Positions 1-64,000 of a DNA stretch of 64,000 nucleotides are shown piece after piece (positions within the stretch are counted from its first letter, which is position 1; each line of letters starts with the position of its first letter). Origin of the DNA: Thermodesulfobacteriota bacterium (GTDB lineage Bacteria > Desulfobacterota > Desulfobacteria > Desulfobacterales > JARGFK01). The stretch covers positions 1,110 to 65,109 of the forward strand of contig JBFLWU010000007.1 of NCBI GenBank assembly GCA_040757625.1. The letters run 5' to 3'. Made by a program: the position numbers and the translations under genes. The notes under the pieces were generated by a model. The model was given only the letters and a program-made list of their open reading frames with translations. It had not been told where the DNA came from and made no database searches.

Positions 1-59
1 TGTTTGGATAAATGTTTTTTTACGGGTTTTACAAGGTACCACAGGCTGGATGACGAATA

Positions 60-158
60 GCAGGGAGGTTGAGAAAAAAGGGCGCAAGGCTTGCGGCGCG
101 GGACGGAAGCAAAAGGTTGAGGCTAAGGGGGAGGCTAAGGTTGAGGTTGCGATTTAGA
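60..158. repeat. word-array arm (AAGGTTGAGG / GGCTAAGG words), left arm of an inverted pair around the four-helix-bundle gene
   Basis: The arm reads ...AAAAGGTTGAGGCTAAGGGGGAGGCTAAGGTTGAGGTTGCGATTTAGA. Its complement words lie at 577-645. Confidence 0.7.
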
Positions 159-165
159 CTCATTT

Positions 166-540
166 TCACCTTTTTTTATCAATTTTCTTTTTAAGCGCCA
201 CAATAACTCTATTGATGTCTTTCCAAATGGAATGGATTTGATCGTTTAACTCATTAAGCTTATCATCGCTAAAATATTTTATCCGATTTCCGTATATTAG
301 ATGAGATTTTGTTTCGGAAAGTGATCCTCTGGCATGATAATAAAAATTTAATTTGTCAAGGGTATGTTCCCTTCCAAACGACTCAGCAATATTGGCGGAA
401 ACTGATAATGCGGATCTTCTTATCTGCGAAGTAAGACCAAAATCTTCTGTTTTGGGGAGTTTCTCCGAAAGATCAAATATTCTAACTGCTAGATCCATAG
501 AACTTTTCCAAACCGGCATTTCTTCAAATGACTTATACAT
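166..540 (-). CDS. four-helix-bundle protein (23S rRNA intervening-sequence protein family, PF05635/TIGR02436-like)
   Basis: 124-aa ORF with ATG at 538-540. Family-typical helices are present: FEEMPVWKSSMDLAVRIFDLSEKLPK, QIRRSALSVSANIAESFGR and ARGSLSETKSHL. Confidence 0.85.
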   Translation of the reverse strand: MYKSFEEMPVWKSSMDLAVRIFDLSEKLPKTEDFGLTSQIRRSALSVSANIAESFGREHTLDKLNFYYHARGSLSETKSHLIYGNRIKYFSDDKLNELNDQIHSIWKDINRVIVALKKKIDKKR

Positions 541-576
541 TTTTTCACCAGTAACTCTTAAATCAGCAATCTTTTT

Positions 577-645
577 CTAAATCTCTCCTTCAACCTTTCC
601 CTTATTCTTCCATCCTTTCCTTAACCTTAGCCTTAACCTTTCCCT
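577..645. repeat. word-array arm (CCTTAACC / CCTTAGCC words), right arm of the inverted pair
   Basis: The arm reads TCTAAATCTCTCCTTCAACCTTTCCC...CCTTAACCTTAGCCTTAACCTTTCCC. Its inner end TCTAAATC mirrors GATTTAGA at 151-158. Confidence 0.7.
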
Positions 646-2864
646 TACTTATTGACGACTTTCTTAAGCACTTCGCTTTTTAACGTTTCATTGTCTTCGG
701 GCACGATTCCCAGGACCACGGCGTCGTCGGGATGATACTCCCACACCCGTTCCACGGCCTGCTGCCAGCGCCCGGGATTGAGGGCCAGCGAGCGCCGGAA
801 CAGGTCCTGGAATTTTCTGACAGCGGCCCTTTGGGTACGGACAGCCCCGGCAGGGGGCGGCTCGCCGCCATTGGCGTTTTCCGGCAGCATGCCGGCCCGC
901 CAGACCCAGTACCAGGCAATGTTGAAGAGGATGTTGGGATCATTGGGGGAACTTTTAACCGCCTGGTCGAAACAGGCCTCTGCCAGGGGCAGCCAGCGGT
1001 GAACATAATCGTAGGGATCGTAGCTGCGCAGGGAATAGCGCTGACCCAACTCGTACCAGTAGATTTCGCTGGCCGGGTTCAGGCGCACCGCCCCCTCCAG
1101 GGCTGAGATTGCCGCCTCGTTGTATTCGCGCCGCTCCATCTCATGGGCGGATTTTGCCCGCATGTACAGAGCGGCCTTTTTAAAATAATACTCGGCATTG
1201 GCCGGGTTGATTTCGATGGCCCGCTGCACCTCGATGAGCTGGGGGTCCCAGTTCAGGTTCAGGGTGGCGTTCCACTCGGTGGGGGCCTTGACCTCGGCCC
1301 TGAAATGCCGGACGCTGAAGACCATTGCGGCCGCCAGCGCAGCCAGCAGGACCCCCGCCGCAATATGGCGCTGCCGGGCGTTCAGGGCGATTTCCCGGGT
1401 CCGGTAAAAAAAGCGCTCCTTGATGCCGCGCCCCTCACGGTGCAGGACCGCATAGCCCAGGGCCAGGACCGCCGCCAGGGTCAGGGGATTGGCCGGTATG
1501 TGCATGTTCAGTTCGAAATAACTGTGAAAAGCAAGCGCCAGGAGCCCGGCCATCACGCCGGCCCCCACTCCCAGAGCATAGAGATCCCGCCGGTAGCGCC
1601 ACACCCGGATCATCCTGAAAAGAAATAAAATAAAGGCCGCCGCGATCAGGAAGCCGCCGGCCAGGCCCGCCTCGCTCAGGGCCTCGATCCAGTCGTTGTG
1701 GGCGTGACCGCTGGAGGATACCCGGTTGAAATCATCCGGGGAAAAGCGCGGGTATACATGGCGGAAGTTGCCCCAGCCCACCCCGGCCGCTTTATAGGCG
1801 TTCACCATGGGCACGATCGTGCGGGTGATGAACAGGCGCTCCTCCAGCCCCTGCACCTGTTCAAAGCGCTTGAGCGTCCGGTCAATGCCGATATGCACCC
1901 CGTAAAAGAGAGCCAAGACGCAGAACAGGACGGCCAGGCCGCCGTATTTGCGATACCCCTGCTTGCTGAAAAAAATGACGGCGATCCCCAGCATGGCCGC
2001 GCCCATGGCCAGGATGCCGCCCCGGGAGCCCGACATCAGGAGCGCCAAGGTCATCACGACGGCGGCAAAAAAGAAGAAAATCATGCGGGGGCTGGCCGAC
2101 TCCGGCGCGAACAGCCCCACCAGCCGCTGCAGAGCCGCCCGTCCGCCCCCCAGCCCGGAAACGATCCGGCCGCGGCGCCGGCGCTGGGCGATCATGAACC
2201 CGAACAGGAGCAGGACTGCCATCTCGAGATACCCGGCATAGTGGTTGGCCCCGGTAAAGGTGCCGCTGGCCCGTCCGCCGGCCACCGTCGGACTCAGCCA
2301 CCACCACACCCTGGGTTGGGCGCTGAACAGCTGGTAGATTCCGTACAGGGCTTCGAACAGCCCCATAAAAACCAGGACATAGATCAGGATGTCCATCCGC
2401 TTTTTGGAGCGCAGCGTGTTGAGCGTTAAAAAAAACATCCCCAGATAGGTGATCAGCTTAAGCCCCTGGATAATCACCGGGTGAAGAAAATACGCCAACG
2501 GCATCCAGCCGCCGGCCCCTGCGCCTGCCCGGGTGAGCACGTCATTGAGGACCTGCTTGTCCGCAAAGGTCCGGGGCGATAAAAAAGCCGCCCAGGAGGG
2601 CGGCAGCGGGACGAGCTGCAGGCCGATGAAACCGACCAGCAGGAGCAGAAACAGGTTGGCCGGGGTTTTTACCCACGCCGGACCGCCGCTTTTGGAAAAT
2701 ATGAAGCGGTCCAAGACCCACAGGCCCAGCAGGACGAACACCCCCAGCTCCACCAGGGTGTAGGCCCACACGTGCAGGGCGCCGAAGGCCAGCGGCGCAA
2801 AGACCAGCAGGGTGATGATCCCGGCGAAAATGATCCGGTCCGCTTTGCTTTGCTTTGGAATCAT
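645..2864 (-). CDS. O-antigen ligase-like (Wzy_C/WaaL family) polytopic membrane protein with C-terminal TPR-like domain
   Basis: Many TM helices; motifs SGSRGGILAMGAAML and GHAHNDWIEALSEAGLAG are typical of O-antigen ligase family proteins. The C-terminal ~250 aa is repeat-helical (AEYYFKKAALYMRA..., YWYELGQRY...). The ORF track starts at a GTG (2900) inside a repeat; I prefer the ATG at 2864 (MIPKQSK). Confidence 0.75.
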   Translation of the reverse strand: MIPKQSKADRIIFAGIITLLVFAPLAFGALHVWAYTLVELGVFVLLGLWVLDRFIFSKSGGPAWVKTPANLFLLLLVGFIGLQLVPLPPSWAAFLSPRTFADKQVLNDVLTRAGAGAGGWMPLAYFLHPVIIQGLKLITYLGMFFLTLNTLRSKKRMDILIYVLVFMGLFEALYGIYQLFSAQPRVWWWLSPTVAGGRASGTFTGANHYAGYLEMAVLLLFGFMIAQRRRRGRIVSGLGGGRAALQRLVGLFAPESASPRMIFFFFAAVVMTLALLMSGSRGGILAMGAAMLGIAVIFFSKQGYRKYGGLAVLFCVLALFYGVHIGIDRTLKRFEQVQGLEERLFITRTIVPMVNAYKAAGVGWGNFRHVYPRFSPDDFNRVSSSGHAHNDWIEALSEAGLAGGFLIAAAFILFLFRMIRVWRYRRDLYALGVGAGVMAGLLALAFHSYFELNMHIPANPLTLAAVLALGYAVLHREGRGIKERFFYRTREIALNARQRHIAAGVLLAALAAAMVFSVRHFRAEVKAPTEWNATLNLNWDPQLIEVQRAIEINPANAEYYFKKAALYMRAKSAHEMERREYNEAAISALEGAVRLNPASEIYWYELGQRYSLRSYDPYDYVHRWLPLAEACFDQAVKSSPNDPNILFNIAWYWVWRAGMLPENANGGEPPPAGAVRTQRAAVRKFQDLFRRSLALNPGRWQQAVERVWEYHPDDAVVLGIVPEDNETLKSEVLKKVVNK

Positions 2865-2894
2865 AATCTTTTTTTTGACAGGCAAATCATATCT

Positions 2895-3096
2895 CACCAC
2901 AGAGGCACAGAGGCCACGGAGAAGCTTTTCTTTTTGCCCATCGGGAGACGGCGATGGGCAAAAACTGCCTTATTAATCAAAGCATTGACGCCGCATAAGT
3001 TAATAGCAGCTACAGGACGCGTATTTAATCCGAACCGGCATCTCCCGGTTCAGATTAATAGATTCACCTCTCTGTGTCCTCTGTGCCTCTGTGGTG
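2895..3096. repeat. RE-A composite element (two inverted half-units)
   Basis: The left half is CACCACAGAGGCACAGAGGCCACGGAG plus hairpin TTTTGCCCATCG-GGAGACGG-CGATGGGCAAAA. The right half is hairpin (C)TGAACCGG-CATCTC-CCGGTTCAG plus CTCTGTGTCCTCTGTGCCTCTGTGGTG. Confidence 0.85.
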
Positions 3097-3101
3097 AAAA
3101 T

Positions 3102-3296
3102 TCAGTTTGCCAGGCGTTTTATGCCCTCTTTCAGCACATGCACATTAAAAATGATCAACAGGCCATGCTTTATACCGGCAATCTTTAGATAGGTCAGCAG
3201 CTGAGCCTCGTGAATCGGCGATATCTGCTCACAGGCCTTCAGTTCGATATTGGCAACATTTCCAAGCTGAGCAGGATTCTTTTCTTCAGCCGGCAT
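3102..3296 (-). pseudogene. truncated duplicate of the GxxExxY gene (C-terminal ~50 codons only)
   Basis: Positions 3101-3253 are near-identical at the DNA level to 3356-3508, the 3' end of the intact gene. The peptide [40 protein letters not shown] is retained. The N-terminal part is replaced by an RE-A half element. Confidence 0.8.
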
Positions 3297-3350
3297 CTCC
3301 CGACTGAAGAAAATATAATCTATCCTCTGTGTCCTCTGTGCCTCTGTGGT
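3271..3350. repeat. RE-A solo half-unit (CAGCCGG-stem subtype)
   Basis: The unit reads GCAGGATTCTTTTCTTCAGCCGG-CATCTC-CCGACTGAAGAAAA...CCTCTGTGTCCTCTGTGCCTCTGTGGT and ends 6 nt from the GxxExxY stop codon. Confidence 0.85.
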
Positions 3351-3356
3351 AAAAAT

Positions 3357-3740
3357 TCAGTTTGCCAGGCGTTTTATGCCCTCTTTCAGCACAGGCACAT
3401 TAAAATTGATCAACAGGCCATGCTTTATACCGGCAATCTTTAGATAGGTCAGCAGCTGAGCCTCGTGAATCGGCGATATCTGCTCACAGGCCTTCAGTTC
3501 GACAATCAGTTTGTCCGCAACAACCAGGTCCAGCCTGTAGCCGCAATCAACCTTCAAGCCTTTATATTCCACGGGCAACTCTTTTTGGCTGACAAAGGGA
3601 ATTTTTCTTAAATCAAGTTCCAGGCAAAGGCAGCGCTCGTAAGCGTTTTCAAGCAAGCCCGGCCCCAAAATCTTGTGGACTTCAATGGCGGCCCCGATTA
3701 CATCGCCGGTCAATTGGTTAATATCGCTATAGCTTTTCAA
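3357..3740 (-). CDS. GxxExxY protein (PD-(D/E)XK nuclease-fold family, TIGR04256/PF13366-like)
   Basis: 127 aa. GxxExxY motif GLLENAY; PD-(D/E)XK-like core [20 protein letters not shown] start 7 nt from a repeat terminus. Confidence 0.85.
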
Positions 3741-3747
3741 ATATAAT

Positions 3748-4126
3748 CACCACAGAGGCACGGAGAACACAGAGGGTACGCTTGTTTATTCGATCGGGAG
3801 ATGCCGATCGAATAAAAATCTGTCCGCTTATGAAAAATACCCTTAGATTTCCTCAGATCTCGATTATTCTTCTTTCAAATATTCAGGAACCGGATTTTGT
3901 TTATATTAAAACAGGATATGTGTTTTATCTGAACCGGCATCTCCCGGTTTAGACTAATAAATTTATCTCTCTGTGCCTTTGTGGTGAAATTATATTGGGC
4001 TGGTTTAAAGAACGCTTTGGGAATTGACAGTTATCAAGTTTTTCCAGGCAGGATCTTTTCTTCAGCCGGCATCTCCCGGCTGAAGAAAATCATTCTATCC
4101 TCCGTGACCTCTGTGTCTCCGTGGTG
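3748..4126. repeat. RE-A composite unit U1 (paired element 3748-3986 plus solo half 4045-4126)
   Basis: CACCACAGAGGCACGGAGAACACAGAGG plus hairpin TTTATTCGATCGG-GAGATG-CCGATCGAATAAA. Next comes hairpin TTATCTGAACCGG-CATCTC-CCGGTTTAGAC and ...CTCTGTGCCTTTGTGGTG. Then 14-bp stem TTTTCTTCAGCCGG-CATCTC-CCGGCTGAAGAAAA and ...CTCTGTGTCTCCGTGGTG. Confidence 0.85.
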
Positions 4127-4137
4127 AATTTAAGAGC

Positions 4138-4809
4138 CTAAATCGAAAACAGCGCCCTTATCTGCTTCACCAGCTTTAAATCGCTCAGGCTCTTTTGCGG
4201 AACGCCGCCCGCCGCCTTGCAGTACAATAACTCGGACAGGCTGCCCCAGAAGCGAACCATCTCCCGGTGGATCAGCTTGCGCCCGCCGGATGAAATCCAC
4301 AGTTTGCCCCGGTCCGCCGGCGGGCTGTATACCTGCACCTTGACGTTCTGACCCAGCAACTGCGCCTTGCACAAAAACAGGGAACGGGGCAGATGATACA
4401 GGGAGGTCACGAGAATGATGGAGCGAAACTGCCTGTCCTTTATGATTTTCCCGGCATAAAAGGCGTTTTCAAAGGTGGTCCGGGCCTTGTCCTCCTTCAC
4501 GACGGTTACGGTGTCCGGCAGCCCATACCGGCGCCGGTAGTTCGCCAGATGGTAGGAATCGGCCTGGGTGACCACCAGGTTGGGGGCATACCCCCGGCCG
4601 GCCAGGTTATAACCGGCTTCCACCCGTTCCCGGAACCCGTTGAATACAACAATGGCATCGGCGTTCGTGAGGCTGGGTTCTTTTTGAATGACGCGATAAA
4701 AATAAATTCCTTCGATGATGAACAGCAGTACGACCGCCGAAGCCGCGTAGAGGCAATATTTAATGATCTTTTTGGCGAGAGTCATGCGTTTACCGCAGAG
4801 AGGCCTCAC
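4138..4809 (-). CDS. DUF218 / YdcF-ElyC-SanA family protein with N-terminal membrane anchor
   Basis: 223 aa with an N-terminal TM helix. DAIVVFNG...GYAPNLVV...TTFENA...ILVTSLYHLPRS is typical of DUF218. An alternative ATG lies at 4785. Confidence 0.75.
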   Translation of the reverse strand: MRPLCGKRMTLAKKIIKYCLYAASAVVLLFIIEGIYFYRVIQKEPSLTNADAIVVFNGFRERVEAGYNLAGRGYAPNLVVTQADSYHLANYRRRYGLPDTVTVVKEDKARTTFENAFYAGKIIKDRQFRSIILVTSLYHLPRSLFLCKAQLLGQNVKVQVYSPPADRGKLWISSGGRKLIHREMVRFWGSLSELLYCKAAGGVPQKSLSDLKLVKQIRALFSI

Positions 4810-4865
4810 GTACTCAGAGGTGATTCATTTCCTAATCGATGGACAGATTCAGAAAAGTGTTTCTT

Positions 4866-5215
4866 ACCGCAGAGGCACAGAGAACGCAGAGGGTACGCTT
4901 GTTTATTCGATCGGGAGATGCCGATCGAATAAAAGCCCTTTCTCTGGATAGCATACGTTTTAACTGAAACGGAATCTCCCTGCTGATGAAAATCATACTC
5001 CCCTCTGTGCCCTCTGTGCCCTCTGTGCCTCTGTGGTGAAATTATATTGGTTAGATTTAAAGAACGCTCTCGGAGTCCTACGCACTGCATTCCAACACAA
5101 TCTCCTTGAGCTTAACAGGGATGATCAATTTTCAGGCAGGATCTATTTCAACAGCCGGCATCTCCCGGCTGATGAAAATTATTCTCCCCTCTGTGCCCTC
5201 TGTGTCTCTGTGGTG
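4866..5215. repeat. RE-A composite unit U2 (homologous to U1, same orientation)
   Basis: It has the same module order as U1, including GGTGAAATTATATTGG...TTTAAAGAACGCT and CAGGCAGGATCT. The terminal octamer CCCTCTGTG occurs three times at 4991-5038. Confidence 0.85.
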
Positions 5216-5338
5216 CATTACAATTTGGAATGTGGATCAGCGGCCGGAGCCGGTCAGGACCCCGCCGGCGGTTTTGAAAAAAATTTTGAAATCGAGTTAC
5301 AATGACTACTTGTAGCTGGAATTAGCAATGTAAATTTG

Positions 5339-6940
5339 TTAGTTGGTGTGAGAGTCTGTGTTGCTGTAGCTTCCGTTATTTCTCAGCTTGCCCGCTTTTT
5401 CCAATTTCTCAAACGCACCGATCATGGATCGGCGCAGGCTCTCGATGCGCTTTAAGGTGAAATTGTCCATGGCGCTGCGCTCAAGATCCTTTAACAGCAG
5501 CAGGGTGCCGTAATTTTTTTTGTCTTTGACGAATAACTGCATCTCCAGCCGGAACAGGCACCGGCTGCACAACTGCTCCGCGTCCGTTATGGGTTCAAGT
5601 GAGCACACCCAGTCGGGCGGCTCCCTGCGCATGCTGACGCTGGACATGGACACCGGCGTTTTGCGGCGCTCAGCGCTGTGCCCTTCGACATAACCGTTTG
5701 CCCCATTATTCTTTAACGTGTTTAAATATAGCGCGGCAAAATCAAAATCGAGCAGCCTCAACGCCTGACACACATTGTCCCACATGTTCTTCATGCTTTT
5801 GGAGTGGCCGATCTCGATCTGGATGCTCAGAAAGGTCCTGCGCTCATGACTGAACCCTGCTTCATCGGTCAGGTCCCTGAACCAGCCGTATATCTTGTCC
5901 GTGGCAAAATATTCGAAGTAGCCCAGCTTTCTAATAAATATGACAACGCCGGCGCCTAAAACAATCAGAAAAAGGCCGGCGCGTTCGTCCCGGATGTTCA
6001 CCAGAACCACCGCTACGACGCACAAAAAAAGCGTCATCAGATAGATAAAAAGGACCGCCTTTTTCGTTGTCAGGCCCATGGCCAGCAAGCGGTGATGCAC
6101 ATGGCCGTTGTCCGGCGCAAACATATTTTTCCCACGGATAAAACGACGCACCGGCGCCAGGATCGTATCAAAAATTGGTACTCCCAAAGCCAGGAGCGGT
6201 ATCAATAAAATAACACTTAACTGGCTCTTAAAAGAACCGATAATCGAAAGACCGGCAATGGCATATCCCAGAAAATAGCTCCCGCCGTCGCCCAAAAAGA
6301 TTGAAGCCGGATTAAAGTTGTATCGTAGAAACCCCAGCACGCTGCCGCCAAGGGCTGCAAACATCATGGCTGTAAAAAAATCATTCTTTAATACAGAAAA
6401 AATAACCATAACCACAGACGCAAATACCACAATACCACCAGCCAGACCATCCAGACCATCCACCAGGTTAATTGCATTAATTAAAAGTACAAACCAGAAG
6501 ATCGTCAGGACATAGCTTAAAATTCCAAACTCGATACTTAAACCCAAAATACGGAACCCTTCAATACGCACCCCACCCCAAAAAGCCAGACTGGCCGCCA
6601 GAATCTGAACAGCAAATTTCAACATATGACTTTGCCTCTTGAAATCATCCAAAAGGCCGATCATAAAAATAACTAAAGAACCGATAAAAAATAAAATATT
6701 TAAATGAGTTATTTCAATGCGGTTAACAACAGTCGTGTTAAAGAGTTTACTTATAATGAGCGCTAAGAAAAACGTGATAAAAACAGCCAAGCCGCCAGTT
6801 CTTGGAATTGGACGGTTGTGGACCTTTCTCGCATCAGGATTATCTAAAGCCCCCAATTTTATACCCAACCGTCGGGCAACTGGTGTTAGTAATAGCGAAA
6901 GAATCAATGTAAGTATAAATATCGTAAGAACCGTGGTCAT
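5339..6940 (-). CDS. undecaprenyl-phosphate HexNAc-1-phosphate transferase (MraY/WecA/WbpL family, GT4) with ~190-aa C-terminal extension
   Basis: 533 aa. DNPDARKVHNRPIPRTGGLAVF, NLVDGLDGLAGG and FLGDGGSYFLGY are motifs of polyprenyl-phosphate N-acetylhexosamine-1-P transferases. Residues ~345-533 are soluble and unassigned. Confidence 0.85.
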   Translation of the reverse strand: MTTVLTIFILTLILSLLLTPVARRLGIKLGALDNPDARKVHNRPIPRTGGLAVFITFFLALIISKLFNTTVVNRIEITHLNILFFIGSLVIFMIGLLDDFKRQSHMLKFAVQILAASLAFWGGVRIEGFRILGLSIEFGILSYVLTIFWFVLLINAINLVDGLDGLAGGIVVFASVVMVIFSVLKNDFFTAMMFAALGGSVLGFLRYNFNPASIFLGDGGSYFLGYAIAGLSIIGSFKSQLSVILLIPLLALGVPIFDTILAPVRRFIRGKNMFAPDNGHVHHRLLAMGLTTKKAVLFIYLMTLFLCVVAVVLVNIRDERAGLFLIVLGAGVVIFIRKLGYFEYFATDKIYGWFRDLTDEAGFSHERRTFLSIQIEIGHSKSMKNMWDNVCQALRLLDFDFAALYLNTLKNNGANGYVEGHSAERRKTPVSMSSVSMRREPPDWVCSLEPITDAEQLCSRCLFRLEMQLFVKDKKNYGTLLLLKDLERSAMDNFTLKRIESLRRSMIGAFEKLEKAGKLRNNGSYSNTDSHTN

Positions 6941-6949
6941 GATATAAGG

Positions 6950-7723
6950 CTAAATATTGGCGGGTTTATCAATGAATTGAGAGATTTTACGTAACGGTTT
7001 AAATATAAATGTCCAAGGATAAGGTTGAAGATTATTCACATTCCATGCCAGTTTGTCATTGCGGTTAGCCCTGTAACGATTCATAAAAGATGCATTGCTC
7101 TTTCCGCCCGTGCGCATCTTTACCAGCACTTTTGGAATATAAGCAGTTGAAATCATATTTTTCAACAAAAAACGAAGCATCAATTCATAATCCGCAGCTG
7201 ACCCCAGATCTAAATTGAAAAGGCCATATTTTTCATAAACGTTTCGTCTAACAAAAAAAGTCGGATGAGGAGGCATCCAGCCCCAATAAAATCGCTTCGC
7301 ATCATAATCCCCTGCCCTCCAGTAACGGACTGCTCGGTCTGTATTCTCCGGATCGACATAAACTAGGTCGCCGTAACAGGAATCGATCGATGGATCTTCA
7401 AACACCCCAGCCACACTTTCCAGAACATTCGGCGTGGGGTAAAAGTCATCGGCATTTAGTATGCCAATCACATTGCCTGACGCCATCGTAATGCCCTTGT
7501 TCATAGCGTCATATATACCCCCATCTGGTTCTGAAATAACCCGGTCGAAACAGTTTCTAAATTTTTCTAGTATGACAAGCGTTCCGTCTGTGGATGCGCC
7601 ATCAACAACGATGTGCTCTATTTCCCCCGCAGGATAAGACTGATTTTGCACACTTTCGATACAATTGCCAATCGTAAAGGCAGCATCTCGAACAACGGTA
7701 ATAATTGAAAACAATGCATTCAA
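6950..7723 (-). CDS. glycosyltransferase family 2
   Basis: 257 aa with a GT-A N-terminus (FSIITVVRDAAFTIGNCIESVQNQSYP...HIVVDGASTDGT) and NADDFY (DxD-like). Confidence 0.85.
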   Translation of the reverse strand: MNALFSIITVVRDAAFTIGNCIESVQNQSYPAGEIEHIVVDGASTDGTLVILEKFRNCFDRVISEPDGGIYDAMNKGITMASGNVIGILNADDFYPTPNVLESVAGVFEDPSIDSCYGDLVYVDPENTDRAVRYWRAGDYDAKRFYWGWMPPHPTFFVRRNVYEKYGLFNLDLGSAADYELMLRFLLKNMISTAYIPKVLVKMRTGGKSNASFMNRYRANRNDKLAWNVNNLQPYPWTFIFKPLRKISQFIDKPANI

Positions 7724-7726
7724 TCT

Positions 7727-8557
7727 TTAAAAAGGCAATCCCTTTTGTCGCTGACTGTTCTCTTGAAGTTTAAGATCAATCATCTTTTCATAGATAAAAC
7801 GCAGGTAGCTGTAGGTCAACCCTGGCCTTCCATCCAGAAAGCCGAGTCGAAAAAAATAGAGGTAAAAAAAGACTGCCAGCGGTCGCCCCGGCAGCTTATA
7901 AGCAAGCTGCTTCATACTTCTGCGCCGGATAGCTGGGTCATTTGAAAGCAGTTCACGGGCATTAAACCTATGCCGGGATTCTCCAGCAAGCAGAGCTGCC
8001 TCCATGCTAGAATATCGGTTATGTCGTTCGAACCAGTGATCAATGCCCTTATTGAAGGGATAATGAATCAAATGCTCCTGAAGATAACCAACGTGCCCAT
8101 CAGTATGATACTCCTCATTGATCTCCCTTAGTACCCTGACACGACCCTTACGAATCAACCGCCCAAACCAGGTAGGATACCCGCTGCTTCGACGAAGCCA
8201 TCTTCCCATAAACATGTCTTTGCGGCGGACACGAAGCAACGAAGTCTCATCGTCAACCCCACAGAATTTATTTTCAATCTCGATCTGCAATTCAGGTGAA
8301 ACACGCTCATCAGCATCCAACATCAGTATCCAATCATGTTTATAACTAACCTCATTGAGCGATGCATTTCTCTGCGCTGCATAATTATCAAACCTGCGCT
8401 GCACAACCTTTGCCCCAGCTGTTTTGGCGATTTCAACCGTGCGATCTGTGCTATAAGAGTCAAACACAACCATGTCATCACACCATTTAACTGAATCCAG
8501 GCAATCACTGAGGTTCACCTCCTCGTTGAGCGTTAGAATTACTATGGAAACGGTCAT
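7727..8557 (-). CDS. glycosyltransferase family 2
   Basis: 276 aa with VSIVILTLNEEVNLSDCLDSV...VVFDSYSTDRTVEIA and LMLDADERV (DxD). Confidence 0.8.
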   Translation of the reverse strand: MTVSIVILTLNEEVNLSDCLDSVKWCDDMVVFDSYSTDRTVEIAKTAGAKVVQRRFDNYAAQRNASLNEVSYKHDWILMLDADERVSPELQIEIENKFCGVDDETSLLRVRRKDMFMGRWLRRSSGYPTWFGRLIRKGRVRVLREINEEYHTDGHVGYLQEHLIHYPFNKGIDHWFERHNRYSSMEAALLAGESRHRFNARELLSNDPAIRRRSMKQLAYKLPGRPLAVFFYLYFFRLGFLDGRPGLTYSYLRFIYEKMIDLKLQENSQRQKGLPF

Positions 8558-9195
8558 GTCTTTCCTTTATTTGCCACGGCAATCATAGACTTTGCCAGAA
8601 TAGGTATTCTGCCAACGCGTAGGAACCGGATATCAGCAAACCCCACCTCATTAAGTAATTGTCGTAAGGTTTTTTTCGACCAAAATTTAATGTGGCCATA
8701 ATCCCAAAGAGCAGTAAAATGATCGTCCATCTTTCCTGTTATAGATAAAGCTACATTCTTCAGGTATCCATGATAGGGTGTAGATATAATTGCACTTCCA
8801 CCATCCTTCAGTAGATCAAAAACACAAGCAGCATATTTATGTGGTTCAAAAACGTGCTCGATGACTTCTAAGCTTATTACAGCGTTAAATTGACCGTAAT
8901 TTTTCTGTAGATCATCATAACATGAGCCTAATTTTAAATTGATATGTGGGAATTTTTTGTTTGCAATCACAATCCCTTCTTTTGATGGATCGACACCAGT
9001 TACTTTATAACCCTTGTTATATAAAAAGTTGGCAACAGAGCCATTACCACAGCCCAATTCAAAAATATTCTTATCTTTATCAAACTTTACTTCATTCAGT
9101 ATTTTAATTAACTTTGGCAGCAAGTATTTGTGGGCACAGTTATGTTCAGCGGTTCTATACTTAAACTCGCTTATTCCAATCATAAATTTATCCAC
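8554..9195 (-). CDS. class I SAM-dependent methyltransferase
   Basis: 213 aa. SAM motif I is IFELGCGNGSV, followed by VTGVDPS and VISLEVIEHV. It overlaps the downstream gene by 4 nt. Confidence 0.8.
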   Translation of the reverse strand: MDKFMIGISEFKYRTAEHNCAHKYLLPKLIKILNEVKFDKDKNIFELGCGNGSVANFLYNKGYKVTGVDPSKEGIVIANKKFPHINLKLGSCYDDLQKNYGQFNAVISLEVIEHVFEPHKYAACVFDLLKDGGSAIISTPYHGYLKNVALSITGKMDDHFTALWDYGHIKFWSKKTLRQLLNEVGFADIRFLRVGRIPILAKSMIAVANKGKT

Positions 9196-9209
9196 AGCAA
9201 GAAAGGGGG

Positions 9210-10958
9210 CTAAATATCATTTTTATTTATTACAAAGTTCCCAAGGCACAACACATCCATATCTGTCCTCAAGAAACAATCCATCGCCTGTTCAGGTGTA
9301 TCTACAATCGGCTCATTCTCATTGAAGCTCGTATTCAGTAAAACCCCCACCCCGGTTTTTCTTCGAAAAGTTTCTATAAGGTCATAGTACCGAGCATTTT
9401 CCTGACGCTTCACGGATTGTAGACGTCCGGTACCGTCGACATGGGTGACAGCCTGCAGCTTCGAGCGCCATTCTGGCCGGATTTTCACCACATGCATCAT
9501 AAAAGGGCTTTCAACATTTTGTTCAAAATACTCGCCCACATATTCTTTTAACACGCTTGGAGCAAAAGGACGAAAAGACTCCCGCCTTTTTATTTTTGAA
9601 TTAATTGTATCTTTCATGTCGGGCAGCATGGGATTAGCCAATATCGAACGGTTACCTAGCGCTCTCGGCCCCCACTCACTTCGGCCCTGATACCAGCCCA
9701 CGACCATACCTTTAACAAGATAATCGACAACTTTGTCCAAAAGGGATTCATCGTCATAATATTCCAACGGCAACCCACAGCTTTCTGCAACCTTTTTCAG
9801 GTGACTTTCAGAATATTCCGGCCCCCAAAACGGATGTGTCATCTGAAAGCGTTTGTTTTGACCAAGTATATGATGCCAGCAATAATAAGCCGCACCAATA
9901 CAAGTGCCATCATCAGATGCGGCACATTGAATATACTGGTTAGCAAAAGGGGTATCTCGTAAGATCCTTGCATTGGTAACGCCATTTAAGGAGCAACCTC
10001 CGGCCATAACAAGTTTTTCCGTAGGGATTTCCTGATGAAGGTGATTCAGGCAATGAATCGCCACATCTTCAAACCTGATCTGGCAAGACTTTGCGATATC
10101 CATCTCACGCTTTTCAATAGGGTTTTTCCGATTTCGAGGCTTACCCAGACGTTTTTCCAGAAGCTTTGTATATAAACGGCCCATAATGATTCTATTGTTG
10201 CCATCGAGCGCACCGCTTTCACCGCCTTCATGCATGCCAAAAAATCGGGTATTTAATTTAAACCATCCATTGGATTCTGAACGGATCAGTTCATTCATTA
10301 GTTCATGGTAGTTATCTTCGCCATATGGAGCCAATCCCATGACCTTGTATTCTTCACCATATTCATCAAATCCAATAAATTGGCACAAAGCAGTGTAAAA
10401 GAAACCGAGACTGTGCGGCAGATGAACCCTATCTATTATTTCAATTCGATTACCCTCGCATCTTGCAGCCATTAGGCTTACGAAATCTCCTGAGGCGTCA
10501 TATGAAAATCCTGCGGTAATCGAATCGAATGGTGAAAGATAATATGCGCTGGCGATATGCGCTAGGTGGTGTTCAATATTTACTGTCTCAAAATGCGCTC
10601 TATCAGGATCGATATCACAAATCTCAGCCAACCTTTCGATCATGTTTTTTGTCTTTACATTTCGCTGTAAATGCTCAACTACAGCTCCGGCTGACTTTAT
10701 AGGGTTTCTTAGTACATATGCGGCCTTGGCTAAACGGTTTGATCTGGCAGCCCTAGCGATAGCGACATGCGTTATATCTTCAAGTGATATGCCTGAAATT
10801 TTAATCACCCTTCTTATGGCATTTTCAGGGAATCTTGGGGAATGCTTCAGTCTCTCTCCCAACCGTTCTTCGGAAATTGCTGATTGCAGCACGCCATCAA
10901 CTACCAAGCATGCTGCCGAGTCCGCATGAAAAGCATTGATCCCTAAAATGACGGCCAA
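9210..10958 (-). CDS. carbamoyltransferase (NodU/CmcH family)
   Basis: 582 aa. N-terminal ILGINAFHADSAACLVVDG and C-terminal LLNTSFNENEPIV are typical of NodU-type O-carbamoyltransferases. Confidence 0.85.
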   Translation of the reverse strand: MAVILGINAFHADSAACLVVDGVLQSAISEERLGERLKHSPRFPENAIRRVIKISGISLEDITHVAIARAARSNRLAKAAYVLRNPIKSAGAVVEHLQRNVKTKNMIERLAEICDIDPDRAHFETVNIEHHLAHIASAYYLSPFDSITAGFSYDASGDFVSLMAARCEGNRIEIIDRVHLPHSLGFFYTALCQFIGFDEYGEEYKVMGLAPYGEDNYHELMNELIRSESNGWFKLNTRFFGMHEGGESGALDGNNRIIMGRLYTKLLEKRLGKPRNRKNPIEKREMDIAKSCQIRFEDVAIHCLNHLHQEIPTEKLVMAGGCSLNGVTNARILRDTPFANQYIQCAASDDGTCIGAAYYCWHHILGQNKRFQMTHPFWGPEYSESHLKKVAESCGLPLEYYDDESLLDKVVDYLVKGMVVGWYQGRSEWGPRALGNRSILANPMLPDMKDTINSKIKRRESFRPFAPSVLKEYVGEYFEQNVESPFMMHVVKIRPEWRSKLQAVTHVDGTGRLQSVKRQENARYYDLIETFRRKTGVGVLLNTSFNENEPIVDTPEQAMDCFLRTDMDVLCLGNFVINKNDI

Positions 10959-11030
10959 ACTTCTAACCCCTCAACCCAAGTCGTGTAAATCTATTACAAA
11001 ATTCATTTGTAGGCCTGATCTGATGTTTTT

Positions 11031-12260
11031 TCAATCGAGACGAAGACAGGAAGGTATATTACTATCACCAATCATCCAGGTATAAACTTGCTCTAACTGC
11101 GTACTGATGCTTTCCCAGTTAAATCGATCACGCGCAAATACATAAGCCCGCTCACCCATTTTGTGAAGCTCACCTGGCGATAAAGAAAGCATCAGTCGAA
11201 GCCCTTCCTTAAGTCCTTCTTCACTCGAGTCAACTTCATATGCCGCATTAGCCAATACGGCCTCGGGTAGGCCACAAGCACATGTAATCAGGGCACCTTT
11301 ACTCTGTGCAAACCCTTCTAGGAGAGAAACTGGAAAAGCCTCACTATATGATGGCAATACACAGAACTCAGCTGCCCTCAACCAGGCGGTTTTGATATCC
11401 CCGGTCACAAATCCTACAAATAAAACATTCTGTTTTCCAGATCCTAATAGCTGCTCTAATGAAGAGACGTAGTCCGACTCTCCGCTCCCAGCTATAACCA
11501 ACAACCACTCATCAGAAGGACGTAATGCTGACCATGCACGCAATAGACGATCTACGCCTTTAATCGGGTGGAGTCGCCCAAGATAAAGGCAAATACGGCG
11601 ATCACGCACCCAAACTGGTAAGAGTGATAGGGGTTCGGGTATGATCTCTGATTTGACAAACTCAATTCCATTTCCAATCACACAGATGGGTTGACGGATA
11701 CCGAAATAACGTAGTGTCTGGTATTCTACTTCAGTAAGTGCATGATAGCATGTAACATGCTCGAATAATGTCCGCATGAAAGTCATACGAGCCAGCCACT
11801 TTTTCCAGGAAGACACCCTGAGTGCGGTCGGATTAAAATTGCCATGGGCTGTCACCATAAATGGTTTGTCGTGACGAATGCACCAATCGGCTACCACGCG
11901 ATTAGTATGCATCCACACACCATGCATACTGGCCAGGTCCCAGTTGCAATGTTCCTGCTTTAACCAACGGCTCAAGCCTGTTGTGTAGTGTAACGAGTAA
12001 GGTCCATATCGTTGAAAAGCCCGCGCTTCAACTACCCAGCGGTCAAGATCTTTATCACTTGGGCCTTTGGTTCCAACAACCGTTACCTGATGCCCACGTT
12101 TTTGCAACGTTTTAGCTGTCTGCTGCACTGTATGATAAGGTCCGCTGCTTTCGTTGAACAAGCAGCCAGTGACAAAAAGTATTGATTTGGTCCTAATCTT
12201 ATTCGATCTCGAATCGGACAGACATGTATGATTCGCTGCAGAATGTTCTATTACCATCAT
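11031..12260 (-). CDS. glycosyltransferase, GT-B fold (GT4-like)
   Basis: 409 aa. The C-terminal half carries an EX7E-like region (VLPSYSEAFPVSLLEGFA). Confidence 0.75.
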   Translation of the reverse strand: MMVIEHSAANHTCLSDSRSNKIRTKSILFVTGCLFNESSGPYHTVQQTAKTLQKRGHQVTVVGTKGPSDKDLDRWVVEARAFQRYGPYSLHYTTGLSRWLKQEHCNWDLASMHGVWMHTNRVVADWCIRHDKPFMVTAHGNFNPTALRVSSWKKWLARMTFMRTLFEHVTCYHALTEVEYQTLRYFGIRQPICVIGNGIEFVKSEIIPEPLSLLPVWVRDRRICLYLGRLHPIKGVDRLLRAWSALRPSDEWLLVIAGSGESDYVSSLEQLLGSGKQNVLFVGFVTGDIKTAWLRAAEFCVLPSYSEAFPVSLLEGFAQSKGALITCACGLPEAVLANAAYEVDSSEEGLKEGLRLMLSLSPGELHKMGERAYVFARDRFNWESISTQLEQVYTWMIGDSNIPSCLRLD

Positions 12261-12537
12261 ATCTCTTGGTACTTATTAAAGTTTATGCTGTTCTGCATGG
12301 CATTCAAATCAACTATCAAGCATCTTCTAGAGAATAGAGTTTTCAGGTCGGCTACTGTTTGTGACAGAAGATTTACTGCTTTAATGTTGCTCAACAATCT
12401 AAAATTATTCTATCCCATTTTTCAGTTTGACTTGCCAGCCCAATCTTATGTCCGAATGCCTTTCTGATGGCGCAACTCGATGTTCAAGAATAAAATGATA
12501 GGCACAAAAAATAATGGAGGTTTTTTACAAATCTTAT

Positions 12538-13722
12538 TCAGATAGGTGTCATAGTACTTATGAATCGATTGCTCGTAGTCTGAACAGCATTCATAAAACT
12601 CGCGGCCATATTCGGAAGATTGATCTGAGTACAAATAATTTCAAGTGAATTGGCTCCCATTTCCTGAATCTTTTTCGGATGATCAAGCATTTTTATAATG
12701 GCTGAACGCAGACTATTAACATCTCCAACTTTAAAAAATAATCCATTTATATTTTCCCGAACCAAATCAGCTTCCGTGCCATCACCGAAAGATACAATAA
12801 CCGGCTTACCGTAAGTCATAGCCTGATGTATTGCCAAGCCACCGGCACCTGGTAAAGCAAAAATATCCGAGCCCATAAAACATTTCGCAAGCGGTAATCC
12901 TGTTTGATGACCGGCAAAATGAATACATTTACCATACGGCGCAGCCATACTTTTAAGCTCACTTTGATATGGGCCGTCACCGACAATTAACAATTGACAG
13001 CGGTTAAACAAAGGCGCACAAGCCTCAATTATCAAATCAATTCTTTTTGAGGCTATTAAACGCCCAACAAAAAGGATAATCGGTAAATTAGGTTCGAAAC
13101 CCCGCTCTTTCCTCCAAGAATTGATCCACTGTGTATTTTGACTAAACTGTTGCATATATTGTGACGACTCAGAATCATCTATCGAATTATATGCGACAAA
13201 TACATTCTCTGGTTCCATCCCCGCTGCTATATAATCTTTTTTTGCTTTGCTGCTGTATGCAATAATTCCATTTGTTGCGGATATAACAAATTTCGCAATT
13301 CGACGGCGAATCCACTTTTGCAAAACCGGACCCGACCGCGCTTGTTCACCCAAACCCCATCCAAGAACCGGACGCTTCTTTCTTCTCATCCATGCAATAG
13401 CAATCCAACTGCTTAATATCCGTGGATTTATGTCAATAACCAGAATATCGGGGTCGGTCTGCCTCAGCCATGTAAGAATACCCGACTGCCAGAATATCAA
13501 GGGTAACGGGGACTGTGTATAGTAGTTTTTTCCAATGAATAATCTCGCACCGGTTACCGAATCTGCTGTTTTCAAAGTCTCGTCGGGCATAGGCTCGCCC
13601 GAATAAATATCTATGTCAGCGCTATAGATTTTAATGAGTTTCTCAAAAAAAGGTCGTCTGTATGACGCGAGAACTCGCTGGATTATAGCAATACGAAGTT
13701 TTTGTTTGTCTTCGCTGGCCAT
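12538..13722 (-). CDS. glycosyltransferase, GT-B fold (GT4-like)
   Basis: 394 aa with ILFVGRLIASKRIDLII and FALPGAGGLAIHQAMTYGKPVI. Confidence 0.75.
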   Translation of the reverse strand: MASEDKQKLRIAIIQRVLASYRRPFFEKLIKIYSADIDIYSGEPMPDETLKTADSVTGARLFIGKNYYTQSPLPLIFWQSGILTWLRQTDPDILVIDINPRILSSWIAIAWMRRKKRPVLGWGLGEQARSGPVLQKWIRRRIAKFVISATNGIIAYSSKAKKDYIAAGMEPENVFVAYNSIDDSESSQYMQQFSQNTQWINSWRKERGFEPNLPIILFVGRLIASKRIDLIIEACAPLFNRCQLLIVGDGPYQSELKSMAAPYGKCIHFAGHQTGLPLAKCFMGSDIFALPGAGGLAIHQAMTYGKPVIVSFGDGTEADLVRENINGLFFKVGDVNSLRSAIIKMLDHPKKIQEMGANSLEIICTQINLPNMAASFMNAVQTTSNRFISTMTPI

Positions 13723-13726
13723 AAGA

Positions 13727-14815
13727 TTATCTTTCTGTAAGGATATCCGCTATCCGCGAGGAAGCATGTCCATCCCATAACGGCGGCACCCGCCCTATTT
13801 TTTGATTTCCGTTTAAAATTATTGACACTTCATCCAACAGCCTGCCGGCATCCTGACCGACCAATATGTTTGTGCCCATACTGACTGTGACAGGCCTTTC
13901 AGTATTTGACCGCATTGTGAGGCAAGGAACTCCCAAAAAAGTCGTTTCTTCCTGTATACCTCCGGAATCGGTAATAACCACCTTCGCATACTGCTGCAAG
14001 GACAGAAATTCCAAATATCCAAGTGGTTTTGTAATTTGAAAATTTGAATTGGTTTGAATCACCGGACTTTTTTGAAACATTTTCTGTGTTCGTGGATGCA
14101 TAGGAAAAAGAACAGTTATATTTTGGCTGATTTCGGACAAGGCATTTATGATATTGTTCAGCAGTTTTGGATTATCCACATTTGAAGGACGGTGAAGAGT
14201 AACAAGTATATAACGGCCTTTATCTACATAAATTTCATTAAAACGGATTTTGCCTTCATTCCAGAAGTTCTCAGCCAAAGGCAATAAATGCACAAGGGTA
14301 TCGATCATTACATTGCCGACGCAAAATATTTTTTCTTCAGCAATACCTTCCCGCTTCAGATTTATGTCTCCATCTGTTGAAGTCGTAAAAAGAAAATCGG
14401 CAAGTTGGTCTGTAATAATCCGGTTGATCTCTTCCGGCATGGTGCGATCAAAAGATCTAAGTCCAGCTTCCACATGTCCAATCTTCACTCCAAGTTTGGC
14501 ACAAACAATAGATGCCGCTACGGTAGAATTAACGTCGCCATATACCAGAACCATATCCGGCTTTAAATTTAATAAAACCGGTTCAAGCTTCATCATGACC
14601 TGGGCTGTCTGAACAGCATGAGAGCCGGACCCTACATCTAGATCGAAATCAGGTTCCGGAAGACATAGTTGCTCGAAAAAAATATCCGACATCCGTGTGT
14701 CGTAATGCTGACCGGTATGAATCAATCTTTGGGGAATACCTCTGCTTTTCAAAGCTTGTATGACAGGTGCCGCTTTCATGAAATTCGGTCGAGCACCAAC
14801 AATATGACAGATCAT
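13727..14815 (-). CDS. wecB: UDP-N-acetylglucosamine 2-epimerase (non-hydrolysing)
   Basis: 362 aa with GARPNFMKAAPV, HTGQHYD..MS..FF, VYGDVNST and DSGGIQEETTFLGVPCLT. Confidence 0.9.
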   Translation of the reverse strand: MICHIVGARPNFMKAAPVIQALKSRGIPQRLIHTGQHYDTRMSDIFFEQLCLPEPDFDLDVGSGSHAVQTAQVMMKLEPVLLNLKPDMVLVYGDVNSTVAASIVCAKLGVKIGHVEAGLRSFDRTMPEEINRIITDQLADFLFTTSTDGDINLKREGIAEEKIFCVGNVMIDTLVHLLPLAENFWNEGKIRFNEIYVDKGRYILVTLHRPSNVDNPKLLNNIINALSEISQNITVLFPMHPRTQKMFQKSPVIQTNSNFQITKPLGYLEFLSLQQYAKVVITDSGGIQEETTFLGVPCLTMRSNTERPVTVSMGTNILVGQDAGRLLDEVSIILNGNQKIGRVPPLWDGHASSRIADILTER

Positions 14816-14839
14816 TCTATCCTTTCATAACCTAATATA

Positions 14840-15475
14840 TCAACACGGCTTTACCCATAACCTGGTTTTTTTTATACCATTTGTCGATACAATCGTCCGC
14901 CAGTTCTTTATTCTACCAAGCAAATCAAACCATTCAGTTTCAGTTTGATAATTTCCCTTTTCAAAATATGTACCAGAAGCGTCGCTTGGTACATAACGTT
15001 CGGAATCATCCAATACTACAATTCCGCCAATCCGAATTTTCGATAAAACATTTTTGAAACAAACATGTCTGATTTTACCATCCAACAATGCAAAATCAAA
15101 ATATTCATCCGGAAATTCGTTAACCACATCAGCATAAGATTGATTTTCACTGTAATTTTTTATTTTAGTATTAAGAGCAATAATCCGATAATCTACTTTG
15201 AAAGAAATGTTTTTTTCTTTTATAAGTTCAAGCGTTTTGTTATGCCAAACAGGATCGTGTTCAATACTAACTATGCGCCTGACACGTTCTGCAAACCAGA
15301 GTGTGCTTCTGCCTGACCCCCACTCAATTCCGATATCATCGGGAGTCAGCCAGTCTGCCAATATGCTTATAGCGCTGGATGTCAACCACGGATTATCAGG
15401 ATGTATCTTTTGGTATATGATATCCTTCGCTCTACTCAAAACATATTTTGGCGTCCAGTGTCGAAAAGATCTCAT
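14840..15475 (-). CDS. probable class I methyltransferase-fold protein
   Basis: 211 aa with IEWGSGRSTLWFAERVRRIVSIEHD and FALLDG...GGIVVLDD. This resembles SAM-MT fold proteins found in glycan loci, but the assignment is weak. Confidence 0.5.
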   Translation of the reverse strand: MRSFRHWTPKYVLSRAKDIIYQKIHPDNPWLTSSAISILADWLTPDDIGIEWGSGRSTLWFAERVRRIVSIEHDPVWHNKTLELIKEKNISFKVDYRIIALNTKIKNYSENQSYADVVNEFPDEYFDFALLDGKIRHVCFKNVLSKIRIGGIVVLDDSERYVPSDASGTYFEKGNYQTETEWFDLLGRIKNWRTIVSTNGIKKTRLWVKPC

Positions 15476-15500
15476 ATAAAATGTGTTAAAAATTTAAATG

Positions 15501-16235
15501 TTATCCAAGCTGGCTTTCGGCAAGTAGGCAACCCTGATAAGTAAAACTTGCTGATGCAACCCGTACAGACAGCCTAAGCAATGTTGTCTTGATTGCCCAG
15601 TGAAGCCAACCTTTCCAAAATGCTCTTTTATAGGTGAAGGTTTGCAGACTTGGACAGGTCAATTGTTCGGCAATTACTCTTAATCCTGATGATTCAACCA
15701 GATGTCGCAACAATAAAGGATTATAAAGGTTAATATGTCCTACGGAAGTCTTTTTAAAGTTATGTGGCGTTCGGTAATTTAATTCAAGAGGAACTTCAAC
15801 AAATACGTACTTGGCAATCCGTGCCGCTTCATCTAATAAATGTCTGGGACATTCCACATGCTCCAATACATGGCTGAATACTGCCAAATCAAAAGACTTA
15901 TCTCCAGCGGGGATACTACAGCCATCAAATAAAACAAAATTACATTGAGCTTTATATTTCCGCTTTCCGGCATTCGCCAAACCGGATTCGGATATCTCCA
16001 TGCCCGTATAAAATTTTGCGAAATTAAGACTATCCAATTCACCGACAAGTGCTCCGTCTCCACATCCAATATCAACCAGCGAAGGCCGCCCACCAACGCA
16101 TTTAGTCCAGAGATCTATTACATTTTTAGCTTTATCGCACGCCCCGATTTCCCGCCATACCCTAATGTTTGGATCGTTATAATACTCACGATAAAAGTCC
16201 CTGTTATTTTGTTCCATTTGCGTCTTGGCCATCAA
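15501..16235 (-). CDS. class I SAM-dependent methyltransferase
   Basis: 244 aa. Motif I is LVDIGCGDGALV, followed by FDLAVFSHVLEHV. Confidence 0.8.
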   Translation of the reverse strand: MMAKTQMEQNNRDFYREYYNDPNIRVWREIGACDKAKNVIDLWTKCVGGRPSLVDIGCGDGALVGELDSLNFAKFYTGMEISESGLANAGKRKYKAQCNFVLFDGCSIPAGDKSFDLAVFSHVLEHVECPRHLLDEAARIAKYVFVEVPLELNYRTPHNFKKTSVGHINLYNPLLLRHLVESSGLRVIAEQLTCPSLQTFTYKRAFWKGWLHWAIKTTLLRLSVRVASASFTYQGCLLAESQLG

Positions 16236-16244
16236 TACCCAGTC

Positions 16245-17249
16245 TCATTGAAACAGCACTTCCATGTATTGGTCCACCATGTGACTCAAATCATAACGAG
16301 ATTCAGCCAGTAGGCGTGCGCCATCTCTGAAACTATCCATTTTTTTAGTAATCAGCAAAACTGCATCGACTAACTCTTCAACGTTAACTAATGCATCCTG
16401 TTTCCATAGATCAGCTTTTGGCTTGACAAGAAAACCTGATTTATTAGTAAGGATTTCAGGTAGCACCCCTAATTTGTAGCCCAATACCGGTGTCCCACAT
16501 GATAGTGATTCAAGAACGCTATTAGGACATGCCGCAATAATATCTGTGGAAATAAATATGTTTGAACCACGATAATAATAAGGCAATTCCGAATTTGGCA
16601 CCAACCCTTTATAATCAACGAAAGGATATCTTGAAAAATGGTCTCCCACATTATTATGGGGATTACCAAAAAATAATAATTCAATTTTAAGACCACTCTC
16701 GATTAATTTTTTTGATAACCCAATTGCCATATTTGAATTTTCTACACTTTGGTTTCCTTCAACACTTATTAAACAAACATCTCCTTTGGATTGATACCTT
16801 TTCCCTATTGGGCTAAAATTATTAAGATCAACGCCATTATATATTATCGAAGCTGCGGATTTGGATTTTCCGCAATATGATATCCAACGTTCTTCCACAT
16901 ATTTACTTTGGTATATAACATGATCAGCTAATTTAGAACGTATAATTCGCATAATATAATTTCTAATCTCAGCCATAAAATAGTTTCTTAATTTACTCTT
17001 TTTAAATCGATGTTCGAAGTTGGGATTACCCAATCTCTGAACAACCCTGACACCCTTTTTTTTTAATTCAAACAATTTTTGAAGATTCTTCGTTCCATTT
17101 ATTACTAGAATAGAATCAAGCGAAGGTGTCTCAATATTATAAGTTACTTCAACACCATGGAATCTCAAACCAGCCGAAATTTTTTCTTCAAATGACGGAG
17201 GACCTCCAAACATTCCTCTCAAATCAGGGGTAATACAAATTTTTCTCAT
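16245..17249 (-). CDS. glycosyltransferase, GT-B fold
   Basis: 334 aa with a GT1/GT4-like C-terminal half (CPNSVLESLSCGTPVLG). It overlaps the upstream gene by 4 nt. Confidence 0.7.
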   Translation of the reverse strand: MRKICITPDLRGMFGGPPSFEEKISAGLRFHGVEVTYNIETPSLDSILVINGTKNLQKLFELKKKGVRVVQRLGNPNFEHRFKKSKLRNYFMAEIRNYIMRIIRSKLADHVIYQSKYVEERWISYCGKSKSAASIIYNGVDLNNFSPIGKRYQSKGDVCLISVEGNQSVENSNMAIGLSKKLIESGLKIELLFFGNPHNNVGDHFSRYPFVDYKGLVPNSELPYYYRGSNIFISTDIIAACPNSVLESLSCGTPVLGYKLGVLPEILTNKSGFLVKPKADLWKQDALVNVEELVDAVLLITKKMDSFRDGARLLAESRYDLSHMVDQYMEVLFQ

Positions 17250-18778
17250 AACGTATTCATCTCAGCAATCTTCTTGTTATCATAAGATTTTAGTTTAAGA
17301 GGCCCGGAATTTATAAGAACGCTAAGAGATAAGAAATAAATTATTGGAAGAGATCCGATTATTGCATACTTTAACATACCAAAATTAAAAACCAAAAATG
17401 TCATGCCTGTATCTCTGAAACTATAGTAGGATAATATCGCTACCATTTCAAAATAAAGCCAAAATTGTAACAATTTTGAATACTTTGATTTATTAACAAA
17501 TGATGCCATTAATGCAATCGGAACAAAAATATAAATTATGCTACCGAATGAATCTGCAAGTCGACTTTCCGTACTGAATAAGGTTATCCAAACATAAATT
17601 GTTAGGAGTTTCACAAACCAGTTATTTCTATTGCGGCGTTGCCACTCAAATACTATTCCAAACAACACGCCAATTGTGAAACTAAATAAAATAACAACCC
17701 AATATCCATTCCATGAATAAAGCTCAGCTGCTGTTGCATAATTTTCCCCACCTATTCCTCCGAAAGGATTATTTCCATAATAGAAAGTATTTACTATGGC
17801 CATCCACATATTAGATGTTCCAGGAATAGATATCGCAGGCAGAAAACGAATAATTGATCCCAAGATATTTATTGCACCCGTGTAAGGAACAAAATTAGGG
17901 AAATAATAATATACGAGAGCTGTTTGATCTAACCTGTGAGACATTAATATCCTTGCAAGTAGAGAGTATAACCCTTCACTTACTGAACCAACGCCAAAAC
18001 GCACAAAACTTATAAACAATAAAAACGATACCCCTAAAAGAATAAATTTGATTAACTGACTAAATTTTATGCTTTTAAAGCCATAATGATATGCCATCAC
18101 CATCATAATAACGCTAAATATTACACGAGCGCGGCCTCCATAAATGGCTTGAAAAAAAATAAATAAAACCATACCTGTTATTGCTATTTTTAAGCGCCAT
18201 GATTTTCCGTTCGAGAAATACATCATAGACAACGCACCGATTTGCATCAATACTGATAAAAGGCGAAAATAATGAAACTCAGTTGCAGATAATACCTCTA
18301 AATCCGAGTAAACAGCCCTTTCAGACATAATTCCAAGCAATGACCTGCCTGGTAATAGATAAGCAATTACCAAGATGTTGGCAATGAAACCAATCCAAAA
18401 GAACAAAACCGAGACTGTCCAACCATTTGAAATTTGAAATTGTGTGTATATTTGACTATTTCCTTTTTCTTCATAAAATACTGATTTATTCGGCCAGGCC
18501 ATTTTTGAAAAAATCATTCCGCTTACGATAGTAAAATATGTTAAAAAAATTAAAAAAATTGCGGGAATTCGTTCTGAAAATGTCGCTTTTGTATAAATAA
18601 AAGAGCTGAAAGGAATATCAAACCAAATATTAGCTAACGGACCGACACCGAGATCATGGGTTACAAGCAAACCTAACAATAACAAAGGCGAACCCAACCA
18701 ATTAGGCCATTTAGTCTTTGATAACTTTAAGCACAATAAAATTCCAATAGCTGAATTTATGTAAAAAATATATTCCAC
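17246..18778 (-). CDS. polytopic membrane protein, probable O-antigen/repeat-unit polymerase (Wzy-like)
   Basis: 510 aa, very AT-rich and hydrophobic throughout (more than 10 predicted TM helices). The call rests on its position among GT genes next to a Wzx-type locus, with no sequence motif to support it. Confidence 0.55.
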   Translation of the reverse strand: MEYIFYINSAIGILLCLKLSKTKWPNWLGSPLLLLGLLVTHDLGVGPLANIWFDIPFSSFIYTKATFSERIPAIFLIFLTYFTIVSGMIFSKMAWPNKSVFYEEKGNSQIYTQFQISNGWTVSVLFFWIGFIANILVIAYLLPGRSLLGIMSERAVYSDLEVLSATEFHYFRLLSVLMQIGALSMMYFSNGKSWRLKIAITGMVLFIFFQAIYGGRARVIFSVIMMVMAYHYGFKSIKFSQLIKFILLGVSFLLFISFVRFGVGSVSEGLYSLLARILMSHRLDQTALVYYYFPNFVPYTGAINILGSIIRFLPAISIPGTSNMWMAIVNTFYYGNNPFGGIGGENYATAAELYSWNGYWVVILFSFTIGVLFGIVFEWQRRNRNNWFVKLLTIYVWITLFSTESRLADSFGSIIYIFVPIALMASFVNKSKYSKLLQFWLYFEMVAILSYYSFRDTGMTFLVFNFGMLKYAIIGSLPIIYFLSLSVLINSGPLKLKSYDNKKIAEMNTL

Positions 18779-18797
18779 AACATTACTTTCTTCAACA

Positions 18798-19934
18798 TTA
18801 CTTCAAATTAACAGGCAGGCACTTTTTTACCCTCACCTGCCATGTATAATTTTCAACATCTAATCGTGATTGTCGCGTTAAACTTATACCCCACATTTTG
18901 CCCTTATAAGCGCGTTGAATGGCCTCCTGCCACTCAGTTAAATTTGCTGAATCGCATAAAACTGAATTATTCTCATTTAATATTTCGCACAACACTTCTA
19001 GATTGCTTGTGATAATTAATCGTTCAGATGCCATGTATTCAAACAGTTTTATAGGACTAAATACTTTTGAAGTATCGCCGCCGCCGCTGACTTCTATCTT
19101 TTTTTGATACGGCATCAACAGAACATTACATGCCGCTAAATATTGCGGAAGCTCTGTGTTTGAAATAAATCCGAAAAATATTAGATTATCAATTCCTCTC
19201 GCCACTGCTTGTTCTTTTCGTGATTCAACACTTCCTGGATCACCGCCCATAATCAAAAATTGAACTTCGGGAAGCACACCGGCAAGTTCCATGATCAATT
19301 CAACCCCACGACCTTCATACAAACTGCCGGAGTAACCGGCTGTATATTTTTGTGGCAGATTCAGCTTTGACCTTGCTTCTTCAGGCGATGGAAGATTGTC
19401 AAAACGTTCGAGATCCACTGCATCGTGAGCCACAAGAATCTCCTTATTCTTCAACCAGCCAGGATATTCCGAAAGCAAAGCCTGTTTAAGAGCATGGGTT
19501 ATAGCAACCAACCGCACAAAACCCTTTCCGGATACAATGAGCCTTAACCATGATGGTCCGATTCTTCCGCCCGGCACCTGGTGCAACTCATAAATAGTCG
19601 GATATCCGAATAAGCTCGAAAGGACGGCGGCAACTGCATTACGGGCAAAAACCATATCCACATTCTTTCTACGAGCATGGAGAAAAGAGGCGATTGCTAT
19701 ATCATACCCTTTCAAATAGGGACTGTTTTTCATCCTATGTATGTCAAATTTATTCCGTATGCCATAATGCCGCCAGATGTCTTTACTTAATCCTTCTAAT
19801 GAGTCATTTCCCTTAACCGCGTAAAGTATCGGCTCATGCCCGTTCTGGACCATGGCCTGGCACATTTTCATTACCTGAATGCTGTTTGCGGTAAGAGATG
19901 GGATTATTGAACCTGAAAAGTATGCAATTTTCAT
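18798..19934 (-). CDS. glycosyltransferase, GT-B fold (GT4-like)
   Basis: 378 aa with N-terminal MKIAYFSGS...ANSIQVMKMCQAM and C-terminal FSPIKLFEYMASERLII. Confidence 0.75.
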   Translation of the reverse strand: MKIAYFSGSIIPSLTANSIQVMKMCQAMVQNGHEPILYAVKGNDSLEGLSKDIWRHYGIRNKFDIHRMKNSPYLKGYDIAIASFLHARRKNVDMVFARNAVAAVLSSLFGYPTIYELHQVPGGRIGPSWLRLIVSGKGFVRLVAITHALKQALLSEYPGWLKNKEILVAHDAVDLERFDNLPSPEEARSKLNLPQKYTAGYSGSLYEGRGVELIMELAGVLPEVQFLIMGGDPGSVESRKEQAVARGIDNLIFFGFISNTELPQYLAACNVLLMPYQKKIEVSGGGDTSKVFSPIKLFEYMASERLIITSNLEVLCEILNENNSVLCDSANLTEWQEAIQRAYKGKMWGISLTRQSRLDVENYTWQVRVKKCLPVNLK

Positions 19935-20505
19935 CTTCTTTATTTAAGCCAATACAGATCCTGTCGAACTCCGCAAACGGCAACGGCTTTTGGACAAATT
20001 TTGGGATGAACGGCAACACCTCAAATGGGCTATCGATCCAGCCCCATAAATTCCTGTATGTAAACAGATTCCAACTGAGAAATGCCACCAGATTCGACAG
20101 CGACCAGCAAAACTTGGATTTAAACTGTAAAAACTTGACCAGCAAGATGTCGATTGATGCTGTCCAAATCTGGATTTTCACTAGTGCCGACGAAGGTTTT
20201 AACCTTCAGGTTTTGTTTAAGGGTTTAAAGAAAATTTCGATTTACCAGCGGTCTTTGCAAATAGCCGATAGGGTCGTTGCACCTAAGTCCAGATGGTTGG
20301 TCAATCTTTTTTCTGGTCTTTATCCAAGGCCACGACCTTTCTTAAGGGGTAGGGATATTTTTTATGTGAATAATATCCCGTCAAATGGGATGTCATTCCG
20401 GGAAACACCGATACGATGAAAGTTATACACAACAATCGGGGGGCCCTCTTTCCAGCCTGTAAAAAATCCCTTGAACATGACTTGAAATTCATTATCATTA
20501 ACAAA
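19935..20505. other. gene-free gap inside the operon, with multi-frame ORF fragments (possible decayed gene)
   Basis: The 571-bp gap has only short minus-strand pieces in three frames, for example 20362-20478 (MFKGFFTGWKEGPPIVVYNFHRIGVSRNDIPFDGILFT*), 20301-20504 and 19834-20181. A palindrome GAAGGTTTTAACCTTC lies at about 20192-20207. Confidence 0.4.
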
Positions 20506-21522
20506 TTAACTTAACTGAAAAATATCCGAACACACTGTTTTCCACAAATCGGCAGCAACGCGGAGGTGATAATTTTTGTTAACAAAAGCACGGCCGTTCT
20601 GGCCCATACGAATTCTCATCTCCGGTTCACCGGCAAGTATTTCCAAATATTTCTTCCAATCTTCCAATGTTTCGGCTAAAAAGCCGTTCCATCCGTGACG
20701 TACAATGTCTTTATTGACCCCGATAGGAGAAGCCACTACCGGTAAACCTGCTGCCATATATTGAAGCAACTTGAAACCAGCTTTCATTCTGGCCCGCTCA
20801 TTATTATTAGGTAAGTACATAATTCCAATATCAATTTCGTTGAAAACCGATGGTTCGAGGCTGATCTCCCAAAGGATAAAGCGTGATTTTACTTCGGGTT
20901 TCAGTTGAGGATCATTACCGGCAATAATTAGGGTTTCACAATTCCGATATTGAGACATGAAATGTAAAACAGATTCAAGAGGTTTCAGAAATAATTCAGA
21001 GAGGTTACTTCCGACCCACCCGATAACACAGCGACTATGATTCTTAGAATGGATATATTGATTAGTCTCGGTATCTACACATGTCGGAATAACATATACC
21101 CGATCATTCATCGAACTGAACCATTCACGCAACTCGTTACAACTGGCAACGATTGCATCCATAAGACCATACCATTGCCGTAGCCGTACCTGTACTTCGT
21201 CTGGATACCATGAACCATCAATTCTTTGAAAACTACCGTCATCTATATCCAAAACGCAGTTAGCGCCCATGTGTCGAGCCATGCTAACCAGAGAAAAAGC
21301 ATGGGTCTTCTGAAAGACCACTAAACGGGGTGTATAAATGAAGCGGAGTTGATCGAGTGCCAAGCGAAGCGTTGTAATATACTCCATTTTTGGATGAAAT
21401 CGCAAAACTCCAGCTTCAATACCAACTTTTTTAAGAAACGGAATCAACTTCAAAACCCGAAAACGATGACTTGCCACCTTCTCGTTTAAAACACTTATGA
21501 AAAGTAATCGACATAAGGGCAT
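20506..21522 (-). CDS. glycosyltransferase, GT-B fold
   Basis: C-terminal AAGLPVVASPIGVNKDIVRHGWNGFL. The track ORF (to 21624) overlaps the upstream MT, so I prefer the ATG at 21522 (MPLCRLLFISVL). Confidence 0.7.
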   Translation of the reverse strand: MPLCRLLFISVLNEKVASHRFRVLKLIPFLKKVGIEAGVLRFHPKMEYITTLRLALDQLRFIYTPRLVVFQKTHAFSLVSMARHMGANCVLDIDDGSFQRIDGSWYPDEVQVRLRQWYGLMDAIVASCNELREWFSSMNDRVYVIPTCVDTETNQYIHSKNHSRCVIGWVGSNLSELFLKPLESVLHFMSQYRNCETLIIAGNDPQLKPEVKSRFILWEISLEPSVFNEIDIGIMYLPNNNERARMKAGFKLLQYMAAGLPVVASPIGVNKDIVRHGWNGFLAETLEDWKKYLEILAGEPEMRIRMGQNGRAFVNKNYHLRVAADLWKTVCSDIFQLS

Positions 21523-21526
21523 TAGT

Positions 21527-22126
21527 CTATTTTTCCAACTCAACTTGCAAATCTCTTGCAGGAATAATTCTAAGTATTGACGACTCATACAAATACAGAA
21601 GATGCTGGCTCCGATTAACCACAATGGACATCAGGAGTGAAATTGGGCCCCGGCCAAACACAAGATGCCTTCTAGTGATGCGCTTGAAATATTTACGCTG
21701 ATACCAACCACCGACACTTGACTCATCGTTAATATAATACTCGAAAGTCCTTAAAGTAAAGAACCGGACATGGGTAGGATCTTGAAATGCTCGCAAGCAT
21801 CCTGCATATGGAAGAGTAATTTGCAGCTTGGCCCCTGGTTTCATAACCCTCGATATTTCATTCAAAACATTATCAAGATTTACAATATGCTCCAAAATAT
21901 GGCTTGCGTTTACTTCATCGAATATATTGGAAGTAAAAGGCAAATTACTATCTTCTAAATCACAAATTACATCGATTCCGCTCATAGGGAACCGATCTAT
22001 TCCGATGAAACCGATCCTCTTCCGTGGACCACAGCCAATATCGAGCCCAAGCTTATTAAATTGTGCAGGCGTATCACGTCCCCAAAGTCGTCCCTGAGCC
22101 TTCTGTATGTAGGACTGTAGATTCAT
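21527..22126 (-). CDS. class I SAM-dependent methyltransferase (Methyltransf_11-like)
   Basis: Motif I is GLDIGCGPRKRIGFIGID, followed by NASHILEHI. The start is uncertain (22126, 22183 or 22207). Confidence 0.75.
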   Translation of the reverse strand: MNLQSYIQKAQGRLWGRDTPAQFNKLGLDIGCGPRKRIGFIGIDRFPMSGIDVICDLEDSNLPFTSNIFDEVNASHILEHIVNLDNVLNEISRVMKPGAKLQITLPYAGCLRAFQDPTHVRFFTLRTFEYYINDESSVGGWYQRKYFKRITRRHLVFGRGPISLLMSIVVNRSQHLLYLYESSILRIIPARDLQVELEK

Positions 22127-22169
22127 ATAAAATCTGTGCAAAAAACTTCTTGTTTGCACTCCAAATAAG

Positions 22170-22793
22170 TTATTTTGAATCATCAGATATGTGCATCTCG
22201 CGAGCAAACTGGAAAAAAGCTTCTATATTGTCACCATTCAGCAGACTTATTGCAGACATAATATATTCAACTGGCCAATCCCACCAAGCTATTCTGAGCA
22301 GTTCGGTTATTTGGGCATCTGTAAACCTCTTACGTATTAAACTTGCAGGATTTCCTCCCACAATCGCATACGGCGGGACATTATTGGTCACTACAGAAGC
22401 AGCCGCAATAACGGCACCATGCCCCACTTCGACACCAGACAGAATGGTTGAACCCTTTCCTATCCACACATCGGAACCTATCAATACATCTCCCTTGGAG
22501 GTCGGATGCCCATCATTATATTTTCCAGGCAAATCGAATCGGGCACGGAATGGGTAGGTTGATATCCAATTTACCGGGTGGTTGCCACCCACAAAAATGG
22601 CAACTTCATCGGCGATTGAACAGAATTTGCCTATTAAAATGCGCCCTTTGTCGCCACGATACTTGATCACGTGTGGAATACCATAGGAGTGATCTCCCAT
22701 GGACAAAGTGCCATCCAAGAGATATCCATGTATTGGTCGATGCTGTTCAGCGAACAAAAGCAAGCGATATGCAATTTTACCAAGAATTGACAT
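22170..22793 (-). CDS. hexapeptide-repeat acetyltransferase (XAT/CatB-related O-acetyltransferase type)
   Basis: 207 aa with [14 protein letters not shown] and the hexapeptide run [31 protein letters not shown]. Confidence 0.85.
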
Positions 22794-22832
22794 CCCCCCC
22801 CTTGTATGTTTAAGAAAGAAACTAAAGGCAAC

Positions 22833-24212
22833 TCATCCTATGTGTGCACGTGACATACCATAATCTGAGTTTTTAGTTGCATTCAGTCTTCTGATAGAAC
22901 TCGGCAAGATGACAGCAACAGCCACGACAATACCGCCAAGTTTTGCCCAAGCTGCACCGCTTACTCCGGTCCTGGGCACTAACAGTAGCAAGAGTGTGCC
23001 TTGAATTAAAAGGCCAGCCAATCCAGATAACATAGCTGGCCATGCTTTTCCAGTAGCAATCTGCAGACTATTAAGTGGGCTTGTAGCTAAACCTACCATA
23101 CTCGCAAGAATCATAATCAAAAGTGGCTTCTTGGCAGGAAGGAATTCAGTCCCAAAAATAATCTGTATTATTAAATCTCCAAAAACAAACATTATAGCTG
23201 CCAAAACCCCAAAAATAGAAATCAGAGCAAATGTGAATCGAAGTACCAAGGTTTTCAATTGTCGCACTTCTCCATTGAACCACAGCCGACTATATTCTGG
23301 AGTTAAACTGGTCACAAGTGCTTGGGTTGGAATATCAAACAATCCTGTGAGTTGAGAAGCTGCGCGAAAGATGCCGACTGAGAATATATCGGTCAAAAAG
23401 CCGAGCAAAATGACGTCAAGGTACCGATATATAGTCTTGATGAATCCTGAACCGTATCCAATGGTCTGAAACACCCGGACATTTCGCGAAACTTGCCACC
23501 ACATTCTTTTCGGCCGAACGTCAATCTTCGATATATTCATAGCTTTCTTAGCAAGTAAGTAAATTAAAGCACCATCAAAGAGAGATAGAAACACAAGCAC
23601 CCAAACTACCTCCGACAGACCTGAATGATTAATATACAATACTGCTATAAAGGCCAGCTTAATCAAAGAATGAATTACAGATTGATAGAAAGCCCAGGAA
23701 AACTTATCCGCCACTCTTAGTAACGCAAGGGAAGTCGAATAGCACGATTGAAAAATCAATGTAAGCCCATAGATGATTTGGAGGTTTTCCTGCCCAGGGG
23801 ATAGGTTAAGGTACTGCGGTATCACCAATGAAAGAATTGTAACAATTGCAAAAGATAGTATCGACGACAACACGTCGATGCGATAGCAATACCGAATCAG
23901 ATGCCGGACTTGGGCTGTGTCACATTCTGTCAAGGCTTTTGTGACGTAAACCAAGGCAATCTGAGCGTTATTCAGCTTGAACAAACTGCTGACTATGGCA
24001 CAGGTGGCTACAAATAGTGCGATTGTCCCCATACCCCCTGGCCCAAGCATCCTCGCCATCATACCGGTCTGGATAATGCCCAACCCCACCGTGATGGGCG
24101 TTGCCCCCGAAGCCCAACCGGCATTGACCAGTACACGACCAGTCAAAGTGCCCTTGAGTCTGGCAAATGATACTCTCTGCAAGCCTTTAAACATCAGGAA
24201 AGCAGCCCTCAA
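22833..24212 (-). CDS. wzx: Wzx-type flippase (MOP/polysaccharide biosynthesis protein family)
   Basis: 459 aa with about 12 TM helices, in an O-antigen-type locus. An alternative ATG lies at 24194. Confidence 0.75.
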   Translation of the reverse strand: MRAAFLMFKGLQRVSFARLKGTLTGRVLVNAGWASGATPITVGLGIIQTGMMARMLGPGGMGTIALFVATCAIVSSLFKLNNAQIALVYVTKALTECDTAQVRHLIRYCYRIDVLSSILSFAIVTILSLVIPQYLNLSPGQENLQIIYGLTLIFQSCYSTSLALLRVADKFSWAFYQSVIHSLIKLAFIAVLYINHSGLSEVVWVLVFLSLFDGALIYLLAKKAMNISKIDVRPKRMWWQVSRNVRVFQTIGYGSGFIKTIYRYLDVILLGFLTDIFSVGIFRAASQLTGLFDIPTQALVTSLTPEYSRLWFNGEVRQLKTLVLRFTFALISIFGVLAAIMFVFGDLIIQIIFGTEFLPAKKPLLIMILASMVGLATSPLNSLQIATGKAWPAMLSGLAGLLIQGTLLLLLVPRTGVSGAAWAKLGGIVVAVAVILPSSIRRLNATKNSDYGMSRAHIG

Positions 24213-24417
24213 GCAAGCTTACGGGCGTCAAGGCCCGGAATACATGTCATGTACGTCAGATACTCAAGGCCCCAGGAAAGGCTATGGGGGATCGAAAAAT
24301 GGGCTCGAGATGAGATATTCATCAGATAATGATACGGAAAGGAATATTCATTGTCCTGCGCTGTAACACGTTCATAAACTGAATTTGTATGTATCAATAT
24401 GCAAACTCTTATAAAAT

Positions 24418-25059
24418 CTATACTGTTCTATATTTCTTCATCACTAATACAGTTCGTTCTTCAACATCTCCATATTCAGGTTTTGCAGGCTGCCATATAA
24501 TTTCATCATTTTTTCTATATTTGAAAAATGGAATCCACGATGTTTCTTTGAACCCGCATCGCTGATACATGGCCATTGCTTTGCTGTTTTCAGCAACGCA
24601 TTTAAGAAATATATATGGAACATCAAAATTGTTAAAAGTCCACTCACAAAGCAATAACAAAGCCTGCGTCATCCCCCCCTTACATCCCTCTTCAAATCGT
24701 ACAATTTGCCCTATTTCGAATGTTTTATCAATTGAATCAAATGTAATTCCAATGTGAGCAAAAGATATTTTTTTAAAATTTTCTACGCTAAACAATACCT
24801 GAAAAGGATTATTTTCAATTGTTTTTATCCATCGAAAGGTTCTATCTGTTGACGCATTAAATTCGGATAGGAATGCTTCTCTCCAGGTATTTCTTGCATG
24901 AGTGGCTTTGATGATAAATTCGTCGATTCTAGGCATCTTTGTGGATACAGCACGTATAAAAATCTCATCATTTCCGGAGAAGGTTTTTAACGTTCCTGTA
25001 TGAAGGTATAACCCTTTGTTTTTCAATTCATTAAATAAATACGTTGTTCGTGATTCCAT
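24418..25059 (-). CDS. GNAT-family N-acetyltransferase, probable amino-sugar N-acyltransferase
   Basis: 213 aa. The C-terminal half, FLKCVAENSKAMAMYQRCGFKE, is a GNAT acetyl-CoA motif. It lies immediately downstream of the DegT aminotransferase. Confidence 0.65.
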   Translation of the reverse strand: MESRTTYLFNELKNKGLYLHTGTLKTFSGNDEIFIRAVSTKMPRIDEFIIKATHARNTWREAFLSEFNASTDRTFRWIKTIENNPFQVLFSVENFKKISFAHIGITFDSIDKTFEIGQIVRFEEGCKGGMTQALLLLCEWTFNNFDVPYIFLKCVAENSKAMAMYQRCGFKETSWIPFFKYRKNDEIIWQPAKPEYGDVEERTVLVMKKYRTV

Positions 25060-25068
25060 AAAATCGGT

Positions 25069-26196
25069 TCACGGATCAGATAATATTTCTTTCAATTTAT
25101 CGCAAACAAAAGTGACCTTCTCTCGAGTCATATGAAAACTACTTGGCAGATTAACGCCGTATTGACTGATTTGATAGGCAATGGTATTTTTTCCCCTTGC
25201 CTGCTCAGCTGCCGTACAACCTGAATATGCCGGCAGAGAACTTAAAGGGTAAAAAAACGGGCGGCAGTCAATGCCTCTTTCAGACATCGCTTTAATAATA
25301 TCCTCTTTTGTGAGTCGAAACCGTGGTTCAGGAATAATGGTCACCATCCAGTATGTATTTTTTACATCATATGGTTCATAATTCAGCATTAATCCTTCAA
25401 TATTTGCAAGCTCCTTGTAATACCATGAGAATATTTCTCTTTTTCTTTCTATAAGTTCCTCTATTCTTTCTAATTGAGCCAATCCCAATGCCGCTTGCAT
25501 ATTCGACATTCTGTATTTATAACCTATTTCCGTATTCCAAAACATTTTTCCCCCGGCTTTGCGGCCATGATCCCGCAAAAACTGACACCGGTTAAACATG
25601 GTTTCATCATCCGTGAGAAGCATTCCGCCTTCACCTGTAGTCAATGTTTTTGTGCCGTGAAAGCTGAAGGTGCTTGCCAATCCGAAGCTACCCGCTTTTT
25701 TCTTTTTGTATTCCGCTCCCAGTGATTGCGCCGCATCTTCAATGACTGCGATACCGTGCCGAGAAGCCGTCTCGAGAATTCCATCCATGTCCGGCATATT
25801 CCCGTAAAGATCCACCAGGATCACAGCTCTTGTTTTAGGTGTTATACTGCCTATTAAAGACTGAACAGATAAACACCATGTTTTGGAGTCAATATCAGCG
25901 AATACGGTTTTGGCATTTACATATGAAATTGGCGCAGAGCTTGCAATCCATGTTATTTCAGGAACGATAATCTCATCATCAGGTTTCAGGTCAAGGCTTG
26001 CCAATGAAAGATGGAGCGCAGAGGTGCACGAAGGAAGCGCCATAGCGTATTTTCTTCCGACATATGCCGCAAATGCTGCTTCGAACCGGTTATGATATAT
26101 ACTGTTATTCTCGTACCAGGCATTTCTCACAGCATCAGCTACATAAGAAACTTCTTTTTCGGTAATCCAGGGACCGGCTACTGGAATGCGTTCCAT
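25069..26196 (-). CDS. DegT/DnrJ/EryC1/StrS-family sugar aminotransferase
   Basis: 375 aa. SFHGTKTLTTGEGGML retains the PLP lysine, so this looks like a true aminotransferase and not an E1-type 3-dehydrase. Confidence 0.9.
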   Translation of the reverse strand: MERIPVAGPWITEKEVSYVADAVRNAWYENNSIYHNRFEAAFAAYVGRKYAMALPSCTSALHLSLASLDLKPDDEIIVPEITWIASSAPISYVNAKTVFADIDSKTWCLSVQSLIGSITPKTRAVILVDLYGNMPDMDGILETASRHGIAVIEDAAQSLGAEYKKKKAGSFGLASTFSFHGTKTLTTGEGGMLLTDDETMFNRCQFLRDHGRKAGGKMFWNTEIGYKYRMSNMQAALGLAQLERIEELIERKREIFSWYYKELANIEGLMLNYEPYDVKNTYWMVTIIPEPRFRLTKEDIIKAMSERGIDCRPFFYPLSSLPAYSGCTAAEQARGKNTIAYQISQYGVNLPSSFHMTREKVTFVCDKLKEILSDP

Positions 26197-26230
26197 TATT
26201 TTAATTTCCTACTTATTATTTTTGAAGATC

Positions 26231-27481
26231 TCAATGAAGCAATTTCAAATAAGGTAACGGAATAATAAATTCTCCGCCTCTGTTTCGATGAGATGTCAAC
26301 TGGCTGATAATTTCATCAGCATAATTCCATGCGGTAAGAAGTATGATATCGGGCTTATCAATTTCAATCTGCTCAACCGGATAAATCTTTAAATTTGTTC
26401 CAGGAATAATATAGCCCTGTTTTTGTTGATTTCTATCTACCACATACTCGAATGTTTCAGAGCCAAGCCCAAAATAATTGAATAAAACTGTAGCTTTTGC
26501 AGCAGCACCATAGGCAATTATTTTCTTCCCCTCATTTTTCAACTGCTCCAGCATGCTACAAAGATCTTTTTTTAATTTCATAACTCGGTTAGCAAATTCG
26601 GTATAAAACTGGTCTTTACCAATCCCCTCTTGCTGTTCTTTTTCTTGAAAATCATTTAACCTGTCCGTCTTCTCATGTTCGCTAGGATGTCCTGCAAATA
26701 TCCGAAGGCTACCGCCCTGTGCGGGTATGTATTGAACATCGAAAATTTCAAGGTTATGCTTTTTAAACAGCAAGTTCAAACACCGCAATGAATAGTAACA
26801 CAGATGCTCATGATAGATTAAATCAAACGCACCAACATCGATCATATATTTGACATAAGCTGCTTCTACAGAAATTACCCCGGAAGGAGACAGCAGGATT
26901 TTCATTCCCCCGACAAATTCATGGAGATTTGCAACATGCGCTAAAACATTATTGGCATGAATTACCGATGGAGCTTTATATCTCTGTCTAATGCGTTTGG
27001 CCAGCTCTTCACCAAAGAATTCAACAACCGTCCGGATATTTCTTTTTTCCTGGGCTATTTTTGCAACATTCGCCGCAGGTTCAATTCCTAATACCGGAAT
27101 TCCGGCTTTTTGATAAAATTGGAGAAGATAGCCGTCATTACTTGCTATTTCGACAACAAGGTCACTTTTACCGAGGCGATATTTTTCTATAAGTTGATTC
27201 GCAAGATTGTCTGCTCCCGATACGAGCGTATCCGCACAGGATGAAAGATACATATAATTGCTGAATAATACTTCTGGTGAAATTGTCTCTCGTATCTGAA
27301 GCAACCCGCACCTATTACATTTTACAAGTGTCAACGGATATTTATCAACGCGTTCGTTAAATTTTGTCTCAGGAATCAAGTTGTTTGCCAGAGGTTGCAG
27401 CCCGAGGTCAAGAATAGTTAATAAATCATTACCGTTACAGATTCGACAATTTTTTTCTAAGGTCAGATAAGATCTTGCCAT
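26231..27481 (-). CDS. NDP-hexose C-methyltransferase (TylCIII-like; zinc-binding N-terminus, SAM-MT domain and C-methyltransferase C-terminal domain)
   Basis: 416 aa with CRICNGNDLLTILDLGLQPLANNL...CNRCGLLQ and VVEIASNDGYLL. Confidence 0.8.
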   Translation of the reverse strand: MARSYLTLEKNCRICNGNDLLTILDLGLQPLANNLIPETKFNERVDKYPLTLVKCNRCGLLQIRETISPEVLFSNYMYLSSCADTLVSGADNLANQLIEKYRLGKSDLVVEIASNDGYLLQFYQKAGIPVLGIEPAANVAKIAQEKRNIRTVVEFFGEELAKRIRQRYKAPSVIHANNVLAHVANLHEFVGGMKILLSPSGVISVEAAYVKYMIDVGAFDLIYHEHLCYYSLRCLNLLFKKHNLEIFDVQYIPAQGGSLRIFAGHPSEHEKTDRLNDFQEKEQQEGIGKDQFYTEFANRVMKLKKDLCSMLEQLKNEGKKIIAYGAAAKATVLFNYFGLGSETFEYVVDRNQQKQGYIIPGTNLKIYPVEQIEIDKPDIILLTAWNYADEIISQLTSHRNRGGEFIIPLPYLKLLH

Positions 27482-27514
27482 TTAATTCTCTTATTATACA
27501 GAACAACCAAATTG

Positions 27515-28651
27515 TTAATTCCATTCAATTCTGGCATATTTTGGAAGGAAACGATCTTGTCTCTGATAAAGAGATTTAATATCCAAAGGTTCTTTTGAAT
27601 CATCACCTATTATAACCCACTTCTGATTTTCCTGCACAGACGGAAATGCGCTGAACTTAAACATCATATCTTTCATTTTATGATTATATTTGCATATAAA
27701 ATAACGGACTGAATCAACAGAATCCGGGTGGTTAGACATGTTCCCCATCATTTCAGAATTATAATATTGTTCGATAACGTTTCTGATTTCAGGTAGATGT
27801 GGTTTCATTACTTCTTGCGCCTTTGGCAGTATTTTGGCCCCTTTCGACAATCTGTTTTCAACTATAAACAAATTACCGCTCTTTGGGGCTTTTTTCCCGT
27901 AACGAACAGTAAAAACATTATGGAATTCATTCAATTTAGATAATAGCTGTTCCATGCTGAAAAAATAATGTCCATACACCACGCAAGACAAACCACAGGT
28001 TTTTGTAATTTGAATCCGTTCCCCATAAAAAGATTTTTTTACGATATTTGATACAGGATCATAAAATCGAGTCTGCTGCTGAAAATAAATCGGGGCATCC
28101 GAGGGATAATTTTGTTTTTTACTAATCCCAAAACCAAATAGACTCTGTTCGTTTCTTAATTTTTTTAGATTTAACGCATAACCTGACATGGGAGAAGACA
28201 AAATCTGACCCTCCCTCGATAATTTAAATCTTTTATAGATTACACCGTACTCGTCATGATTCTCTGCAAGGACTTGACGGATATTCGCAGTGGTGGAAAA
28301 ATCAAGAATATAGTCGGAATTTATTACAAACCCCCAATCTGTTTCAAGTTTTTGCAAACCTTCGGTTGCATTGATTGTCCATTGTGAACCATGCCATCGT
28401 CCATCTGGTCCCCAAAAAGTTTGTGGAGAATTGTATACCATCCAATTCTTTGCGCTTGTCCAGCTTTTTAATATATCGTAGGATTCATCTGTTGTTCCAC
28501 CATCCACGATCACAATCTGGTCTGCAAATTTGCCCCATGAATCTATACAGGCAAGATAAGCGAGATAGCCTCTTGAGAATGAATTTGTTGAAGTTGTAAT
28601 CACCCCGATGGAAGGCAAAGAACTCATTTGCCTCCCCCATGATACGTGCAT
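27515..28651 (-). CDS. hypothetical protein, possibly GT-A-like glycosyltransferase
   Basis: 378 aa. The N-terminal IGVITTSTNS...IVIVDGGTTDES resembles GT2, and the rest is unassigned. An alternative ATG lies at 28627. Confidence 0.45.
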   Translation of the reverse strand: MHVSWGRQMSSLPSIGVITTSTNSFSRGYLAYLACIDSWGKFADQIVIVDGGTTDESYDILKSWTSAKNWMVYNSPQTFWGPDGRWHGSQWTINATEGLQKLETDWGFVINSDYILDFSTTANIRQVLAENHDEYGVIYKRFKLSREGQILSSPMSGYALNLKKLRNEQSLFGFGISKKQNYPSDAPIYFQQQTRFYDPVSNIVKKSFYGERIQITKTCGLSCVVYGHYFFSMEQLLSKLNEFHNVFTVRYGKKAPKSGNLFIVENRLSKGAKILPKAQEVMKPHLPEIRNVIEQYYNSEMMGNMSNHPDSVDSVRYFICKYNHKMKDMMFKFSAFPSVQENQKWVIIGDDSKEPLDIKSLYQRQDRFLPKYARIEWN

Positions 28652-28710
28652 AGCCTCATCTTATTATTTTTCACCATTGTATTTTGATAACACAATATTT
28701 ATTGCAGTTA

Positions 28711-29829
28711 TCAAACCCATAACATATTTTTATTTCTTGCCTCTAAAATGAAGAATTTAAGATTTTCTATACTTAACACATTATTTGATTCATAGAATTT
28801 TTTATACCATTCTATAGTCAACACAATAGCAGTTTCAACATCCCAGACAGTATTCCATTTCAACTTTAGCCGTGCTTTTGAACTGTCAAGTTTTAACATA
28901 CCCGCTTCATGTGGATAGTCAGTTTTTTGTTGTATTTCATAATTAACTTCCGGCCATGCTCTTTTAACTAATCCCACAACCTCTCCCACAGAAAGATTCT
29001 TGTCATCAGAGGGTCCAAAATTCCATGCCTTGGCACATTCTTTTTGTCCTTCTAAAAGCTTCTGTCCAAGTAGCAGATATCCACTTAATGGTTCAAGAAC
29101 ATGCTGCCATGGCCTGATAGATTCCGGGTTTCTAATCTGAACCTTCTCATTGCGGCTCACTGCGCGAACCATATCAGGAATTAGTCTATCAGGAGCCCAA
29201 TCACCACCACCAATTACATTTCCTGCACGAGCACTAGCTATCAATGTACTATTAGCACTTAAATGTTTTGAACTATTAAAAAAAGAGTGGCGCCAGCAAT
29301 TGGTGATGATTTCAGCGCATCCTTTCGATGCGCTATATGGATCATAGCCACCTACTGGATCAATCTCTCGATAACCCCAAGGCCATTCCTTGTTTTCATA
29401 ACACTTATCACTTGTAACATTGACTATTGCTTTGACAGAATCGCAGTTTCTTACCGCTTCAAAAACATTAATGGTTCCCATAACGTTGCTGGTAAATGTT
29501 TCAACCGGATCCTTATAAGAAGCTCTAACGATAGCCTGCGCAGCAAGATGAAAGACAATTTCAGGTTGTTGTTCTTTGAATGTGTATTTGACATTTTCTG
29601 CATCACGAATATCGCCGATAATAGAGTTTATACCCAGATCTAGCAAATTAAAGTGGTTAGGTTCGGTTGCTGGTTTTAGGGAGTACCCTGTAACCTTTGC
29701 ACCCATCTGTGATAGCCATAGTGTCAGCCATGACCCTTTAAAACCTGTATGGCCTGTAACTAAGACTCGCCGGCCTTGATATATTCGATTAAATAAACTT
29801 TGAAATCGACTTATTTCCAAATTTTCCAT
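28711..29829 (-). CDS. rfbG: CDP-glucose 4,6-dehydratase
   Basis: 372 aa with VLVTGHTGFKGSWLTLWL, a YSASKGCAE catalytic motif, and adjacency to rfbF. Confidence 0.9.
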   Translation of the reverse strand: MENLEISRFQSLFNRIYQGRRVLVTGHTGFKGSWLTLWLSQMGAKVTGYSLKPATEPNHFNLLDLGINSIIGDIRDAENVKYTFKEQQPEIVFHLAAQAIVRASYKDPVETFTSNVMGTINVFEAVRNCDSVKAIVNVTSDKCYENKEWPWGYREIDPVGGYDPYSASKGCAEIITNCWRHSFFNSSKHLSANSTLIASARAGNVIGGGDWAPDRLIPDMVRAVSRNEKVQIRNPESIRPWQHVLEPLSGYLLLGQKLLEGQKECAKAWNFGPSDDKNLSVGEVVGLVKRAWPEVNYEIQQKTDYPHEAGMLKLDSSKARLKLKWNTVWDVETAIVLTIEWYKKFYESNNVLSIENLKFFILEARNKNMLWV

Positions 29830-30590
29830 TTTGCTTGGCCTTTTTCCCAGAGTTTATTTAAATATTCCATATCTCTCATGGTGTCCATGCAGGCCCAGAA
29901 CCCCTGATGTTTGTAAACCATCAGTTGTCCTTCTTTAGCAATCTGTTCTAGCAACCCGATCTCCAAATCGCATTCATCATCTTCAGAAAGATAGTCGAAG
30001 ACTTTTCTGTTAAATACAAAAAACCCCCCATTGACAACAGCTAATCCTTTTTCAGGTTTCTCCATGAATGCTTCTACATTATCGCCGTCTATCTTTAACT
30101 CACCGAAACGCGATGTGGGATTTATTCCGGTCACTGTCGCCAACTTTCCGTGGCTTAGATGAAATGAAACGAGCTTATTAATATCTACGTTCCCAACCCC
30201 ATCTCCATATGTAAGCATAAAAGTTTCTTCGTCTATATATTTTTGGACTTTCTTTATTCTTGCGCCCTTCAACGATTTCTCTCCGGTATCTGAAAGGGTG
30301 ATGCGCCATCCTTTTTCACCATAAGTTTTGTGAACGCAGAGTTTTTCCGGCTGGCCCAGTTCGATACTGATATCGCTATTCATCAGTTCATAATGGCAGA
30401 AATAGTCTTTTATCATTTCGCCTTTATAACCCAGAGCAAGGACAAAATCTTTAAATCCGTAATGTGAATAAATCTTCATGATGTGCCATAGAACTGGACG
30501 GTTACCGATTTTTACCATTGGCTTGGGACGAAATTCAGTTTCTTCACGGAGCCGTGTACCAAGGCCTCCGCATAAAATAACAACTTTCAT
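29811..30590 (-). CDS. rfbF: glucose-1-phosphate cytidylyltransferase
   Basis: 259 aa with MKVVILCGGLGTRLREETEFRPKPMVKIGNRPVLWHIMK. Confidence 0.9.
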   Translation of the reverse strand: MKVVILCGGLGTRLREETEFRPKPMVKIGNRPVLWHIMKIYSHYGFKDFVLALGYKGEMIKDYFCHYELMNSDISIELGQPEKLCVHKTYGEKGWRITLSDTGEKSLKGARIKKVQKYIDEETFMLTYGDGVGNVDINKLVSFHLSHGKLATVTGINPTSRFGELKIDGDNVEAFMEKPEKGLAVVNGGFFVFNRKVFDYLSEDDECDLEIGLLEQIAKEGQLMVYKHQGFWACMDTMRDMEYLNKLWEKGQAKWKIWK

Positions 30591-30631
30591 GGTTTATTCC
30601 TCAATGTTTAACGGGACGTTTAACGGTAGCC

Positions 30632-31504
30632 TTATTTAATAGCAACAGCATAAATGTTTGCATCAAGAACATAACTGGATTTTTTCTGACGATTTACGAA
30701 AATATCAATTATAAATAAAGGCAATAAAATCCAATTTATTGGAACAGCTAAAATATATCGCAAATATTTATTTCCAAATGATAAACTATTGCTTACGTAA
30801 TGAATGAGAAAGATACCGAGTGCATGAAGAGGGCCATCAAGAGAACCAATTTCTATAATGCCAAACTGATTACATAGTATTCTTAAACCTTCTTCTGAAA
30901 AGCGATAATTATCTCCGCCATGATAGGGATATACCCAAGGGGATGACACATAAAGCATGCCACCCTTTTTAAGTATTCTATATGATTCCTCAATGACTTT
31001 GAAAGGGTAACTTGTATGCTCGATTACACCAGATATAACTATCAGATCAAAAGAATTATTCGGGAAAGGTATATATTCACCCTGCGAAACGACATCCACA
31101 TGTTCTTTGGGAACTACCTCGAGTTCGATAATATTCTTCCGGTATTTGTCTTCAAATGGCTGGTTGTATCCGATATACAACGCCTTATAAAAAGAGTTGT
31201 TTTGAGCAAGCGAATGGAGCAAACTTAAATGGCTGAATCTACGTTTTGATTTTATCCGTGGCGCTTTTAATATCAAATATAACTTTTCGAGTGTTTTCCA
31301 TCTTTTTTTTTTAAATTTTTCATAAGGCTCGGCCCAAACCGAGACCGATTTTTTATCCAGAAAACACGGCTTGCCGTCCCATTCATTGTACTGACGTTTA
31401 CACACCGGACAAATGAACAACCTGTGTTCTAGTATATATTCCACAGGTGGATGAGCATCACAATACGGACAGGTCAACTGAACACCGTTAATTGTTGATT
31501 CCAT
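30632..31504 (-). CDS. SAM-dependent methyltransferase with N-terminal zinc-ribbon and C-terminal membrane helices
   Basis: 290 aa with CPYC...CPVC, a Methyltransf_11-like FDLIVISGVIEHT...LKKGGMLYV, and a hydrophobic tail. It is the first gene of the island operon. Confidence 0.7.
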   Translation of the reverse strand: MESTINGVQLTCPYCDAHPPVEYILEHRLFICPVCKRQYNEWDGKPCFLDKKSVSVWAEPYEKFKKKRWKTLEKLYLILKAPRIKSKRRFSHLSLLHSLAQNNSFYKALYIGYNQPFEDKYRKNIIELEVVPKEHVDVVSQGEYIPFPNNSFDLIVISGVIEHTSYPFKVIEESYRILKKGGMLYVSSPWVYPYHGGDNYRFSEEGLRILCNQFGIIEIGSLDGPLHALGIFLIHYVSNSLSFGNKYLRYILAVPINWILLPLFIIDIFVNRQKKSSYVLDANIYAVAIK

Positions 31505-31787
31505 ATCTTTTAAACATCCAGCGTCGAAGGATAATCCCCATTCGAAGTAATTTTTTTTTAACAGAGTAATTTCAAAAAGTTATGGTTTCCCCCAATAGTT
31601 TAACGGGACGTCGGTGAAGAGAATGCACGGCGAAAAAAGCTGTTAAGCTGATAAAAGAAAACAGGTTAAGATTGAAATGCGGCTGACGGCGCAGGGCGCA
31701 CGGCTCACGGTGCAAAAACAGGGGAAGGCCAAGTACATATTTTCATAAATACGGTTATCTCATTGCCCGTTCGCTGCACTCATTCGA

Positions 31788-32272
31788 GACACAGAGGTCA
31801 CGGAGAAACCTTTCTTTTTGCCCATCGGGAGATGACGATGCATGAAAAAGCCTGAGCCTTCGGTATACTTTTTAGGTTCTTCTCCCAACTAGTTGGGAGA
31901 AAGGATTCCAGGATTCAAGGGGTCCAGGGGCCAAGTGTTTGTTTTCAATCAGTTATTAAATTCCAAGTGCATTTTTCGTCATTATTGCAACAAAAAAAAC
32001 TAAAGGATTTGAAATTCAAGAGCATTTCACTTGAACCCTTGAATCCTCGGCCCCTTGAACCCTTGGGATTCATGTCCAACATTCTTAAAGATGATTTTAC
32101 TCATTTTGCAGAATTAACTACAACTAATCCGGAGATGATACACTTTTTATTATCACCGCATAGACACCGTGTATGCTTATGCGACAAGCGGATATGTGTT
32201 TTTATCTGAACCGGCATCTCCCGGTTCAGATAAACTGATTCACCCCTCTGTGCCCTCTGTGGCTCTGTGGTG
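31788..32272. repeat. RE-A composite element with nested inverted word arms
   Basis: The left half is GACACAGAGGTCACGGAG plus a degenerate hairpin. The interior has palindrome TTCTCCCAAC-TA-GTTGGGAGAA (31879-31900) and CAAGGGG/CCCCTTG word arms (31901-31936 versus 32028-32071). The right half is TTATCTGAACCGG-CATCTC-CCGGTTCAGATAA plus CCCTCTGTGCCCTCTGTGGCTCTGTGGTG. Confidence 0.8.
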
Positions 32273-32433
32273 AAAAACACGTTAGGATATTTCCAAAACA
32301 GAGCATTAAGTATATAGATTTAAAAGAAACAAGTGCAGCGTCTTTATACAGCTCCGCCTTCTGAGTTCCATGAGCAAACCCGGCTTAATATACCAACATT
32401 ATTATATATTTTTAATTAAAATGGAGTTGATGC

Positions 32434-32820
32434 TTAAAACACACGGCCGATTTCATCGGCCGCTTCGTCCTGGGTCAGATCCGCCGGCTCTGCGACATTG
32501 GCCTCCCGGGCCAGCTCGCGGATCTGCTTTTTGATCTCATTGTATTCAAACAGCTTGCGCCTTAAAAAGCTTACGGTCAGGCCGGCCTTGGCCTCCAGGC
32601 CGCTGGGCGTCAGCTTATAAATATACTGCAGTTTATTTTCGGAATCCTTGAAGCGGTTGATTTTAACCAGTCCTTTTTTCGTCAGTTCGGAGAGACAGTA
32701 GTTGACCTTGCCCAGGCTGATGCCCATTTCCCGGGCCATTTCCCGCTGGGTGAAGTCGGGGTTGCGGCTTAGAATCTTGAGCAGCCGGTAGCGGATTTCC
32801 TGCTGGTAATCTGCGTTCAT
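32434..32820 (-). CDS. MarR-family, EPS-associated transcriptional regulator (TIGR04176-like)
   Basis: 128 aa with a winged helix, RYRLLKILSRNPDFTQREMAREMGISLGKVNYCLSELTKKGLVK. Confidence 0.8.
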   Translation of the reverse strand: MNADYQQEIRYRLLKILSRNPDFTQREMAREMGISLGKVNYCLSELTKKGLVKINRFKDSENKLQYIYKLTPSGLEAKAGLTVSFLRRKLFEYNEIKKQIRELAREANVAEPADLTQDEAADEIGRVF

Positions 32821-33118
32821 GACATGAACACTTAAAATAATTAGGGGGTTATGTCAAGGAAAATAAGGCTGAAGGTTGAAGACTCAAGGCCGAAGGAGGA
32901 GTGAACTAATTGCTGATAAGCTGTTAAGCCATAAGGGCCGAGGGTCTAGGACTGAGTTACGAATAAAAGATGATAAAAACACGGCTTACGGCGTACGGCA
33001 AAGGGCAAATGATAAGCTGTTGAGCTGATGAGCCGGTAAGCAAATGGTTCAGGGCTCACAGCTCAGGCCGAATGAAACATGTAAAAAAGCAAGAAAGCTT
33101 GGAGGCTTTAAGGGATTG

Positions 33119-33325
33119 TATTGAACCGCAGAGACGCAAAGGTCGCCGAGTTTCTTATTGTTGCTTTTCGTTGAGAGGACGAAAAGCAAGCAGCTGAAAG
33201 CTCTTTTCATTGCCGGCCCCTCACCGGCAATGAAAATGAATCTTTCTTTGCGTTCTCTGCGTCTCGAGCGAAGCGGGCGGTGAACAAACCAAGGCGCCTC
33301 ACTTGTTACACCTGTCTCCCACCCT
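33119..33325 (+). repeat. RE-B element, long variant
   Basis: AACCGCAGAGACGCAAAGG, then hairpin TTGCTTTTCGT-TGAGAGG-ACGAAAAGCAA, the AGCTGAAAGC box and hairpin CATTGCCGG-CCCCTCA-CCGGCAATG. It ends with ...GCGTCTCGAGCGAAGCGGGCGGTGAA plus a CCTGTCTCCCACCCTTCC tail. Confidence 0.85.
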
Positions 33326-33338
33326 TCCAGCCTTAGCC

Positions 33339-34277
33339 TCAGCCTTGTTGGCCCCCAATCAGCGTTTCCAGGATGGCCTTGTGCATGTGCATCTTGTTTT
33401 CCGACTGGTCCCAGACAACCGAGGCCGGCCCCTCCAGGACCGAGTTGCTGATTTCTTCGCCGCGGTGCGCCGGAAGGCAGTGCATGACGATGGCCTCTTT
33501 GGGGGCTTTTTTCATGAGGGTGCTGTTGACCTGAAAGGCGCTGAAGGCGCGCTTGCGGGAAGCGGACTCGCTTTCCTTGCCCATGCTGGCCCAAACATCC
33601 GTATAGATCACGTCGGCATCCTTCACGGCCTTGACCGGATCGGAGATCACCCGGATCCGGCCGGTTTTAAGGGCCAGCGCCTTTTTCATGACGCTCTCGT
33701 CCGGATAGTACCCTTCCGGGCAGGCCAGGACCAGGTTCAGGTCCAGCACCGCCGCGGCGTTGATCCACGAGTGCGAGACATTGTTGCCGTCGCCGACCCA
33801 GACGAAGTTGATGCCGGCGTACCCTTTTTTATGTTCAATCACGGTCATCAGGTCGCTCAACACCTGACAGGGGTGATACATATCCGTCAGGGCGTTGATG
33901 ACCGGTATGGCGGAAAATTCGGCAAACTCCTGCAGCAGGTCCTGGGAATAGGTCCGGATCGCCAGGCAGTCCAGATATCGGGAAAGCACCCGGGCGGTGT
34001 CCCGCACCGGCTCGGCCCGGGCCATCTGGGTGTCCCTGGCGCTGATGAAAATCGAGCTGCCGCCCAGCTGGGCCATGGCCACTTCAAAGGACAGGCGCGT
34101 GCGGGTGGAGTGCTTGTCGAAGATGAGGCCGAGGGTTTTGCCTTTAAGGGGCATGTCCAGGCGCCCCTCCTTGTGATGCTTCTTTAATTCGGCCGCCCGT
34201 TTAAAGAGCCGATCGAAGTCTTTTTTTTCCAGATCCAGTAGGGTTAAAATGTCTTTTTTCAAAATCGCTTTCTCCAT
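33339..34277 (-). CDS. argF: ornithine carbamoyltransferase
   Basis: STRTRLSFE, HPCQ and HCLPA motifs. I prefer the ATG at 34277 (MEKAILKKDILTL), because the track start at 34319 is a TTG inside a repeat. Confidence 0.9.
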   Translation of the reverse strand: MEKAILKKDILTLLDLEKKDFDRLFKRAAELKKHHKEGRLDMPLKGKTLGLIFDKHSTRTRLSFEVAMAQLGGSSIFISARDTQMARAEPVRDTARVLSRYLDCLAIRTYSQDLLQEFAEFSAIPVINALTDMYHPCQVLSDLMTVIEHKKGYAGINFVWVGDGNNVSHSWINAAAVLDLNLVLACPEGYYPDESVMKKALALKTGRIRVISDPVKAVKDADVIYTDVWASMGKESESASRKRAFSAFQVNSTLMKKAPKEAIVMHCLPAHRGEEISNSVLEGPASVVWDQSENKMHMHKAILETLIGGQQG

Positions 34278-34290
34278 AAATGAAAAATAT

Positions 34291-34862
34291 ATTGCACCGC
34301 AAAGGCGCAAAGTTAGCAAAGATCATTTTCCTGTTGCTTTTCGCTGAGAAGGCGAAAAGCAATCGTCAACGCCCTTTCAGGGATATAAATTCCCACTGTC
34401 GAGCAAACACCCCTGATCAGAGAACGTGTTTGTTTAATAAAGCTGAAAGCTTTTTCCTTTGGCGTCCTCTCAACGGCAAAGGAAATTTCTTGGCGCCCTC
34501 AGCGTCTCGATCGCAGCGGGCGGTTGATTTCATGCTCTTCTTCAAAGCACTAGTTGGACCAGTATATCCATAGAACCGGCACCGCAAAGGCGCAAAGTTA
34601 GCAAAGATTATTTTCCTGTTGCTTTTCGCTGAGAAGGCGAAAAGCAAACGTCAACGCCCTTTCAGGGATATAAATTCCCACTGTCGAGCAAATGCACCTA
34701 ATACGAACATGTCCGTTTAATAAAGCTGAAAGCTTTTTCCTTTGGCGACCTCTCACCGGCAAAAGAAATTTCTTGGCGCCCTCTGCGTCCTGAGACTATC
34801 GAGCGGTTGATTTCATGCTCTTCTTCAAAACACCGGTTGGAACAGTATATCCATAGAACCGG
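34291..34862 (+). repeat. tandem duplication (periods 285 and 283 bp) of an expanded RE-B element
   Basis: CACCGCAAAGGCGCAAAGTT starts recur at 34295, 34580 and 34863. Each unit has hairpin TTGCTTTTCGC-TGAGAAG-GCGAAAAGCAA, a roughly 90-bp centre and a second hairpin of the type CCTTTGGCG(T)-CCTCTCA-(A)CGGCAAAGG. The array begins 14 nt upstream of the argF ATG. Confidence 0.9.
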
Positions 34863-35435
34863 CACCGCAAAGGCGCAAAGTTGGCAAAGATCATTTTCCT
34901 GTTGCTTTTCGCTGAGAAGGCGAAAAGCGAACATGATCACTTTATAACTTCAGAATCTTCAGGAAGTTCACGTACAACCCTAACGATTCCTTCCCGCATG
35001 AGCGCTACGTTAAAATTTAACAATAATCCCAACTGAAGACCGGACAATTTTAAATAGGTTAATAATTGGGCTTTATGAATCGGTTCGATTTCATTTACCG
35101 ATTTTAATTCAACAATTATTTGATCTTCAACAATGACATCCAACCGGTAACTACAGTCCAGTTTAATACCTTTATACTCAACAAATAACGGTTCCTGCCG
35201 TTTAAATTTTATACCCTTGAGGCTAAACTCACAGCAAAGACATTCCTCATACGTTGATTCAAGCAAACCGGGGCCAAGGTACTTATGAACTTCTATCGCC
35301 GACCCTATTATTTTATTGCTTAATTGATTGATATCCATTGTCAAGTCAATCGACAAGTTGAAAAGCTTTTTCCTTGACGGCCGCTCACCGTCAAGGAAAA
35401 AAATATTTCTCAGCGTCCTCGGCGCCTTTGCGGTG
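34863..35435 (+). mobile_element. RE-B element carrying a GxxExxY gene as cargo (candidate autonomous copy)
   Basis: Perfect 14-bp inverted termini, CACCGCAAAGGCGC (34863-34876) and GCGCCTTTGCGGTG (35422-35435). Hairpin 1 lies at 34904-34928. Hairpin 2, TTTTTCCTTGACGG-CCGCTCA-CCGTCAAGGAAAAA, lies at 35367-35401. Only the GxxExxY ORF lies between them. Mobility is an inference. Confidence 0.6.
34937..35356 (-). CDS. GxxExxY protein (PD-(D/E)XK nuclease-fold family)
   Basis: GLLESTY motif and [17 protein letters not shown] core. It is a paralogue of 3357-3740. The start is TTG 35356 or ATG 35338 (MDINQL). Confidence 0.85.
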
Positions 35436-35440
35436 AACCA

Positions 35441-36631
35441 TTATTTCATTTCGGAAAAAATGCCATCCAAACACTCCACCAGGGCGTCGACGGCGTCCTT
35501 CTCAATGATCAGCGGCGGAATGAACCGCAGGATCGTATCCTGAATGCAGTTGACCAGGAACCCTTTCTCCATGCACTTCGCGGCCACCGGGGCGCCGTCG
35601 ATCTTGAGCTTGATGCCCAGCAGCAGCCCCATCCCCCGTACATCCGCAATGACATCGTGTCGCTCCTTGAGGGTGTGGAGTTTTTCCTTGAAATAAACGC
35701 CCATCCGGGTGCAGTGCTCCAGGATTCCCTCCTCCGCAATGGTTTTGAGCACGGCCAGGGCCGCGGCCGTTACCAGGGGCGTGCCGCCGAACGTGGACGC
35801 GTGCGAACCCGGACCGAAGGCGGCCGCGACCGTTTCGGTGGCCAGCATGGCCCCGATGGGCAGGCCGTTGGCAAGGGCCTTGGCCAGGGTCATGATGTCC
35901 GGCCGAACCCCGAAATGTTCGTAGGCGAACAGCTTGCCGGTCCGCCCGATGCCGGTCTGGATCTCGTCGAAAATCAGGAGCGTGCCGGTCTCATCGCAGA
36001 GGCCGCGAACCGCCTTTAGATACTGCGGGTCCGGGCAGCGGATGCCGCCTTCGCCCTGGACCGGTTCGAGCATCACCGCGCAGGTGGTCGCGTCGACCCT
36101 GCTGCGCAGCGCCTCCAGATCATTGAACGGGACGAACTCAAACCCCTGCAGGACCGGATCGAAGCCCTTCTTGATCTTGTCCTGGCCCGTGGCCGACAGG
36201 GTCGCCATGGTGCGGCCGTGAAACGACTTTTCCATGGAAATGATGCGAAAGCGGTCGGCGGCGCCCTTTTCGCTGAAATACTTGCGGGCCAGTTTGATGG
36301 CCGCCTCGTTGGCCTCCGCCCCGCTGTTGCAGAAAAAGGCCCGGTCGGCGAAACTGTGCGCCGTCAGCCAGGAAGCCAGCTCCGTCTGGGGCCGGGTGTA
36401 GTAGAGGTTGGAGACGTGCCAGAGGATATCGGCCTGTCGGCAGAGCGCCTCGGCAATCCGCGGATGGGCATGGCCCAGATTGCACACGGCAATGCCGGAC
36501 ACAAAATCCGTATAGGCCTTGCCGGTTTCATCCCAGAGGGTGCATCCCCGCCCCCGCTCGAGGGCAATGGGGAAGCGTTTGTAGGTTTTGGCGATGACCG
36601 CGTCGGCGGTCTTGATGGTGTCTGTGTTCAT
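35441..36631 (-). CDS. argD: acetylornithine aminotransferase
   Basis: 396-aa class-III aminotransferase (FCNSGAEANEAAIKLAR, LIFDEIQTGIGRTG) in an arg gene context. Confidence 0.9.
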   Translation of the reverse strand: MNTDTIKTADAVIAKTYKRFPIALERGRGCTLWDETGKAYTDFVSGIAVCNLGHAHPRIAEALCRQADILWHVSNLYYTRPQTELASWLTAHSFADRAFFCNSGAEANEAAIKLARKYFSEKGAADRFRIISMEKSFHGRTMATLSATGQDKIKKGFDPVLQGFEFVPFNDLEALRSRVDATTCAVMLEPVQGEGGIRCPDPQYLKAVRGLCDETGTLLIFDEIQTGIGRTGKLFAYEHFGVRPDIMTLAKALANGLPIGAMLATETVAAAFGPGSHASTFGGTPLVTAAALAVLKTIAEEGILEHCTRMGVYFKEKLHTLKERHDVIADVRGMGLLLGIKLKIDGAPVAAKCMEKGFLVNCIQDTILRFIPPLIIEKDAVDALVECLDGIFSEMK

Positions 36632-36786
36632 TTTAATGCCTCATATTTTTCTGACAGGATTAACAGAAATGACTTGACGTTTCTGCCTGCCTGTTGTCCG
36701 CTTTGTTCAGGTATTCAGACTGAATTAAGTCCTGATCCCTTTTCTTTTTCCCTTCAGCCTATATCACTTCAGCCTTCGGTCTGCTG

Positions 36787-37662
36787 CTACCGCCGCACTT
36801 CCGTGCCGATGCCCTTGTCGGTAAAAAGCTCCAGCAGGAGCGCATGCCGCTTTTTGCCGTTGATGATGTGGACCTTTTCGACCCCGCATTTGACCGCTCC
36901 CAGGGCGCATTCAATTTTAGGAATCATCCCGCCGGTAATAATCGTTTTCCGGAGCATGTCTTCGGCGCCGGCGGCGTCCAGAGACGATATCAGCGCGCCT
37001 CCGGCGTCCAGGACGCCGTCCACATCCGTCATGAATATCAACCGGCCGGCGCTCAGGGACATGGCGATCCGGCTGGCCACCAGATCGGCGTTGATGTTAA
37101 AGGTTTCCCCGGCGCTGCCGGCGCCCACCGGTGCAATGATGGGAATGAATCCCTGCTGGGTCAGCGTATTGATGATCGCCGGGTTGACCTGGGTGACCTC
37201 GCCCACCAGCCCGGGATCGATAATTTCCGGCGGCTTGTCCTCTTCGGCCTGGTGGACGATATGCATCTTTTGGGCAAGGATCAGCCCCCCGTCCTTGCCG
37301 CTCAGGCCCACGGCCTTTCCGCCCTGCCGGTTGATCTGGGCCACGATGGCCTTGTTGATCTTGCCGCCCAGAACCATTTCCACCACGTCCATGGTGGGCT
37401 CGTCCGTGAGCCGCATGCCCCGCACGAATTTAGGGCTGATGCCCATCCGGTCCAGCACCTGGTTGATCTGGGGGCCGCCGCCATGAACCACCACGGGATT
37501 CAACCCGATGAATTTCATCAGGGTAACGTCCCGGGCAAAATCCTCCTTGAGCTGCTCGTCCACCATGGCATGCCCGCCGTATTTGATCACGATGGTCATG
37601 CCGGAAAAGCGGCGGATATACGGCAGCGCCTCGATGAGTATGTCGGCTACGTTGGGGGTCAT
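36787..37662 (-). CDS. argB: acetylglutamate kinase
   Basis: 291 aa with [20 protein letters not shown] and NINADLVA. Confidence 0.92.
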
Positions 37663-37747
37663 GTTTTTTCCTTAAAATACTGTCTGTCTTTTTACTGTTG
37701 CTGGTTGCTTATTCCCACCTCAAAACGTTGCGGTAACAAGAACGATT

Positions 37748-37863
37748 GGACCGCAGAGACGCAAAGGTCGCAGGGTTTCTTATGGTTGCTTTTCGTTGAG
37801 AGGACGAAAAGCAAGCAGCTGAAAGCCCTTTTCATTGCGTTCTCAGCGTCTTTGCGGTGAAAT
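37748..37863 (+). repeat. RE-B element, short copy lacking hairpin 2
   Basis: GACCGCAGAGACGCAAAGG, hairpin 1 and AGCTGAAAGCCCTTTTCATTGC, joined directly to GTTCTCAGCGTCTTTGCGGTGAA. It lies in the argB-hslU spacer. Confidence 0.85.
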
Positions 37864-37919
37864 TAACTTCAGCCTCAACCTTAACCTGTTCTTTCCTTGC
37901 TCCCCCGGCAACCGCTCCC

Positions 37920-39293
37920 TTACAATATATACCGGCTCAGGTCCTCGTCGTCCTTGATGTCCTTTAATTTAGCGTTCACATAGGCTGCGTCGATGACGAT
38001 TTTCTTTACGGCAATATCCGGCGCTTCGAACAGAATGTCCTCCAGCAGACACTCCATGATGGTGTGCAGCCGCCGCGCGCCGATATTTTCGGTGGCATTG
38101 TTGACCTCTTCGGCAATCGCCGCGATTTTTTCCACGGCGGCATCATCAAATTCCACATCGACGCCCTCGGTCCGGAGCAGCGCGATATACTGCAGCAGCA
38201 GCGCGTTTTTAGGTTCGGTCAAAATCCTGACAAAGTCCCGGCGGTCAAGGGAATCGAGCTCCACCCGAATGGGAAAGCGGCCCTGCAGCTCCGGTATCAG
38301 GTCCGAAGGCTTGGCGGCGTGAAAAGCGCCGGAAGCGATGAACAGGATGTGATCGGTCATGACCGGTCCGTACTTGGTGGTGACCGTGGAGCCTTCCACG
38401 ATGGGCAGCAGGTCCCGCTGGACCCCTTCGCGGGAAACGTCCGGGCCGTGCCCGCCGTTGCTGCCGGCGATCTTATCGATTTCATCCAGGAAGATGATCC
38501 CGGACTGCTCCACCTTTTCGATGGCCTGGCTGACGACCTTGTCCATGTCCACCAGGTTCTGGGATTCCTCCTGGGCCATGATCTCAAGGGCTTCGGGAAC
38601 CTTGACCTTGCGCTTCTTGGTGGTCTTGGGCATCAGGTTGCTGAACATGTCCTTGAAGTTGATCCCCATTTCCTCCATGCCGACATTTGAAAAAATTTCA
38701 ACCACCGGCATGGCCCGCTCGGACACTTCCAGGTCGACGTAGCGGTTCTCCAGTTTGCCGGCCCGCAGCATTTCACGCAGCTTTTCGCGGGTGGAGTGGG
38801 CGTCGTTTGGCGGCGGCAAGGCGGTTTCCACCGGCGTGCCGGCGGCTCCGTCCGGTTTGACCGCCCCGGCCGACGGCGTTTTGGGAAGCAGCAGGTCCAG
38901 CATTCTTTCCTCCGCAATCGTGCGGGCTTTGTCCTTGACCGCTTCCTGCTCCCTGGACTTGACCATGTTGACCGCCAGTTCAGTGAGGTCCCGGATCATG
39001 GATTCCACGTCGCGCCCCACATAGCCGACTTCGGTAAATTTTGAAGCTTCGATCTTGATAAAGGGCGCGTCCGCCAGGCGCGACAGGCGCCGGGAAATCT
39101 CGGTCTTGCCCACGCCGGTAGGGCCGATCAGGATAATGTTCTTGGGCGCAATTTCATCCCGCAGGTCCGGATCGACCTGCCGCCGGCGCCAGCGGTTGCG
39201 CAGCGCGATGGCAACCGAGCGTTTGGCCTTGTGCTGCCCGATGATATATTTGTCCAGTTCAATGACGATTTCAGATGGTTTCAGTTCGCTCAT
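37920..39293 (-). CDS. hslU: ATP-dependent protease ATPase subunit HslU
   Basis: 457 aa with [17 protein letters not shown], Walker [11 protein letters not shown] and [11 protein letters not shown]. Confidence 0.95.
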
Positions 39294-39357
39294 GATGTTC
39301 GCAGATCTTCACATATTATGGATTTGATGTTTCCTTATATTAAAAGCTTTTGGTTCC

Positions 39358-39513
39358 CACCGCAGAGGCGCAGAGGGCGCAAAGATTATTTTTTCTGTTG
39401 CCTTCTGCTGAGAGGCCGGAAGGCAAACAGGTAAAAGCTTTTTCATTGCCGGCCGCTCACCGGCAATGAAAAATACTATTTACCTCTGCGTTCTCAGCGC
39501 CTTTGCGGTTAAT
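39358..39513 (+). repeat. RE-B element
   Basis: CACCGCAGAGGCGCAGAGGGCGCAAAG, hairpin TTGCCTTC(T)G-CTGAGAGG-C(C)GGAAGGCAA and hairpin CATTGCCGG-CCGCTCA-CCGGCAATG, ending in CTCTGCGTTCTCAGCGCCTTTGCGGT. It lies in the hslU-hslV spacer. Confidence 0.85.
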
Positions 39514-39519
39514 CTTTCT

Positions 39520-40071
39520 CTACAGTTCCTCCACCGTAATCACATTGTTCGTATAGATGCACAGCGATGCCGCAATTTCCATGGCCTGGCGCGCAATATC
39601 GACCGCATCCAGGTCGGCGTATTTCATCAGGGCGGTTGCAGCGGCCTGGGCCGCCATGCCGCCCGAACCGATGGCGATGACATTTTCATCCGGTTCGATC
39701 ACATCGCCGTTGCCGGAAATCAAAAACGTGGCGGCGTGGTCCACGGCGATCATGATGGCCTCGAGCCGGCGCAGGTATTTGTCGGTGCGCCAGTCCCTGG
39801 CCAGCTCAACGGCGCTTCGGGTCAGGTTGCCGTTATAGCGCTCCAGCTTGGTTTCAAGGCGGTCAAAGAGATTGAGCGCGTCGGCGGTGGCCCCGGCAAA
39901 CCCCACGATTATTTTCTCGTTGTACAGCCGGCGGACTTTGCGGGCCTGATGTTTGATGACCGTGTTGTTGAGGGTCACCTGGCCGTCGCCGGCAACCACG
40001 ACCTTGCCCCGGTGCCGCAGCGCCAGGATCGTGGTGCCGTGAAAACTTGCATTATGTTGTTGGTTGCTCAT
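39520..40071 (-). CDS. hslV: ATP-dependent protease subunit HslV
   Basis: 183 aa with [10 protein letters not shown]...GDGQVT. It has a 12-residue extension before the TT catalytic position (see findings). Confidence 0.92.
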
Positions 40072-40127
40072 TATCTGAACCCCATAAGCAATTTTCGGAT
40101 CATGATTTTACAGTATATTACGTGTGC

Positions 40128-40412
40128 ATTTTGTCCGTTGTCTGTTGTACGCTGTCCATCGCCTCGCCGATCTCAAAAATAATTGAACCGCAGAGGCGCA
40201 AAGGTCGCCGAGTTTCTTCTTATGGTTGCTTTTCGTTGAGAGGACGAAAAGCAAGCAGCTGAAAGCCCTTTTCATTGCCGGCCTCTCACCGGCTATGAAA
40301 ATGAATCTTTCTTTGCGTTCTCTGCGTCTCGAGCGAAGCGGGCGGTGAACAAACCAAGGCGCCTCACTTGTCACACCTGTCTCCCGCCCTTCCCGCCTTA
40401 AGCCGTTAGCCT
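40128..40412 (+). repeat. RE-B element, long variant
   Basis: Near-identical to 53113-53388, including the left extension ...CGCCTCGCCGATCTCAAAAATAATTGAACC and the right tail ...CCTGTCTCCCGCCCTTCCCGCCTTAAGCCGTTAGCC. It lies in the hslV-xerC spacer. Confidence 0.85.
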
Positions 40413-40670
40413 TGCGCCGTGAGCCTTCTCTGCCTACTCCCTCCTTTTTCTCAACCTCAAAGCTGGCCTTTCGCCTTTTGCCGCTGATAAGCTGTTGAGC
40501 TGTTCAGGCTTGCAGGCTGAAGGCTGAAGGTTATATCAGTGCCGAGTGACAAAGAACAGAATATTTTGGAGAGATCTTAATATAAACTGTCCCTTGCCAT
40601 AGTCCTTGATCCCGTCTGTTGTTACCTTCAGTCTTTAGTCTATTTACCTTCAGCCTTTCTTTCCGATCCC

Positions 40671-41639
40671 TCACTTGCGCGGATGCGCCTTGTCGTATGT
40701 CTCCATCAGGCGATCGATGCTGACGTGCGTATATTTCTGGGTCGTGGACAGGCTCTTGTGTCCCAAGAGTTCCTGCACCACCCGCAAATCGGCGCCGGCA
40801 TCCAGCAGATGCGTCGCAAAGGAATGGCGCAGCGCGTGCGGCGACACCGGCGTGGCGATGCCGCACGCCAGCCCCGTTTTATCCAGTATCCGCGCAATGG
40901 ACCGGGCCGTCAGCCGGCCGAAGTTTTTATTCATGAACAGGGGGCCGTCATTTTTCAGGCGGCCTCTGCCGGACTTTGCGTTGGTTTCGGCGTCAAGCCG
41001 GTCCCGATAGGAGCGGATGGACGCCACGGCTTTTTGCCCGATGGGGACGATCCGCTCCTTGCTTCCCTTGCCCAAGACGCGAACGACACCCGCGCCGAAG
41101 TCCACGTCCGAAAGATTCATGCCGGCGATCTCCGAAACCCGCAGGCCGCATGAATAGAGCGTCTCAAAGATCGCGCGGTTTCTCAAGCCCAGGAGGCTCT
41201 TGGTATCAATGGAATCCAGCAGGCGGAACATATCGTCCACCGGCAGATACGTCGGTAGGGTTTTGTCCTGTTTCGGCGTCAGGATCGCATCAACCGGATT
41301 CTCCTGCAAGGCGCCGTGTTTGACAAGATACCTGAAAAATGATCGAACGGCCGACAGCTTGCGCGCCACCGTGGCTTTTTGATTTTTCTTATGCAAAATC
41401 CCCAGAAACTCCCTGATCATCAAGCCGTCCACCCGGCAGACGCTGACATTGCCCTCCGCTCCATTCGCATGTCCGTCCAGGTGGCGTTTTTCGGAAACAA
41501 AGGCCGAAAACTCCTCTAGGTCGCGCAGGTAGGCCCGGCAGGTGTTTTCTGAATAGGCTTTTTCCGTGGAAAGCGACTCGACAAAAGACCGAATCAATGT
41601 GTTCAGGTGAGTTGCGCTCATTCGAACCCCGATTGCCAA
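40671..41639 (-). CDS. xerC: tyrosine recombinase XerC/XerD
   Basis: GLRVSE (catalytic R), HALRHSFATHLL (HxxR) and LGHKSLSTTQKYTHV (Y). The xerC-hslV-hslU order is conserved. An alternative ATG lies at 41621. Confidence 0.85.
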   Translation of the reverse strand: MAIGVRMSATHLNTLIRSFVESLSTEKAYSENTCRAYLRDLEEFSAFVSEKRHLDGHANGAEGNVSVCRVDGLMIREFLGILHKKNQKATVARKLSAVRSFFRYLVKHGALQENPVDAILTPKQDKTLPTYLPVDDMFRLLDSIDTKSLLGLRNRAIFETLYSCGLRVSEIAGMNLSDVDFGAGVVRVLGKGSKERIVPIGQKAVASIRSYRDRLDAETNAKSGRGRLKNDGPLFMNKNFGRLTARSIARILDKTGLACGIATPVSPHALRHSFATHLLDAGADLRVVQELLGHKSLSTTQKYTHVSIDRLMETYDKAHPRK

Positions 41640-42212
41640 TTAGAAATCGATCATTTCTTCAAGTTCCCGCCAGCTGCCGACCTCGGCGAAGGGATGCGCC
41701 TTTCGATTCCAGGGCCGCTTGAACAGAATCGGCGTTACCCCGGCAGCCTCAAGGGTGAAACAGGTTTCCAGCCTGTCTTCAACAAAATAGGAAATGTTCC
41801 GGTTTACCAGCACTTCCGCCTTGCCGTCGAACGTCCCGGTAGCTACGATATCGATGCTGCTCCGGTCCAGCGGCAGCGTTTTTTGGATCCAGCCTGAAAT
41901 GGAATCCAGGTTTGGACGGGCCGTGACAAACAGAAGCGGCCGCCGGTAATGGGCCAGCCGGGAAAGAACTTCCGGAGCGCCTGCCAGCGGCTGTAAGGGA
42001 ATTGAAAAATCACCGTCGATAATTCGACCGAATATGGTTTCCAAAACCCCCCTGTCGATATCGATGCAATCCTCCACCATGTAGCTGGTAATGTCCGCGT
42101 GCCGGAAACCGTCCAGGCGGTATTCATGCCGGGCGATCTCCAGGAAGAGTGACATGGTATCGGCCACGACGTCATCGATATCAAAGGCCACTTTGGATGG
42201 ATCGATCACCAT
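41640..42212 (-). CDS. HAD-superfamily hydrolase (5'(3')-nucleotidase-like)
   Basis: 190 aa with the N-terminal DxDxV motif (AFDIDDVVADT). Confidence 0.6.
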   Translation of the reverse strand: MVIDPSKVAFDIDDVVADTMSLFLEIARHEYRLDGFRHADITSYMVEDCIDIDRGVLETIFGRIIDGDFSIPLQPLAGAPEVLSRLAHYRRPLLFVTARPNLDSISGWIQKTLPLDRSSIDIVATGTFDGKAEVLVNRNISYFVEDRLETCFTLEAAGVTPILFKRPWNRKAHPFAEVGSWRELEEMIDF

Positions 42213-42431
42213 ATCCGGTTCCGTATCGGTTAAAATCTTTTCCTTAATTTACAGATAATAAGCTGTTAAACGATCAAGAACCGGCGCAAGATACTCGGCC
42301 CATGGCAGGCTAAGGTTCAGGTTAAGGTTTAGTCCCACTCTCAACCTCAACCTCAGCCTCAACTTTTTTTTCTGGCCCCCCGCTTTCTTTGCTGCCTACC
42401 GCTTATTGTCTACTGCTTAGTTTTCCCTGGC

Positions 42432-42610
42432 CGCGCCGATCTTAAAAATAATTGAACCGCAGAGGCGCAAAGGTCGCCGAGTTTCTTCTTATGGTTGCTT
42501 TTCGTTGAGAGGACGAAAAGCAAGCAGCTGAAAGCCCTTTTCATTGCCGGCCTCTCACCGGCAATGAAAATGAATCTTTCTTTGCGTTCTCAGCGTCTTT
42601 GCGGTGAAAT
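42432..42610 (+). repeat. RE-B element, canonical short form
   Basis: Terminus at 42456-42473, hairpin 1 at 42495-42523 (loop TGAGAGG), hairpin 2 at 42538-42570 (loop CCTCTCA), and right terminus ...GTTCTCAGCGTCTTTGCGGTGAA ending at 42608. Confidence 0.9.
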
Positions 42611-42691
42611 TAACCTCAGCCTTAACCTCAACCTTCTATTTCCTCACTCCCCGCTGCCCACCGCATAATTTTCCCTGGCTGCTGCTTTTGT

Positions 42692-43024
42692 TTACGCCGC
42701 CCGGCGGGTTTTTTTCTTGAGCCGGGAAATTCGCCGGCGGCAGATCACCGCCTTTTTGCGATCGTCGGCTTCAAGCGCACCCCGGCGCACGGCTTTCAGG
42801 GCCCGAATCTTCTTCTTGATATTACGAACCGAGGCGTCGGCCTTTGTTTTAGCCGGTTTTTCTGCGATCCCTTTTGCCTGGCAGACGGCACTGTACAACT
42901 CCGGCTTGTTCATTCCATGGACGCCGGTAATGCCGGCAATTTCCTTTGCAATTTCACGCAACTCCTTAACCGTCATTTTCTCCAAAGGTTTCTCGGCCCC
43001 TTCTTTTTTCTTCTTTTCAGCCAT
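42692..43024 (-). CDS. small basic protein with Rho-N/SAP-like helix-extended-helix motif
   Basis: The preferred start is ATG 43024 with AAGGAG 13 nt upstream. The peptide reads MAEKKKKEG...MTVKELREIAKEIAGITGVHGMNKPELYSAV with a Lys/Arg-rich tail. The longer track ORF start is unsupported. Confidence 0.5.
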   Translation of the reverse strand: MAEKKKKEGAEKPLEKMTVKELREIAKEIAGITGVHGMNKPELYSAVCQAKGIAEKPAKTKADASVRNIKKKIRALKAVRRGALEADDRKKAVICRRRISRLKKKTRRAA

Positions 43025-43097
43025 GTCCGATTGGTCTCCTTTCCGCGGGATTCGGATCGTCGGCAATTCCGGAAACGATCCCTGCCCTGATTTATCT

Positions 43098-43131
43098 AAA
43101 AAACACAAGCGGAGGCTATACAGCCGCCGCC
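43098..43131 (-). terminator. intrinsic-terminator-like hairpin (minus strand)
   Basis: The minus strand reads GGCGGCGGCT-GTAT-AGCCTCCGCT, pairing at 9 of 10 positions including one G-U wobble, with one mismatch. It is followed by TGTGTTTTTT. It lies between the SPFH gene and the small basic protein gene. Confidence 0.5.
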
Positions 43132-43403
43132 TTTTGTTGTAAACGCCCCACAACCATAACGGCCGGGGCATGTTTTTGAATGCCACTAAATGACGGACTT
43201 GTCAATATGAGACCTTTGCATCACACCCCCTTTCGCTCAATTTCGGCCTCAGGCTCAAATTTTAATCCTCGAAATACACCCGGTATTCCTGTGGTAAAAA
43301 TTTTCGCCTTCCTTGAGCTTGAACGAAATTTGGCGTTTCTCAAAGGCCTCAATCACGCAAGTACCCGCTTCAAGGCGCATGGCAGGAAAAGGCTGCTGTT
43401 GAA

Positions 43404-43510
43404 GAGCTGATAAGCTGTTAAGCTGTTAAGCTTTCTCAACCTCAGCATCAACCTTTATTTATTTCTGCCTACTGCCTACTGCTTACTCCCTACTCCCCAC
43501 TTTTTCCCAA
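43404..43510 (+). repeat. RE-D word-mosaic repeat
   Basis: GAGCTGATAAGCTGTTAAGCTGTTAAGCTTTCTCAACCTCAGCATCAACCTTTATTTATTTCTGCCTACTGCCTACTGCTTACTCCCTACTCC... Partial copies start at about 46185 and 50281, and an inverted copy lies at 56361-56470. Confidence 0.8.
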
Positions 43511-43588
43511 CCTCAGCCTCAACCTTAACCTGCCGTAGGCCTTGGCCGTGCGCCGCTTATTTCAACCCGCAATCCGCAACCTGCTCCC

Positions 43589-44344
43589 TTATTTTATCTT
43601 CTCGTCCATCAGTTTTACGAGCGGACGAAACAGGTCCATGGGAAAGGGAAAAATCGTGGTGGTATTTTTCTCGGATGACATTTCCCGCATGGTCTGCAGG
43701 TATCGAAGCTGCAGCGCCATGGGGTGCTCCCGGATAATTTCAGCGGCTTCCGCCAGTTTGCTGGCTGCCTGGTATTCACCCTCGGCATTGATCACCTTGG
43801 CCCGCCGTTCTCTTTCGGCCTCCGCCTGCTTGGCCATGGCCCGTTGCATTTCCTGGGGCAGGTCGATATGCTTGAGTTCCACCGTGGCAACCTTGATCCC
43901 CCAGGGATCGGTATGCATATCGAGAATCTCCTGGAGTTCGGCATTTATTTTTTCCCGGGCCGCCAGCAGTTCATCCAGCTCCGCCTGGCCGCATACGCTT
44001 CGCAGGGTCGTCTGGGCCAGCTGGGACATGGCATACTGATAATTTTCAACCTCGATCACGGCCTTGACCGAATCGACGACCCGGAAATAAATGACGGCGT
44101 TGACCTTTACGGACACATTGTCCCGCGTAATCACATCCTGTGGGTCCACATCCATGGCCACCAGACGCAAACTGACCTTGACGATCTTGTCGACCACCGG
44201 GATCAGAATAATCAACCCCGGACCTTTGGCCCTGATGACCCGGCCCAGCCTGAACACAACGCCGCGCTCATATTCGTTTAAAATCCGTATGGCCGACGAC
44301 AGAAACAGCGCAACCAGTATGACAATGGCTATGGCAGTGAACAT
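43589..44344 (-). CDS. SPFH/band-7 (stomatin-like, slipin) protein
   Basis: 251 aa with an N-terminal TM helix and [18 protein letters not shown]... Confidence 0.9.
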
Positions 44345-44560
44345 GGCAATCTCCTTTTCGAGGCCTTTGCAAAACGCCCCCTTTTTACAAAGGTCCTGCT
44401 ATCAGGTTGAAGGGGGAAATCCCCTGAAACAAATTCGGTGTATGACGGAGGACCGGAAAGCACGGTTTCCGTAAATGCCCTCGGTGAAATTCAAAATTCA
44501 ACTATCGAAATTCGAAACCCATTCAAACAACAACATGTCCCAATAATTCAAACCCTGCAA

Positions 44561-44668
44561 TGTCAGCCACACCGACTCTTTGGATCATTTGAATTTCGGT
44601 CATTCGGTATAGTTTCGGGTTTGCGGCTATCGCCTTGAAAAAAGACGGGATTCATGCTTCGGATTTAG
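44561..44668 (+). repeat. RE-C repeat, copy 1
   Basis: TGTCAG...TTTGGATCATTTGAATTTCGGTCATTCGGTATAGTTTCGGGTTTGCGGCTATCGCC..TTGAAAAAAGACGGG. By-eye identity to 48797-48905 is about 80%. Its 3' end overlaps the last codons of the NfeD gene. Confidence 0.75.
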
Positions 44669-45962
44669 AGTTTTTGGCTTCCAGCGGCGCGACCTCAATC
44701 ACCAGGTCCTTTACTTTGAGCACCCGTACTTTGGTGCCGACCTGCAGCGGCAGGGCCGAACGCGCGTTCCACAGCTCGCCGTGCACCTGGACCTTGCCCT
44801 CTGGCGCAAGCGCAACCTTGACCACGCCGGTTTCACCCACCAGTCCCTCGGCGCCGGTCCTCGGCCGCGATACCTGCGATTTGAAAACAAGTCCGGCCAC
44901 CACCACAAAAAATCCGCACACCAGCGCCAGAGTCGGCAGCATCACGCGCCAGGCCACCCGCACTTCAGGGCTGGCCCCTTCAAACAGCATAATGGATCCC
45001 AGCAGAAACGACAAGACGCCCGCCACGCTGAGAAGCCCGTAACTGGTGATTTTCATTTCCATGATAAAAAATACCACCGCCAGCAGGATTAAAAGAAATC
45101 CGGCATAGTTGACCGGAAGGGTCTGAAAAGCAAAAAAGGCCAACACCAGCGAAATCGCTCCGATAACTCCCGGAAATATCGCCCCGGGATGCGACAATTC
45201 AAAATAAATTCCGGCAATGCCGATCATCATCAGAATATAGGCGATATTGGGATCGCTGATGGTTTTCAGAATCTTTGTGCGCAGGCCTTCTTCCAGAACG
45301 GTCCGGGCGGCGCCGTCCAGCTTTAAAACCCCTTTGCCGGGAATCGTGCGCCCGTTGATCTGCCGGATGAGATCGTCCATGTCCGCGGCGACCACATCGA
45401 TAATCTTTTCCTTAAGCGCTTCGGTCTCCGTGGCCGACACGCTCTCCCGGATGGCTTTTTCAACCCAGGCCGCATTGCGGCCCCGTTTTTCAGCCACGCT
45501 TCTGGCGTGGGCCACCATGTCGTTGACCACCTTGTCCGACATGGTCTTATCGATTTTTTTGCCGCCGATCCCTACCGGGTGAGCCGCGCCGATATTGGTT
45601 CCCGGCGCCATGGCGGCAATATCGGCCGCCATGGTGATCATGACGCCGGCCGAAGCGGCCCTGGCGCCCGCCGGCGCCACATATACCGCCACCGGCACGG
45701 GACTGCCGAGAATGGCCATTTCAATCTGACGCATCGATTCCGCCAGGCCCCCGGGGGTGTCCAGCTCTACAACCACCAGGGCCGCCTGATCTTCGGCAGC
45801 CTGCTGAAGCCCTTTTTTGAGAAAATCGGCCGTGCCCGGGCTGATGGCGCTGGAAACGCGGATGATATAGATTTCCGACTCCCCTGCAGAAGCCGCGTAT
45901 AGTCCCCCTGTAAACAGCATAATAGCGGCAAAGACCATATATAAAATTTTAATCGGCTTCAT
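44652..45962 (-). CDS. NfeD-family membrane-bound serine protease (ClpP class)
   Basis: Signal-like N-terminus, VVELDTPGGL, central TM helices and a C-terminal OB-like domain, paired with the SPFH gene. I prefer the ATG at 45962. Confidence 0.85.
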   Translation of the reverse strand: MKPIKILYMVFAAIMLFTGGLYAASAGESEIYIIRVSSAISPGTADFLKKGLQQAAEDQAALVVVELDTPGGLAESMRQIEMAILGSPVPVAVYVAPAGARAASAGVMITMAADIAAMAPGTNIGAAHPVGIGGKKIDKTMSDKVVNDMVAHARSVAEKRGRNAAWVEKAIRESVSATETEALKEKIIDVVAADMDDLIRQINGRTIPGKGVLKLDGAARTVLEEGLRTKILKTISDPNIAYILMMIGIAGIYFELSHPGAIFPGVIGAISLVLAFFAFQTLPVNYAGFLLILLAVVFFIMEMKITSYGLLSVAGVLSFLLGSIMLFEGASPEVRVAWRVMLPTLALVCGFFVVVAGLVFKSQVSRPRTGAEGLVGETGVVKVALAPEGKVQVHGELWNARSALPLQVGTKVRVLKVKDLVIEVAPLEAKNSKSEA

Positions 45963-46014
45963 GGGGTTACTATAAACCTTATTTGATTTTTCAGCAAACA
46001 ATATTCAGAGGGCA

Positions 46015-46358
46015 GGCATATAGACTGAAGACTGAAGACCGAAGACTGAAGGCTAAAGGCATACGACACACGGCACATAAAAGCTGTTGAGCTGATAAGC
46101 TGTTAAGTAAACGGCTAACGGCTCACGGCGCAGGGCGGACGGTAAAGAAACAGGGCTGAGGGCAAAGGACTGAATAACGAATAAGAGCTGATAAGCTGTT
46201 TAGCATTCTCAACCTCAACCTTTTTCTTCAGCCGCGCGCCGTTTGCCGTGTGCCGTTTATTTATTTATTTCTTAGCCTTAGCCTCACCCTTAACCTCATC
46301 CTTTTATTATTGCCGACTGTCTGCCAACCTTCAGCCTTCAGCCCATTTACCTTCGGCC
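46015..46358. repeat. word-array mosaic forming a ~330-bp imperfect palindrome
   Basis: The left side has CTGAAG x4, GGCTAAAGG and ACGGCTCACGGCGCAGGGC. The right side has GCGCGCCGTTTGCCGTGTGCCGT, CCTTAGCC x2 and CTTCAGCC x2, in nested inverted order around position ~46205. Confidence 0.7.
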
Positions 46359-47099
46359 TTTTTCCCCGCCCATTTCCCGCATCAGTTTCTGGACATCCTC
46401 CCACACGTCCCGTTTCCGCTCCGGGTTCCGCAGCAGAAAAGCGGGGTGATAGGTCGGCAGGACCCTGACACCGCGAAAGGAATAAAACTGGCCCCGCAGC
46501 TTTGAAATAGGAGCGTTGGTCGCCAGCAGGGTTTGCGCGGCAAAGGTCCCCAGGGCGCAAATAAACCCGGGATTGATGGCCGCGATCTGGCGCTCCAAAA
46601 ACGGCGAACAGGCCGCGATTTCATCCGGGGCCGGATTGCGGTTGCCCGGTGGGCGGCACTTGACGATGTTGCAGATATAAACCTCGTCACGGCTGAGCTT
46701 CATGGCCTGGATGATCTTGGTCAAGAGCTGCCCGGCGGCACCCACAAAAGGCTGTCCCTGCTGGTCTTCCTCGTAACCGGGTCCTTCGCCCACAAATACC
46801 AGCCGGGCCCGGGGATTTCCCGAACCGAACACGATATGGGTGCGGCCGGCCGCCAGCCCGCAGCGCCGGCAGTCCCCCAGGTCCGCGCGGATGTCCGCGA
46901 GGCTCTCGCTGCGCCCGCCCGACGGTTGGCCCCAGGCGGCGACGACAGCCAGGCTCCGGGGGTCGCAGTCAAAACCGCGGCAGCCGCAATCGGCCATAAA
47001 CCGGAGGGTGTCGCTGATCTGCGCCAGGACGGCCTGCAGGTTTTCTTTATCTGTGCCGGATTCTGAATCCATGTTTTTGTTTCGCTGTTTCTCAACCAT
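46347..47099 (-). CDS. uracil-DNA glycosylase, family 4
   Basis: [32 protein letters not shown] and [13 protein letters not shown]. Confidence 0.85.
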
Positions 47100-47136
47100 G
47101 CCGCCAAGCTCAAAGACGGGGCGGCTCGATATCTGT

Positions 47137-47365
47137 ATTCACCGCAAAGACGCTAAGCACGCAAAGATTGTTTACGGTTGCTTTCCGCTGAGACGCCGGA
47201 AAGCAACTGACAGTCATCCTCCGAAAATGCAGACTGCTTCCAACCGAAATCGATTTTCGTGGTTAACAAAGCTGAACGTTTTTCCTTTGCCGCTCTCTCA
47301 ACGGCAAAGGAAATGAACATCCTTTTCTCTGCGACCTTTGCGCCTTGAGCTAAGCGGGCGGTGGG
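47137..47365 (+). repeat. RE-B element, expanded-centre variant
   Basis: TTCACCGCAAAGACGCTAAGCACGCAAAG, hairpin GTTGCTTTCCG-CTGAGACGC-CGGAAAGCAAC, a roughly 80-bp centre and hairpin TTTTTCCTTTGCCG-CTCTCTCA-ACGGCAAAGGAAA. It ends with ...CCTTTGCGCCTTGAGCTAAGCGGGCGGTG. It lies in the UDG-coaBC spacer. Confidence 0.8.
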
Positions 47366-47457
47366 TTTTTCGCATCTGTTCACAGCCAATCTATATCGGA
47401 TTGTCCCAACGCAATCGGTAGGGGCTAAGCGCTCACATACGATAATTTCAGGGAGTG

Positions 47458-48657
47458 TCAGAAAAAACGCTCCTTGATCCGGTCCAGCAGAATCCCGGCA
47501 ACCGATTCCTTTTCCATGACGTCAAGGGCTTCCGCGCTGCCGTCCTTAAAAAACAGGGTGACCTGGTTGGTATCGGACGCAAATCCGGAATCGGGTTTTC
47601 CCACCAGATTGCCCACGATGATATCGCAGTTTTTTTCTTTCAGTTTTTTTGCGGCATTCTTTTTAAGGTCTTCGGTTTCGGCCGCAAAGCCGATCAGAAC
47701 CTGCTTCTTTTTCCTTTTTCCCAGAGCGCCGAGAATGTCCTGGTTTTTTTTAAGGGTCAGCTGCAATTCTTCCTTGTCTTTTTTGATCTTGCTCGCCGCG
47801 GTCTCCAGGGGCCTGTAATCGGAAACAGCCGCCGCCTTGACGACGATGTCCATGCGGTCCGAACGCTCAAAAACCGCCGCTGCCATTTGGGCCGCCGATC
47901 GGACCCGGACCGTCGCGATGCCGGGAGGATCCGGCAAATGGGACGGTCCGCTGACAAGGGTCACCTCGGCCCCGCGCTGTTCGGCGGCCCGGGCGACGGC
48001 GTATCCCATTTTCCCCGAAGACGGGTTGCTGATAAACCGGACCGGGTCCATGGCCTCGTGGGTGGGTCCGGCGGTCACCAGCACCCGTTTTCCCTGAAAA
48101 TCCTTGGGCGTCAGGCCGCTGATCAGCCGGTCGAGAATCAGTTCCGGATCCGGCAGCCGCCCGGGTCCGGTGGTGCCGCAGGCCAGCTGTCCGCTGGACG
48201 GTTCCATAATGGTGTATCCCATCCCGGTGAGCCGTTCCAGGTTTGTCTGGACCGGCCGGCTTTCATACATATGCGTGTTCATGGACGGGCAGACAAAGAC
48301 CGGCGCCGTCACGGCCAGCATCAGGGTGCTGAGGGCATCGTCGGCAATGCCGTTGGCAAGCTTGGCGATGATATTGGCGGTTGCCGGCGCGATGACAACG
48401 GCATCCGCTTCCCGCGCCCAGTCGATGTGCCGGATGGAAGCATCCCCACCCCCATCAAACAGGTCGGTACAGACGGGCTGACCGGACAATGTTTTAAACG
48501 TGAGCGGCCCGACAAACCACTGGGCGTTGCGGGTCATCACCACCCGCACGGCCGCCCCCGCACCGGTCAGCAGCCGCAGCAACTCCACGCTCTTGTAAGC
48601 TGCGATCCCGCCGGAAACACCCAGAATGATCATTTTATTTTTAATTACGGTCTGCAT
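47458..48657 (-). CDS. coaBC: bifunctional phosphopantothenoylcysteine decarboxylase / phosphopantothenate-cysteine ligase
   Basis: 399 aa with [29 protein letters not shown] and [11 protein letters not shown]. Confidence 0.92.
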
Positions 48658-48796
48658 CGGAACACCGTCTCTTTTTATTTAACGCTTTGATTAAAGCCAT
48701 CCCGGCCCCGAGAACCAAGCCCAGAGAACATGATTTAAACAAACGCAATCGGCAAAATACGAAACCCGAAAATCGAAATTCGGAACAAATGGGCAC

Positions 48797-48905
48797 TGTC
48801 AGATAGGCACACTGTTTGGATCATTTGAATTTTGGCCGTTCGGCATTGTTTCGGATCTGCGGCTATCACCTCTTGAAAAAAAAGGGGTTGGTGCTTCGCA
48901 TTTAA
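48797..48905 (+). repeat. RE-C repeat, copy 2
   Basis: TGTCAG...TTTGGATCATTTGAATTTTGGCCGTTCGGCATTGTTTCGGATCTGCGGCTATCACC..TTGAAAAAAAAGGGG. It lies in the spacer upstream of coaBC. Confidence 0.75.
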
Positions 48906-48954
48906 CCTATATATAAGACAGAGCTTCCGAACGCTGCCCCATCCCGGGCTTTCC

Positions 48955-49458
48955 TTATTTCAACAGGCCGCTGCTGCCGACGCCGGTTCCCTTTCCGGTC
49001 GCACCTTCCATGGCGGTGGGAGAAACCCATATTTCCGCATAGGTCGTGAAATCTCCTTCCGTGATATTGATCGCACACCAGCGGTTTTCCTTGTTGAACA
49101 GCATCAGCGTCCGGCGGGATTTAAAATAACTGATCAGCTTCCAGTTATCCTTGCTCATGTTGTTGTAAAAAAAATCGATAAGGGAATTGACCTCCACCCT
49201 TCCGGTCAATGCCAGCACGCCGGCTGAATATCCCGGCGTCCGGAACACGAAAGAGGCGTCCTTATCAACTTTTAATTCGCTGGGCACCAGGACGTCGCCG
49301 AAATCATAGTACAGCGGCACCGGCCCATTGTCTTTCTGGGCGGATGGAGCGGACCCTTCCCCTTTAATCTTGGAACCGGCACAGCCTCCGATGACCAGCG
49401 CCATCACCGCCACCCCAATCCCCATCCATCGCCAATATTTGCGCCCTACTGGTTTCAT
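48955..49458 (-). CDS. lipoprotein of unknown function
   Basis: The preferred start MKPVGRKYWRWMGIGVAVMALVIGGCAGS gives a signal peptide plus lipobox. No family is assigned. Confidence 0.55.
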   Translation of the reverse strand: MKPVGRKYWRWMGIGVAVMALVIGGCAGSKIKGEGSAPSAQKDNGPVPLYYDFGDVLVPSELKVDKDASFVFRTPGYSAGVLALTGRVEVNSLIDFFYNNMSKDNWKLISYFKSRRTLMLFNKENRWCAINITEGDFTTYAEIWVSPTAMEGATGKGTGVGSSGLLK

Positions 49459-49560
49459 AATGCGTCCTCCTTCCGCAGGCCCCGATGGCAAAACCAAGGT
49501 CTCATGGCATGCCATCGCTAGGATTATCAACTATCCGGTAACACACAATAATTGTTTTAA

Positions 49561-49857
49561 TCATACACGCTTTTTGATCGGGTTTAAAGTTGTATTTTGG
49601 AGTTTTTTTAATTTTTGCAGATTGCGGTACTTCAGCAGAAGGCGCAGCCACGTTTCGAATAAAGCCGAAATATCCCGGGTGCGTGCGTTTTTTTCCGCTT
49701 CAAGTTTTTGCTCCACGTCACGCAGGGCTGCCTTGAAATCCAGCCGATCGGGCTCCCGTTCAATCAGGTGCCGGTAAATCCGGGCGGATTTTTCGAAATA
49801 CCCCTGGTCGGCATAAACTTTTGCCATGGTAGCGGTATAAAATGCGGTTTCATTCAT
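49561..49857 (-). CDS. small TPR-like protein
   Basis: 98 aa. AKVYADQGYFEKSARIYRHLIEREP is a single TPR-like unit. It overlaps the ftsB-like gene by 8 nt. Confidence 0.45.
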   Translation of the reverse strand: MNETAFYTATMAKVYADQGYFEKSARIYRHLIEREPDRLDFKAALRDVEQKLEAEKNARTRDISALFETWLRLLLKYRNLQKLKKLQNTTLNPIKKRV

Positions 49858-50158
49858 CCTTTTTGTCCTTTTCAGGCTTCTTTAGCTTGATAACGACCTC
49901 GTCTTTTCCCACCATTCCGAGTTCCTGGCGGGCGACGCTCTCGATAAATTTAAGATCGTTTTTCAACCGGTCGATCTGGCGGTACAGCGAAAGGTTTTCC
50001 TGCTCCAGCTGAGCATTTTTCTGCAGCAGCTGGTCACGCTCCTGCCTGAGCAGGCGCAGATCGGCCAGCCCGTATTCGTTAAACACGATAAACAGCAGCA
50101 GCGAAAACAGCGCCAGGATGGCCAATGACATTAAAATTTTATTGCGTGTATTCATCAA
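49850..50158 (-). CDS. ftsB: septum formation initiator (FtsB/DivIC family)
   Basis: 102 aa with an N-terminal TM helix plus a coiled coil (LRQERDQLLQKNAQLEQENLSLYRQIDRLKND...IESVARQELGM). Confidence 0.7.
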   Translation of the reverse strand: MMNTRNKILMSLAILALFSLLLFIVFNEYGLADLRLLRQERDQLLQKNAQLEQENLSLYRQIDRLKNDLKFIESVARQELGMVGKDEVVIKLKKPEKDKKDE

Positions 50159-50224
50159 TGTTACCGCCCGCTACGTCTCACCTGAGTCCTGACAACGGAC
50201 CGCGGACAATTAAACTTTAAAAAC

Positions 50225-50355
50225 GGCATACAACGCACGGCCGGTAAAGGTTGAGGTTAAGGTTAAGGTTAAGAAGCCGTTGAGCTGATAAGCTGTTAAG
50301 CTTTCTCAACCTCGGCCTCATCCTTAACCTCATCCTTTTATTATTGCCTACTGCT
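50225..50355 (+). repeat. word-array / RE-D partial copy
   Basis: AAGGTTGAGGTTAAGGTTAAGGTTAAG, then TTGAGCTGATAAGCTGTTAAGCTTTCTCAACCTCGGCCTCATCCTTAACCTCATCC...TGCCTACTGCTTAC. It abuts the murJ stop codon. Confidence 0.75.
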
Positions 50356-51965
50356 TACTTTCTTCCTACTTCTGTCTCCTGCTCCCCGTCCCCTGCTCCC
50401 TTTTTAGCGAAACGTTTTCCCAGCAGCGACAAGACCATTTCAAGTTCCGGAACCCGGGCCAGGTAGGAGAAAACGCCGTAGCTGACCAGGCCGGCGCCGA
50501 TGGTGACCACCAGGCCCGACAACAGGCGCAGGGCGCTGATATTTCCGCCCGGAATGGCCGCCAGCGCCACGCCCCAGACCGCCACCCCCATGGCCGCCGA
50601 ACATACGACGGTCTTGAGTATGGAATCCCGGGCGACTTCCCATCCCAGGCTCCCCAACCGGGCCCGCAAGACTTTGAGCAGGAGCACGAGATTTACCATG
50701 GCGGCCAGGGATGTCGCCAGGGCCAGGCCGCCATGCCGGAGCCACTGCATTAAAATAACGCTCAGGGCAACGTTGGCAGCCAGAGAAATTGCCGCCATGC
50801 GCACCGGCGTTTTGGTGTCCTTGAGGGCGTAAAAGGTGGACACCACGATTCTGACGGCTGAAATTGCCCATAACCCCACAGCATAATACAAAAGCGCCAT
50901 GGCCGTCATCCGGACGGTCTCCGCGTTAAACGCCCCCCGCTGAAACAGGAGGGCAACAATCGGCTGCCGCAGAACGATCAGGCCGACCATGGCCGGTATC
51001 GTGATATAGGATACCAGGTTCATGGCATATACAAAGGTGGTCCGCAGCGCCGCAAAATCCCGGGCGGCCGCCTGGCGCGAGAGGCTTGGTAAAACCGCCG
51101 TAGCCGTAGCGATGGCAAAAATACCCAGGGGAAATTCAACCAGCCGATCGGCATAATACAGATAGGAGACGCTCCCCTCTGGCAGCAGGGACGCCAGCAG
51201 GGTGCCGATCAGGATGTTGATCTGATAGACCGCAGCCCCGAAAACGGTGGGCAGCATCAACACGCCCACCTGCTTGAGCCCGGGATGATAGAAGCCGGCC
51301 TTTTGCCAGAAACGCAGCCCGTTGCGGATCAGAAACGGAACCTGCAGCAGCAGCTGCAGGGCGCCGCCGATGAGCACACCCACAGCAAGCCCGATGATCG
51401 GCTCGTCAAGATGGGGTGAAATCAGAAAGACCGACCCGATCATGGCGATATTTAAAAAAACCGGCGCCAGGGCCGGCGCGGCAAAGTGGCCGAGCACATT
51501 CAGGATGCCCATGGACAGGGCCACCAGCCCGATGAAAAAAATATACGGAAACATGATCCGGGTCAGGGTCACCGTGAGGGCCAGCTTTTCCGGCGATTCC
51601 GCGAACCCGACCCCGACGATACGGACGATCAGCGGGGACAGCAGGATCCCCAGAACGGCAACCACGGCCAGCAAAACGGAAATCAGCCGCAGCGCCGCCC
51701 GGGCCAGCAGGAAGGCTTCTTCTTTGCCGTTGCGGGCGAGATGGTCCGTAAAAACCGGAATAAAGGCGATGCTTAAGGAACCCTCGGCCAGGAGGCGCCG
51801 GAGCAGATTGGGTATGCGGAATGCCACAAAAAAGGCATCGGACGCCAGCCCGGCGCCGAAAAACCAGGCGACCACCACATCCCGGATAAAACCGAAAATC
51901 CGGCTGAGTAATGTGGCGCCCGCGACAACACCGGCAGCCTTGGTTACACGGATATTTTCAGACAT
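50355..51965 (-). CDS. murJ: lipid II flippase MurJ
   Basis: About 536 aa with LSRIFGFIRDVVVAWFFGAG...DAFFVAFRIPNLLRRLLAEG. I prefer the ATG at 51965. Confidence 0.9.
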   Translation of the reverse strand: MSENIRVTKAAGVVAGATLLSRIFGFIRDVVVAWFFGAGLASDAFFVAFRIPNLLRRLLAEGSLSIAFIPVFTDHLARNGKEEAFLLARAALRLISVLLAVVAVLGILLSPLIVRIVGVGFAESPEKLALTVTLTRIMFPYIFFIGLVALSMGILNVLGHFAAPALAPVFLNIAMIGSVFLISPHLDEPIIGLAVGVLIGGALQLLLQVPFLIRNGLRFWQKAGFYHPGLKQVGVLMLPTVFGAAVYQINILIGTLLASLLPEGSVSYLYYADRLVEFPLGIFAIATATAVLPSLSRQAAARDFAALRTTFVYAMNLVSYITIPAMVGLIVLRQPIVALLFQRGAFNAETVRMTAMALLYYAVGLWAISAVRIVVSTFYALKDTKTPVRMAAISLAANVALSVILMQWLRHGGLALATSLAAMVNLVLLLKVLRARLGSLGWEVARDSILKTVVCSAAMGVAVWGVALAAIPGGNISALRLLSGLVVTIGAGLVSYGVFSYLARVPELEMVLSLLGKRFAKKGAGDGEQETEVGRK

Positions 51966-52230
51966 AGCGATCCACAACGGTTATCCTACCGTTGATTCGG
52001 TTGAATTTCCAAAAACGCGTGAATTTAAGACATCCGTCACTTGGCGCACGGCTAACGGTGCAGGGCGCACAGGAACGACCCGTCCGCCTTTCCCAGAGCC
52101 GTAAGCCGCTTGCCTTATCCCGATTGCCCCCGACACCCTAATCTCAAAATATTCCTTGACATCGAAACCATAATAATTTAGTTAAAAAAATTCTGAAAAC
52201 ACATATTAACTATTTAAGGAGTTATCACCA

Positions 52231-52500
52231 TTGGCAAACCATAAATCCGAAATCAAACGTGCGCGTCAGAATGCCGATCGGCATGATCGTAACAAGGCGG
52301 TCAAAACCGGCGTCAAAAACATCACCAAAGCGGTTCGCCAGGCGGCTGCCGAGAAGTCTAAGGAAGAAGCGATCAAAGAACTGAACGCTGCAAAATCAAT
52401 CATCGACAAGGCGTCCAAGAAAAAGGTCATCCCCAAAAAAACGGCTGCCCGCAAAATTTCCCGCCTTGCCAAACGCGTCAACCGCATGACGACCAGCTAA
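52231..52500 (+). CDS. rpsT: 30S ribosomal protein S20
   Basis: 89 aa (ANHKSEIKRARQN...). TTG start with AAGGAG at 52216-52221. The 3' end overlaps lptE tail-to-tail by 4 nt. Confidence 0.92.
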   Translation: MANHKSEIKRARQNADRHDRNKAVKTGVKNITKAVRQAAAEKSKEEAIKELNAAKSIIDKASKKKVIPKKTAARKISRLAKRVNRMTTS

Positions 52501-53015
52501 AAATCCTCGGTCAACCGATAATAAATATTTTCAGCCAGCCGCTTGGAAAGCGCCGATACGGCTGCGCGTCTGTTGACGTCCGTCGCCTGGCTGTCGGACG
52601 CGACCCGATAGCTTTCACTGTCGGCGAGTCCCTGCAAAGACCACACCGCCCTGCCGTTCCGATCGGTCAGCTTCAAATCAACTGAGATGGTTACCCGTCT
52701 TTCCAGGGAGCTGTGCTGCCCGCTGCGCGATATGGTTTCCACCCGCAGTGATTTGACCGTACCGGAAAGAACGGCGTCGGCATCTTCGGGGGTCGCGCTG
52801 CGGTTATAGCGGATGAACTCATACCGGAGGTCGCCGGTGAGTGTGTTTTCCAAACCGGTTTCGGACGTGCGGTTGTCGAGCTGATGGATGAAAACCCGCT
52901 GGATTCCGGCGGGGAGACTCCCGCTGCCTGAAAAACGATAGCCGCAGCTCGATAAGAGCATGACGGCCGCCGCCAGTGCCCAGCTGATCCATCTGTTCTG
53001 AAAGCAATTAAACAT
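52497..53015 (-). CDS. lptE: LPS-assembly lipoprotein LptE
   Basis: 172 aa with lipobox LLSSCGYRF. It sits in the conserved position downstream of leuS. Confidence 0.7.
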   Translation of the reverse strand: MFNCFQNRWISWALAAAVMLLSSCGYRFSGSGSLPAGIQRVFIHQLDNRTSETGLENTLTGDLRYEFIRYNRSATPEDADAVLSGTVKSLRVETISRSGQHSSLERRVTISVDLKLTDRNGRAVWSLQGLADSESYRVASDSQATDVNRRAAVSALSKRLAENIYYRLTEDF

Positions 53016-53112
53016 AATTAAAACGCCTCTTTCGAAGGGGCCAGGGTTCAGGTTTCAGGGATCAGCTTTGAATGATTCGCTCACCGTTGTCCCTTTGTCG
53101 AGGCATCCTGTC

Positions 53113-53388
53113 GGTTACTTGTTGTCCGTTGTTCATTGCCTCGCCGATCTCAAAAATAATTGAACCGCAGAGGCGCAAAGGTCGCCGAGTTTCTTATGGT
53201 TGCTTTTCGTTGAGAGGACGAAAAGCAAGCAGCTGAAAGCCCTTTTCATTGCCGGCCTCTCACCGGCGATGAAAATAAATCTTTCTTTGCGTTCTCTGCG
53301 TCTCAAGCGAAGCGGGCGGTGAACAAACCAAGGCGCCTCACTTGTCACACCTGTCTTCCGCCCTTCCCGCATTAAGCCGTCAGCCTTT
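53113..53388 (+). repeat. RE-B element, long variant
   Basis: See 40128-40412. It lies in the leuS-lptE spacer. Confidence 0.85.
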
Positions 53389-53613
53389 TTCTGTCAACTG
53401 CTTACCCCCTACTGCTTACTCTCTGCCTACTTTTTTCCAACCTCAGCCTTAACCTTAATCTGTTCTTTGCCGTTTGCCCTGCGCCGCAAGCCGTGCGCCT
53501 TTATTGTCTACTCCCTACTTTTTCTCTACCTCAACCTCGCCTCAACCTTCTACCTATTATATTATATCTTCCCCTGCGTCTTAACCCGTTAGCCGTTCGC
53601 CGTAAGCCGGCAC

Positions 53614-56217
53614 TTATAGCACGATATTCACCAGCTTCTTTTGCACCACAATCACTTTTTTAACAGGGGCGTTTCCGATAAATTTCTGAACCCGCTCGTC
53701 CGCCAGCGCCAGATCCTGAATGGTTTTATCATCGGCATCCGCGCCCACCTGAAAACGGGAACGCAGCTTTCCATTTATCTGGACCACGATCAGCAGTTCG
53801 TCCTTCTGCAGGGCGTCCTGCCGGTAAGCCGGCCACTGCGCCGAAAAAATGCTGGTCGGATGCCCCAGGGCCGCCCAGATTTCCTCGGTGAAATGGGGGA
53901 TAATCGGCGACAGCAGCAGGACGGTCGATTCCAGTGCGAGCCGCATGACGCTCGCTTTTTCCGGCAGATCGCCCCCTTCTTCGATGGTGTACATGGCATT
54001 GACCAGTTCCATGACCGCACTGATGGCCGTGTTGAAATGAAACCGGTCTTCAATGTCGCCGGTTACCCGTCGGATGGTTTCATGGGTCTTTTTATACAGT
54101 CCTCGCAGAGGTTCGTCCAACGCTTCCGGATTGCCGTCAAACGCCGTCCGGTCCCTGACAACATCCATCCAGGCAAAAGCCAGGCGCCAGACCCGGTTTA
54201 AAAACCGGTAGCCGCCGTCCACCCCCTGTTCGCTCCATTCCAGGTCCCTTTCCGGCGGCGCCGCGAACAGGCAGAAGAGCCGGGTGGTGTCCGCGCCGTA
54301 TTTGTCCAGCAGCTGGTTGGGATCGATGACATTTTTTTTGGACTTGGACATCTTCTCGACCCGCCCCTCGATAGCGGCTTTGCCGCATTTGCTGCAGCGG
54401 CGCTCGCTGTCGCCGCCGGAAACCTCTCCGGGAAACAGAAAGCCGTGGTCGGGACAGGCAAGGGTTTCCTTGCAGACCATCCCCTGGGTGAGCAGCCGGG
54501 TAAAGGGCTCCTTGAACCCCACCAGCCCGAAGTCATGCAACACCCGGGTATAATAGCGGGAATAAAGCAGGTGCAGGATGGCGTGTTCAACCCCGCCGAT
54601 ATACTGATCCACCGGCATCCAGTAGTCCACCGCGCTTTTGGAAAACATCCCCCGGTCATACCGCGGGCTGCAGTAGCGTTCAAAATACCAGGAGGATTCC
54701 ACAAACGTGTCCATGGTGTCGGTCTCGCGCTTCGCATCGCTGCGGCCGCATTTCGGACAGGTCGTTTTCTGAAAATGTTCCAGGGCCGGCAGGGGCGACC
54801 GGCCGCCTTCCAGCAGGCTGGCGGACTCAGGCAATACCACCGGCAGTTCGTCCTCGGGCACCGGCACAATGCCGCAATCAGGGCAATGCACGACGGGAAT
54901 CGGCGCTCCCCAGTAGCGCTGTCTGGAAATCCCCCAGTCCTTTAACCTGAAGCTGACGGTTTTTTTTCCCAGCCCGTTGGCTTCGAGGTGGGCGGCGATC
55001 TCATCAAGGGCCTGAACATTTTTCAGGCCGTCGAAGCGGCCGGAATTCACCATGACGCCCTCGCCGGCGTAGGCTTCGGTCATGGCTGCCGGATCCAGAT
55101 CCCCGCCGGGAGGCTCTACCACCACGATGATGTCGAGGCCGTATTTTTTCGCAAAATCAAAATCGCGCTGGTCATGGGCGGGCACCGACATGACCGCGCC
55201 GGTGCCGTACTCCATCAGTGCAAAATTGGCGGTATAGATCGGCATCCGTCGTCCGCTGAGCGGATTGATGCAGTAAGCGCCGGTAAACACGCCTTCCTTT
55301 TCGTAGCTTTCCACCGCTTTGCTGGAACGGTCCGACAGGGCCATGCGTTCGATAAAGGCGCCGACGGCTTCTTCCTGGGCCGTCCCCCCGGCCAGCTGCG
55401 GCACCAGGGGGTGCTCCGGCGCCAGACACATGAAGGTGGCGCCGAACACCGTATCCTGACGGGTCGTAAAAACGGAGATGGTCCGGTCCGCGCCATTGGG
55501 CGGGTTTTCAATGGGAAAACGGATTTCGGCGCCGTGGCTCTTGCCGATCCAGTTTTTCTGCATGATAATGACCTTGTCGGGCCAGCCGGGCAGTTTATCG
55601 CAATGGACCAGCAGATCATCGGCATAGTCCGTAATGCGGAAAAACCACTGCCAGAGTTTTTTCTGGCGGACGGCCCGGCCGCAGCGCCAGCACATCCCGG
55701 CTTCGACCTGCTCGTTGGCAAGCACCGTCTGGCAGGAGTCGCACCAGTTCACAAAGGATTCCTTGCGGTACGCCATCCCCTTTTCAAACATCTTCAGAAA
55801 AAGCCACTGTTCCCAGCGGTAGTACTCGGGCTTGCATGTGGCGATTTCCCGGTCCCAGTCGTAGCTGAACCCCATCCGTTTGAGCTGCGCCCGCATGGTA
55901 TCAATATTGTCATAGGTCCAGTTGGCCGGGTGGGTATTGTTGGCGATGGCCGCGTTTTCCGCGGGCATGCCGAAAGCGTCCCAACCCATGGGATGCAGCA
56001 CATTAAACCCCCGCATATGTTTATAGCGCGCCACCACATCCCCGATGGTATAGTTGCGCACGTGCCCCATGTGGATTTTTCCGGATGGATACGGAAACAT
56101 TTCAAGCAGATAATATTTTTCCCGGTCCGGATCTTCCTTGACCCGGAACAGTCCGGTTTCTTCCCAGTAAGACTGCCATTTAGACTCAACCCGTTTCGGG
56201 TCGTACTTTTCATCCAT
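53614..56217 (-). CDS. leuS: leucine--tRNA ligase
   Basis: 867 aa with class I motifs ([19 protein letters not shown]) and an editing domain. Confidence 0.97.
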
Positions 56218-56360
56218 TCCTGATGTCCTCCAGAATCATTCGCAAATTGCTTCTATAACAGAATAAAATTACATGACACAATACCATCTAAATATCAAGT
56301 CAGTAGATTGAAGGAGATTACGGATTGCGGATTGAAATCAAAAACGGCGCAGGAACAGGT

Positions 56361-56470
56361 TGGAAAAAAGTAGGGAGCAGGGAGTAAGCAGTAGGCAGTA
56401 GGCAGAAATAAATAAAGGTTGATGCTGAGGTTGAGAAAGCTTAATAGCTTAACAGCTTATCAGCTCAACA
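56361..56470 (-). repeat. RE-D word-mosaic repeat (inverted copy)
   Basis: My hand alignment of its reverse complement to 43404-43510 shows only a few mismatches or indels over about 105 bp. Confidence 0.8.
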
Positions 56471-56682
56471 GCTTTTATGCGCCGTGAGCCGTGTGCCGTG
56501 CGCCGTGAACCCTGGGCCGCAAGCCCCATTGGCCCGCGCGGTGATAACGATTAATATCTTTGGGATATTACAGCAAAAATCATTTGACTTGTATAGGCTA
56601 ATTTCATATTTAGAATCCATGCTTTCCGGGATAATAGTTCCGGAAACGAACACCATCTTCAACGTTAAAGGCTTTAAATAAA

Positions 56683-58149
56683 ATGAGTTACAAGATACTG
56701 ATCAATGCCGTTGATCCCGAAGAATGCAGGATTGCCAGTGTAAAGGAAAGCAAACTGGAGCAGTTTCATATTGAAAGCGCCGCCAGGGAAATCATTCACG
56801 GCAATATCTATAAGGGAATCATATCCCGTGTTGAACCCAGCCTTCAGGCTGCGTTTGTCGATTACGGCACCGACCGGCACGGTTTTTTGCAGCTTCACGA
56901 AATTCACAGTGACTATTTTCAGGACATTGAGTCCGGCGATCGATCGATTCAAAAAATCGTGAAACGCGGCCAGGAACTGCTGGTACAGGTCACCAAGGAT
57001 CCGGTCATGAAAAAAGGGGCGATGCTGACCACTTTCATTTCACTGCCGGGCCGTTTCGTGGTGCTGATGCCGGGCAGCAAGACCCGCGGCATCTCCCGTA
57101 AAATCGAAGACGAATCCGAGCGCAGCCGCATCAAGGAGATGATCGACCGGTTGAAGCTGCCGGAGGGATTCGGCCTGATTGTCAGAACGGCCGGATCGGA
57201 CTGCACCAAAACGCTGCTGTCGAACGATCTGCACTATCTGTTGAGGCTCTGGAAAGACATCAAAAAGAAAGGACTAAACGAAAAGGCGCCCGCGCTGCTT
57301 TACAAAGAGAGAAATCTTTCCCTGCGGTCCATCCGGGACTACTTTCATCCGGACGTCACCGAAATTCTTATTGACGATCCGGGCATTTACCAGGAAATCA
57401 GGGACTTTGTTAAGCTCATATCCCCCAAGCACACCCAGATCGTCAAGCTCTATAAAGGGGACAAGCCGATTTTCACCAAGCATCAGCTCGAAGACCAGAT
57501 CGCCTCGATTTTTGAAAGCCGGGTCCAGTTAAAATCAGGGGGTTCCATTGTGATCCAGCAAACCGAAGCGCTGGTTTCCGTGGACGTCAATTCCGGTAAA
57601 TCCACCCATCAAAAAGGTATCGAGCAGACCGCTTTTCAGACAAATCTCGAAGCTGCCGAAGAAATTGCCCGGCAATTACGCTTGAGAGACTGGGGCGGAC
57701 TGATTGTGGTGGATTTTATCGATATGCGGGATTCAAAGCATAAGGCGGAGGTTGAACGCACTTTCAAAGAGCATTTAAAGGCCGATAAGGCCCGCACCAA
57801 AATCGGCAAGATCTCCAAGTTCGGCCTTCTGGAGATGTCCCGGCAGCGCATCCGGCCGTCCATCGAATTCGGCAGCCTGGAATCCTGCCGATATTGCCTG
57901 GGCAAGGGAATGACGCCTTCCATCGAAGCCTTGAGCCTGAACTTTTTGCGCAAACTGCGTCTGGAAACGTTTAAGGATAATATTTCCAGTGTCAGAGGAA
58001 TTGTGCCAACGGAGGTCGCCGGCTACCTGCTGAATAAAAAAAGAAAGGAAATACTGGATCTGGAGATCCGTCGGGATTTGAGCATCACCATCGAATCCGA
58101 CAGCTCCATGATACCGGGCAACAGCGAAATTATCTGCCAAAACAAATAA
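56683..58149 (+). CDS. rng: ribonuclease G / RNase E-family endoribonuclease
   Basis: 488 aa with an N-terminal S1 domain (GNIYKGIISRVEPSLQAAFVDYG) and the catalytic core VSVDVNSGK...GLIVVDFIDM. Confidence 0.88.
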   Translation: MSYKILINAVDPEECRIASVKESKLEQFHIESAAREIIHGNIYKGIISRVEPSLQAAFVDYGTDRHGFLQLHEIHSDYFQDIESGDRSIQKIVKRGQELLVQVTKDPVMKKGAMLTTFISLPGRFVVLMPGSKTRGISRKIEDESERSRIKEMIDRLKLPEGFGLIVRTAGSDCTKTLLSNDLHYLLRLWKDIKKKGLNEKAPALLYKERNLSLRSIRDYFHPDVTEILIDDPGIYQEIRDFVKLISPKHTQIVKLYKGDKPIFTKHQLEDQIASIFESRVQLKSGGSIVIQQTEALVSVDVNSGKSTHQKGIEQTAFQTNLEAAEEIARQLRLRDWGGLIVVDFIDMRDSKHKAEVERTFKEHLKADKARTKIGKISKFGLLEMSRQRIRPSIEFGSLESCRYCLGKGMTPSIEALSLNFLRKLRLETFKDNISSVRGIVPTEVAGYLLNKKRKEILDLEIRRDLSITIESDSSMIPGNSEIICQNK

Positions 58150-58164
58150 TTGCGGGGGACAGCC

Positions 58165-58920
58165 ATGAAATACATCGACCGGCTTGACAAGCTTATCGGA
58201 ATGGTGGTGATTTGCGTTGTTATCATTGCGGCACTCATCATCGGCATCCGTCTATGGCTCCAGAAAAAAGAAGTCCCCGTGGCCGGTCAGCCGCCCGCAC
58301 CGGCAGCAGTTGCGCCGCAGCCCCCGGCGGTTCTGGATTATTCCCGTCTCAATAAAGATGCCGAGCTCAAGGCGCTGATGCAGCAGCGCAAGGAAGCTTA
58401 CGGCATCAATAAGGGGCTGGACATGATTGCAAAGCCGGATGAATCGATTAAAATCGGCGATTCAACCGTTCCCATGCAGGAAATCGCGGACAAGATCAAA
58501 CTCGAACAGGGTAAAATCGTTGAAAAAGCAATCGACCGGCCCTCCGCAACCCCAATTGAAGATGCCTATGGAATTCATATTGTTCAGCCGGGCGACAATA
58601 TCTGGAACATTCACTTTCAGTTTCTGAAGGACTACTTCGATCGCAGGGGAATCGCCCTGTCGCCCCTGGCGGATGAACCCGATCGCAAGGGTCTCAGCTC
58701 CGGCGTGGGGAAACTCTTGAAATTTTCCGAAAACGTGGTCTACATCTATAATGTCCGGGAGCGCAAAATCGACGTTGACATCAACCTGATTCATCCCCTG
58801 AGCAAAATCGTCGTCTTTAAAATGAAACAGGTTTTCGCGCTGCTGGACGGGATCGATTACGAACGTGTCAACCGGATACAGTTTGACGGGGAAACACTCT
58901 GGATCCCGGCGAATCAATAG
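58165..58920 (+). CDS. membrane-anchored protein with LysM-like motif
   Basis: ATG at 58165 (MKYIDRLDKL), one TM helix, a Pro/Ala linker and YGIHIVQPGDNIWNIHFQFL (LysM-like). Confidence 0.5.
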   Translation: MKYIDRLDKLIGMVVICVVIIAALIIGIRLWLQKKEVPVAGQPPAPAAVAPQPPAVLDYSRLNKDAELKALMQQRKEAYGINKGLDMIAKPDESIKIGDSTVPMQEIADKIKLEQGKIVEKAIDRPSATPIEDAYGIHIVQPGDNIWNIHFQFLKDYFDRRGIALSPLADEPDRKGLSSGVGKLLKFSENVVYIYNVRERKIDVDINLIHPLSKIVVFKMKQVFALLDGIDYERVNRIQFDGETLWIPANQ

Positions 58921-59257
58921 ACCGGCGACCTGTCGGGGATCGGGGGATGAAGCCGGAGGCAGGCAAGAGAAAGAAAAAGGTTGAGGTTGAGACGGCACGC
59001 GGCTCACGGAGTAAGAGAAGGCTGAGGTTGAGGTTGATAAAGCTTAACAGCTCAATTGCTTTTTCTCAGTCCTCAGTTCTTTGAACTGGCTCTTTTTCAG
59101 TTCAACAGCTTCTCGGCCTTGACCTGTTTTTTGCCGTGCACCTGCGCCGTCTGCCGTGCGCCGTTTTAGTAACGGGCTGAAAACTGCAGGTATAATGGCC
59201 GTCAAAACAAAATATTTGACGTCCGTCGACATTTAAAGTATATCGTACCATTTTTAA

Positions 59258-59929
59258 ATGAGTTTTTTGAGCGTGAAACCAAAATTACCGGTGAAAATCG
59301 CGTGTTTCATAACCCTGCTGCTCTTGACGACCGGGTATGGATGCCGCTCCCTGCAGAACCTGGAGCAGGTTTATGATTCACAGGACCCTTATCTGGGCAG
59401 TCCTTACCCGGAAGCTTTGGACGGCTGGACCCGAAAGTGCCGGATCTACATGGGCGGGCTTGATCTGGAACTGGTTGCCGCGGCGACATTCAAGTCGCAC
59501 GCCTTCAGAGAGGCTTATACCGCCGAATATGCCCGCGCTTACAAACTCAGCCGGGCGGAACAGGAAAAAATGCTGGCGGATCAAACCGAAGCGGCAAACA
59601 TGTACAACGATTTTGTCGTTTCGGCTTATATCCCGGATAAGCGCTGGAACGACTTCGATACGAAGGAAACCATCTGGAAAGTGTATCTGAGCCGAGGCGA
59701 TGAGGTCCAAATCAAACCGGTGGAAGTTCGCCGGATCAAACCGGTGAATGCGGTCCTCACCCACTTTTTCCCCTACATCTCTCCGTGGGATGTGGTGTAT
59801 CTGCTCCGGTTTCCGGTTCTTGTGCCCGGGACAAATGATCCTGTCCCTGAAGGCGCTGCCGGGCCCGTCAAACTGCTGATAACCAGCGTGCGCGGGTCGG
59901 CGGAACTGTTCTGGGGCGAAAGGCCTTAG
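59258..59929 (+). CDS. lipoprotein of unknown function
   Basis: 223 aa with a signal peptide ending ...LLLLTTGYGC. Confidence 0.5.
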   Translation: MSFLSVKPKLPVKIACFITLLLLTTGYGCRSLQNLEQVYDSQDPYLGSPYPEALDGWTRKCRIYMGGLDLELVAAATFKSHAFREAYTAEYARAYKLSRAEQEKMLADQTEAANMYNDFVVSAYIPDKRWNDFDTKETIWKVYLSRGDEVQIKPVEVRRIKPVNAVLTHFFPYISPWDVVYLLRFPVLVPGTNDPVPEGAAGPVKLLITSVRGSAELFWGERP

Positions 59930-60015
59930 GTGTGGGAAGGTTTCACAGAGGGGCAAGACAGACCCTTTTGGTTGGATTATCATAAATTTTATTTTAAAGG
60001 ACAGGAGGTTATATT

Positions 60016-60381
60016 TTGACAGGAATCGCATACGCATTGGGTCAAGGTGGCGCCGCCGGCGGTCAGGGCGGTGGGTTTTCAGCTTTCATTCCGCTGATTC
60101 TGATGTTCGCCATATTTTACTTTCTGCTGATTCGACCCCAGCAGAAAAAGACAAAACAGCATCGCGAAATGATCGGCAACCTTAAAAAGGGAGACCGTAT
60201 TATTACCAGCGGCGGCCTTCACGGCCGCATCACCGGGACCTCCGACACGACCCTGACGGTGGAAATAGCCGAAAAAGTCCGCGTGAAAGTCAATCGCGCC
60301 AATGTGATGGCGCTGACACAGACGAGCGCGCAGCCGGCAGCCCCGAAAGAAGAGAAGCCCGAATCGGAAAAGACGAAATAA
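60016..60381 (+). CDS. yajC: preprotein translocase subunit YajC
   Basis: IRPQQKKTKQHREMIGNLKKGDRIITSGGLHGRI. TTG start with a GGAGG Shine-Dalgarno sequence about 7 nt upstream. Confidence 0.88.
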   Translation: MTGIAYALGQGGAAGGQGGGFSAFIPLILMFAIFYFLLIRPQQKKTKQHREMIGNLKKGDRIITSGGLHGRITGTSDTTLTVEIAEKVRVKVNRANVMALTQTSAQPAAPKEEKPESEKTK

Positions 60382-60471
60382 GCGTCGGAAGCCCCATGCA
60401 GCCGGTTGATTTTATTATCAATCAGATCCTCGCCGTCCCGGGGCTTTTATATATCAGAAAGGAACCGATCA

Positions 60472-62049
60472 TTGAAAAATATTTCGTGGAGAACGGTTTT
60501 AGTTCTCATCATCACCGTTGTTGCCGTTGTCTATACCCTGCCGACATTTAAGCCGGCTCTGTGGCCTCACAAAAAAATCAATCTGGGCCTGGATCTGCAG
60601 GGGGGCATGCACCTGGTTTTAGAGGTGGACACCATCAAAGCGGTGGAAAGCACCGTCGAGCGCATCGCCCAGGAGCTTCGCACCCGTCTCAGGGAAGAAC
60701 GCATTCACGCTGCGACGCTGGATCGGATCGGCGGCGTCAAGATCTCCGTTAAAATCAGCGGCCAGGACAATATTGAAAAGTTTCAGAAGCTGCTGGACAA
60801 GGATTTCAAGGATCTGCGCATCCTTTCTAAAACGGCCCAGGGCGATGGTCTGGACCTGGTTTTGGATCTTCCCAAAAAAGAGACCGACGCCATCCAGCGA
60901 CTGGCGGCCGAACAGGCCCTTGAAACCATCCGCAACCGCATCGATCAGTTCGGCGTCAGCGAACCCGATATCCGCAACCAGGGGGAAAATCGGATTCTGA
61001 TCCAGCTTCCCGGCATCCGGGACACCCAGCGGGCCAAGGAGCTTATCGGCAAAACCGCCCTGCTCGAGTTCAAACTCCTGGATGAAGGCCATGATGTCGA
61101 GGCTGCCTTAAAGGGGGATGTTCCTCCGGGGAGCGAGGTACTCTATCAGATCACGACCGACAAGGAGACCCGGCGGGAGATTAAAACACCTTACCTGATA
61201 AAAAAGCGAACCCTGCTGACCGGCTCCTATCTGACCGACGCCAAGGTGCAGATCGATTCCCAGTTCAATGAACCGTATGTCTCCATCGACTTCGACAAAA
61301 AAGGCGCCCGGATTTTCGAAAGAATCACCGAAGAAAATGTCAAACAGCGTCTGGCCATCATATTGGACAACAAGGTATACTCGGCTCCGGTCATTCAGGA
61401 AAAAATCAGCGGCGGCGCCGCCCGGATTACCGGCAACTTTACCGCCGAATCCGCCCGGGACCTGGCCATCGTCCTGAGGGCCGGCGCGCTGCCGGCGCCG
61501 GTAAACATCATCGAGGAGAGAACCGTCGGTCCTTCCCTCGGCACTGATTCCATCCGCAAGGGACTGATCGCCATGCTGATCGGCGGTCTGGTGGTGGTTC
61601 TTTTCATGGCGATTTACTACAAGGGCGCCGGCCTGATTGCCGATCTCGCCCTGCTGCTCAACATCCTGCTGATTGCCGGCGGGCTGGCCGCCTTTCAGGC
61701 CACGCTGACCCTGCCGGGCATGGCGGGCATCATCCTTACCATCGGCATGGCCGTGGATGCCAATGTGCTCATATTTGAACGCATTCGCGAAGAACTCGCT
61801 CTCGGCAAGACAGTGCGCACTGCGCTGGATGCGGGCTTTGACCGGGCCGCCCTGACGATTCTGGACGCCAATATCACCACCTTGATCGCCGCCCTGGTGC
61901 TGTTTCAGTTCGGCACCGGCCCGGTCAAGGGATTTGCCGTGACCCTCAGTCTGGGCGTGGTGTCAAGCGTTTTTACGGCGCTGGTCGTGTCCCGGCTGAT
62001 ATTTGACTATTTACTGATGAATCGAAAAGTCCATCAGTTAAGCATCTAA
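60472..62049 (+). CDS. secD: protein translocase subunit SecD
   Basis: The preferred TTG start at 60472 gives MKNISWRTVLVLIITVV. GLDLQGG and LGVVSSVFTALVVSR are present. The track start at 60406 is less likely. Confidence 0.92.
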   Translation: MKNISWRTVLVLIITVVAVVYTLPTFKPALWPHKKINLGLDLQGGMHLVLEVDTIKAVESTVERIAQELRTRLREERIHAATLDRIGGVKISVKISGQDNIEKFQKLLDKDFKDLRILSKTAQGDGLDLVLDLPKKETDAIQRLAAEQALETIRNRIDQFGVSEPDIRNQGENRILIQLPGIRDTQRAKELIGKTALLEFKLLDEGHDVEAALKGDVPPGSEVLYQITTDKETRREIKTPYLIKKRTLLTGSYLTDAKVQIDSQFNEPYVSIDFDKKGARIFERITEENVKQRLAIILDNKVYSAPVIQEKISGGAARITGNFTAESARDLAIVLRAGALPAPVNIIEERTVGPSLGTDSIRKGLIAMLIGGLVVVLFMAIYYKGAGLIADLALLLNILLIAGGLAAFQATLTLPGMAGIILTIGMAVDANVLIFERIREELALGKTVRTALDAGFDRAALTILDANITTLIAALVLFQFGTGPVKGFAVTLSLGVVSSVFTALVVSRLIFDYLLMNRKVHQLSI

Positions 62050-62102
62050 ATATTTCCCAAACATTTTCAAGTTTGCGAAAACATCAATTAAGGATTGAAT
62101 GC

Positions 62103-63143
62103 ATGCAGTTTATCAAATCTGACATCAACATCGACTTCGTCGGCAAAAGAACAATCGCCTACGGCCTGTCCCTGACGCTGATCCTGATCAGCATCGTCTC
62201 ACTGGTCCTGCACGGCGGTCCCAAGTTCGGCATTGATTTTGCCGGCGGCACGGTTATACAGGTTAAGTTTCAGTCACCGGTTCAAATCAAGGACATCAAA
62301 TCGGGCCTTGACAATATCGGCATCGGCACACCGTCGGTCCAGTCTTTTGGTGTTAAGCAGGACAATGAATATCTGGTTCGCACCGATCTGTCGGTGGCGA
62401 CAGACGAGGCGTTTTCCAATAAGGTTCAGAAAGTCCTAACGGACGCTACCGGCACCGCCGCCGAAATCCGTCGGGTGGAAATGGTGGGACCCCAGGTGGG
62501 CAAAGACCTTCGCCAGAAAGCGCTTTTTGCCATATTCTATGCGCTGCTGTTCATTGCAATCTATATCTCCGGCCGGTTTGAGTTCAAATGGATCCTCACC
62601 GGCATCATGGCCGCCGGCATAATGGGAGCGGTTTATTTTCTGTCCCTGTTCAAAGTCAGCACGCCGTTCCTCATCATCGCGGCCCTGGTGGTAACGCTCT
62701 TTTTCTTCTGGCTCTTTAATCTTAAATACGCCATGGGCGCCATCGTGGCCCTGATCCACGACGTCCTCATCACCGTCGGCATATTTTCAGTCACCGACAA
62801 GGAGTTTACCCTGCCGATTGTCGCGGCCGTTCTGACCATTATCGGTTATTCGCTGAACGACACCATTATCGTTTTTGACCGCATCCGTGAAAATTTAAGA
62901 AAACACAGCAAGAGCTCCATGCCTTTTATCATTAACCGCAGTGTCAATGAAACGCTCAGCCGGACCATCCTGACGTCTTTAACCACGCTGTTTGTCGTGA
63001 TTGCCCTGCTCGTATTGGGCGGCGGCATTATTCATGATTTTGCGTTCGCCATGACGGTCGGCATCGTGGTGGGGACCTACTCTTCGGTTTATGTGGCCAG
63101 CCCCATACTGATTGCCTGGCAGGAACGCACCAAAAAAAGATAA
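62103..63143 (+). CDS. secF: protein translocase subunit SecF
   Basis: ATG at 62103 (MQFIKSDINIDFVGKR), GIDFAGGT and YSLNDTIIVFDRIRE. Confidence 0.92.
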   Translation: MQFIKSDINIDFVGKRTIAYGLSLTLILISIVSLVLHGGPKFGIDFAGGTVIQVKFQSPVQIKDIKSGLDNIGIGTPSVQSFGVKQDNEYLVRTDLSVATDEAFSNKVQKVLTDATGTAAEIRRVEMVGPQVGKDLRQKALFAIFYALLFIAIYISGRFEFKWILTGIMAAGIMGAVYFLSLFKVSTPFLIIAALVVTLFFFWLFNLKYAMGAIVALIHDVLITVGIFSVTDKEFTLPIVAAVLTIIGYSLNDTIIVFDRIRENLRKHSKSSMPFIINRSVNETLSRTILTSLTTLFVVIALLVLGGGIIHDFAFAMTVGIVVGTYSSVYVASPILIAWQERTKKR

Positions 63144-63187
63144 TCCGTGAAATATCTACAACTGAGTTCCGGGCGAATAATTTTTTC

Positions 63188-64000
63188 ATGATGCATCAAC
63201 CCGAAAAAGTTCTGCCGTGGTTTGCACTCAAGAGTGTTGCGGGAATCGGAAACCTTATATGCAAGCGGCTGATCGACCGTTTCGGTTCACCCCAGCGGGT
63301 ATTTGAGGCGACATCGGAAGAATTGTTGCAGGTGGACGGCATGTCGCCCCGCTTGGTCCGGACCCTCCGGAGGCATAGACTGCCGGATTCGGCCCGGCGG
63401 GATCTTGATCTGGCGGAGGAAAAAGGCTTCAGCATCGTCACCCTGACCGACAGCGGCTATCCCCGCCTGCTGCGCGAAATCCCGGACCCGCCCCCTTTCC
63501 TGTTCGTCCTCGGCAGCCTGAAAGACGAACCCAAGCCCCTGGCTGTGGTCGGGTCCAGAAACGCCACTGTCTACGGGATATCCATCACCCAGCAGCTGTG
63601 CGCCGACCTGGCGTCGTTGGGGTTTAGCATTGTCAGCGGCATGGCCAAGGGGATTGACACGGCGGCGCATGAAGGCGCCCTGATGGGCGCAGGCAGAACC
63701 ATCGCGGTCCTGGGAAGCGGGCTTGAAAACATATACCCGCCTGAAAATCGAAAACTGGCCGACCGCATTGCCCAAAACGGTGCGGTCGTTTCGGAATTTT
63801 CTCCCCTGGCGGAGCCGGACGCACATCACTTTCCCGTGCGCAACCGGATTATCAGCGGAATCGCCTACGGCACGGTTATCGTGGAAGCGACCCGCAGAAG
63901 CGGATCGCTGATAACGGCGCGCCTAGCGGCCGAACAGGGCCGAGACGTATTTGCCGTGCCCGGAAGCATCCAGTCCTTTAAAAGCACCGGCACCCATGCA
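63188..64000 (+). CDS. dprA: DNA-processing protein DprA (3'-truncated by window end)
   Basis: My own translation gives MMHQPEKVLPWFALKSVAGIGN...AVVGSRNATVYG...GMAKGIDTAAHEGAL...FPVRNRIISG. There is no stop before 64000. This ORF is absent from the ORF track. Confidence 0.85.
   Translation, partial: MMHQPEKVLPWFALKSVAGIGNLICKRLIDRFGSPQRVFEATSEELLQVDGMSPRLVRTLRRHRLPDSARRDLDLAEEKGFSIVTLTDSGYPRLLREIPDPPPFLFVLGSLKDEPKPLAVVGSRNATVYGISITQQLCADLASLGFSIVSGMAKGIDTAAHEGALMGAGRTIAVLGSGLENIYPPENRKLADRIAQNGAVVSEFSPLAEPDAHHFPVRNRIISGIAYGTVIVEATRRSGSLITARLAAEQGRDVFAVPGSIQSFKSTGTHA

Follow-up and report, generated by a model that had tools for sequence, protein, structure and literature searches.

The open reading frame of rRNA intervening sequences is PF05635, and RNase III cuts the terminal inverted repeats of these sequences (PMC4990558). 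Two other systems can be compared with the repeats described here: integron attC is a structure-read site, to which we liken the hairpin logic proposed below, and rolling-circle origins follow an 'iterons plus nick-hairpin' logic that the proposed combination of arrays and hairpin resembles. The window (the whole stretch of 64,000 nucleotides analysed, from a Thermodesulfobacteriota bacterium) contains a PF05635/TIGR02436 gene for a four-helix-bundle protein (166-540, minus strand), lying between inverted arrays (~100-165 and 575-650) whose short unit is a different one, and copies of two repeats, RE-A and RE-B, that carry hairpins near their ends. These hairpins proved to be real: they are end modules, conserved in structure, of small palindromic repeats.

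Both repeats are copies of a small, selfish piece of DNA that has inverted repeats at its boundaries. The cassette from which they derive (~0.5 kb) has the structure TCACC-(CRCAGAGG)n, GxxExxY gene, inverted array-GGTGA, with arrays of 2-4 tandem 8-9-mers, usually CRCAGAGG; the four-helix-bundle gene with its own arrays is a sister type. GxxExxY is the sole protein family found recurrently beside the arrays in unrelated loci (14 loci), and the canonical array-gene-array order was seen in L051, L065, L075, L094, L252 and L271. The protein (125 aa, PF13366), a predicted PD-(D/E)XK nuclease whose fold is Cas4/RecB-like, has an intact D...ELK catalytic motif and four conserved Cys. Its predicted structure (pLDDT 88) had Cas4 and lambda exonuclease as best structural matches, that to Cas4 being weak (E 0.016-0.1). 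The gene-less copies are MITE-like (miniature inverted-repeat element) in form, and most copies in the window are either gene-less or solo halves, which would be leftovers of recombination between arrays. The initial annotation had overlooked that the repeats arose by deletion from a GxxExxY cassette that carries the gene and whose termini recur across phyla.

RE-A copy 1 (2894-3097, on the plus strand like all the copies and halves below) is complete and gene-less: TCACC-(CACAGAGG)x3 ... (CCTCTGTG)x3-GGTGA. Its left hairpin (2931-2964) has a perfect 13-bp stem, TTTTTGCCCATCG, with the loop GGAGACGG, and lies 48 nt from ACC; the right one (3024-3057, loop CATCTC) is imperfect. Adjoining the right terminus is a duplicate of the 3' part of the GxxExxY gene (3097-3247, minus strand, 92% identical to 3352-3502), followed by a solo right half (3271-3350) made of the hairpin TTTTCTTCAGCCGG/CATCTC, with one mismatch, and the terminus. 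The A-type GxxExxY gene itself (3357-3740, minus strand; TIGR04256/PF13366) has a terminal GGTGA 6 nt ahead of its start. Copies 2 (3747-3987) and 3 (4864-5039) are also complete, the former with hairpins at 3785-3816 (loop GAGATG) and ~3924-3953 (loop CATCTC; imperfect), the latter at 4902-4933 and, degenerate on the right side, at ~4953-4992. Two more solo right halves were found at 4048-4126 (hairpin 4056-4089, with a perfect 14-bp stem and the loop CATCTC) and at 5136-5213 (hairpin ~5143-5178). A long copy (31786-32273), with an interior of ~0.3 kb between inverted arrays of another kind (GGATTCAAGG type), has a decayed left hairpin (~31813-31848) and a right one at 32201-32234. All the hairpins that the initial annotation quoted with positions are indeed where it placed them (2931-2964, 3785-3816, 4902-4933, 4056-4089, 32201-32234 and the imperfect one at ~3925).

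RE-B has two hairpins, hp1 and hp2. The copy at 33123-33284 (hp1 33161-33189, TGAGAGG; hp2 33204-33236, CCCCTCA) has GCGAAGC in its right terminus, and the long copy at 34296-34527 (hp1 34334-34362, TGAGAAG; hp2 ~34452-34486), with an interior of ~90 bp, has a tandem duplicate at 34581-34812 (hp1 34619-34647, hp2 ~34735-34768). A gene-bearing RE-B follows at 34864-35439, consisting of left array, hp1 (34904-34928), a GxxExxY gene (34937-35341, minus strand), hp2 (35367-35401) and right array-GGTGA; the order hp1-then-gene appears also in L233 and L235, of which the hp1 side alone was looked at. These last three window copies had been missed by the initial annotation. The remaining ones are a truncated copy without hp2 (37750-37858; hp1 37786-37814), a copy between hslU and hslV (39359-39512; hp1 ~39397-39428, with a T.G pair, and hp2 39439-39473), copies at 40187-40348 (hp1 40226-40254, hp2 ~40267-40301 with one mismatch), 42456-42608 (hp1 42495-42523, hp2 42538-42570), which as single-stranded DNA gives a three-way junction fold, and 53164-53323 (hp1 53200-53228, hp2 ~53243-53275 with one mismatch), and another long copy at 47141-47366 (hp1 47177-47207, loop CTGAGACGC; hp2 47281-47313, loop CTCTCTCAA). 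Copies at four unrelated loci of the window are 93-94% identical. The elements are strictly intergenic, within co-oriented operons, and their orientation is identical in 17/17 window copies and halves.

A loop-agnostic scan of the 64 kb recovered 27 perfect hairpins with stems of at least 8 bp, 19 of them in RE-A or RE-B (stems of 9-14 bp). With stems of at least 11 bp there were 18, every one RE-A or RE-B, against 0-1 per block shuffle (n=20; expectation 0.05). The window holds ~12 distinct stem sequences and, together with related loci, more than 25 that pair around a common loop core, spread over several genomes and phyla; they are not a few clonal subfamilies. The fixed distance from the terminus proposed earlier also held: from the loop core, (T/G)GAG, to the ACC terminus there are 47-52 nt in ~30 unique ends (window and other genomes), and the loop motif located elsewhere is without a stem (3 bp at most). 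In a context-only test, stems of at least 6 bp were found for 26 of the 137 motifs located 8-45 nt past an octamer array and for 19 of the 14,269 not near an array; the non-array matches with stems of at least 9 bp (n=8, those inspected) were RE-type hairpins beside degenerate arrays. The module, common to RE-A and RE-B as had been suggested, has a stem of 11-15 bp with a T-rich 5' arm, an A-rich 3' arm and CSG/CSG at the top, and a loop of 6-7 nt. Loop core and distance to the terminus are conserved far above stem, spacer or interior.

The claim that pairing persists while the stems change was borne out by the alignments. In the B-type (30 sequences) 90.5% of the cells are paired, vs 65.6±1.6 in shuffles and 43-56% in slid controls, both sides change at 14/14 pairs and the covariation score is 0.62 vs 0.18 shuffled. 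The A-type (15 sequences) gave 90% vs 70.9% and 0.58 vs 0.19, and for both types the observed pairing or covariation was reached in 0/500 shuffles. One-pair swaps within otherwise identical stems (TTGCTTTTCG/CGAAAAGCAA vs TTGCTTTCCG/CGGAAAGCAA) occur in several genomes. G.U-type pairs are scarce (~5/420 cells in the B-type, ~8/210 in the A-type), departures being mostly plain mismatches. The loop, described earlier as constant, is so in its core: the invariant letters are (T/G)GAG, plus one further G in the B-type only, an invariance that is partly a product of how sequences were selected. The remaining letters vary, the loops of hp2 being CCCCTCA, CCGCTCA, CCTCTCA and CTCTCTCAA.

Outside the window, the bare cassette with near-identical termini is found in Bacteroides, Planctomycetota, Chloroflexota, Gemmatimonadota, Cyanobacteria and phage contigs. 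Hairpins with distinct stems appear in L120 (Thermodesulfovibrionales), L153 (a viral contig) and the metagenomic L232, L263 and L266. Since most members in other phyla are without any hairpin, it is not essential to the basic element; it is an optional, lineage-restricted module of the cassette, an aspect that the initial annotation had not noticed. The module would have been gained at each end, 47-52 nt from the terminus, in one lineage, comprising Thermodesulfobacteriota, one Thermodesulfovibrionales MAG (metagenome-assembled genome) and one viral contig.

As to what the hairpins do, we tentatively prefer, at somewhat less than even confidence, that they act in DNA, by cruciform extrusion or in single-stranded form, presenting an octamer-like motif to a protein that binds the arrays. 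The unpaired loop would show a motif akin to one array unit (TGAGAGG vs CAGAGG/CTGAGA; GGAGAY vs CGGAGA), and a factor binding the tandem units, for which the element's own putative GxxExxY nuclease is a candidate, could then mark the end, or cut it, always equally far from the terminus. DNA is favoured because the ends are equivalent by two-fold symmetry (array, spacing, hairpin and loop orientation), G·U pairs are almost absent and there is no strand polarity, either in the wobble-type mismatches of the stems (6 vs 6) or in the terminal arrays (139 vs 128.7±9.6 for G.U); the three-way junction forms from either strand as single-stranded DNA (z -5 to -8). The sequences themselves establish the architecture with its constant spacing, the covariation, the near-identical copies at scattered loci, the parent that carries the gene, the cassette in many phyla and the filled and empty sites; the choice of DNA over RNA, the identity of the hairpin-reading protein, any cleavage and the mode of element movement are inferences. 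Against this reading, the likeness of loop to array and the match of loop type with array type (A vs B, with exceptions in L232 and L264) may reflect shared descent, and perfect arms could be regenerated mechanically instead of selected. Such a process of mutation, be it synthesis by fold-back or template switching or the conversion of one arm by the other, that makes and refreshes functionless palindromes round a fixed centre and leaves constraint to the central motif and arrays alone, would explain why subfamily stems differ at most positions and not by single steps, why pairing is perfect in young copies and eroded by ordinary mismatches in old ones (as in the degenerate and decayed RE-A hairpins at ~4953-4992 and ~31813-31848), the resemblance of the 5' arm to the T-rich spacer past the arrays in hairpin-less relatives, and the rarity of G.T intermediates, expected when arm is copied from arm. 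Of the selection on structure and loop claimed earlier, the maintained pairing stands, but arm copying, by template switching or fold-back, would produce the same picture. We nevertheless consider this process improbable: the geometry (11-15 bp stem, CSG closing pairs, T-rich/A-rich arms, 47-52 nt) is kept across phyla despite diverged spacer and interior, single-pair swaps recur, and we know of no process that refreshes palindromes at a fixed internal site.

Since the elements sit within operons and are presumably transcribed, roles in RNA also have to be weighed. In the operon transcript the hairpins might be stem-loops that bind a protein, direct processing or add stability and that insulate the inserted gene; the inverted arrays would pair to give a stem for RNase III to cleave, on the model of the 23S rRNA intervening sequences. 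The intergenic position in co-oriented operons, the single orientation in the window, the sister gene family PF05635, several start codons 5-13 nt past a terminal GGTGA, and the free stem sequence with a conserved loop, typical of RNA-protein sites, are all consistent with this possibility. We regard it as unlikely all the same, given the near absence of G.U pairs and the absence of strand polarity, the orientation relative to flanking genes, which in L263/L266 is the reverse of that in the window, the lack of a matching family in Rfam and of any general enrichment of start codons following the termini; besides, one RNA would contain two unlike loops, UGAGAGG and CCUCUCA, yet both are symmetry-conserved without covariation. 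A kissing complex of the two 7-nt loops of one element, in RNA or single-stranded DNA, is very improbable. The TGAG/CTCA cores are complementary in every case, the three-way junction could bring the loops together, and the exact complementarity noted in the initial annotation does occur, in 3/9 window RE-B copies and in copies of L120, L153 and L266, but it follows trivially because the two ends are inverted repeats. No covariation between the two loops of one RE-B element was found, variants never compensate (TGAGAAG with CCTCTCA or CCGCTCA, TGAGAGG with CCCCTCA, TGAGCGG with CGTCTCA), and solo halves keep the loop. Least credible of all are intrinsic (bidirectional) terminators carried by the repeats. 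Stem tops are GC-rich with T and A runs alongside, and a terminator scan picks 2 of ~20 hairpins, but these two owe it solely to fortuitous T-rich flanks. The sequence contradicts this proposal, the T-run preceding the stem and the A-run following it on both strands, the reverse of a terminator; moreover, the genes on either side of the hairpins are housekeeping genes transcribed together, hslV-hslU among them, and a conserved loop is not a feature of terminators.

Neither a duplication of the target site nor an excision product nor a clean transposition event was seen, which also counts against the preferred reading, and recombination involving repeated arrays or halves accounts for all the polymorphisms between close genomes. 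In favour of insertion is the radA-FAD site, which B. thetaiotaomicron leaves empty and which two different cassettes fill in B. finegoldii-like genomes; the proteins of these two cassettes are 60% identical, and the array unit (GAGGA vs GATTA) switches together with the protein.

A scan of the 64-kb window for perfect hairpins that ignored loop sequence (stem of at least 8 bp, loop of 4-10 nt) returned 27, and 19 of them belong to the two palindromic repeat subfamilies, RE-A and RE-B, with stems of 9-14 bp. The hairpin positions reported in the initial annotation all proved right. Stems of at least 11 bp numbered 18, against none in 19 of 20 composition-preserving shuffles and one in the remaining shuffle; about 12 distinct stem sequences occur in the window. 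Comparison of the window with itself added three RE-B copies that had been missed, the long copies 34296-34527 and 34581-34812 and the gene-split copy 34864-35439.

Going inward from its tip, each end consists of (T)CACC and then of tandem octamers, two to four in number (CACAGAGG for RE-A, CGCAGAGG or CGCAAAGG for RE-B). A short spacer rich in T leads to the hairpin, whose 5' arm is T-rich and whose 3' arm is A-rich; CSG/CSG forms its top, and its loop contains (T/G)GAG. The opposite end of the element has the same four parts, inverted. The fixed distance proposed between hairpin and terminus held: the loop motif lies 47-52 nt from the terminal ACC in about 30 unique ends, drawn from the window and every related locus fetched, and almost all of these have a long perfect stem; at other distances the motif has no stem. 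When sites were chosen by context only, perfect stems of 6 bp or more were found in 26/137 unique motif hits situated 8-45 nt past an array and in 19/14,269 hits outside array context; the eight out-of-context hits with stems of at least 9 bp were, on inspection, RE-type hairpins beside degenerate arrays.

The loop had been described as constant. Its core is indeed kept, but the loop as a whole is not strictly so, with several variants per hairpin type: TGAGAGG, TGAGAAG and CTGAGACGC in the left hairpin of RE-B (hp1), CCCCTCA, CCGCTCA, CCTCTCA and CTCTCTCAA in the right one (hp2), and GAGATG, GGAGACGG or the complement in RE-A. The complementarity suggested for the two loops of one RE-B copy is exact in three of the nine window copies; in the other six it is not, the variants never compensate, and no kissing-loop covariation between the two loops of one element was found.

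Certain copies have their conserved loop interrupted, immediately behind TGA, by a nested hairpin or by an insert of 40-70 nt, and keep an intact outer stem (L240 about 380-440; L247 about 1815-1850; L263 9490-9565 and 9870-9965; L266 10420-10475; L039; L-numbers designate related loci fetched from other genomes, metagenomes and viral contigs). One right-terminus variant carries, on one strand only, a 16-nt insert with GCGAAGC, GCGCAGC or GCGTAGC (GC-GNA-GC; window 33262-33284, 40325-40348, 53300-53323 and 47345-47366; L232 320-360; L266 9965-9990), which we take to be the GNA motif that forms very stable mini-hairpins in DNA and occurs in single-stranded DNA origins. All termini have the pairing AACCGCAG / CUGCGGUU (e.g., window 40185-40194 / 39500-39512; L012, L022), identical to the stem of 16S rRNA helix 45 (AACCGUAG / CUGCGGUU in E. 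coli), and some right flanks read GGTTCGAATC, resembling a tRNA T-loop; these likenesses may be coincidental.

For the covariation analysis, every motif site in the right context was taken from the loci carrying the hairpin module, regardless of stem quality; the MAFFT alignment of these sites came out gapless, and pairs were then counted for the named helix. In the B-type alignment (30 sequences) 90.5% of the cells are paired (shuffled, 65.6+-1.6%), 103 cells are changed on both sides (36.4+-4.4) and the covariation score is 0.62 (0.18), with both-sided change at 14/14 pairs. Sliding the partner by 1-3 columns left 43-56% paired and scores of 0.10-0.19. The A-type alignment (15 sequences) gave 90% paired cells (70.9%), 45 cells changed on both sides (12.8) and a score of 0.58 (0.19). 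No shuffle out of 500 matched any of the five observed measures in the B-type, or the observed pairing or score in the A-type, although the aligned sequences share kinship and such counts are not probabilities. In both alignments structure is kept while sequence varies, as in integron attC sites. The invariance of (T/G)GAG in them is partly imposed by site selection; independent evidence comes from the loop-agnostic scan, in which all 19 RE hairpins of the window carry the motif. Elsewhere, most array-adjacent hairpins with T-rich and A-rich arms carry it as well, an exception being L232 3701 (loop AAAC). Over several genomes more than 25 different arms were collected, some of them wholly unrelated, such as those of a Thermodesulfovibrionales MAG (L120; TTATATATTTCTGC, TTTTGTTTTCCGG), of the viral contig L153 and of the metagenome contigs L229, L232, L233, L236, L263 and L266. 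The two outcomes that the initial annotation had considered damaging, stems from a few clones and a loop no more conserved than its flanks, were both checked, and neither undermines its case.

The gene-split copy 34864-35439 runs left array, hp1, minus-strand gene (34937-35341), hp2, right array. Its product is a GxxExxY protein (TIGR04256, 153 bits; PF13366, PDDEXK_3), and a second GxxExxY gene (3357-3740) lies among the RE-A copies. With scores of 155 and 153 bits (cutoff, 35), a PF13366 E-value of 1e-44 and the catalytic D...(E/Q)xK motif invariant in the GxxExxY alignment (D68, E78, K80), the cargo is classified from its sequence as a PD-(D/E)XK nuclease of the GxxExxY subfamily. The predicted structure (pLDDT 88) has Cas4 and lambda exonuclease as its best, though weak, matches. 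Four cysteines (C34, C36, C63, C82) show little or no variation in the clade of gene 34937-35341 (alignment A3); they hint at a Cas4-like metal or Fe-S site, and some of them are missing from Bacteroides homologues. Neither the window protein nor P0001 is on record with an identical sequence, and no match was found for the GxxExxY protein in the PDB or, by BLAST, among cultured phages, nor for RE-B by BLAST against plasmids.

The short RE-B copies are the gene-bearing element minus its gene; the long ones keep about 90 bp of the interior. As in MITEs, the gene-less elements are short (150-240 bp), with ends TCACC(CRCAGAGG)n and its inverse, and dispersed in many copies, at least 14 complete or long ones and three solo halves (one array and hairpin end left alone) in 64 kb; those at 33120, 40182, 42451 and 53159 are 93-94% identical. 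The junction of the RE-A right terminus with the 3' end of the GxxExxY gene is doubled (3097-3247 and 3352-3502, 92% identity), and the spacers 3988-4047 and 5040-5135 resemble decayed 3' ends of the gene, which suggests repeated deletion or recombination inside a tandem cluster. No clean insertion polymorphism separates the very close genomes of L263 and L264, or of L266 and L268; recombination among repeated halves or arrays, with a 12-bp GCGCAGAGATAT repeat, explains their differences and accounts for the solo halves of the window too.

With one genome per species, the terminus ACCRCAGAGGCRCARAGG was found at at least 120 loci, the listed matches coming from Cyanobacteria, Planctomycetota, Acidobacteriota, Chloroflexota, Verrucomicrobiota, Bacteroidota, Gemmatimonadota, Chlamydiota, Myxococcota and Proteobacteria. 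About 140 matches to an 18-mer would be expected by chance in 596 Gb; despite this, the listed matches are real: nearly all continue into a third unit and many have an inverted partner 45-160 bp off. IMG/VR contributed 105 more matches. The commonest layout is a short palindromic element (left array, 8-130 bp, right array), gene-sized gaps falling between successive elements. Among ORFs at about 270 loci, GxxExxY is the only protein family that recurs beside arrays, in 14 unrelated loci. The canonical cassette (array, 1-41 nt, gene, 23-56 nt, inverted array) is present in Planctomycetia, Thermomicrobiales, Prevotella, Phycisphaerales and a Bacteroides finegoldii isolate, and in a Gemmatirosa replicon arrays flank the GxxExxY gene on both sides in another arrangement. 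Gene-bearing copies with the same ends (34864-35439; L051, L065, L094, L271) have a gene for the predicted PD-(D/E)XK nuclease and none of a known transposase family. The hairpin module is absent from the distant cassette members and is an addition in one lineage. Most contigs encoding close GxxExxY relatives are shorter than 3 kb, which would fit repeats breaking metagenome assemblies.

The radA-FAD gene junction of Bacteroides (L271/L272 in B. finegoldii, L273, L274-L277) occurs with and without a cassette. It is empty in B. thetaiotaomicron, with a spacer of 20 nt, and the spacer of another relative is 66 nt; in B. finegoldii a 0.48-kb cassette begins just past the stop codon of radA and ends 2-6 nt short of the ATG that follows. 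The same site holds a different cassette in a metagenome contig with a flanking protein 99% identical. The termini TCACC and GGTGA are kept in both, the GxxExxY proteins are 60% identical, and the array units are CACAGATTA in the metagenome contig and CACAGAGGA in B. finegoldii, on both arms; thus, protein and array unit change together at this site. No target duplication was seen between filled and empty sites, and their spacers are unalignable; the dinucleotides beside ACC/GGT are direct in some cases and inverted in others. Nor was any transposition footprint observed. The near-identical dispersed copies, together with the filled and empty sites, argue for mobility of the element.

At window 3740 and 4786, L263 10001, L266 10001 and L271 814, the terminal GGTGA(A/T) precedes the start codon of the next gene by 5-13 nt and could be its Shine-Dalgarno sequence. 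As a general Shine-Dalgarno donor the terminus was rejected, downstream start codons not being enriched among 622 termini (277/622 vs 243/622).

Several features point to a structure formed in DNA. The ends have two-fold symmetry including the orientation of the loops, so that one transcript would hold two different loops, and the two loops do not covary. Pairs are nearly pure Watson-Crick (G.U-type cells, about 5/420 in the B-type and about 8/210 in the A-type), transition mismatches are equal on either strand (6 vs 6, counted in clear family members only, a broad scan at 9/12 pairs being very noisy) and the terminal arrays have no significant G.U strand polarity (139 vs 128.7+-9.6). With respect to the flanking genes, the elements of the window and those of L263/L266 face opposite ways, one right-terminus variant has the GCGAAGC-type inserts, and the cargo is a predicted nuclease. 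Our tentative preference is for a DNA hairpin, cruciform or single-stranded, that would offer the array-binding factor, probably the element's own nuclease, an unpaired motif resembling the arrays at a constant spacing from the tandem units. The loop is similar to the array unit of its own subfamily: apart from some exceptions, TGAGA loops occur beside CGCAGAGG/CGCTGAGA arrays, whereas CACAGAGG/CACGGAGA arrays accompany GGAGA loops. This may simply be shared descent.

That the hairpins act in RNA seems somewhat unlikely to us. Such a role would agree with the location of the elements inside operons, with the single orientation of all window copies and with the fact that rRNA intervening sequences, which RNase III cuts, carry the related four-helix-bundle ORF, but no Rfam family was matched, at gathering thresholds over the whole window (0 matches) or beyond chance level in E-value mode over 39300-40420. 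The termini are able to pair, forming a 13-bp terminal stem in folds. Mechanical maintenance of the palindromes would be a further explanation, in our opinion an improbable one. Intrinsic terminators were rejected, the stem being followed by an A-run on both strands and two of about 20 hairpins being flagged, by fortuitous flanks.

In a comparison of RE with known systems, none of rRNA intervening sequences (IVS), MITE/ERIC/Correia elements, attC sites or iteron-plus-hairpin origins fits as their family; we regard RE as small inverted-repeat selfish elements with structured ends. The IVS of 23S rRNA (S23p/four-helix-bundle ORF; Leptospira, Coxiella) are likewise small selfish inserts with complementary termini and an optional small ORF, and their ORF family, PF05635, is a sister cargo here (window 166-540; L266). 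As with RE, the distribution of IVS is horizontal and sporadic and their mobility unexplained (PMC4990558). They reside in 23S helix 9, 25 or 45, whereas all window copies lie between protein-coding genes, in a window devoid of rRNA. Unlike IVS, RE have termini of tandem 8-9-mer arrays with a conserved TCACC/GGTGA end, a PD-(D/E)XK nuclease as main cargo and covarying subterminal hairpins; hairpins of this kind are not known to have been described for IVS. With MITE, ERIC, Correia and REPIN elements they share a 50-250-bp non-coding inverted-repeat format foldable into stable structures, many near-identical dispersed copies, intergenic in operons, and a link by internal deletion to a longer gene-bearing form. 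No target-site duplication was seen for RE, and their gene-bearing form has no recognised transposase family; the termini are near-identical over many phyla, which is unusual for MITEs, and each end combines an array with a hairpin instead of being just an inverted repeat. The Y1 HUH transposase gene of REPIN/RAYT systems is not among the array-adjacent ORFs at about 270 loci, and the conserved part is the loop, whereas in REP it is a 5' tetranucleotide on a 20-40-nt palindrome.

Integron attC sites are also recombination-site-like repeats in which the fold rather than the stem sequence is conserved, with co-oriented small cassettes nearby (toxin-antitoxin and small ORFs in L263-L268). RE have, however, no RYYYAAC/GTTRRRY core sites (their termini are ACCRCAGAGG / CCTCTGYGGT), no extrahelical-base pattern and no integrase nearby, the sole tyrosine recombinase of the window being a housekeeping-type XerC (40671-41639); they are scattered among housekeeping genes instead of forming one array, each with two hairpins and tandem-repeat termini. 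Rolling-circle origins and HUH sites (CRESS-DNA viruses, geminiviruses, RC plasmids; IS200/IS605, REP/RAYT) combine iterons or short repeats with a hairpin of conserved loop, variable stem and fixed spacing, read extruded or single-stranded. RE resemble them in having tandem short repeats at fixed spacing from a constant-loop, variable-stem hairpin, but the partner is a PD-(D/E)XK protein, with no HUH/Rep or Y1 gene and no known nick site, and the ends are inverted, with hairpins on opposite strands, whereas in IS200/IS605 both are on the same strand. Cyanobacterial STRR are short tandemly repeated repetitive heptamers, intergenic arrays comparable to the 7-9-mers here, and many cross-phylum terminus matches are in Nostoc and Anabaena, beside other such arrays. 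We know of no description of STRR as inverted pairs bracketing a nuclease gene or carrying covarying hairpins, and a connection with RE is no more than a lead. In the searchable literature, of partial coverage, no description of these octamer termini, GxxExxY cassettes or the hairpin module was found.

To our knowledge, GxxExxY (PF13366/TIGR04256) and four-helix-bundle proteins (PF05635) are very large cross-phylum families without known function; one search returned at least 7,900 GxxExxY relatives. Both turn out to be carried by cassettes that arrays delimit, whose termini are conserved and of which gene-less derivatives abound, and thereby gain a testable biology as selfish elements. Biochemistry gains a concrete candidate nucleic-acid substrate, array duplex plus loop-specific hairpin, and there is a link to the unexplained mobility of rRNA IVS. 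The hairpin module would be a clean natural case, comparable to attC, of a site read by shape and a few loop bases. A minority reading sees in the cassette a new class of minimal mobile element. That it is an autonomous element of a new kind, with all of the following parts jointly true, is distinctly unlikely: no autonomous mobile element known would be smaller (about 0.5 kb); the arrays of tandem units would be recognised by the element's own Cas4-like nuclease, with co-variation of protein and unit (alleles GAGGA vs GATTA at a single Bacteroides site); in the hairpin-bearing lineage it would act, by cutting or pairing, on the loop of a DNA hairpin recognised through its structure; by way of intergenic spacers the element would spread over bacterial phyla and phages, leaving MITE-like progeny; and four-helix-bundle (IVS/Avd-like) cassettes would ride the same vehicle, solving the long-standing puzzle of rRNA IVS movement.

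The four-helix-bundle gene 166-540 lies between inverted arrays (100-165 and 575-650) of a different short unit, GGTTGAGG/GCTAAGG versus CCTTAACC/CCTTAGCC, which also follows two RE-B right termini (37859-37900, 42609-42650). In L266 such a gene lies between GCTGGGAA units, with 12 tandem copies downstream (12090-12195), and in L268 a 0.3-kb mini-element with a small GIY-YIG nuclease and GGCTCCGCCCCGTAGGGCG-type ends sits inside a four-helix-bundle gene (11863-12158, as compared with L266 11870). The polysaccharide operons of L263-L268 are interrupted by many co-oriented small cassettes (e.g., L266 770-4730, 13071, 18812 and 19303) of HEPN/MNT, HepT, HicAB, ParE, PIN, GxxExxY and four-helix-bundle genes, between which a constant-stem palindrome, ATAAATTTTTC-NNN-GAAAAATTTAT, recurs. 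The window itself has a low-GC island (6000-32000; 35-44% vs 50-58%) of polysaccharide-type genes, with RE-A clusters at its edges (2894-5213 and 31786-32273) and a MarR_EPS regulator at 32434-32820. Self-comparison of the window also revealed at least two further intergenic repeat families unrelated to RE-A/RE-B (43384-43556, 50254-50385, 56352-56507, 46051-46285, 53380-53487, 32980-33070, 31626-31736; 44557-44667 / 48793-48904; 56-134).

Follow-up and report, generated by a model that had tools for sequence, protein, structure and literature searches.

Positions 2895-5215 of the 64,000-nt window (the whole stretch of DNA that was analysed) hold short structured repeats alternating with single genes. 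An earlier note had taken this arrangement for a hotspot where genes are captured or shuffled between the repeats, in the manner of a cassette array. The question raised by the locus is whether the bracketed genes move or whether the repeats do.

Arrangement of the array and its half-module

The array lies between two resident genes. Its downstream neighbour in the operon sense is an O-antigen-ligase-like Wzy_C/TPR gene (645-2900, minus strand; PF04932, E=2.9e-18, plus TPR repeats). A complete, gene-less RE-A element of 202 bp (2895-3096) follows, bounded by terminal inverted repeats (TIRs) with 29-nt arms that are 93% complementary. Its order is TIR, a hairpin with the GCCCATCG stem (2931-2964), a spacer, a hairpin with the CTGAACCGG stem and TIR, and its RNA fold was predicted at -113.9 kcal/mol (z=-11.95). 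Next come an internally deleted GxxExxY copy (3102-3270, minus strand; TIGR04256, E=6e-13), which retains the leader plus the final 48 codons and is 94% identical over 3105-3248 to residues 80-127 of the intact protein (tblastn), and a solo half-module (3271-3351) whose tip is at 3351 and whose hairpin has a CAG(C/T)CGG stem. The intact GxxExxY gene (3357-3740, minus strand) encodes 127 aa from a TTG start (TIGR04256, E=7.5e-46; PF13366, E=1.1e-44). As the earlier note had described, repeat termini closely face this ORF: the TIR tips point at it from 5 nt (3351 to 3357) and 7 nt (3740 to 3748) away.

The TIR-bounded composite U1 (3748-4126) consists of a complete element (3748-3986) with the stems ATTCGATCGG and CTAAACCGG, a linker (3987-4049) and a half-module (4050-4126) with the CAGCCGG stem. 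It is followed by the resident DUF218/YdcF gene (4138-4785, minus strand; PF02698, E=6.6e-16); the ORF spans 4138-4809, and the deposited 215-aa protein, an NCBI MAG entry with 100% identity, places the ATG at 4785. U2 (4865-5215), a paralogue of U1, comprises a complete element (4865-5038), a linker (5039-5139) and a half-module (5140-5215). The upstream neighbour in the operon sense is a GT4 (WecA/MraY-like) gene (5339-6940, minus strand; PF00953, E=7.5e-39), which opens a low-GC glycan cluster; the GC content of the window drops from about 0.60 to 0.34-0.45 over roughly 6-32 kb. The module positions and the island start given in the earlier note were thus recovered, with motif counts far above chance.

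Related repeats are also present outside the array. On the other edge of the low-GC island lies a further RE-A element (31787-32272) with a degraded left tip and a third inverted-repeat type nested at 31901-32063. The repeats frame the glycan island. An RE-B tandem array (34294-35435, period 283) ends in a third unit, 34863-35435, which is a canonical full element with the order TIR, hairpin, GxxExxY (34973-35335, minus strand), hairpin, TIR. Here the hairpins adjoin the gene, the opposite topology to that of the intact RE-A-associated copy, as had been noted before; the two GxxExxY proteins share 61% identity. Rfam gave no match at the gathering threshold over the whole window, rRNA included, and its sole match at E<=5 over 2700-5400 was a spurious snoRNA. 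A search for tRNA and tmRNA found none.

The basic end of the element family is a half-module of about 75-80 nt made up of a TIR and a hairpin. The TIR reads TTCACCACAGAGG-CACAGAGG-NCACAGAG, three tandem units of 8-9 nt, with the number of CACAGAGG octamers varying from 2 to 4; in the hairpin the loop is conserved (GGGAGATGCC; CGGGAGATGCCG) and the stem covaries freely. Each of the 11 RE-A ends found in the window proved to be this single module, in one or the other of two orientations, and the earlier division into left, right and solo halves as distinct parts was abandoned. With up to three mismatches allowed, the TIR motif CCTCTGTGCCTCTGTGGTG was counted 11 times over the window, with nine of these copies in 2895-5215, against an expectation of 0 from 100 shuffles. 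The loop motif CCGGCATCTCCCGG occurred nine times against 0.62 expected. In an alignment of 32 hairpins taken from many genomes, both sides vary in 12 of 13 stem pairs and 89.7% of the cells are paired; the covariation score was 0.694 compared to 0.192 in shuffled alignments, and none of 500 shuffles scored as high. A set of 86 hairpins contained 72 distinct stems with conserved loops. These data show selection on the hairpin structure.

The earlier note had proposed a search for U-type units outside the array, and their half-modules were indeed present in the rest of the window and in many other genomes. The pattern used to scan the genome collection, CACAGAGGN{10,40}GGGAGATGCC, is loose; its 117 loci were mostly chance matches, and 13 of them remained as true modules after a palindrome filter. 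The same modules were found in unrelated spacers, among them argF|argD and hslU|hslV. The window holds about 17 TIR-bounded elements in its 64 kb. Gene-less copies measure 108-240 bp with arms of about 29 nt, apart from one of 486 bp with a nested insert.

The strong covariation and the very stable predicted folds would also suit modules selected by the host for mRNA processing or stability of the operon, not selfish DNA, and the CAGCCGG-stem half-module is retained in one orientation beside DUF218 in the window and in two relatives, L005 and L204. We nevertheless regard such a host function as unlikely, since the orthologous operon of L001-L004 carries no repeats, the modules recur in the unrelated spacers and the other genomes mentioned above, and both tandem amplification and decay are typical behaviour for selfish repeats.

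The resident operon and a proposed history of its spacers

The order GT4-DUF218-Wzy_C was kept in the relatives compared, none of which exceeded 95% identity (orthologues 70-80%). In L001-L004 the operon reads GT4, 24 nt, DUF218, 14 nt, Wzy_C. Orthologues of DUF218 with 74-76% identity occupy the same position with or without repeats (L001-L006, L204/L205), as do Wzy_C/TPR orthologues in L001, L005 and L204 (76-80% identity); the GT4 orthologue adjoining DUF218 in L001 is 70.5% identical. By gene order, DUF218 is a syntenic resident gene that has never been mobile, contrary to the expectation for an integron cassette array that the bracketed genes would be mobile and differ between arrays.

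What differs between relatives is the content of the spacers. The DUF218|Wzy_C spacer was found in four states: empty, with a four-helix-bundle (4HB) gene (L005/L006), with a GxxExxY element (L204/L205), or in the expanded form of the window. The L204/L205 element shares with the window its stems, the stop+ATTTT+TACCACAGAG junction and, at the same site, a GxxExxY orthologue 89% identical to the intact protein. Position by position, L204 1547-1757 is the orthologous copy of RE-A 2895-3096 with both stems shared, the fragment region 3102-3270 could also be aligned, and the solo half-module 3271-3351 matches the gene-proximal half of the L204 element. The GT4|DUF218 spacer is variable too, and in L005 a half-module with the stem and orientation of that in U2 lies upstream of DUF218. 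A Y1_Tnp gene sits near one half-module of L005; the Y1 transposase was dropped as a lead after no Y1_Tnp homologue was found in the window.

Very probably, one family of small selfish elements settled in two spacers (GT4|DUF218 and DUF218|Wzy_C) of a polysaccharide operon that is itself inherited vertically, and was then amplified there locally. The locus is a hotspot, as first suggested, in the sense of insertion and rearrangement within spacers; capture or shuffling of genes between repeats found no support in the comparison.

An integron-like array lacking an integrase, its structured repeats capturing arbitrary single genes including DUF218, is very improbable. Like integron cassettes, the locus has co-oriented, apparently promoterless single ORFs between hairpin-folding repeats in an array; the spacers of relatives differ; and recombination between U1 and U2, which are direct repeats flanking DUF218, could loop that gene out. 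However, DUF218 stands at the same operon position in every relative, repeats or none, and over 80 loci systematic bracketing was limited to GxxExxY. No integron integrase was present (for the one tyrosine recombinase of the window the integron-integrase model gave 131 against a cut-off of 265), which bears out part of the earlier statement that there is no integrase; the other part needs amending, as an XerC/XerD-type tyrosine recombinase, the only one found, is encoded at 40674-41639, 35 kb from the array (TIGR02224, 329.5 bits). The absence of an attC core (R''-L''...L'-R', GTTRRRY) was also borne out: the boundaries are TTCACCACAGAGG...CCTCTGTGGTGAA TIRs, with TTCACC...GGTGAA ends in place of R/L boxes, and GGGAGATGCC-loop hairpins. 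Unlike cassette arrays, the array appears to have grown by tandem duplication rather than site-specific insertion. Synteny largely refutes the cassette model.

As described earlier, U1 and U2 form a direct repeat and share their module order (77% mean column identity, three indels); their left halves are 96% identical, and in each the outermost TIRs pair in the predicted RNA fold (z=-6.0 for U1 and -6.3 for U2). Both are TIR-bounded gene-less derivatives. Comparison of their linkers with a deleted gene gave fitting boundaries and positional homology with about 40% identity in the interior, and the linker motif had no occurrence elsewhere in our searches; the linker may be the remnant of a gene. 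The fragment 3102-3270 belongs to the D1 tandem duplicate (213 nt, 92% identity, 3035-3247 and 3290-3502) and probably arose by tandem duplication followed by deletion. Tandem repeats that span a spacer were also seen in the RE-B array (34294-34932, period 283, 91% matches) and in L150 (period 182, 3.1 copies).

From these alignments we infer the following order of events. The ancestor would have resembled L204, with DUF218, an element remnant, then a half-module, GxxExxY and a complete gene-less element, and Wzy_C. Unequal recombination between TIRs would have produced a tandem copy of gene plus half-module (the 213-nt D1 repeat), and the middle of one GxxExxY copy would then have been lost. 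A composite in which the gene was almost wholly deleted (half-module, linker, complete element, with inverted TIRs outside) would have come to flank DUF218 on either side, as U1 and U2. The array would accordingly have grown by tandem duplication, by deletion and by the doubling of composite units, with no part played by cassette insertion.

A local duplication that is old and has stayed static since could explain the divergence of U1 and U2 to 77% identity, and the gene-stop/TIR junction common to L204 indicates that part of the arrangement is old. The alternative named in the earlier note, an identical arrangement in all relatives, was not what we found: the arrangement is different in each of four related lineages, and the 92% identity of D1 and the 96% identity of the U1/U2 left halves also make a static origin improbable.

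The GxxExxY gene and its repeats across genomes

The intact GxxExxY protein scored 155.3 bits with TIGR04256 (cut-off 35) and 152 bits with PF13366 (cut-off 22), and at least 8000 clusters at 90% identity matched it. A sequence search of the PDB gave no relative at E<=1. The AF2 model (pLDDT 95.1) had lambda exonuclease and Cas4 SSO0001 as its best Foldseek matches (probability 0.97-1.0), and residues D71, E81 and K83 were invariant across 41 sequences. The protein is predicted to adopt a PD-(D/E)XK fold, with an alpha-beta-beta-beta-alpha-beta core and the D...(D/E)xK motif, and to be a nuclease.

To follow the gene beyond the window, 80 loci were collected by GxxExxY protein similarity alone, 71 of which had at least 120 nt on each flank. 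A canonical TIR was present on both flanks in 50 of the 71 metagenomic loci, and TIR density was 3.70 per kb in the GxxExxY flanks compared to 0.14 per kb beyond 700 nt. The same TIR surrounds the gene in Bacteroides finegoldii, Gemmatirosa and Bernardetia, and also in the RE-B cargo copy of the window. GxxExxY is the repeat family's own cargo and the sole mobile gene among those bracketed. The full-length element is TIR-(hairpin)-GxxExxY gene-(hairpin)-TIR, about 430-600 bp long, and encodes a protein of about 125 aa with the predicted PD-(D/E)XK fold; the RE-A and RE-B "MITEs" derive from it and lack the gene. A gene abutted by TIR tips and not by hairpins is the minority topology (6-9 of 71 loci); the intact gene at 3357-3740 belongs to this class, which the proposed locus history derives uncleanly.

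The gene is mostly co-oriented with its neighbours (32 of 37 upstream, 39 of 43 downstream), and the sites include housekeeping operons (arg, fab, radA), again in co-orientation. In Bacteroides finegoldii the order is radA|GxxExxY|FAD, and in Sphingomonas parapaucimobilis fabD|GxxExxY|fabG. More distant GxxExxY genes with 36-43% identity, from Treponema, Persicobacter, Fusobacteria and Prevotella, had no TIR, indicating that the association is a property of a subclade and not of all PF13366. In a comparison for cognate nuclease-TIR pairs (A-type CAC or B-type CGC), the nearest protein neighbour carried the same TIR type in 62 of 70 cases; yet mean identity was similar within types (64.4%) and between them (62.9%). 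The types therefore do not form deep clades, and the agreement says little about cognate pairing. Literature searches for GxxExxY, PF13366, TIGR04256 and the TIR strings returned no description of the element.

Spread of the element and comparison with known systems

The flanks of 77 complete elements showed no target-site duplication: direct matches between the two flanks, at offsets of 0-4, equalled the permutation expectation. No transposase was present among window ORFs of at least 150 aa, and in about 200 loci the only longer element with these TIRs was the GxxExxY-bearing form.

Correia/NEMIS elements of Neisseria and ERIC are short, TIR-bounded, non-coding, multi-copy intergenic sequences that are co-transcribed and form stable stem-loops. 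The present elements resemble such MITEs in being short, non-coding, intergenic, multi-copy and TIR-bounded with stem-loop folding. They might be ordinary, non-autonomous MITEs on which a DDE transposase from another part of the genome acts in trans, and GxxExxY would then be a passenger that is often carried along. The count of about 17 copies fits this reading, and our inspection covered 64 kb of the source genome. We still consider it rather unlikely. In addition to the missing target-site duplications, neither a transposase among the window ORFs of at least 150 aa nor, in about 200 loci, a larger element carrying these TIRs was found; the longer relative bears a 125-aa predicted nuclease gene, and the TIR accompanies GxxExxY across phyla, which would not be expected for a passenger.

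Hairpin repeats without target-site duplication are also known from REP/REPIN-RAYT and IS200/IS605 (Y1 HUH) systems, and the Y1_Tnp gene of L005 is a further likeness. REPs are imperfect palindromes, conserved in sequence and with a conserved 5' tetranucleotide, that go with a Y1 RAYT gene. However, REPs have conserved stems and free loops, the reverse of the present hairpins; the TIRs here are long, and no RAYT gene is flanked by them. Free-standing homing endonuclease genes, which include PD-(D/E)XK types such as I-Ssp6803I, offer another parallel: a small predicted-nuclease gene, present or absent at conserved sites, is wedged into conserved operons. This presence/absence polymorphism and the lack of target-site duplications are compatible with cleavage of the empty allele at a defined site and copying of the gene by repair. 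In contrast to homing genes, no conserved target was found outside the element, and the conserved part is its own TIR.

The elements resemble the intervening sequences of 23S rRNA more closely than MITEs or integron cassettes. The intervening sequence of Coxiella has a 28-bp TIR stem, an ORF and tandem heptamers, with 2-3 GACAGAT heptamers in the TIR region, and the origin and mobility of such sequences have been unexplained since their first description (PMC4990558). As in those of Coxiella and Leptospira with an S23p/4HB ORF, a small ORF lies inside TIRs of about 28-30 bp that form a single long stem, the repeat region has short tandem units of varying number (GACAGAT there, CACAGAGG here), and the whole is a selfish insert, co-oriented inside a transcription unit. 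Genes of the 4HB family also occupy neighbouring spacers of the same operon; they encode no nuclease, yet have inverted repeats on both sides in pods of an analogous build, which argues against the ORF having to supply the mobility enzyme. The differences are that intervening sequences lie in 23S helix 25 or 45 and the present elements in mRNA operon spacers, that the ORF there encodes a four-helix bundle and the one here a predicted PD-(D/E)XK nuclease, and that subterminal hairpins with conserved loops, abundant gene-less derivatives and tandem arrays occur here. For excision by RNase III, the stems of the present elements are predicted ones.

The elements would be co-transcribed with the operon. 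By analogy with the Coxiella intervening sequence, RNase III would probably process the stems of about 30 bp that their TIRs form by pairing; such processing would explain their tolerance inside operons. Our best guess for their spread is nuclease-assisted, recombination-based copying without target-site duplication. A wider proposal, which we put forward tentatively and hold to be possible though doubtful, is that the TIR-GxxExxY unit is an undescribed minimal selfish element family found over several phyla. Its PD-(D/E)XK nuclease of about 125 aa would recognise its own tandem-octamer TIRs and/or GAGA-loop hairpins and drive spread without target-site duplication, through homing into sites that bear a TIR or through copying by break and repair. 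It would spawn MITE-like derivatives and tandem arrays in operons and be tolerated through RNA excision as are the 23S intervening sequences.

For the locus itself, the cassette reading is corrected: no capture of genes is taking place, and DUF218 is a normal member of the operon that happens to be framed by selfish repeats. For the protein family, the very large GxxExxY/PF13366 family, whose function is unassigned, becomes tightly linked to one particular architecture of inverted repeats and hairpins, a connection that is apparently unreported. This architecture is conserved from Desulfobacterota to Bacteroides, does without target-site duplication, and yields MITE-like derivatives and tandem arrays. 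As the design of the element parallels that of 23S-rRNA intervening sequences, it offers a tractable system for their movement and their tolerance in operons, with the cultivated Bacteroides finegoldii and Sphingomonas as tractable hosts. The repeats that frame the glycan island may serve as recombination substrates for the exchange of surface-polysaccharide genes. If the family is indeed driven by its nuclease, PF13366 would gain a function and the movement of intervening-sequence-type elements a mechanistic handle.

Variable operon spacers around a resident DUF218 gene

The DUF218 gene (4138-4809, minus strand) lies between a Wzy_C/TPR gene (645-2900, minus strand) and a GT4 WecA-like transferase gene (5339-6940, minus strand), and is framed by two gene-less composite repeats, U1 (3748-4126) and U2 (4865-5215). 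An NCBI MAG labelled Thermodesulfobacteriota encodes a protein 100% identical to the DUF218 product of the window. The earlier note had described a hotspot at 2895-5215 in which genes are captured or shuffled between structured repeats, and all the modules it listed were present when 2500-5600 was read. The comparison with related genomes that it called for revealed differing spacer contents. In four orthologous loci (L001-L004), GT4, DUF218 and Wzy_C are adjacent, with spacers of 24 nt and 14 nt and no repeats; identities to the window are 75% for DUF218, 76% for Wzy_C and 70.5% for GT4. In L005/L006, a four-helix-bundle (4HB, 23S_rRNA_IVP) gene accompanied by tandem-unit inverted repeats of its own occupies the DUF218|Wzy_C spacer; in the GT4|DUF218 spacer, toxin-antitoxin modules and a Y1 transposase together take up 5 kb, alongside a solo half of RE-A, one of two sister repeat families, whose CAGCCGG stem and orientation match window 5140-5215. 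In L205 and L204, the DUF218|Wzy_C spacer comprises an element remnant, a half-module (terminal inverted repeat, TIR, plus hairpin), a GxxExxY gene, a junction (stop, AATTT and TACCACAGAG) and a complete gene-less element with stems CTGAACCGG and GCCCATCG, the same two as in window 3096-2895.

Since the spacer contents differ among these relatives, the locus is variable, and L005 shows the GT4|DUF218 spacer to be another hotspot of this operon. DUF218, however, is a resident gene and not mobile. The variability proposed in the earlier note is borne out; cassette capture is unsupported. An integron array was rejected, since neither IntI nor attC sites are present and the bracketed DUF218 is a syntenic resident. 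The note's statement that no integrase is present holds for IntI, but a tyrosine recombinase of the XerC/XerD type lies beside hslVU (40674-41639, minus strand; TIGR02224, 329.5 bits; integron-integrase model far below cut-off).

In L005 the GT4|DUF218 spacer (1210-6360) runs from a GT4 3' remnant through RelE/HTH, HicAB and MazE modules and an IS200-like Y1_Tnp gene (313 aa) to the solo RE-A half. Between the window and L204/L205, the selfish ORFs outrank the flanking host genes in conservation (GxxExxY 89% and 4HB 86% vs DUF218 74% and Wzy_C 80%). Genes for 4HB proteins (23S_rRNA_IVP/TIGR02436) occupy neighbouring operon spacers and are flanked by inverted repeats: the window copy (166-540, minus strand; flanks 116-150 and 588-648), whose orthologue occupies the corresponding position in L204/L205, and copies in L204 (4214-4585), L005 (7149-7574, 9991-10350, 13166-13525) and two further loci, L025 and L123. 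Their repeats are short tandem purine-rich units that differ per copy (GAGGCTAAGG; GGGAGTAGGCAGTA; ACGGCGT...).

Design of the repeats

The TIR motif CCTCTGTGCCTCTGTGGTG (up to 3 mismatches) was found 11 times in the window vs 0 in 100 shuffles, 9 of the 11 within 2895-5215, and the loop motif CCGGCATCTCCCGG 9 times vs 0.62 expected. The earlier note had distinguished separate types of half; the repeats exist, but all eleven RE-A ends share one design when oriented tip inward, namely three tandem 8-9-nt units, (T)TCACCACAGAGG-CACAGAGG-NCACAGAG, a spacer of ~12 nt and an AT-flanked hairpin with loop CGGGAGATGCCG. The stems vary between copies (GCCCATCG, ATTCGATCGG, CTGAACCGG, CAGCCGG). Two halves in inverted orientation make a complete element (2895-3096, with 29-nt arms 93% complementary; 3748-3986; 4865-5038; 31787-32272), and solo halves lie at 3271-3351, 4050-4126 and 5140-5215.

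Of the 224 distinct half-modules collected from the window and the fetched loci, 86 form a perfectly paired stem of 7 bp or longer; these 86 comprise 72 different stem sequences but only a few loops. Covariation was analyzed in 32 A-type hairpins selected on TIR and loop only, pairing not being a criterion. Changes on both sides were found in 12 of 13 pairs and 89.7% of cells pair; the score was 0.694 vs 0.192 shuffled (0/500 shuffles as high) and collapsed when partners were slid by 1-3 columns. The hairpin is under selection as a structure. Across phyla the TIR is conserved as sequence, whereas the stems are conserved only as structure.

A Shine-Dalgarno-like GGAG/GAGG/GAGA core is present in every TIR unit (CACAGAGG, e.g. 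window 2895-2923) and every hairpin loop (GGGAGAUG, UGAGAGG, UAAGAGA; e.g. 2943-2952), on the strand lying upstream of the gene, a feature shared with the 4HB inverted repeats. A third inverted-repeat type (31901-32063; arms 27-30 nt), built of GGATTCAAGG/GGGTCCAGG tandem units, is nested in the element at 31787-32272. G-rich short-unit repeats (GGCGCAAGGC..., GGCGCAGGGCGCACGGCTCACGG) resembling 4HB-type arms adjoin the 4HB gene (60-130) and this island-edge element (31680-31720). The low-GC glycosyltransferase/sugar-modification island at ~6000-31500 (0.34-0.45 vs ~0.60) has RE-A elements on both sides (4865-5215 and 31787-32272), and such elements could be recombination substrates for polysaccharide-cluster swapping.

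The sister family, RE-B (TIR CACCGCAGAGGCGCAAAGG, loop TGAGAGG), is represented by about ten copies in the 33-53 kb interval (33124-33261, 34294-35435, 37752-37859, 39358-39510, 40186-40326, 42455-42606, 47140-47342, 53163-53300). These occupy housekeeping-operon spacers including argF|argD, argB|hslU, hslU|hslV and hslV|xerC. In the tandem array at 34294-35435 (period 283, 91% matches over 34294-34932) the same CCATAGAACCGG flank precedes successive tips; its last unit carries the second GxxExxY gene of the window, in the order TIR-hairpin-GxxExxY-hairpin-TIR (34863-35435).

The GxxExxY gene and its terminal repeats

The intact GxxExxY ORF (3357-3740, minus strand; TIGR04256 E=7.5e-46, PF13366 E=1.1e-44) is as tightly fitted between gene-facing termini as the earlier note had reported, the TIR tips being 5 and 7 nt away. 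This association was assessed in 80 metagenomic loci fetched by GxxExxY protein similarity alone (58-80% identity), 71 of which had at least 120 nt on each side. In about 60 of the 71, upstream and downstream inverted repeats outscored every shuffle, with arms always of the TTCACC[AG]C[AG]GAG... type. By strict regex the canonical TIR was found on both sides in 50/71, upstream in 53/71 and downstream in 61/71, and its density was 3.70 per kb in the flanks vs 0.14 per kb at distances beyond 700 nt. Element lengths were bimodal, compact ones of ~427-460 bp without hairpins and others of ~560-600 bp with hairpins. The same TIR surrounds annotated GxxExxY genes in Bacteroides finegoldii, Gemmatirosa and Bernardetia of other phyla; in Sphingomonas the upstream arm only is present, and around more distant family members (36-43% identical) the TIR was not found. 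The repeats belong to the GxxExxY gene.

The window protein is matched by at least 8000 clusters (90% identity). Its AF2 model (pLDDT 95.1) has a predicted minimal PD-(D/E)XK fold, with lambda exonuclease and Cas4 as nearest structural matches; D71, E81 and K83 are invariant. The gene is co-oriented with its upstream neighbour in 32/37 cases and its downstream neighbour in 39/43.

In operon sense, the array reads U2 (half-linker-element), DUF218, U1 (half-linker-element), the intact GxxExxY gene, then a half, an internally deleted GxxExxY (3105-3248, 94% identical to residues 80-127 of the intact protein) and an element before Wzy_C. This last unit is probably the L204 unit minus the middle of the gene. 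The 213-nt duplicate D1 (3035-3247/3290-3502; 92%) spans the hairpin loop, TIR, ATTTT and the final 146 nt of GxxExxY, and may have arisen by unequal recombination between the TIRs upstream and downstream of the gene. U1 and U2 do share the module order claimed for them (77% mean column identity, three indels), with boundaries as in the L204-type unit (GATCCTGC following the hairpin and AATTT preceding the next tip). Since their outermost TIRs pair in predicted folds (z=-6.0 and -6.3), each is a TIR-bounded composite. The linkers (63 nt and 101 nt) lie at the position of the GxxExxY gene and are too diverged to prove descent. Tandem amplification including the spacer is a habit of the element family, occurring at window 34294-34932 and in another locus, L150 (period 182, 3.1 copies).

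Known systems, tolerance and spread

Ordinary MITEs are unlikely on two of three criteria, no target-site duplication (77 elements, offsets 0-4) and, within the 64 kb of the source genome covered, no transposase-encoding parent being found. Among window ORFs of at least 150 aa there was no transposase and the only recombinase was XerC-type. In REPs the stems are conserved, whereas here the loops are. Of the known systems, the 23S intervening sequence that carries an ORF comes nearest; in Coxiella it has a 28-bp TIR stem, two or three GACAGAT heptamers in tandem and an ORF for a 4HB protein, and is excised by RNase III (PMC4990558). In contrast, the present elements are located in the spacers of mRNA operons and not in 23S rRNA, encode a predicted PD-(D/E)XK nuclease, and have subterminal hairpins and proliferating gene-less derivatives. 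No description of the TIR-GxxExxY association was found in full-text literature outside subscription journals.

The elements would be transcribed together with the operon and their TIRs would pair into ~30-bp stems in the transcript; the predicted fold of 2890-3101 is -113.9 kcal/mol (z=-11.95). By analogy with Coxiella, such stems would be RNase III substrates, and this processing would explain tolerance inside operons. For their spread, we tentatively favour nuclease-assisted, repair-based copying, a doubtful reading against which the main argument is that non-nuclease 4HB genes lie in analogous pods of other tandem-unit inverted repeats.

GxxExxY genes also interrupt core operons of cultivated bacteria, separated from the adjoining genes by 3-60 nt, as in a Sphingomonas parapaucimobilis plasmid (L209, fabD|GxxExxY|fabG) and in B. 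finegoldii (L206, radA|GxxExxY|FAD protein). Such strains are possible experimental systems.

Follow-up and report, generated by a model that had tools for sequence, protein, structure and literature searches.

The C-methylation of CDP-activated sugars has a precedent in CDP-vinelose (6-deoxy-3-C-methyl-2-O-methyl-L-talose) of Azotobacter vinelandii. Modules of this type combine a glucose-1-phosphate cytidylyltransferase (RfbF), a CDP-glucose 4,6-dehydratase (RfbG), a C-methyltransferase, an RmlC-like epimerase and an RmlD-like reductase, sometimes joined by a CmcI O-methyltransferase, a set that presumably fits 3-C-methyl-6-deoxyhexoses such as vinelose. Examples are found in Geminocystis NIES-3709 (locus L011), in loci L012 and L013, and in S. 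meliloti, where SMb21416-18 correspond to ddhA, ddhB and a 3-C-methyltransferase gene (PMC4053727). The first two enzymes and their product, CDP-4-keto-6-deoxyglucose, also open the CDP-3,6-dideoxyhexose pathway, which comprises RfbF/DdhA, RfbG/DdhB, E1 (RfbH/DdhC) and E3 (DdhD). Other nucleotide sugars receive amino and acyl groups: in the GDP-perosamine/GDP-N-acetylperosamine pathway (Gmd, Per and an N-acetyltransferase), a 4,6-dehydratase, a C-4 aminotransferase and an N-acetyltransferase act in succession to give a 4-acetamido-4,6-dideoxyhexose. Branched amino sugars are found in actinomycetes, with TcaB9 for tetronitrose, KijD1 for kijanose and MtmC for mycarose; these routes are presumed to be dTDP-based and serve mostly secondary metabolites or glycolipids. 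Kansosamine, which is 4-amino-4,6-dideoxy-3-C-methyl-2-O-methyl-mannose, carries the same decoration set (6-deoxy, 3-C-methyl, 4-acylamino and O-methyl) as the sugar proposed below. It occurs in N-acylated form in the LOS of M. kansasii (PMC4403928).

Here we describe an operon that, with moderate confidence and from its sequence, we predict to build a hitherto undescribed CDP-activated, C-methylated and N-acylated 4-amino-6-deoxy sugar. It shares with the CDP-vinelose-type modules CDP activation, RfbF and RfbG, a C-methyltransferase of the same clade and an extra methyltransferase, but differs from them by the absence from the window (the whole 64 kb stretch of DNA analysed) of any RmlC-like epimerase or 4-reductase, by the predicted transamination and N-acylation of the 4-keto group, and by an inserted protein that we call X. 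Compared to the GDP-perosamine pathway, it would use CDP instead of GDP, start from glucose instead of mannose, add a C-methylation and rely on a GNAT as N-acyltransferase. With the actinomycete routes it has in common the C-methyltransferase family and its catalytic motif.

The gene module and its front end

The operon, from an uncultured Thermodesulfobacteriota bacterium, lies in a surface-polysaccharide island. As an earlier note on this DNA had claimed, six contiguous genes on the minus strand (24418-30590) encode RfbF, RfbG, X, a C-methyltransferase (C-MT), an aminotransferase (AT) and a GNAT. They are tightly packed, with intergenic gaps of 9-59 bp and a 19-nt overlap between rfbF and rfbG, and no terminator-like site was found on the minus strand within 24100-32400. 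All ORFs of the module are intact and GC is uniform across the island. These six genes are not the whole module, to which a methyltransferase outside the limits drawn in that note also belongs. This protein, MT_up (30632-31504, minus strand), belongs to the class I SAM methyltransferases (PF08241, 43.5 bits) and carries a Cys4 zinc ribbon at its N-terminus; its gene lies 41 bp from rfbF. Loci L002-L004 have, within their module, a methyltransferase that shares 53% identity with it, and the counterpart in L015 shares 50.5%. MT_up is a probable source of an extra O- (or N-) methyl on the sugar or glycan. Further upstream, a non-coding gap of 929 bp (31505-32433), in which no Rfam family was found, is likely the promoter or regulatory region of the operon and is bounded by a MarR-type wHTH gene (32434-32820; PF13412/MarR).

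RfbF (29811-30590, minus strand) reaches 349.4 bits on the equivalog model TIGR02623 (cutoff 300.25) and RfbG (28711-29829, minus strand) 509.5 bits on TIGR02622 (cutoff 278), the latter also matching the PDB entries 1rkx (4.5e-120) and 1wvg (1.5e-116). By these scores, both are genuine, a cytidylyltransferase making CDP-D-glucose and a CDP-glucose 4,6-dehydratase making CDP-4-keto-6-deoxy-D-glucose. Within the island, a 4-keto sugar can come from RfbG alone. Neither a further SDR or dehydratase, whether of UDP-HexNAc, GDP or dTDP type, nor an alternative nucleotidyltransferase was found there; substrates of these other kinds had been named in the earlier note as the scenarios that would speak against a CDP route. 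Its statement that E1 and E3 genes are absent also stands, as the 64 kb contain no second DegT-family gene (E1) and a regex check gave no convincing match to the E3-type 2Fe-2S motif. In this respect the locus departs from the CDP-3,6-dideoxyhexose pathway, and its single DegT protein resembles a transaminase, not a 3-dehydrase.

It is nevertheless conceivable that RfbF and RfbG feed a CDP-3,6-dideoxyhexose (or other) route with E1 and E3 encoded elsewhere, while C-MT, AT and GNAT use a GDP-, dTDP- or UDP-4-keto sugar made outside the island. The characterised relatives give some reason for it: the C-MT homologues MtmC, TcaB9 and KijD1 all act on dTDP-sugars, those of AT and GNAT act on GDP-sugars (perosamine synthase, the best AT homologue) or UDP-sugars (PglE, ArnB, PseH), and our view covers 64 kb of a MAG. 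We hold this to be very improbable, given the missing E1 and E3 candidates in the 64 kb (E3 by the regex check), the lack of another dehydratase or nucleotidyltransferase in the island, and the operon-like packing. Moreover, an rfbF-like gene, 51-67% identical to that of the window, heads every related module, even those without RfbG, and CDP-glucose is therefore the module's own precursor.

Predicted C-methylation, transamination and N-acylation

C-MT (26231-27481, minus strand) is a SAM-dependent NDP-4-keto-sugar C-methyltransferase of the TylCIII/TcaB9/MtmC type, with domains PF08421 (71.6 bits) and PF08484 (171.6 bits) and structural homologues MtmC (1.3e-78), KijD1 (6e-64) and TcaB9 (1e-59). 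The alignment showed that the zinc cysteines Cys12, Cys15, Cys55 and Cys58 and the YHEH motif (223-226) are conserved. C-MT is 50-52% identical to the enzymes encoded directly after rfbF-rfbG in L011-L013, including that of Geminocystis, versus about 33% for those of actinomycete dTDP pathways. Because these close relatives follow genuine rfbF-rfbG pairs, CDP-4-keto-6-deoxyglucose is the expected substrate of the clade, and C-MT is predicted to methylate it, at C-3 by homology. The same logic with methylation at C-5 (NovU-like, giving a 5-C-methyl or gem-dimethyl sugar), or with a stereochemistry unlike that of any named sugar, appears improbable to us. Although C-3 and C-5 both flank the 4-keto group, and the probable 4-keto-pentose of the related loci discussed below would have an unsubstituted C-5 at which attack is sterically feasible, all the solved homologues (MtmC, KijD1, TcaB9) are 3-C-methyltransferases with an aligned YxEH motif, and the rfbF-rfbG-C-MT-RmlC-RmlD modules suit a 3-C-methyl product.

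AT (25069-26196, minus strand) is a PLP-dependent sugar aminotransferase of the DegT family (PF01041, 369 bits). Its best PDB match is the GDP-perosamine synthase from Caulobacter (6.4e-78, 37.6% identity), followed by PglE and ArnB, which are likewise C-4 enzymes. The PLP lysine that the earlier note had read as retained is indeed present: Lys183 lies in SFHGTKTL, for which the aligned segment of perosamine synthase is SFFGNK. E1 is a DegT relative of AT (3bb8, 2e-31), but a role of AT as such a 3-dehydrase was rejected, since the Schiff-base lysine, which E1 does not have, is kept and the score on the RfbH model is only 171 bits versus a cutoff of 423. The predicted role of AT is amination of the methylated CDP-4-keto sugar at C-4. 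The GNAT (24418-25059, minus strand), which starts 9 bp past AT, is weakly annotated by PF13302 (33.8 bits, cutoff 25.4); a profile built from six syntenic orthologues matches the amine N-acetyltransferases SpeG (2e-10), AAC(6') (3e-7) and PseH (1e-4), and the protein is predicted to acetylate, or otherwise acylate, the 4-amino group.

Related loci and the exchange of the 4-keto generator

About eight independent metagenomic loci carry rfbF, X, C-MT, AT and GNAT in the same order, so that the arrangement is far beyond chance. The order rfbF, 4-keto generator, X, C-MT, AT, GNAT and Wzx is kept in L001, L002-L004, L005, L006, L007/L008, L014 and L015, and every module gene except rfbG shows identity at the level of orthologues: X 36-75%, C-MT 45-89%, AT 58-86%, GNAT 31-75%, besides that already given for rfbF. 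Where the window has RfbG, all its relatives have a Ugd-like dehydrogenase and a UXS-like decarboxylase; the latter, a 357-aa SDR with UXS/ArnA-like STSE, YxxxK and RxFN motifs, is only 23-24% identical to RfbG. Among roughly nine loci with a visible upstream region, RfbG is present in that of the window only, which is a unique swap of the enzyme(s) making the reactive 4-keto intermediate. The relatives resemble the UDP-Ara4N pathway (ArnA(DH)/ArnB, with Ugd and UXS) in combining an NDP-glucose 6-dehydrogenase with a decarboxylase and a C-4 aminotransferase, N-acylation being the next step, but an RfbF-type cytidylyltransferase heads their modules and a C-MT is included, whereas the window lacks Ugd and UXS. 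Their pathway is a probable CDP-pentose route via CDP-4-keto-pentose, and with RfbG in place of Ugd and UXS, the window would therefore make the 6-deoxyhexose homologue of their product.

In the closest relative, L006 (89% identity for C-MT, 86% for AT), the front end is of the Ugd type, and the downstream enzymes may therefore have a pentose ancestry; having possibly evolved on a pentose, they might process a 6-deoxyhexose poorly. This leads to another reading, that the locus is a recent and partly functional hybrid whose CDP-4-keto-pentose enzymes are inefficient and whose real sugar is simpler, e.g., a 6-deoxyhexose or a C-methyl sugar that carries no amino group. The restriction of RfbG to a single locus and the Ugd of L006 would fit it, yet we consider it unlikely. 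The ORFs are undamaged, and the module genes are under purifying selection, with dN/dS of 0.11-0.21 at dS of 0.43-0.74 between the window and L006, values that cover both lineages and do not isolate that of the window after the swap. No remnant of Ugd or UXS was found in the window, and the uniform GC of the island implies that the swap is not very recent. In addition, the C-MT clade naturally follows RfbG elsewhere, and no 4-ketoreductase able to complete a simpler sugar was found in the island.

Protein X, export and the proposed pathway

The earlier note had listed X (27515-28651, minus strand; a 370-aa product in the NCBI annotation, for which the start would be 28627) as a GT-A-like unknown. 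The GT-A fold was retained, and X can now be placed as a rare, divergent relative of GT2. By sequence it gives only sub-threshold matches to PF13704 and PF00535; its AF2 model (pLDDT 90.7, pTM 0.89) matches GT-A-fold proteins in Foldseek (SunS at 7e-10, also ThuS, WrtF, TarP and TarS; E from 1e-9 to 1e-7). Homologues are few (15 among 5.8e9 proteins; 62 representatives at E<=1e-30 among 1.84e9), and the outlying ones are true PF00535 GT2 proteins. The motifs VDGGTTD, TDW and SDY are invariant, and a single invariant Asp occupies the GT2 DxD position, with no canonical DxD. X probably acts as the glycosyltransferase that handles the unusual CDP-sugar. A less likely but still plausible alternative is that X binds the nucleotide sugar as a pathway enzyme or accessory, e.g., modifying the CDP-sugar or presenting it to C-MT, and that transfer is left to the GT4 glycosyltransferase (18798-19934, minus strand; PF00534). 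X always adjoins C-MT, even in the P0009 locus without AT and GNAT, its DxD is reduced and it falls below the GT2 cutoffs; the GT4 is equally conserved, being present in all related loci (29-80% identity in L001-L007), which makes it an alternative candidate for transfer of, or extension from, the special sugar. On the other side, the best structural matches of X are all genuine glycosyltransferases, as are its outlying relatives, and the proposed pathway has no missing chemical step for it to fill. Immediately downstream of the module lies a Wzx-type flippase gene (22833-24212, minus strand; PF01943, 45.3 bits), 25-46% identical to those following the module in L001-L007 and L010.

In the pathway that we favour, RfbF would make CDP-D-glucose from CTP and glucose-1-phosphate, and RfbG would dehydrate it to CDP-4-keto-6-deoxy-D-glucose. 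C-MT would then add a methyl from SAM, exploiting the acidity beside the 4-keto group, a step that must precede amination because AT consumes the ketone. After conversion of the 4-keto to a 4-amino group and its N-acylation by the GNAT, the product would be a CDP-4-acylamido-4,6-dideoxy-3-C-methyl-D-hexose, to which MT_up would probably add an O-methyl. X and/or the GT4 would move the sugar to an undecaprenyl-linked repeat unit, which would pass to Wzx and a Wzy-like polymerase. The CDP-linked C-methyl N-acylated amino-6-deoxyhexose proposed earlier is thus supported in silico and is the most parsimonious reading of the evidence. The route had been called unusual; this does not hold for C-methylation, as the rfbF-rfbG-C-MT arrangement recurs in Geminocystis, S. 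meliloti and other genomes, and the novelty would lie in the branch of transamination and N-acylation on a CDP-sugar.

Gene content of the module and its island

The module lies in a minus-strand polysaccharide cluster of the Wzx/Wzy type, which forms an island at about 6-32 kb of the window with a GC content of 0.35-0.45, against 0.50-0.59 in the flanks. The six genes listed in the earlier note were all recovered with exactly the same limits, on the minus strand: rfbF (29811-30590), rfbG (28711-29829), a GT-A-like protein that we call X (27515-28651), a TylCIII-type C-methyltransferase (C-MT, 26231-27481), a DegT aminotransferase (AT, 25069-26196) and a GNAT (24418-25059). The intergenic gaps measure 9-59 bp, rfbF and rfbG overlap by 19 nt, and no terminator-like site was found on the minus strand within the module. 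The GC content of the module is 0.34-0.43; a compositional anomaly in rfbG was sought and not found. The range of 24418-30590 first proposed contains the six genes but ends too early, because homologues of the upstream methyltransferase (30632-31504) sit inside related modules (53% identity to a gene within the module of loci L002-L004, 50.5% in L015), so that the module reaches 31504. Beyond it, a non-coding gap of 929 bp (31505-32433) precedes a MarR-type wHTH gene (32434-32820) with a core-genome-like GC of 0.535. This gap is probably both the promoter region and the island boundary; no Rfam family was found in it or elsewhere in the window. Just outside the island, a PD-(D/E)XK nuclease-superfamily gene (34937-35356, minus strand; PDDEXK_3, 148 bits) is flanked by genes for an ornithine carbamoyltransferase (33339-34319) and an acetylornithine-type class-III aminotransferase (35441-36631).

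The first two enzymes are the most firmly identified. RfbF belongs to the TIGR02623 equivalog (349.4 bits for a cutoff of 300.25, with residues 1-258 of 259 aligned), and RfbG matches the TIGR02622 equivalog over its full length (509.5 bits for a cutoff of 278.45). At E<=1e-20, the only PDB matches of RfbG are solved CDP-glucose 4,6-dehydratases (1rkx, 4.5e-120; 1wvg, 1.5e-116), and an exact-sequence look-up returned no record identical to it. The RfbG family is CDP-specific. Equivalog membership, together with the pairing with a CDP-glucose 4,6-dehydratase, suggests that RfbF uses CTP. Otherwise the island encodes nothing but glycosyltransferases, methyltransferases, a carbamoyltransferase, WecB, Wzx, a Wzy-like protein and a WecA-type initiating transferase, so that no island protein other than RfbG could generate a 4-keto sugar. 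The alternative raised in the earlier note, in which C-MT and AT would serve a UDP-HexNAc pathway, thus found no support: the sole UDP-HexNAc enzyme of the island is the WecB 2-epimerase, 10 kb away, and no dehydratase of the PglF, PseB or FnlA type is present.

Several other island genes bear on the final glycan. A NodU/CmcH-type carbamoyltransferase (9210-10958, minus strand; PF02543 and PF16861) suggests that the glycan is O-carbamoylated. Besides the methyltransferases of the module, the island encodes four class I SAM methyltransferases (14840-15475, 15501-16235, 21527-22207 and 8554-9195, minus strand), one of which has no Pfam match; small SAM methyltransferases are unusually numerous here and their number suggests a heavily methylated glycan. 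The methyltransferase at 21527-22207 and the GT4 glycosyltransferase at 20506-21624 are 57% and 50% identical, respectively, to one neighbouring gene pair in locus L005. A multi-pass membrane protein of 510 residues without Pfam hit (17246-18778, minus strand) is presumably the Wzy polymerase. It shares 24-34% identity with proteins of similar size, also without Pfam assignment, from loci L002-L005 and L010, and we therefore consider that the assembly machinery was co-inherited with the sugar module.

Enzymes proposed to act after RfbG

C-MT exceeds the cutoffs of both PF08421 (71.6 bits) and PF08484 (171.6 bits), and its PDB matches are MtmC (1.3e-78), KijD1 and TcaB9. It presents an N-terminal zinc domain, a SAM domain and a C-terminal domain that align end to end with 4rv9, 5t64 and 3ndi. 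All four zinc cysteines (Cys12, Cys15, Cys55 and Cys58) are kept, and the Y-x-E-H motif reads YHEH (223-226), as in MtmC, for YDEH in TcaB9 and KijD1; we take its Glu and His to be catalytic, from the mutant structures of TcaB9 (4e2w-4e33). Homology points to methylation at C-3, to which methylation at C-5 is the rival, and the genomic context points to a CDP-linked substrate.

AT (PF01041, 369 bits) was also compared with E1 (RfbH/DdhC) of the CDP-3,6-dideoxyhexose pathway, a PMP-dependent 3-dehydrase which carries a histidine in place of the PLP lysine and works with an E3 reductase. From end to end, AT can be aligned with the GDP-perosamine synthase of Caulobacter (3bn1, 37.6% identity), and its Lys183, within SFHGTKTL, falls opposite the lysine of SFFGNK in that enzyme; it is the PLP lysine that the earlier note had recognized. 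On this alignment, we class AT with the transaminases rather than with dehydrases of the E1 type. The absence of E1 and E3 genes from the window was likewise borne out: AT scores 171 bits on the RfbH/E1 model NF011936 for a cutoff of 423, tblastn with AT revealed no further DegT-family member in the 64 kb, and a regular-expression search of the window gave no convincing plant-type 2Fe-2S motif, its single match near 50109 having no supporting homology. A route to CDP-3,6-dideoxyhexoses through E1 and E3 encoded in the window was thus rejected. The top characterized relatives of AT are the C-4 enzymes Per, PglE and ArnB and the LegC/PseC models, with the C-3 enzymes QdtB, WbpE and DesV far behind at about 1e-39, and no 3,4-ketoisomerase is encoded in the module; AT is predicted to aminate C-4. 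An aminotransferase of this kind is regarded as the evolutionary ancestor of E1, and engineered His-to-Lys variants of E1 are reported to aminate CDP-4-keto-6-deoxyglucose.

The GNAT passes the cutoffs of PF13302 (33.8 bits for 25.4) and PF00583 (24.8 for 20.7). A profile built from six syntenic orthologues matched amine N-acetyltransferases only in the PDB (SpeG, 2e-10; AAC(6'), 3e-7; PseH, 1e-4), the last of which is a nucleotide-amino-sugar N-acetyltransferase. The AF2 model of GNAT, built from 2 sequences only, has a pLDDT of 39.

Protein X is the least familiar member of the module. Its matches to GT2 families are sub-threshold (PF00535, 18.1 bits for a cutoff of 23.3; PF13704, 21.1 for 27.5) and it has no NCBIfam match. 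Homologues are rare: 15 in a set of 5.8 billion clustered proteins, 62 representatives in one of 1.84 billion (at E<=1e-30), and a single distant match in 185,579 species genomes. The start codon is ambiguous, since the longest ORF has 378 residues while the NCBI protein, like every homologue, starts at a Met 8 codons downstream (28627), which gives a form of 370 residues. The AF2 model (pLDDT 90.7, pTM 0.89) adopts a GT-A fold whose best matches are GT2 enzymes (SunS, 7e-10; ThuS, WrtF, TarP and TarS). A VDGGTTD nucleotide-binding motif is invariant in the family; at the DxD position only one Asp is invariant (D113, in xSDY), and D105 (TDW) is invariant too. Ten sequence relatives on the periphery of the family are without exception true PF00535 GT2 proteins. 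These features describe a divergent, GT2-like protein of a very small family, most simply a glycosyltransferase; that X is not a transferase is the rival reading, favoured by the sub-threshold family scores and opposed by the fold and the GT2 relatives. The GT4 at 18798-19934, which is equally co-conserved, is an alternative candidate for the transfer. Two loci depart from the usual arrangement. P0009 (JGI 3300042731) has X and C-MT without AT and GNAT, and instead an LbH acyltransferase and a CmcI methyltransferase; in L009 (491-2891), X is followed by an RmlD-like SDR and an apparent remnant of the C-terminus of AT. The conserved core of the module appears to consist of X and C-MT.

Related loci and exchange of the front end

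Around X homologues, one gene order recurs in about eight loci that are independent and diverged: an rfbF-like gene, a 4-keto-sugar generator, X, C-MT, a methyltransferase in some, AT, GNAT and Wzx. Against these loci, tblastn of the window proteins gave identities of 51-67% for RfbF, 36-75% for X, 45-89% for C-MT, 58-86% for AT and 31-75% for GNAT. Compared with L006, the closest locus, dN/dS is 0.11-0.21 at a dS of 0.43-0.74, which indicates that the module is under purifying selection; although the ratio averages over both lineages, this speaks against the rival view that the window holds a partly functional hybrid locus.

The 4-keto generator is where the window stands apart. In all related loci with a visible upstream region, X is preceded not by RfbG but by a nucleotide-sugar 6-dehydrogenase (Ugd-like) and a 357-residue SDR of the decarboxylase type (UXS-like). 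Modules starting with RfbF-type, UXS-like and Ugd-like genes are found in L001, L002-L004, L005 (for example L005:1567-4821), L006, L007/L008, L014 and L015. The 6-dehydrogenases score 398-442 bits on TIGR03026, and in L006 the fragment directly upstream of X bears the motif GFGGSCFPKD. On the RfbG model, the SDR scores no more than 57 bits, and it is only 23-24% identical to the RfbG of the window; among solved structures it comes closest to human UDP-glucuronate decarboxylase (2b69, 2.5e-54), and it keeps the UXS motifs STSEIYGDP, ACYDESKR and RPFNNYGP. No Ugd-like or UXS-like sequence, remnants included, was detected by tblastn in the 64-kb window. Because the relatives all have these two enzymes and the window has neither, we regard RfbG as a non-orthologous replacement of the dehydrogenase and decarboxylase pair. 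Both front ends are predicted to yield an NDP-4-keto sugar, with C-5 as the sole difference (H versus CH3). In the PDB series 8vr2/8vr3/8vr5, an SDR matches the UXS-like SDR of the relatives (1.2e-38) and DegT aminotransferases match AT (about 1e-46); the series may represent a characterized decarboxylase-aminotransferase pathway, and no paper on it was found in the literature searched.

An RfbF-type cytidylyltransferase heads every related module, scoring on TIGR02623 319-340 bits in L005 and L002 and 299 in L001, just below the cutoff. Most parsimoniously, the whole module family would be CDP-based. Two new activities are therefore predicted in the relatives, a CDP-glucose 6-dehydrogenase and a CDP-glucuronate decarboxylase, acting via a CDP-4-keto-pentose; the literature searched yielded no description of either activity, nor of a CDP-glucuronate or CDP-xylose pathway. 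In another scenario, E1 and E3 are encoded elsewhere in the genome and C-MT, AT and GNAT act on a different nucleotide sugar. This is disfavoured, since rfbF heads the module even in loci devoid of RfbG. To return to the CDP-based reading, the X-linked module may define a hitherto undescribed family of CDP-based branched amino-sugar pathways with two interchangeable front ends, mostly proceeding from a CDP-4-keto-pentose, in which the window would have switched through RfbG to the 6-deoxyhexose homologue, CDP-4-acetamido-4,6-dideoxy-3-C-methyl-hexose; we hold this tentatively, at somewhat under an even chance.

Proposed pathway and its place among CDP-sugar routes

The scheme that we propose has seven steps. 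RfbF would convert CTP and Glc-1-P into CDP-glucose, and RfbG would turn CDP-glucose into CDP-4-keto-6-deoxyglucose. C-MT would then add a SAM-derived methyl group beside the ketone, at C-3 by homology and necessarily before amination, AT would convert the 4-keto group into a 4-amine, and GNAT would acetylate or otherwise acylate this amine. The upstream methyltransferase may add an optional O-methyl group. Finally, X, the GT4 or both would transfer the sugar, and the repeat unit would pass through Wzx and the Wzy-like polymerase. What each enzyme after RfbG acts on, the regiochemistry and stereochemistry, the nature of the acyl group and the role of X are inferred. The reading of the earlier note, a CDP-linked, C-methylated and N-acylated amino-6-deoxyhexose, agrees in silico with the gene identities, motifs, synteny, selection and absence of alternatives observed here, and we consider the pathway rather probable.

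CDP-sugars are, to our knowledge, presented in textbooks as precursors of 3,6-dideoxyhexoses only. CDP-vinelose (6-deoxy-3-C-methyl-2-O-methyl-L-talose), isolated in the 1960s, comes from Azotobacter vinelandii. In S. meliloti, SMb21416-18 are annotated as ddhA, ddhB and an 'NDP-hexose 3-C-methyltransferase' (PMC4053727). C-MTs 50-52% identical to that of the window adjoin the 3' side of rfbF-rfbG in the comparison loci L011-L013 (Geminocystis NIES-3709 and others). There, RfbF scores 328-372 bits in L011 and L012 and 253, under the cutoff, for the ORF as delimited in L013; the 4,6-dehydratase exceeds the cutoff of the RfbG model in L012 (468 bits) and falls short in L011 (230) and L013 (195). 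C-methylation of CDP-sugars, which recurs in this way, is thus not novel in itself, and the earlier note's view of an unusual route does not hold for this step. In these loci, C-MT is followed by an RmlC-like epimerase and an RmlD-like reductase, to which some add a CmcI O-methyltransferase, and the CDP-vinelose-type pathway has the same RmlC-like and RmlD-like pair after C-MT. The window differs in having neither: tblastn found no RmlC-like homologue in it, and the RmlD-like reductase is absent from the island because RfbG is its sole SDR. A second SDR and homologues of CmcI and WbqC were likewise not found by tblastn in the 64 kb.

The new element is the fate of the 4-keto group, with transamination and N-acylation in place of epimerization and reduction, and for this branch the route does appear unusual: no account of a pathway to a CDP-linked amino sugar was found in the literature searched, and nothing relevant on the combination of a CDP-4-keto-6-deoxy sugar with a C-MT and an AT. 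The predicted product shares its decorations with N-acyl-kansosamine and differs from it in being CDP-linked and part of a Gram-negative surface glycan. N-acyl-kansosamine is known from M. kansasii (PMC4403928).

The practical impact is modest because all the enzymes come from known families and the organism is an uncultured MAG. A natural branch of transamination and N-acylation atop C-methylation of a CDP-sugar would yield a nucleotide sugar and a natural aminotransferase specificity that are both new. If the reading with two interchangeable front ends is correct, AT would be the first aminotransferase in nature to act at C-4 of a CDP-4-keto sugar. The window would then also argue, on genetic grounds, that all of the family acts on CDP-sugars, its Ugd-like and UXS-like enzymes included, and the exchange points to a CDP-uronic-acid branch, of which no description was found in the literature searched. 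The comparison with the relatives shows a natural exchange of the front end that generates the 4-keto sugar, with the tailoring enzymes retained, a principle of direct use for glyco-engineering and for the prediction of glycans from metagenomes.
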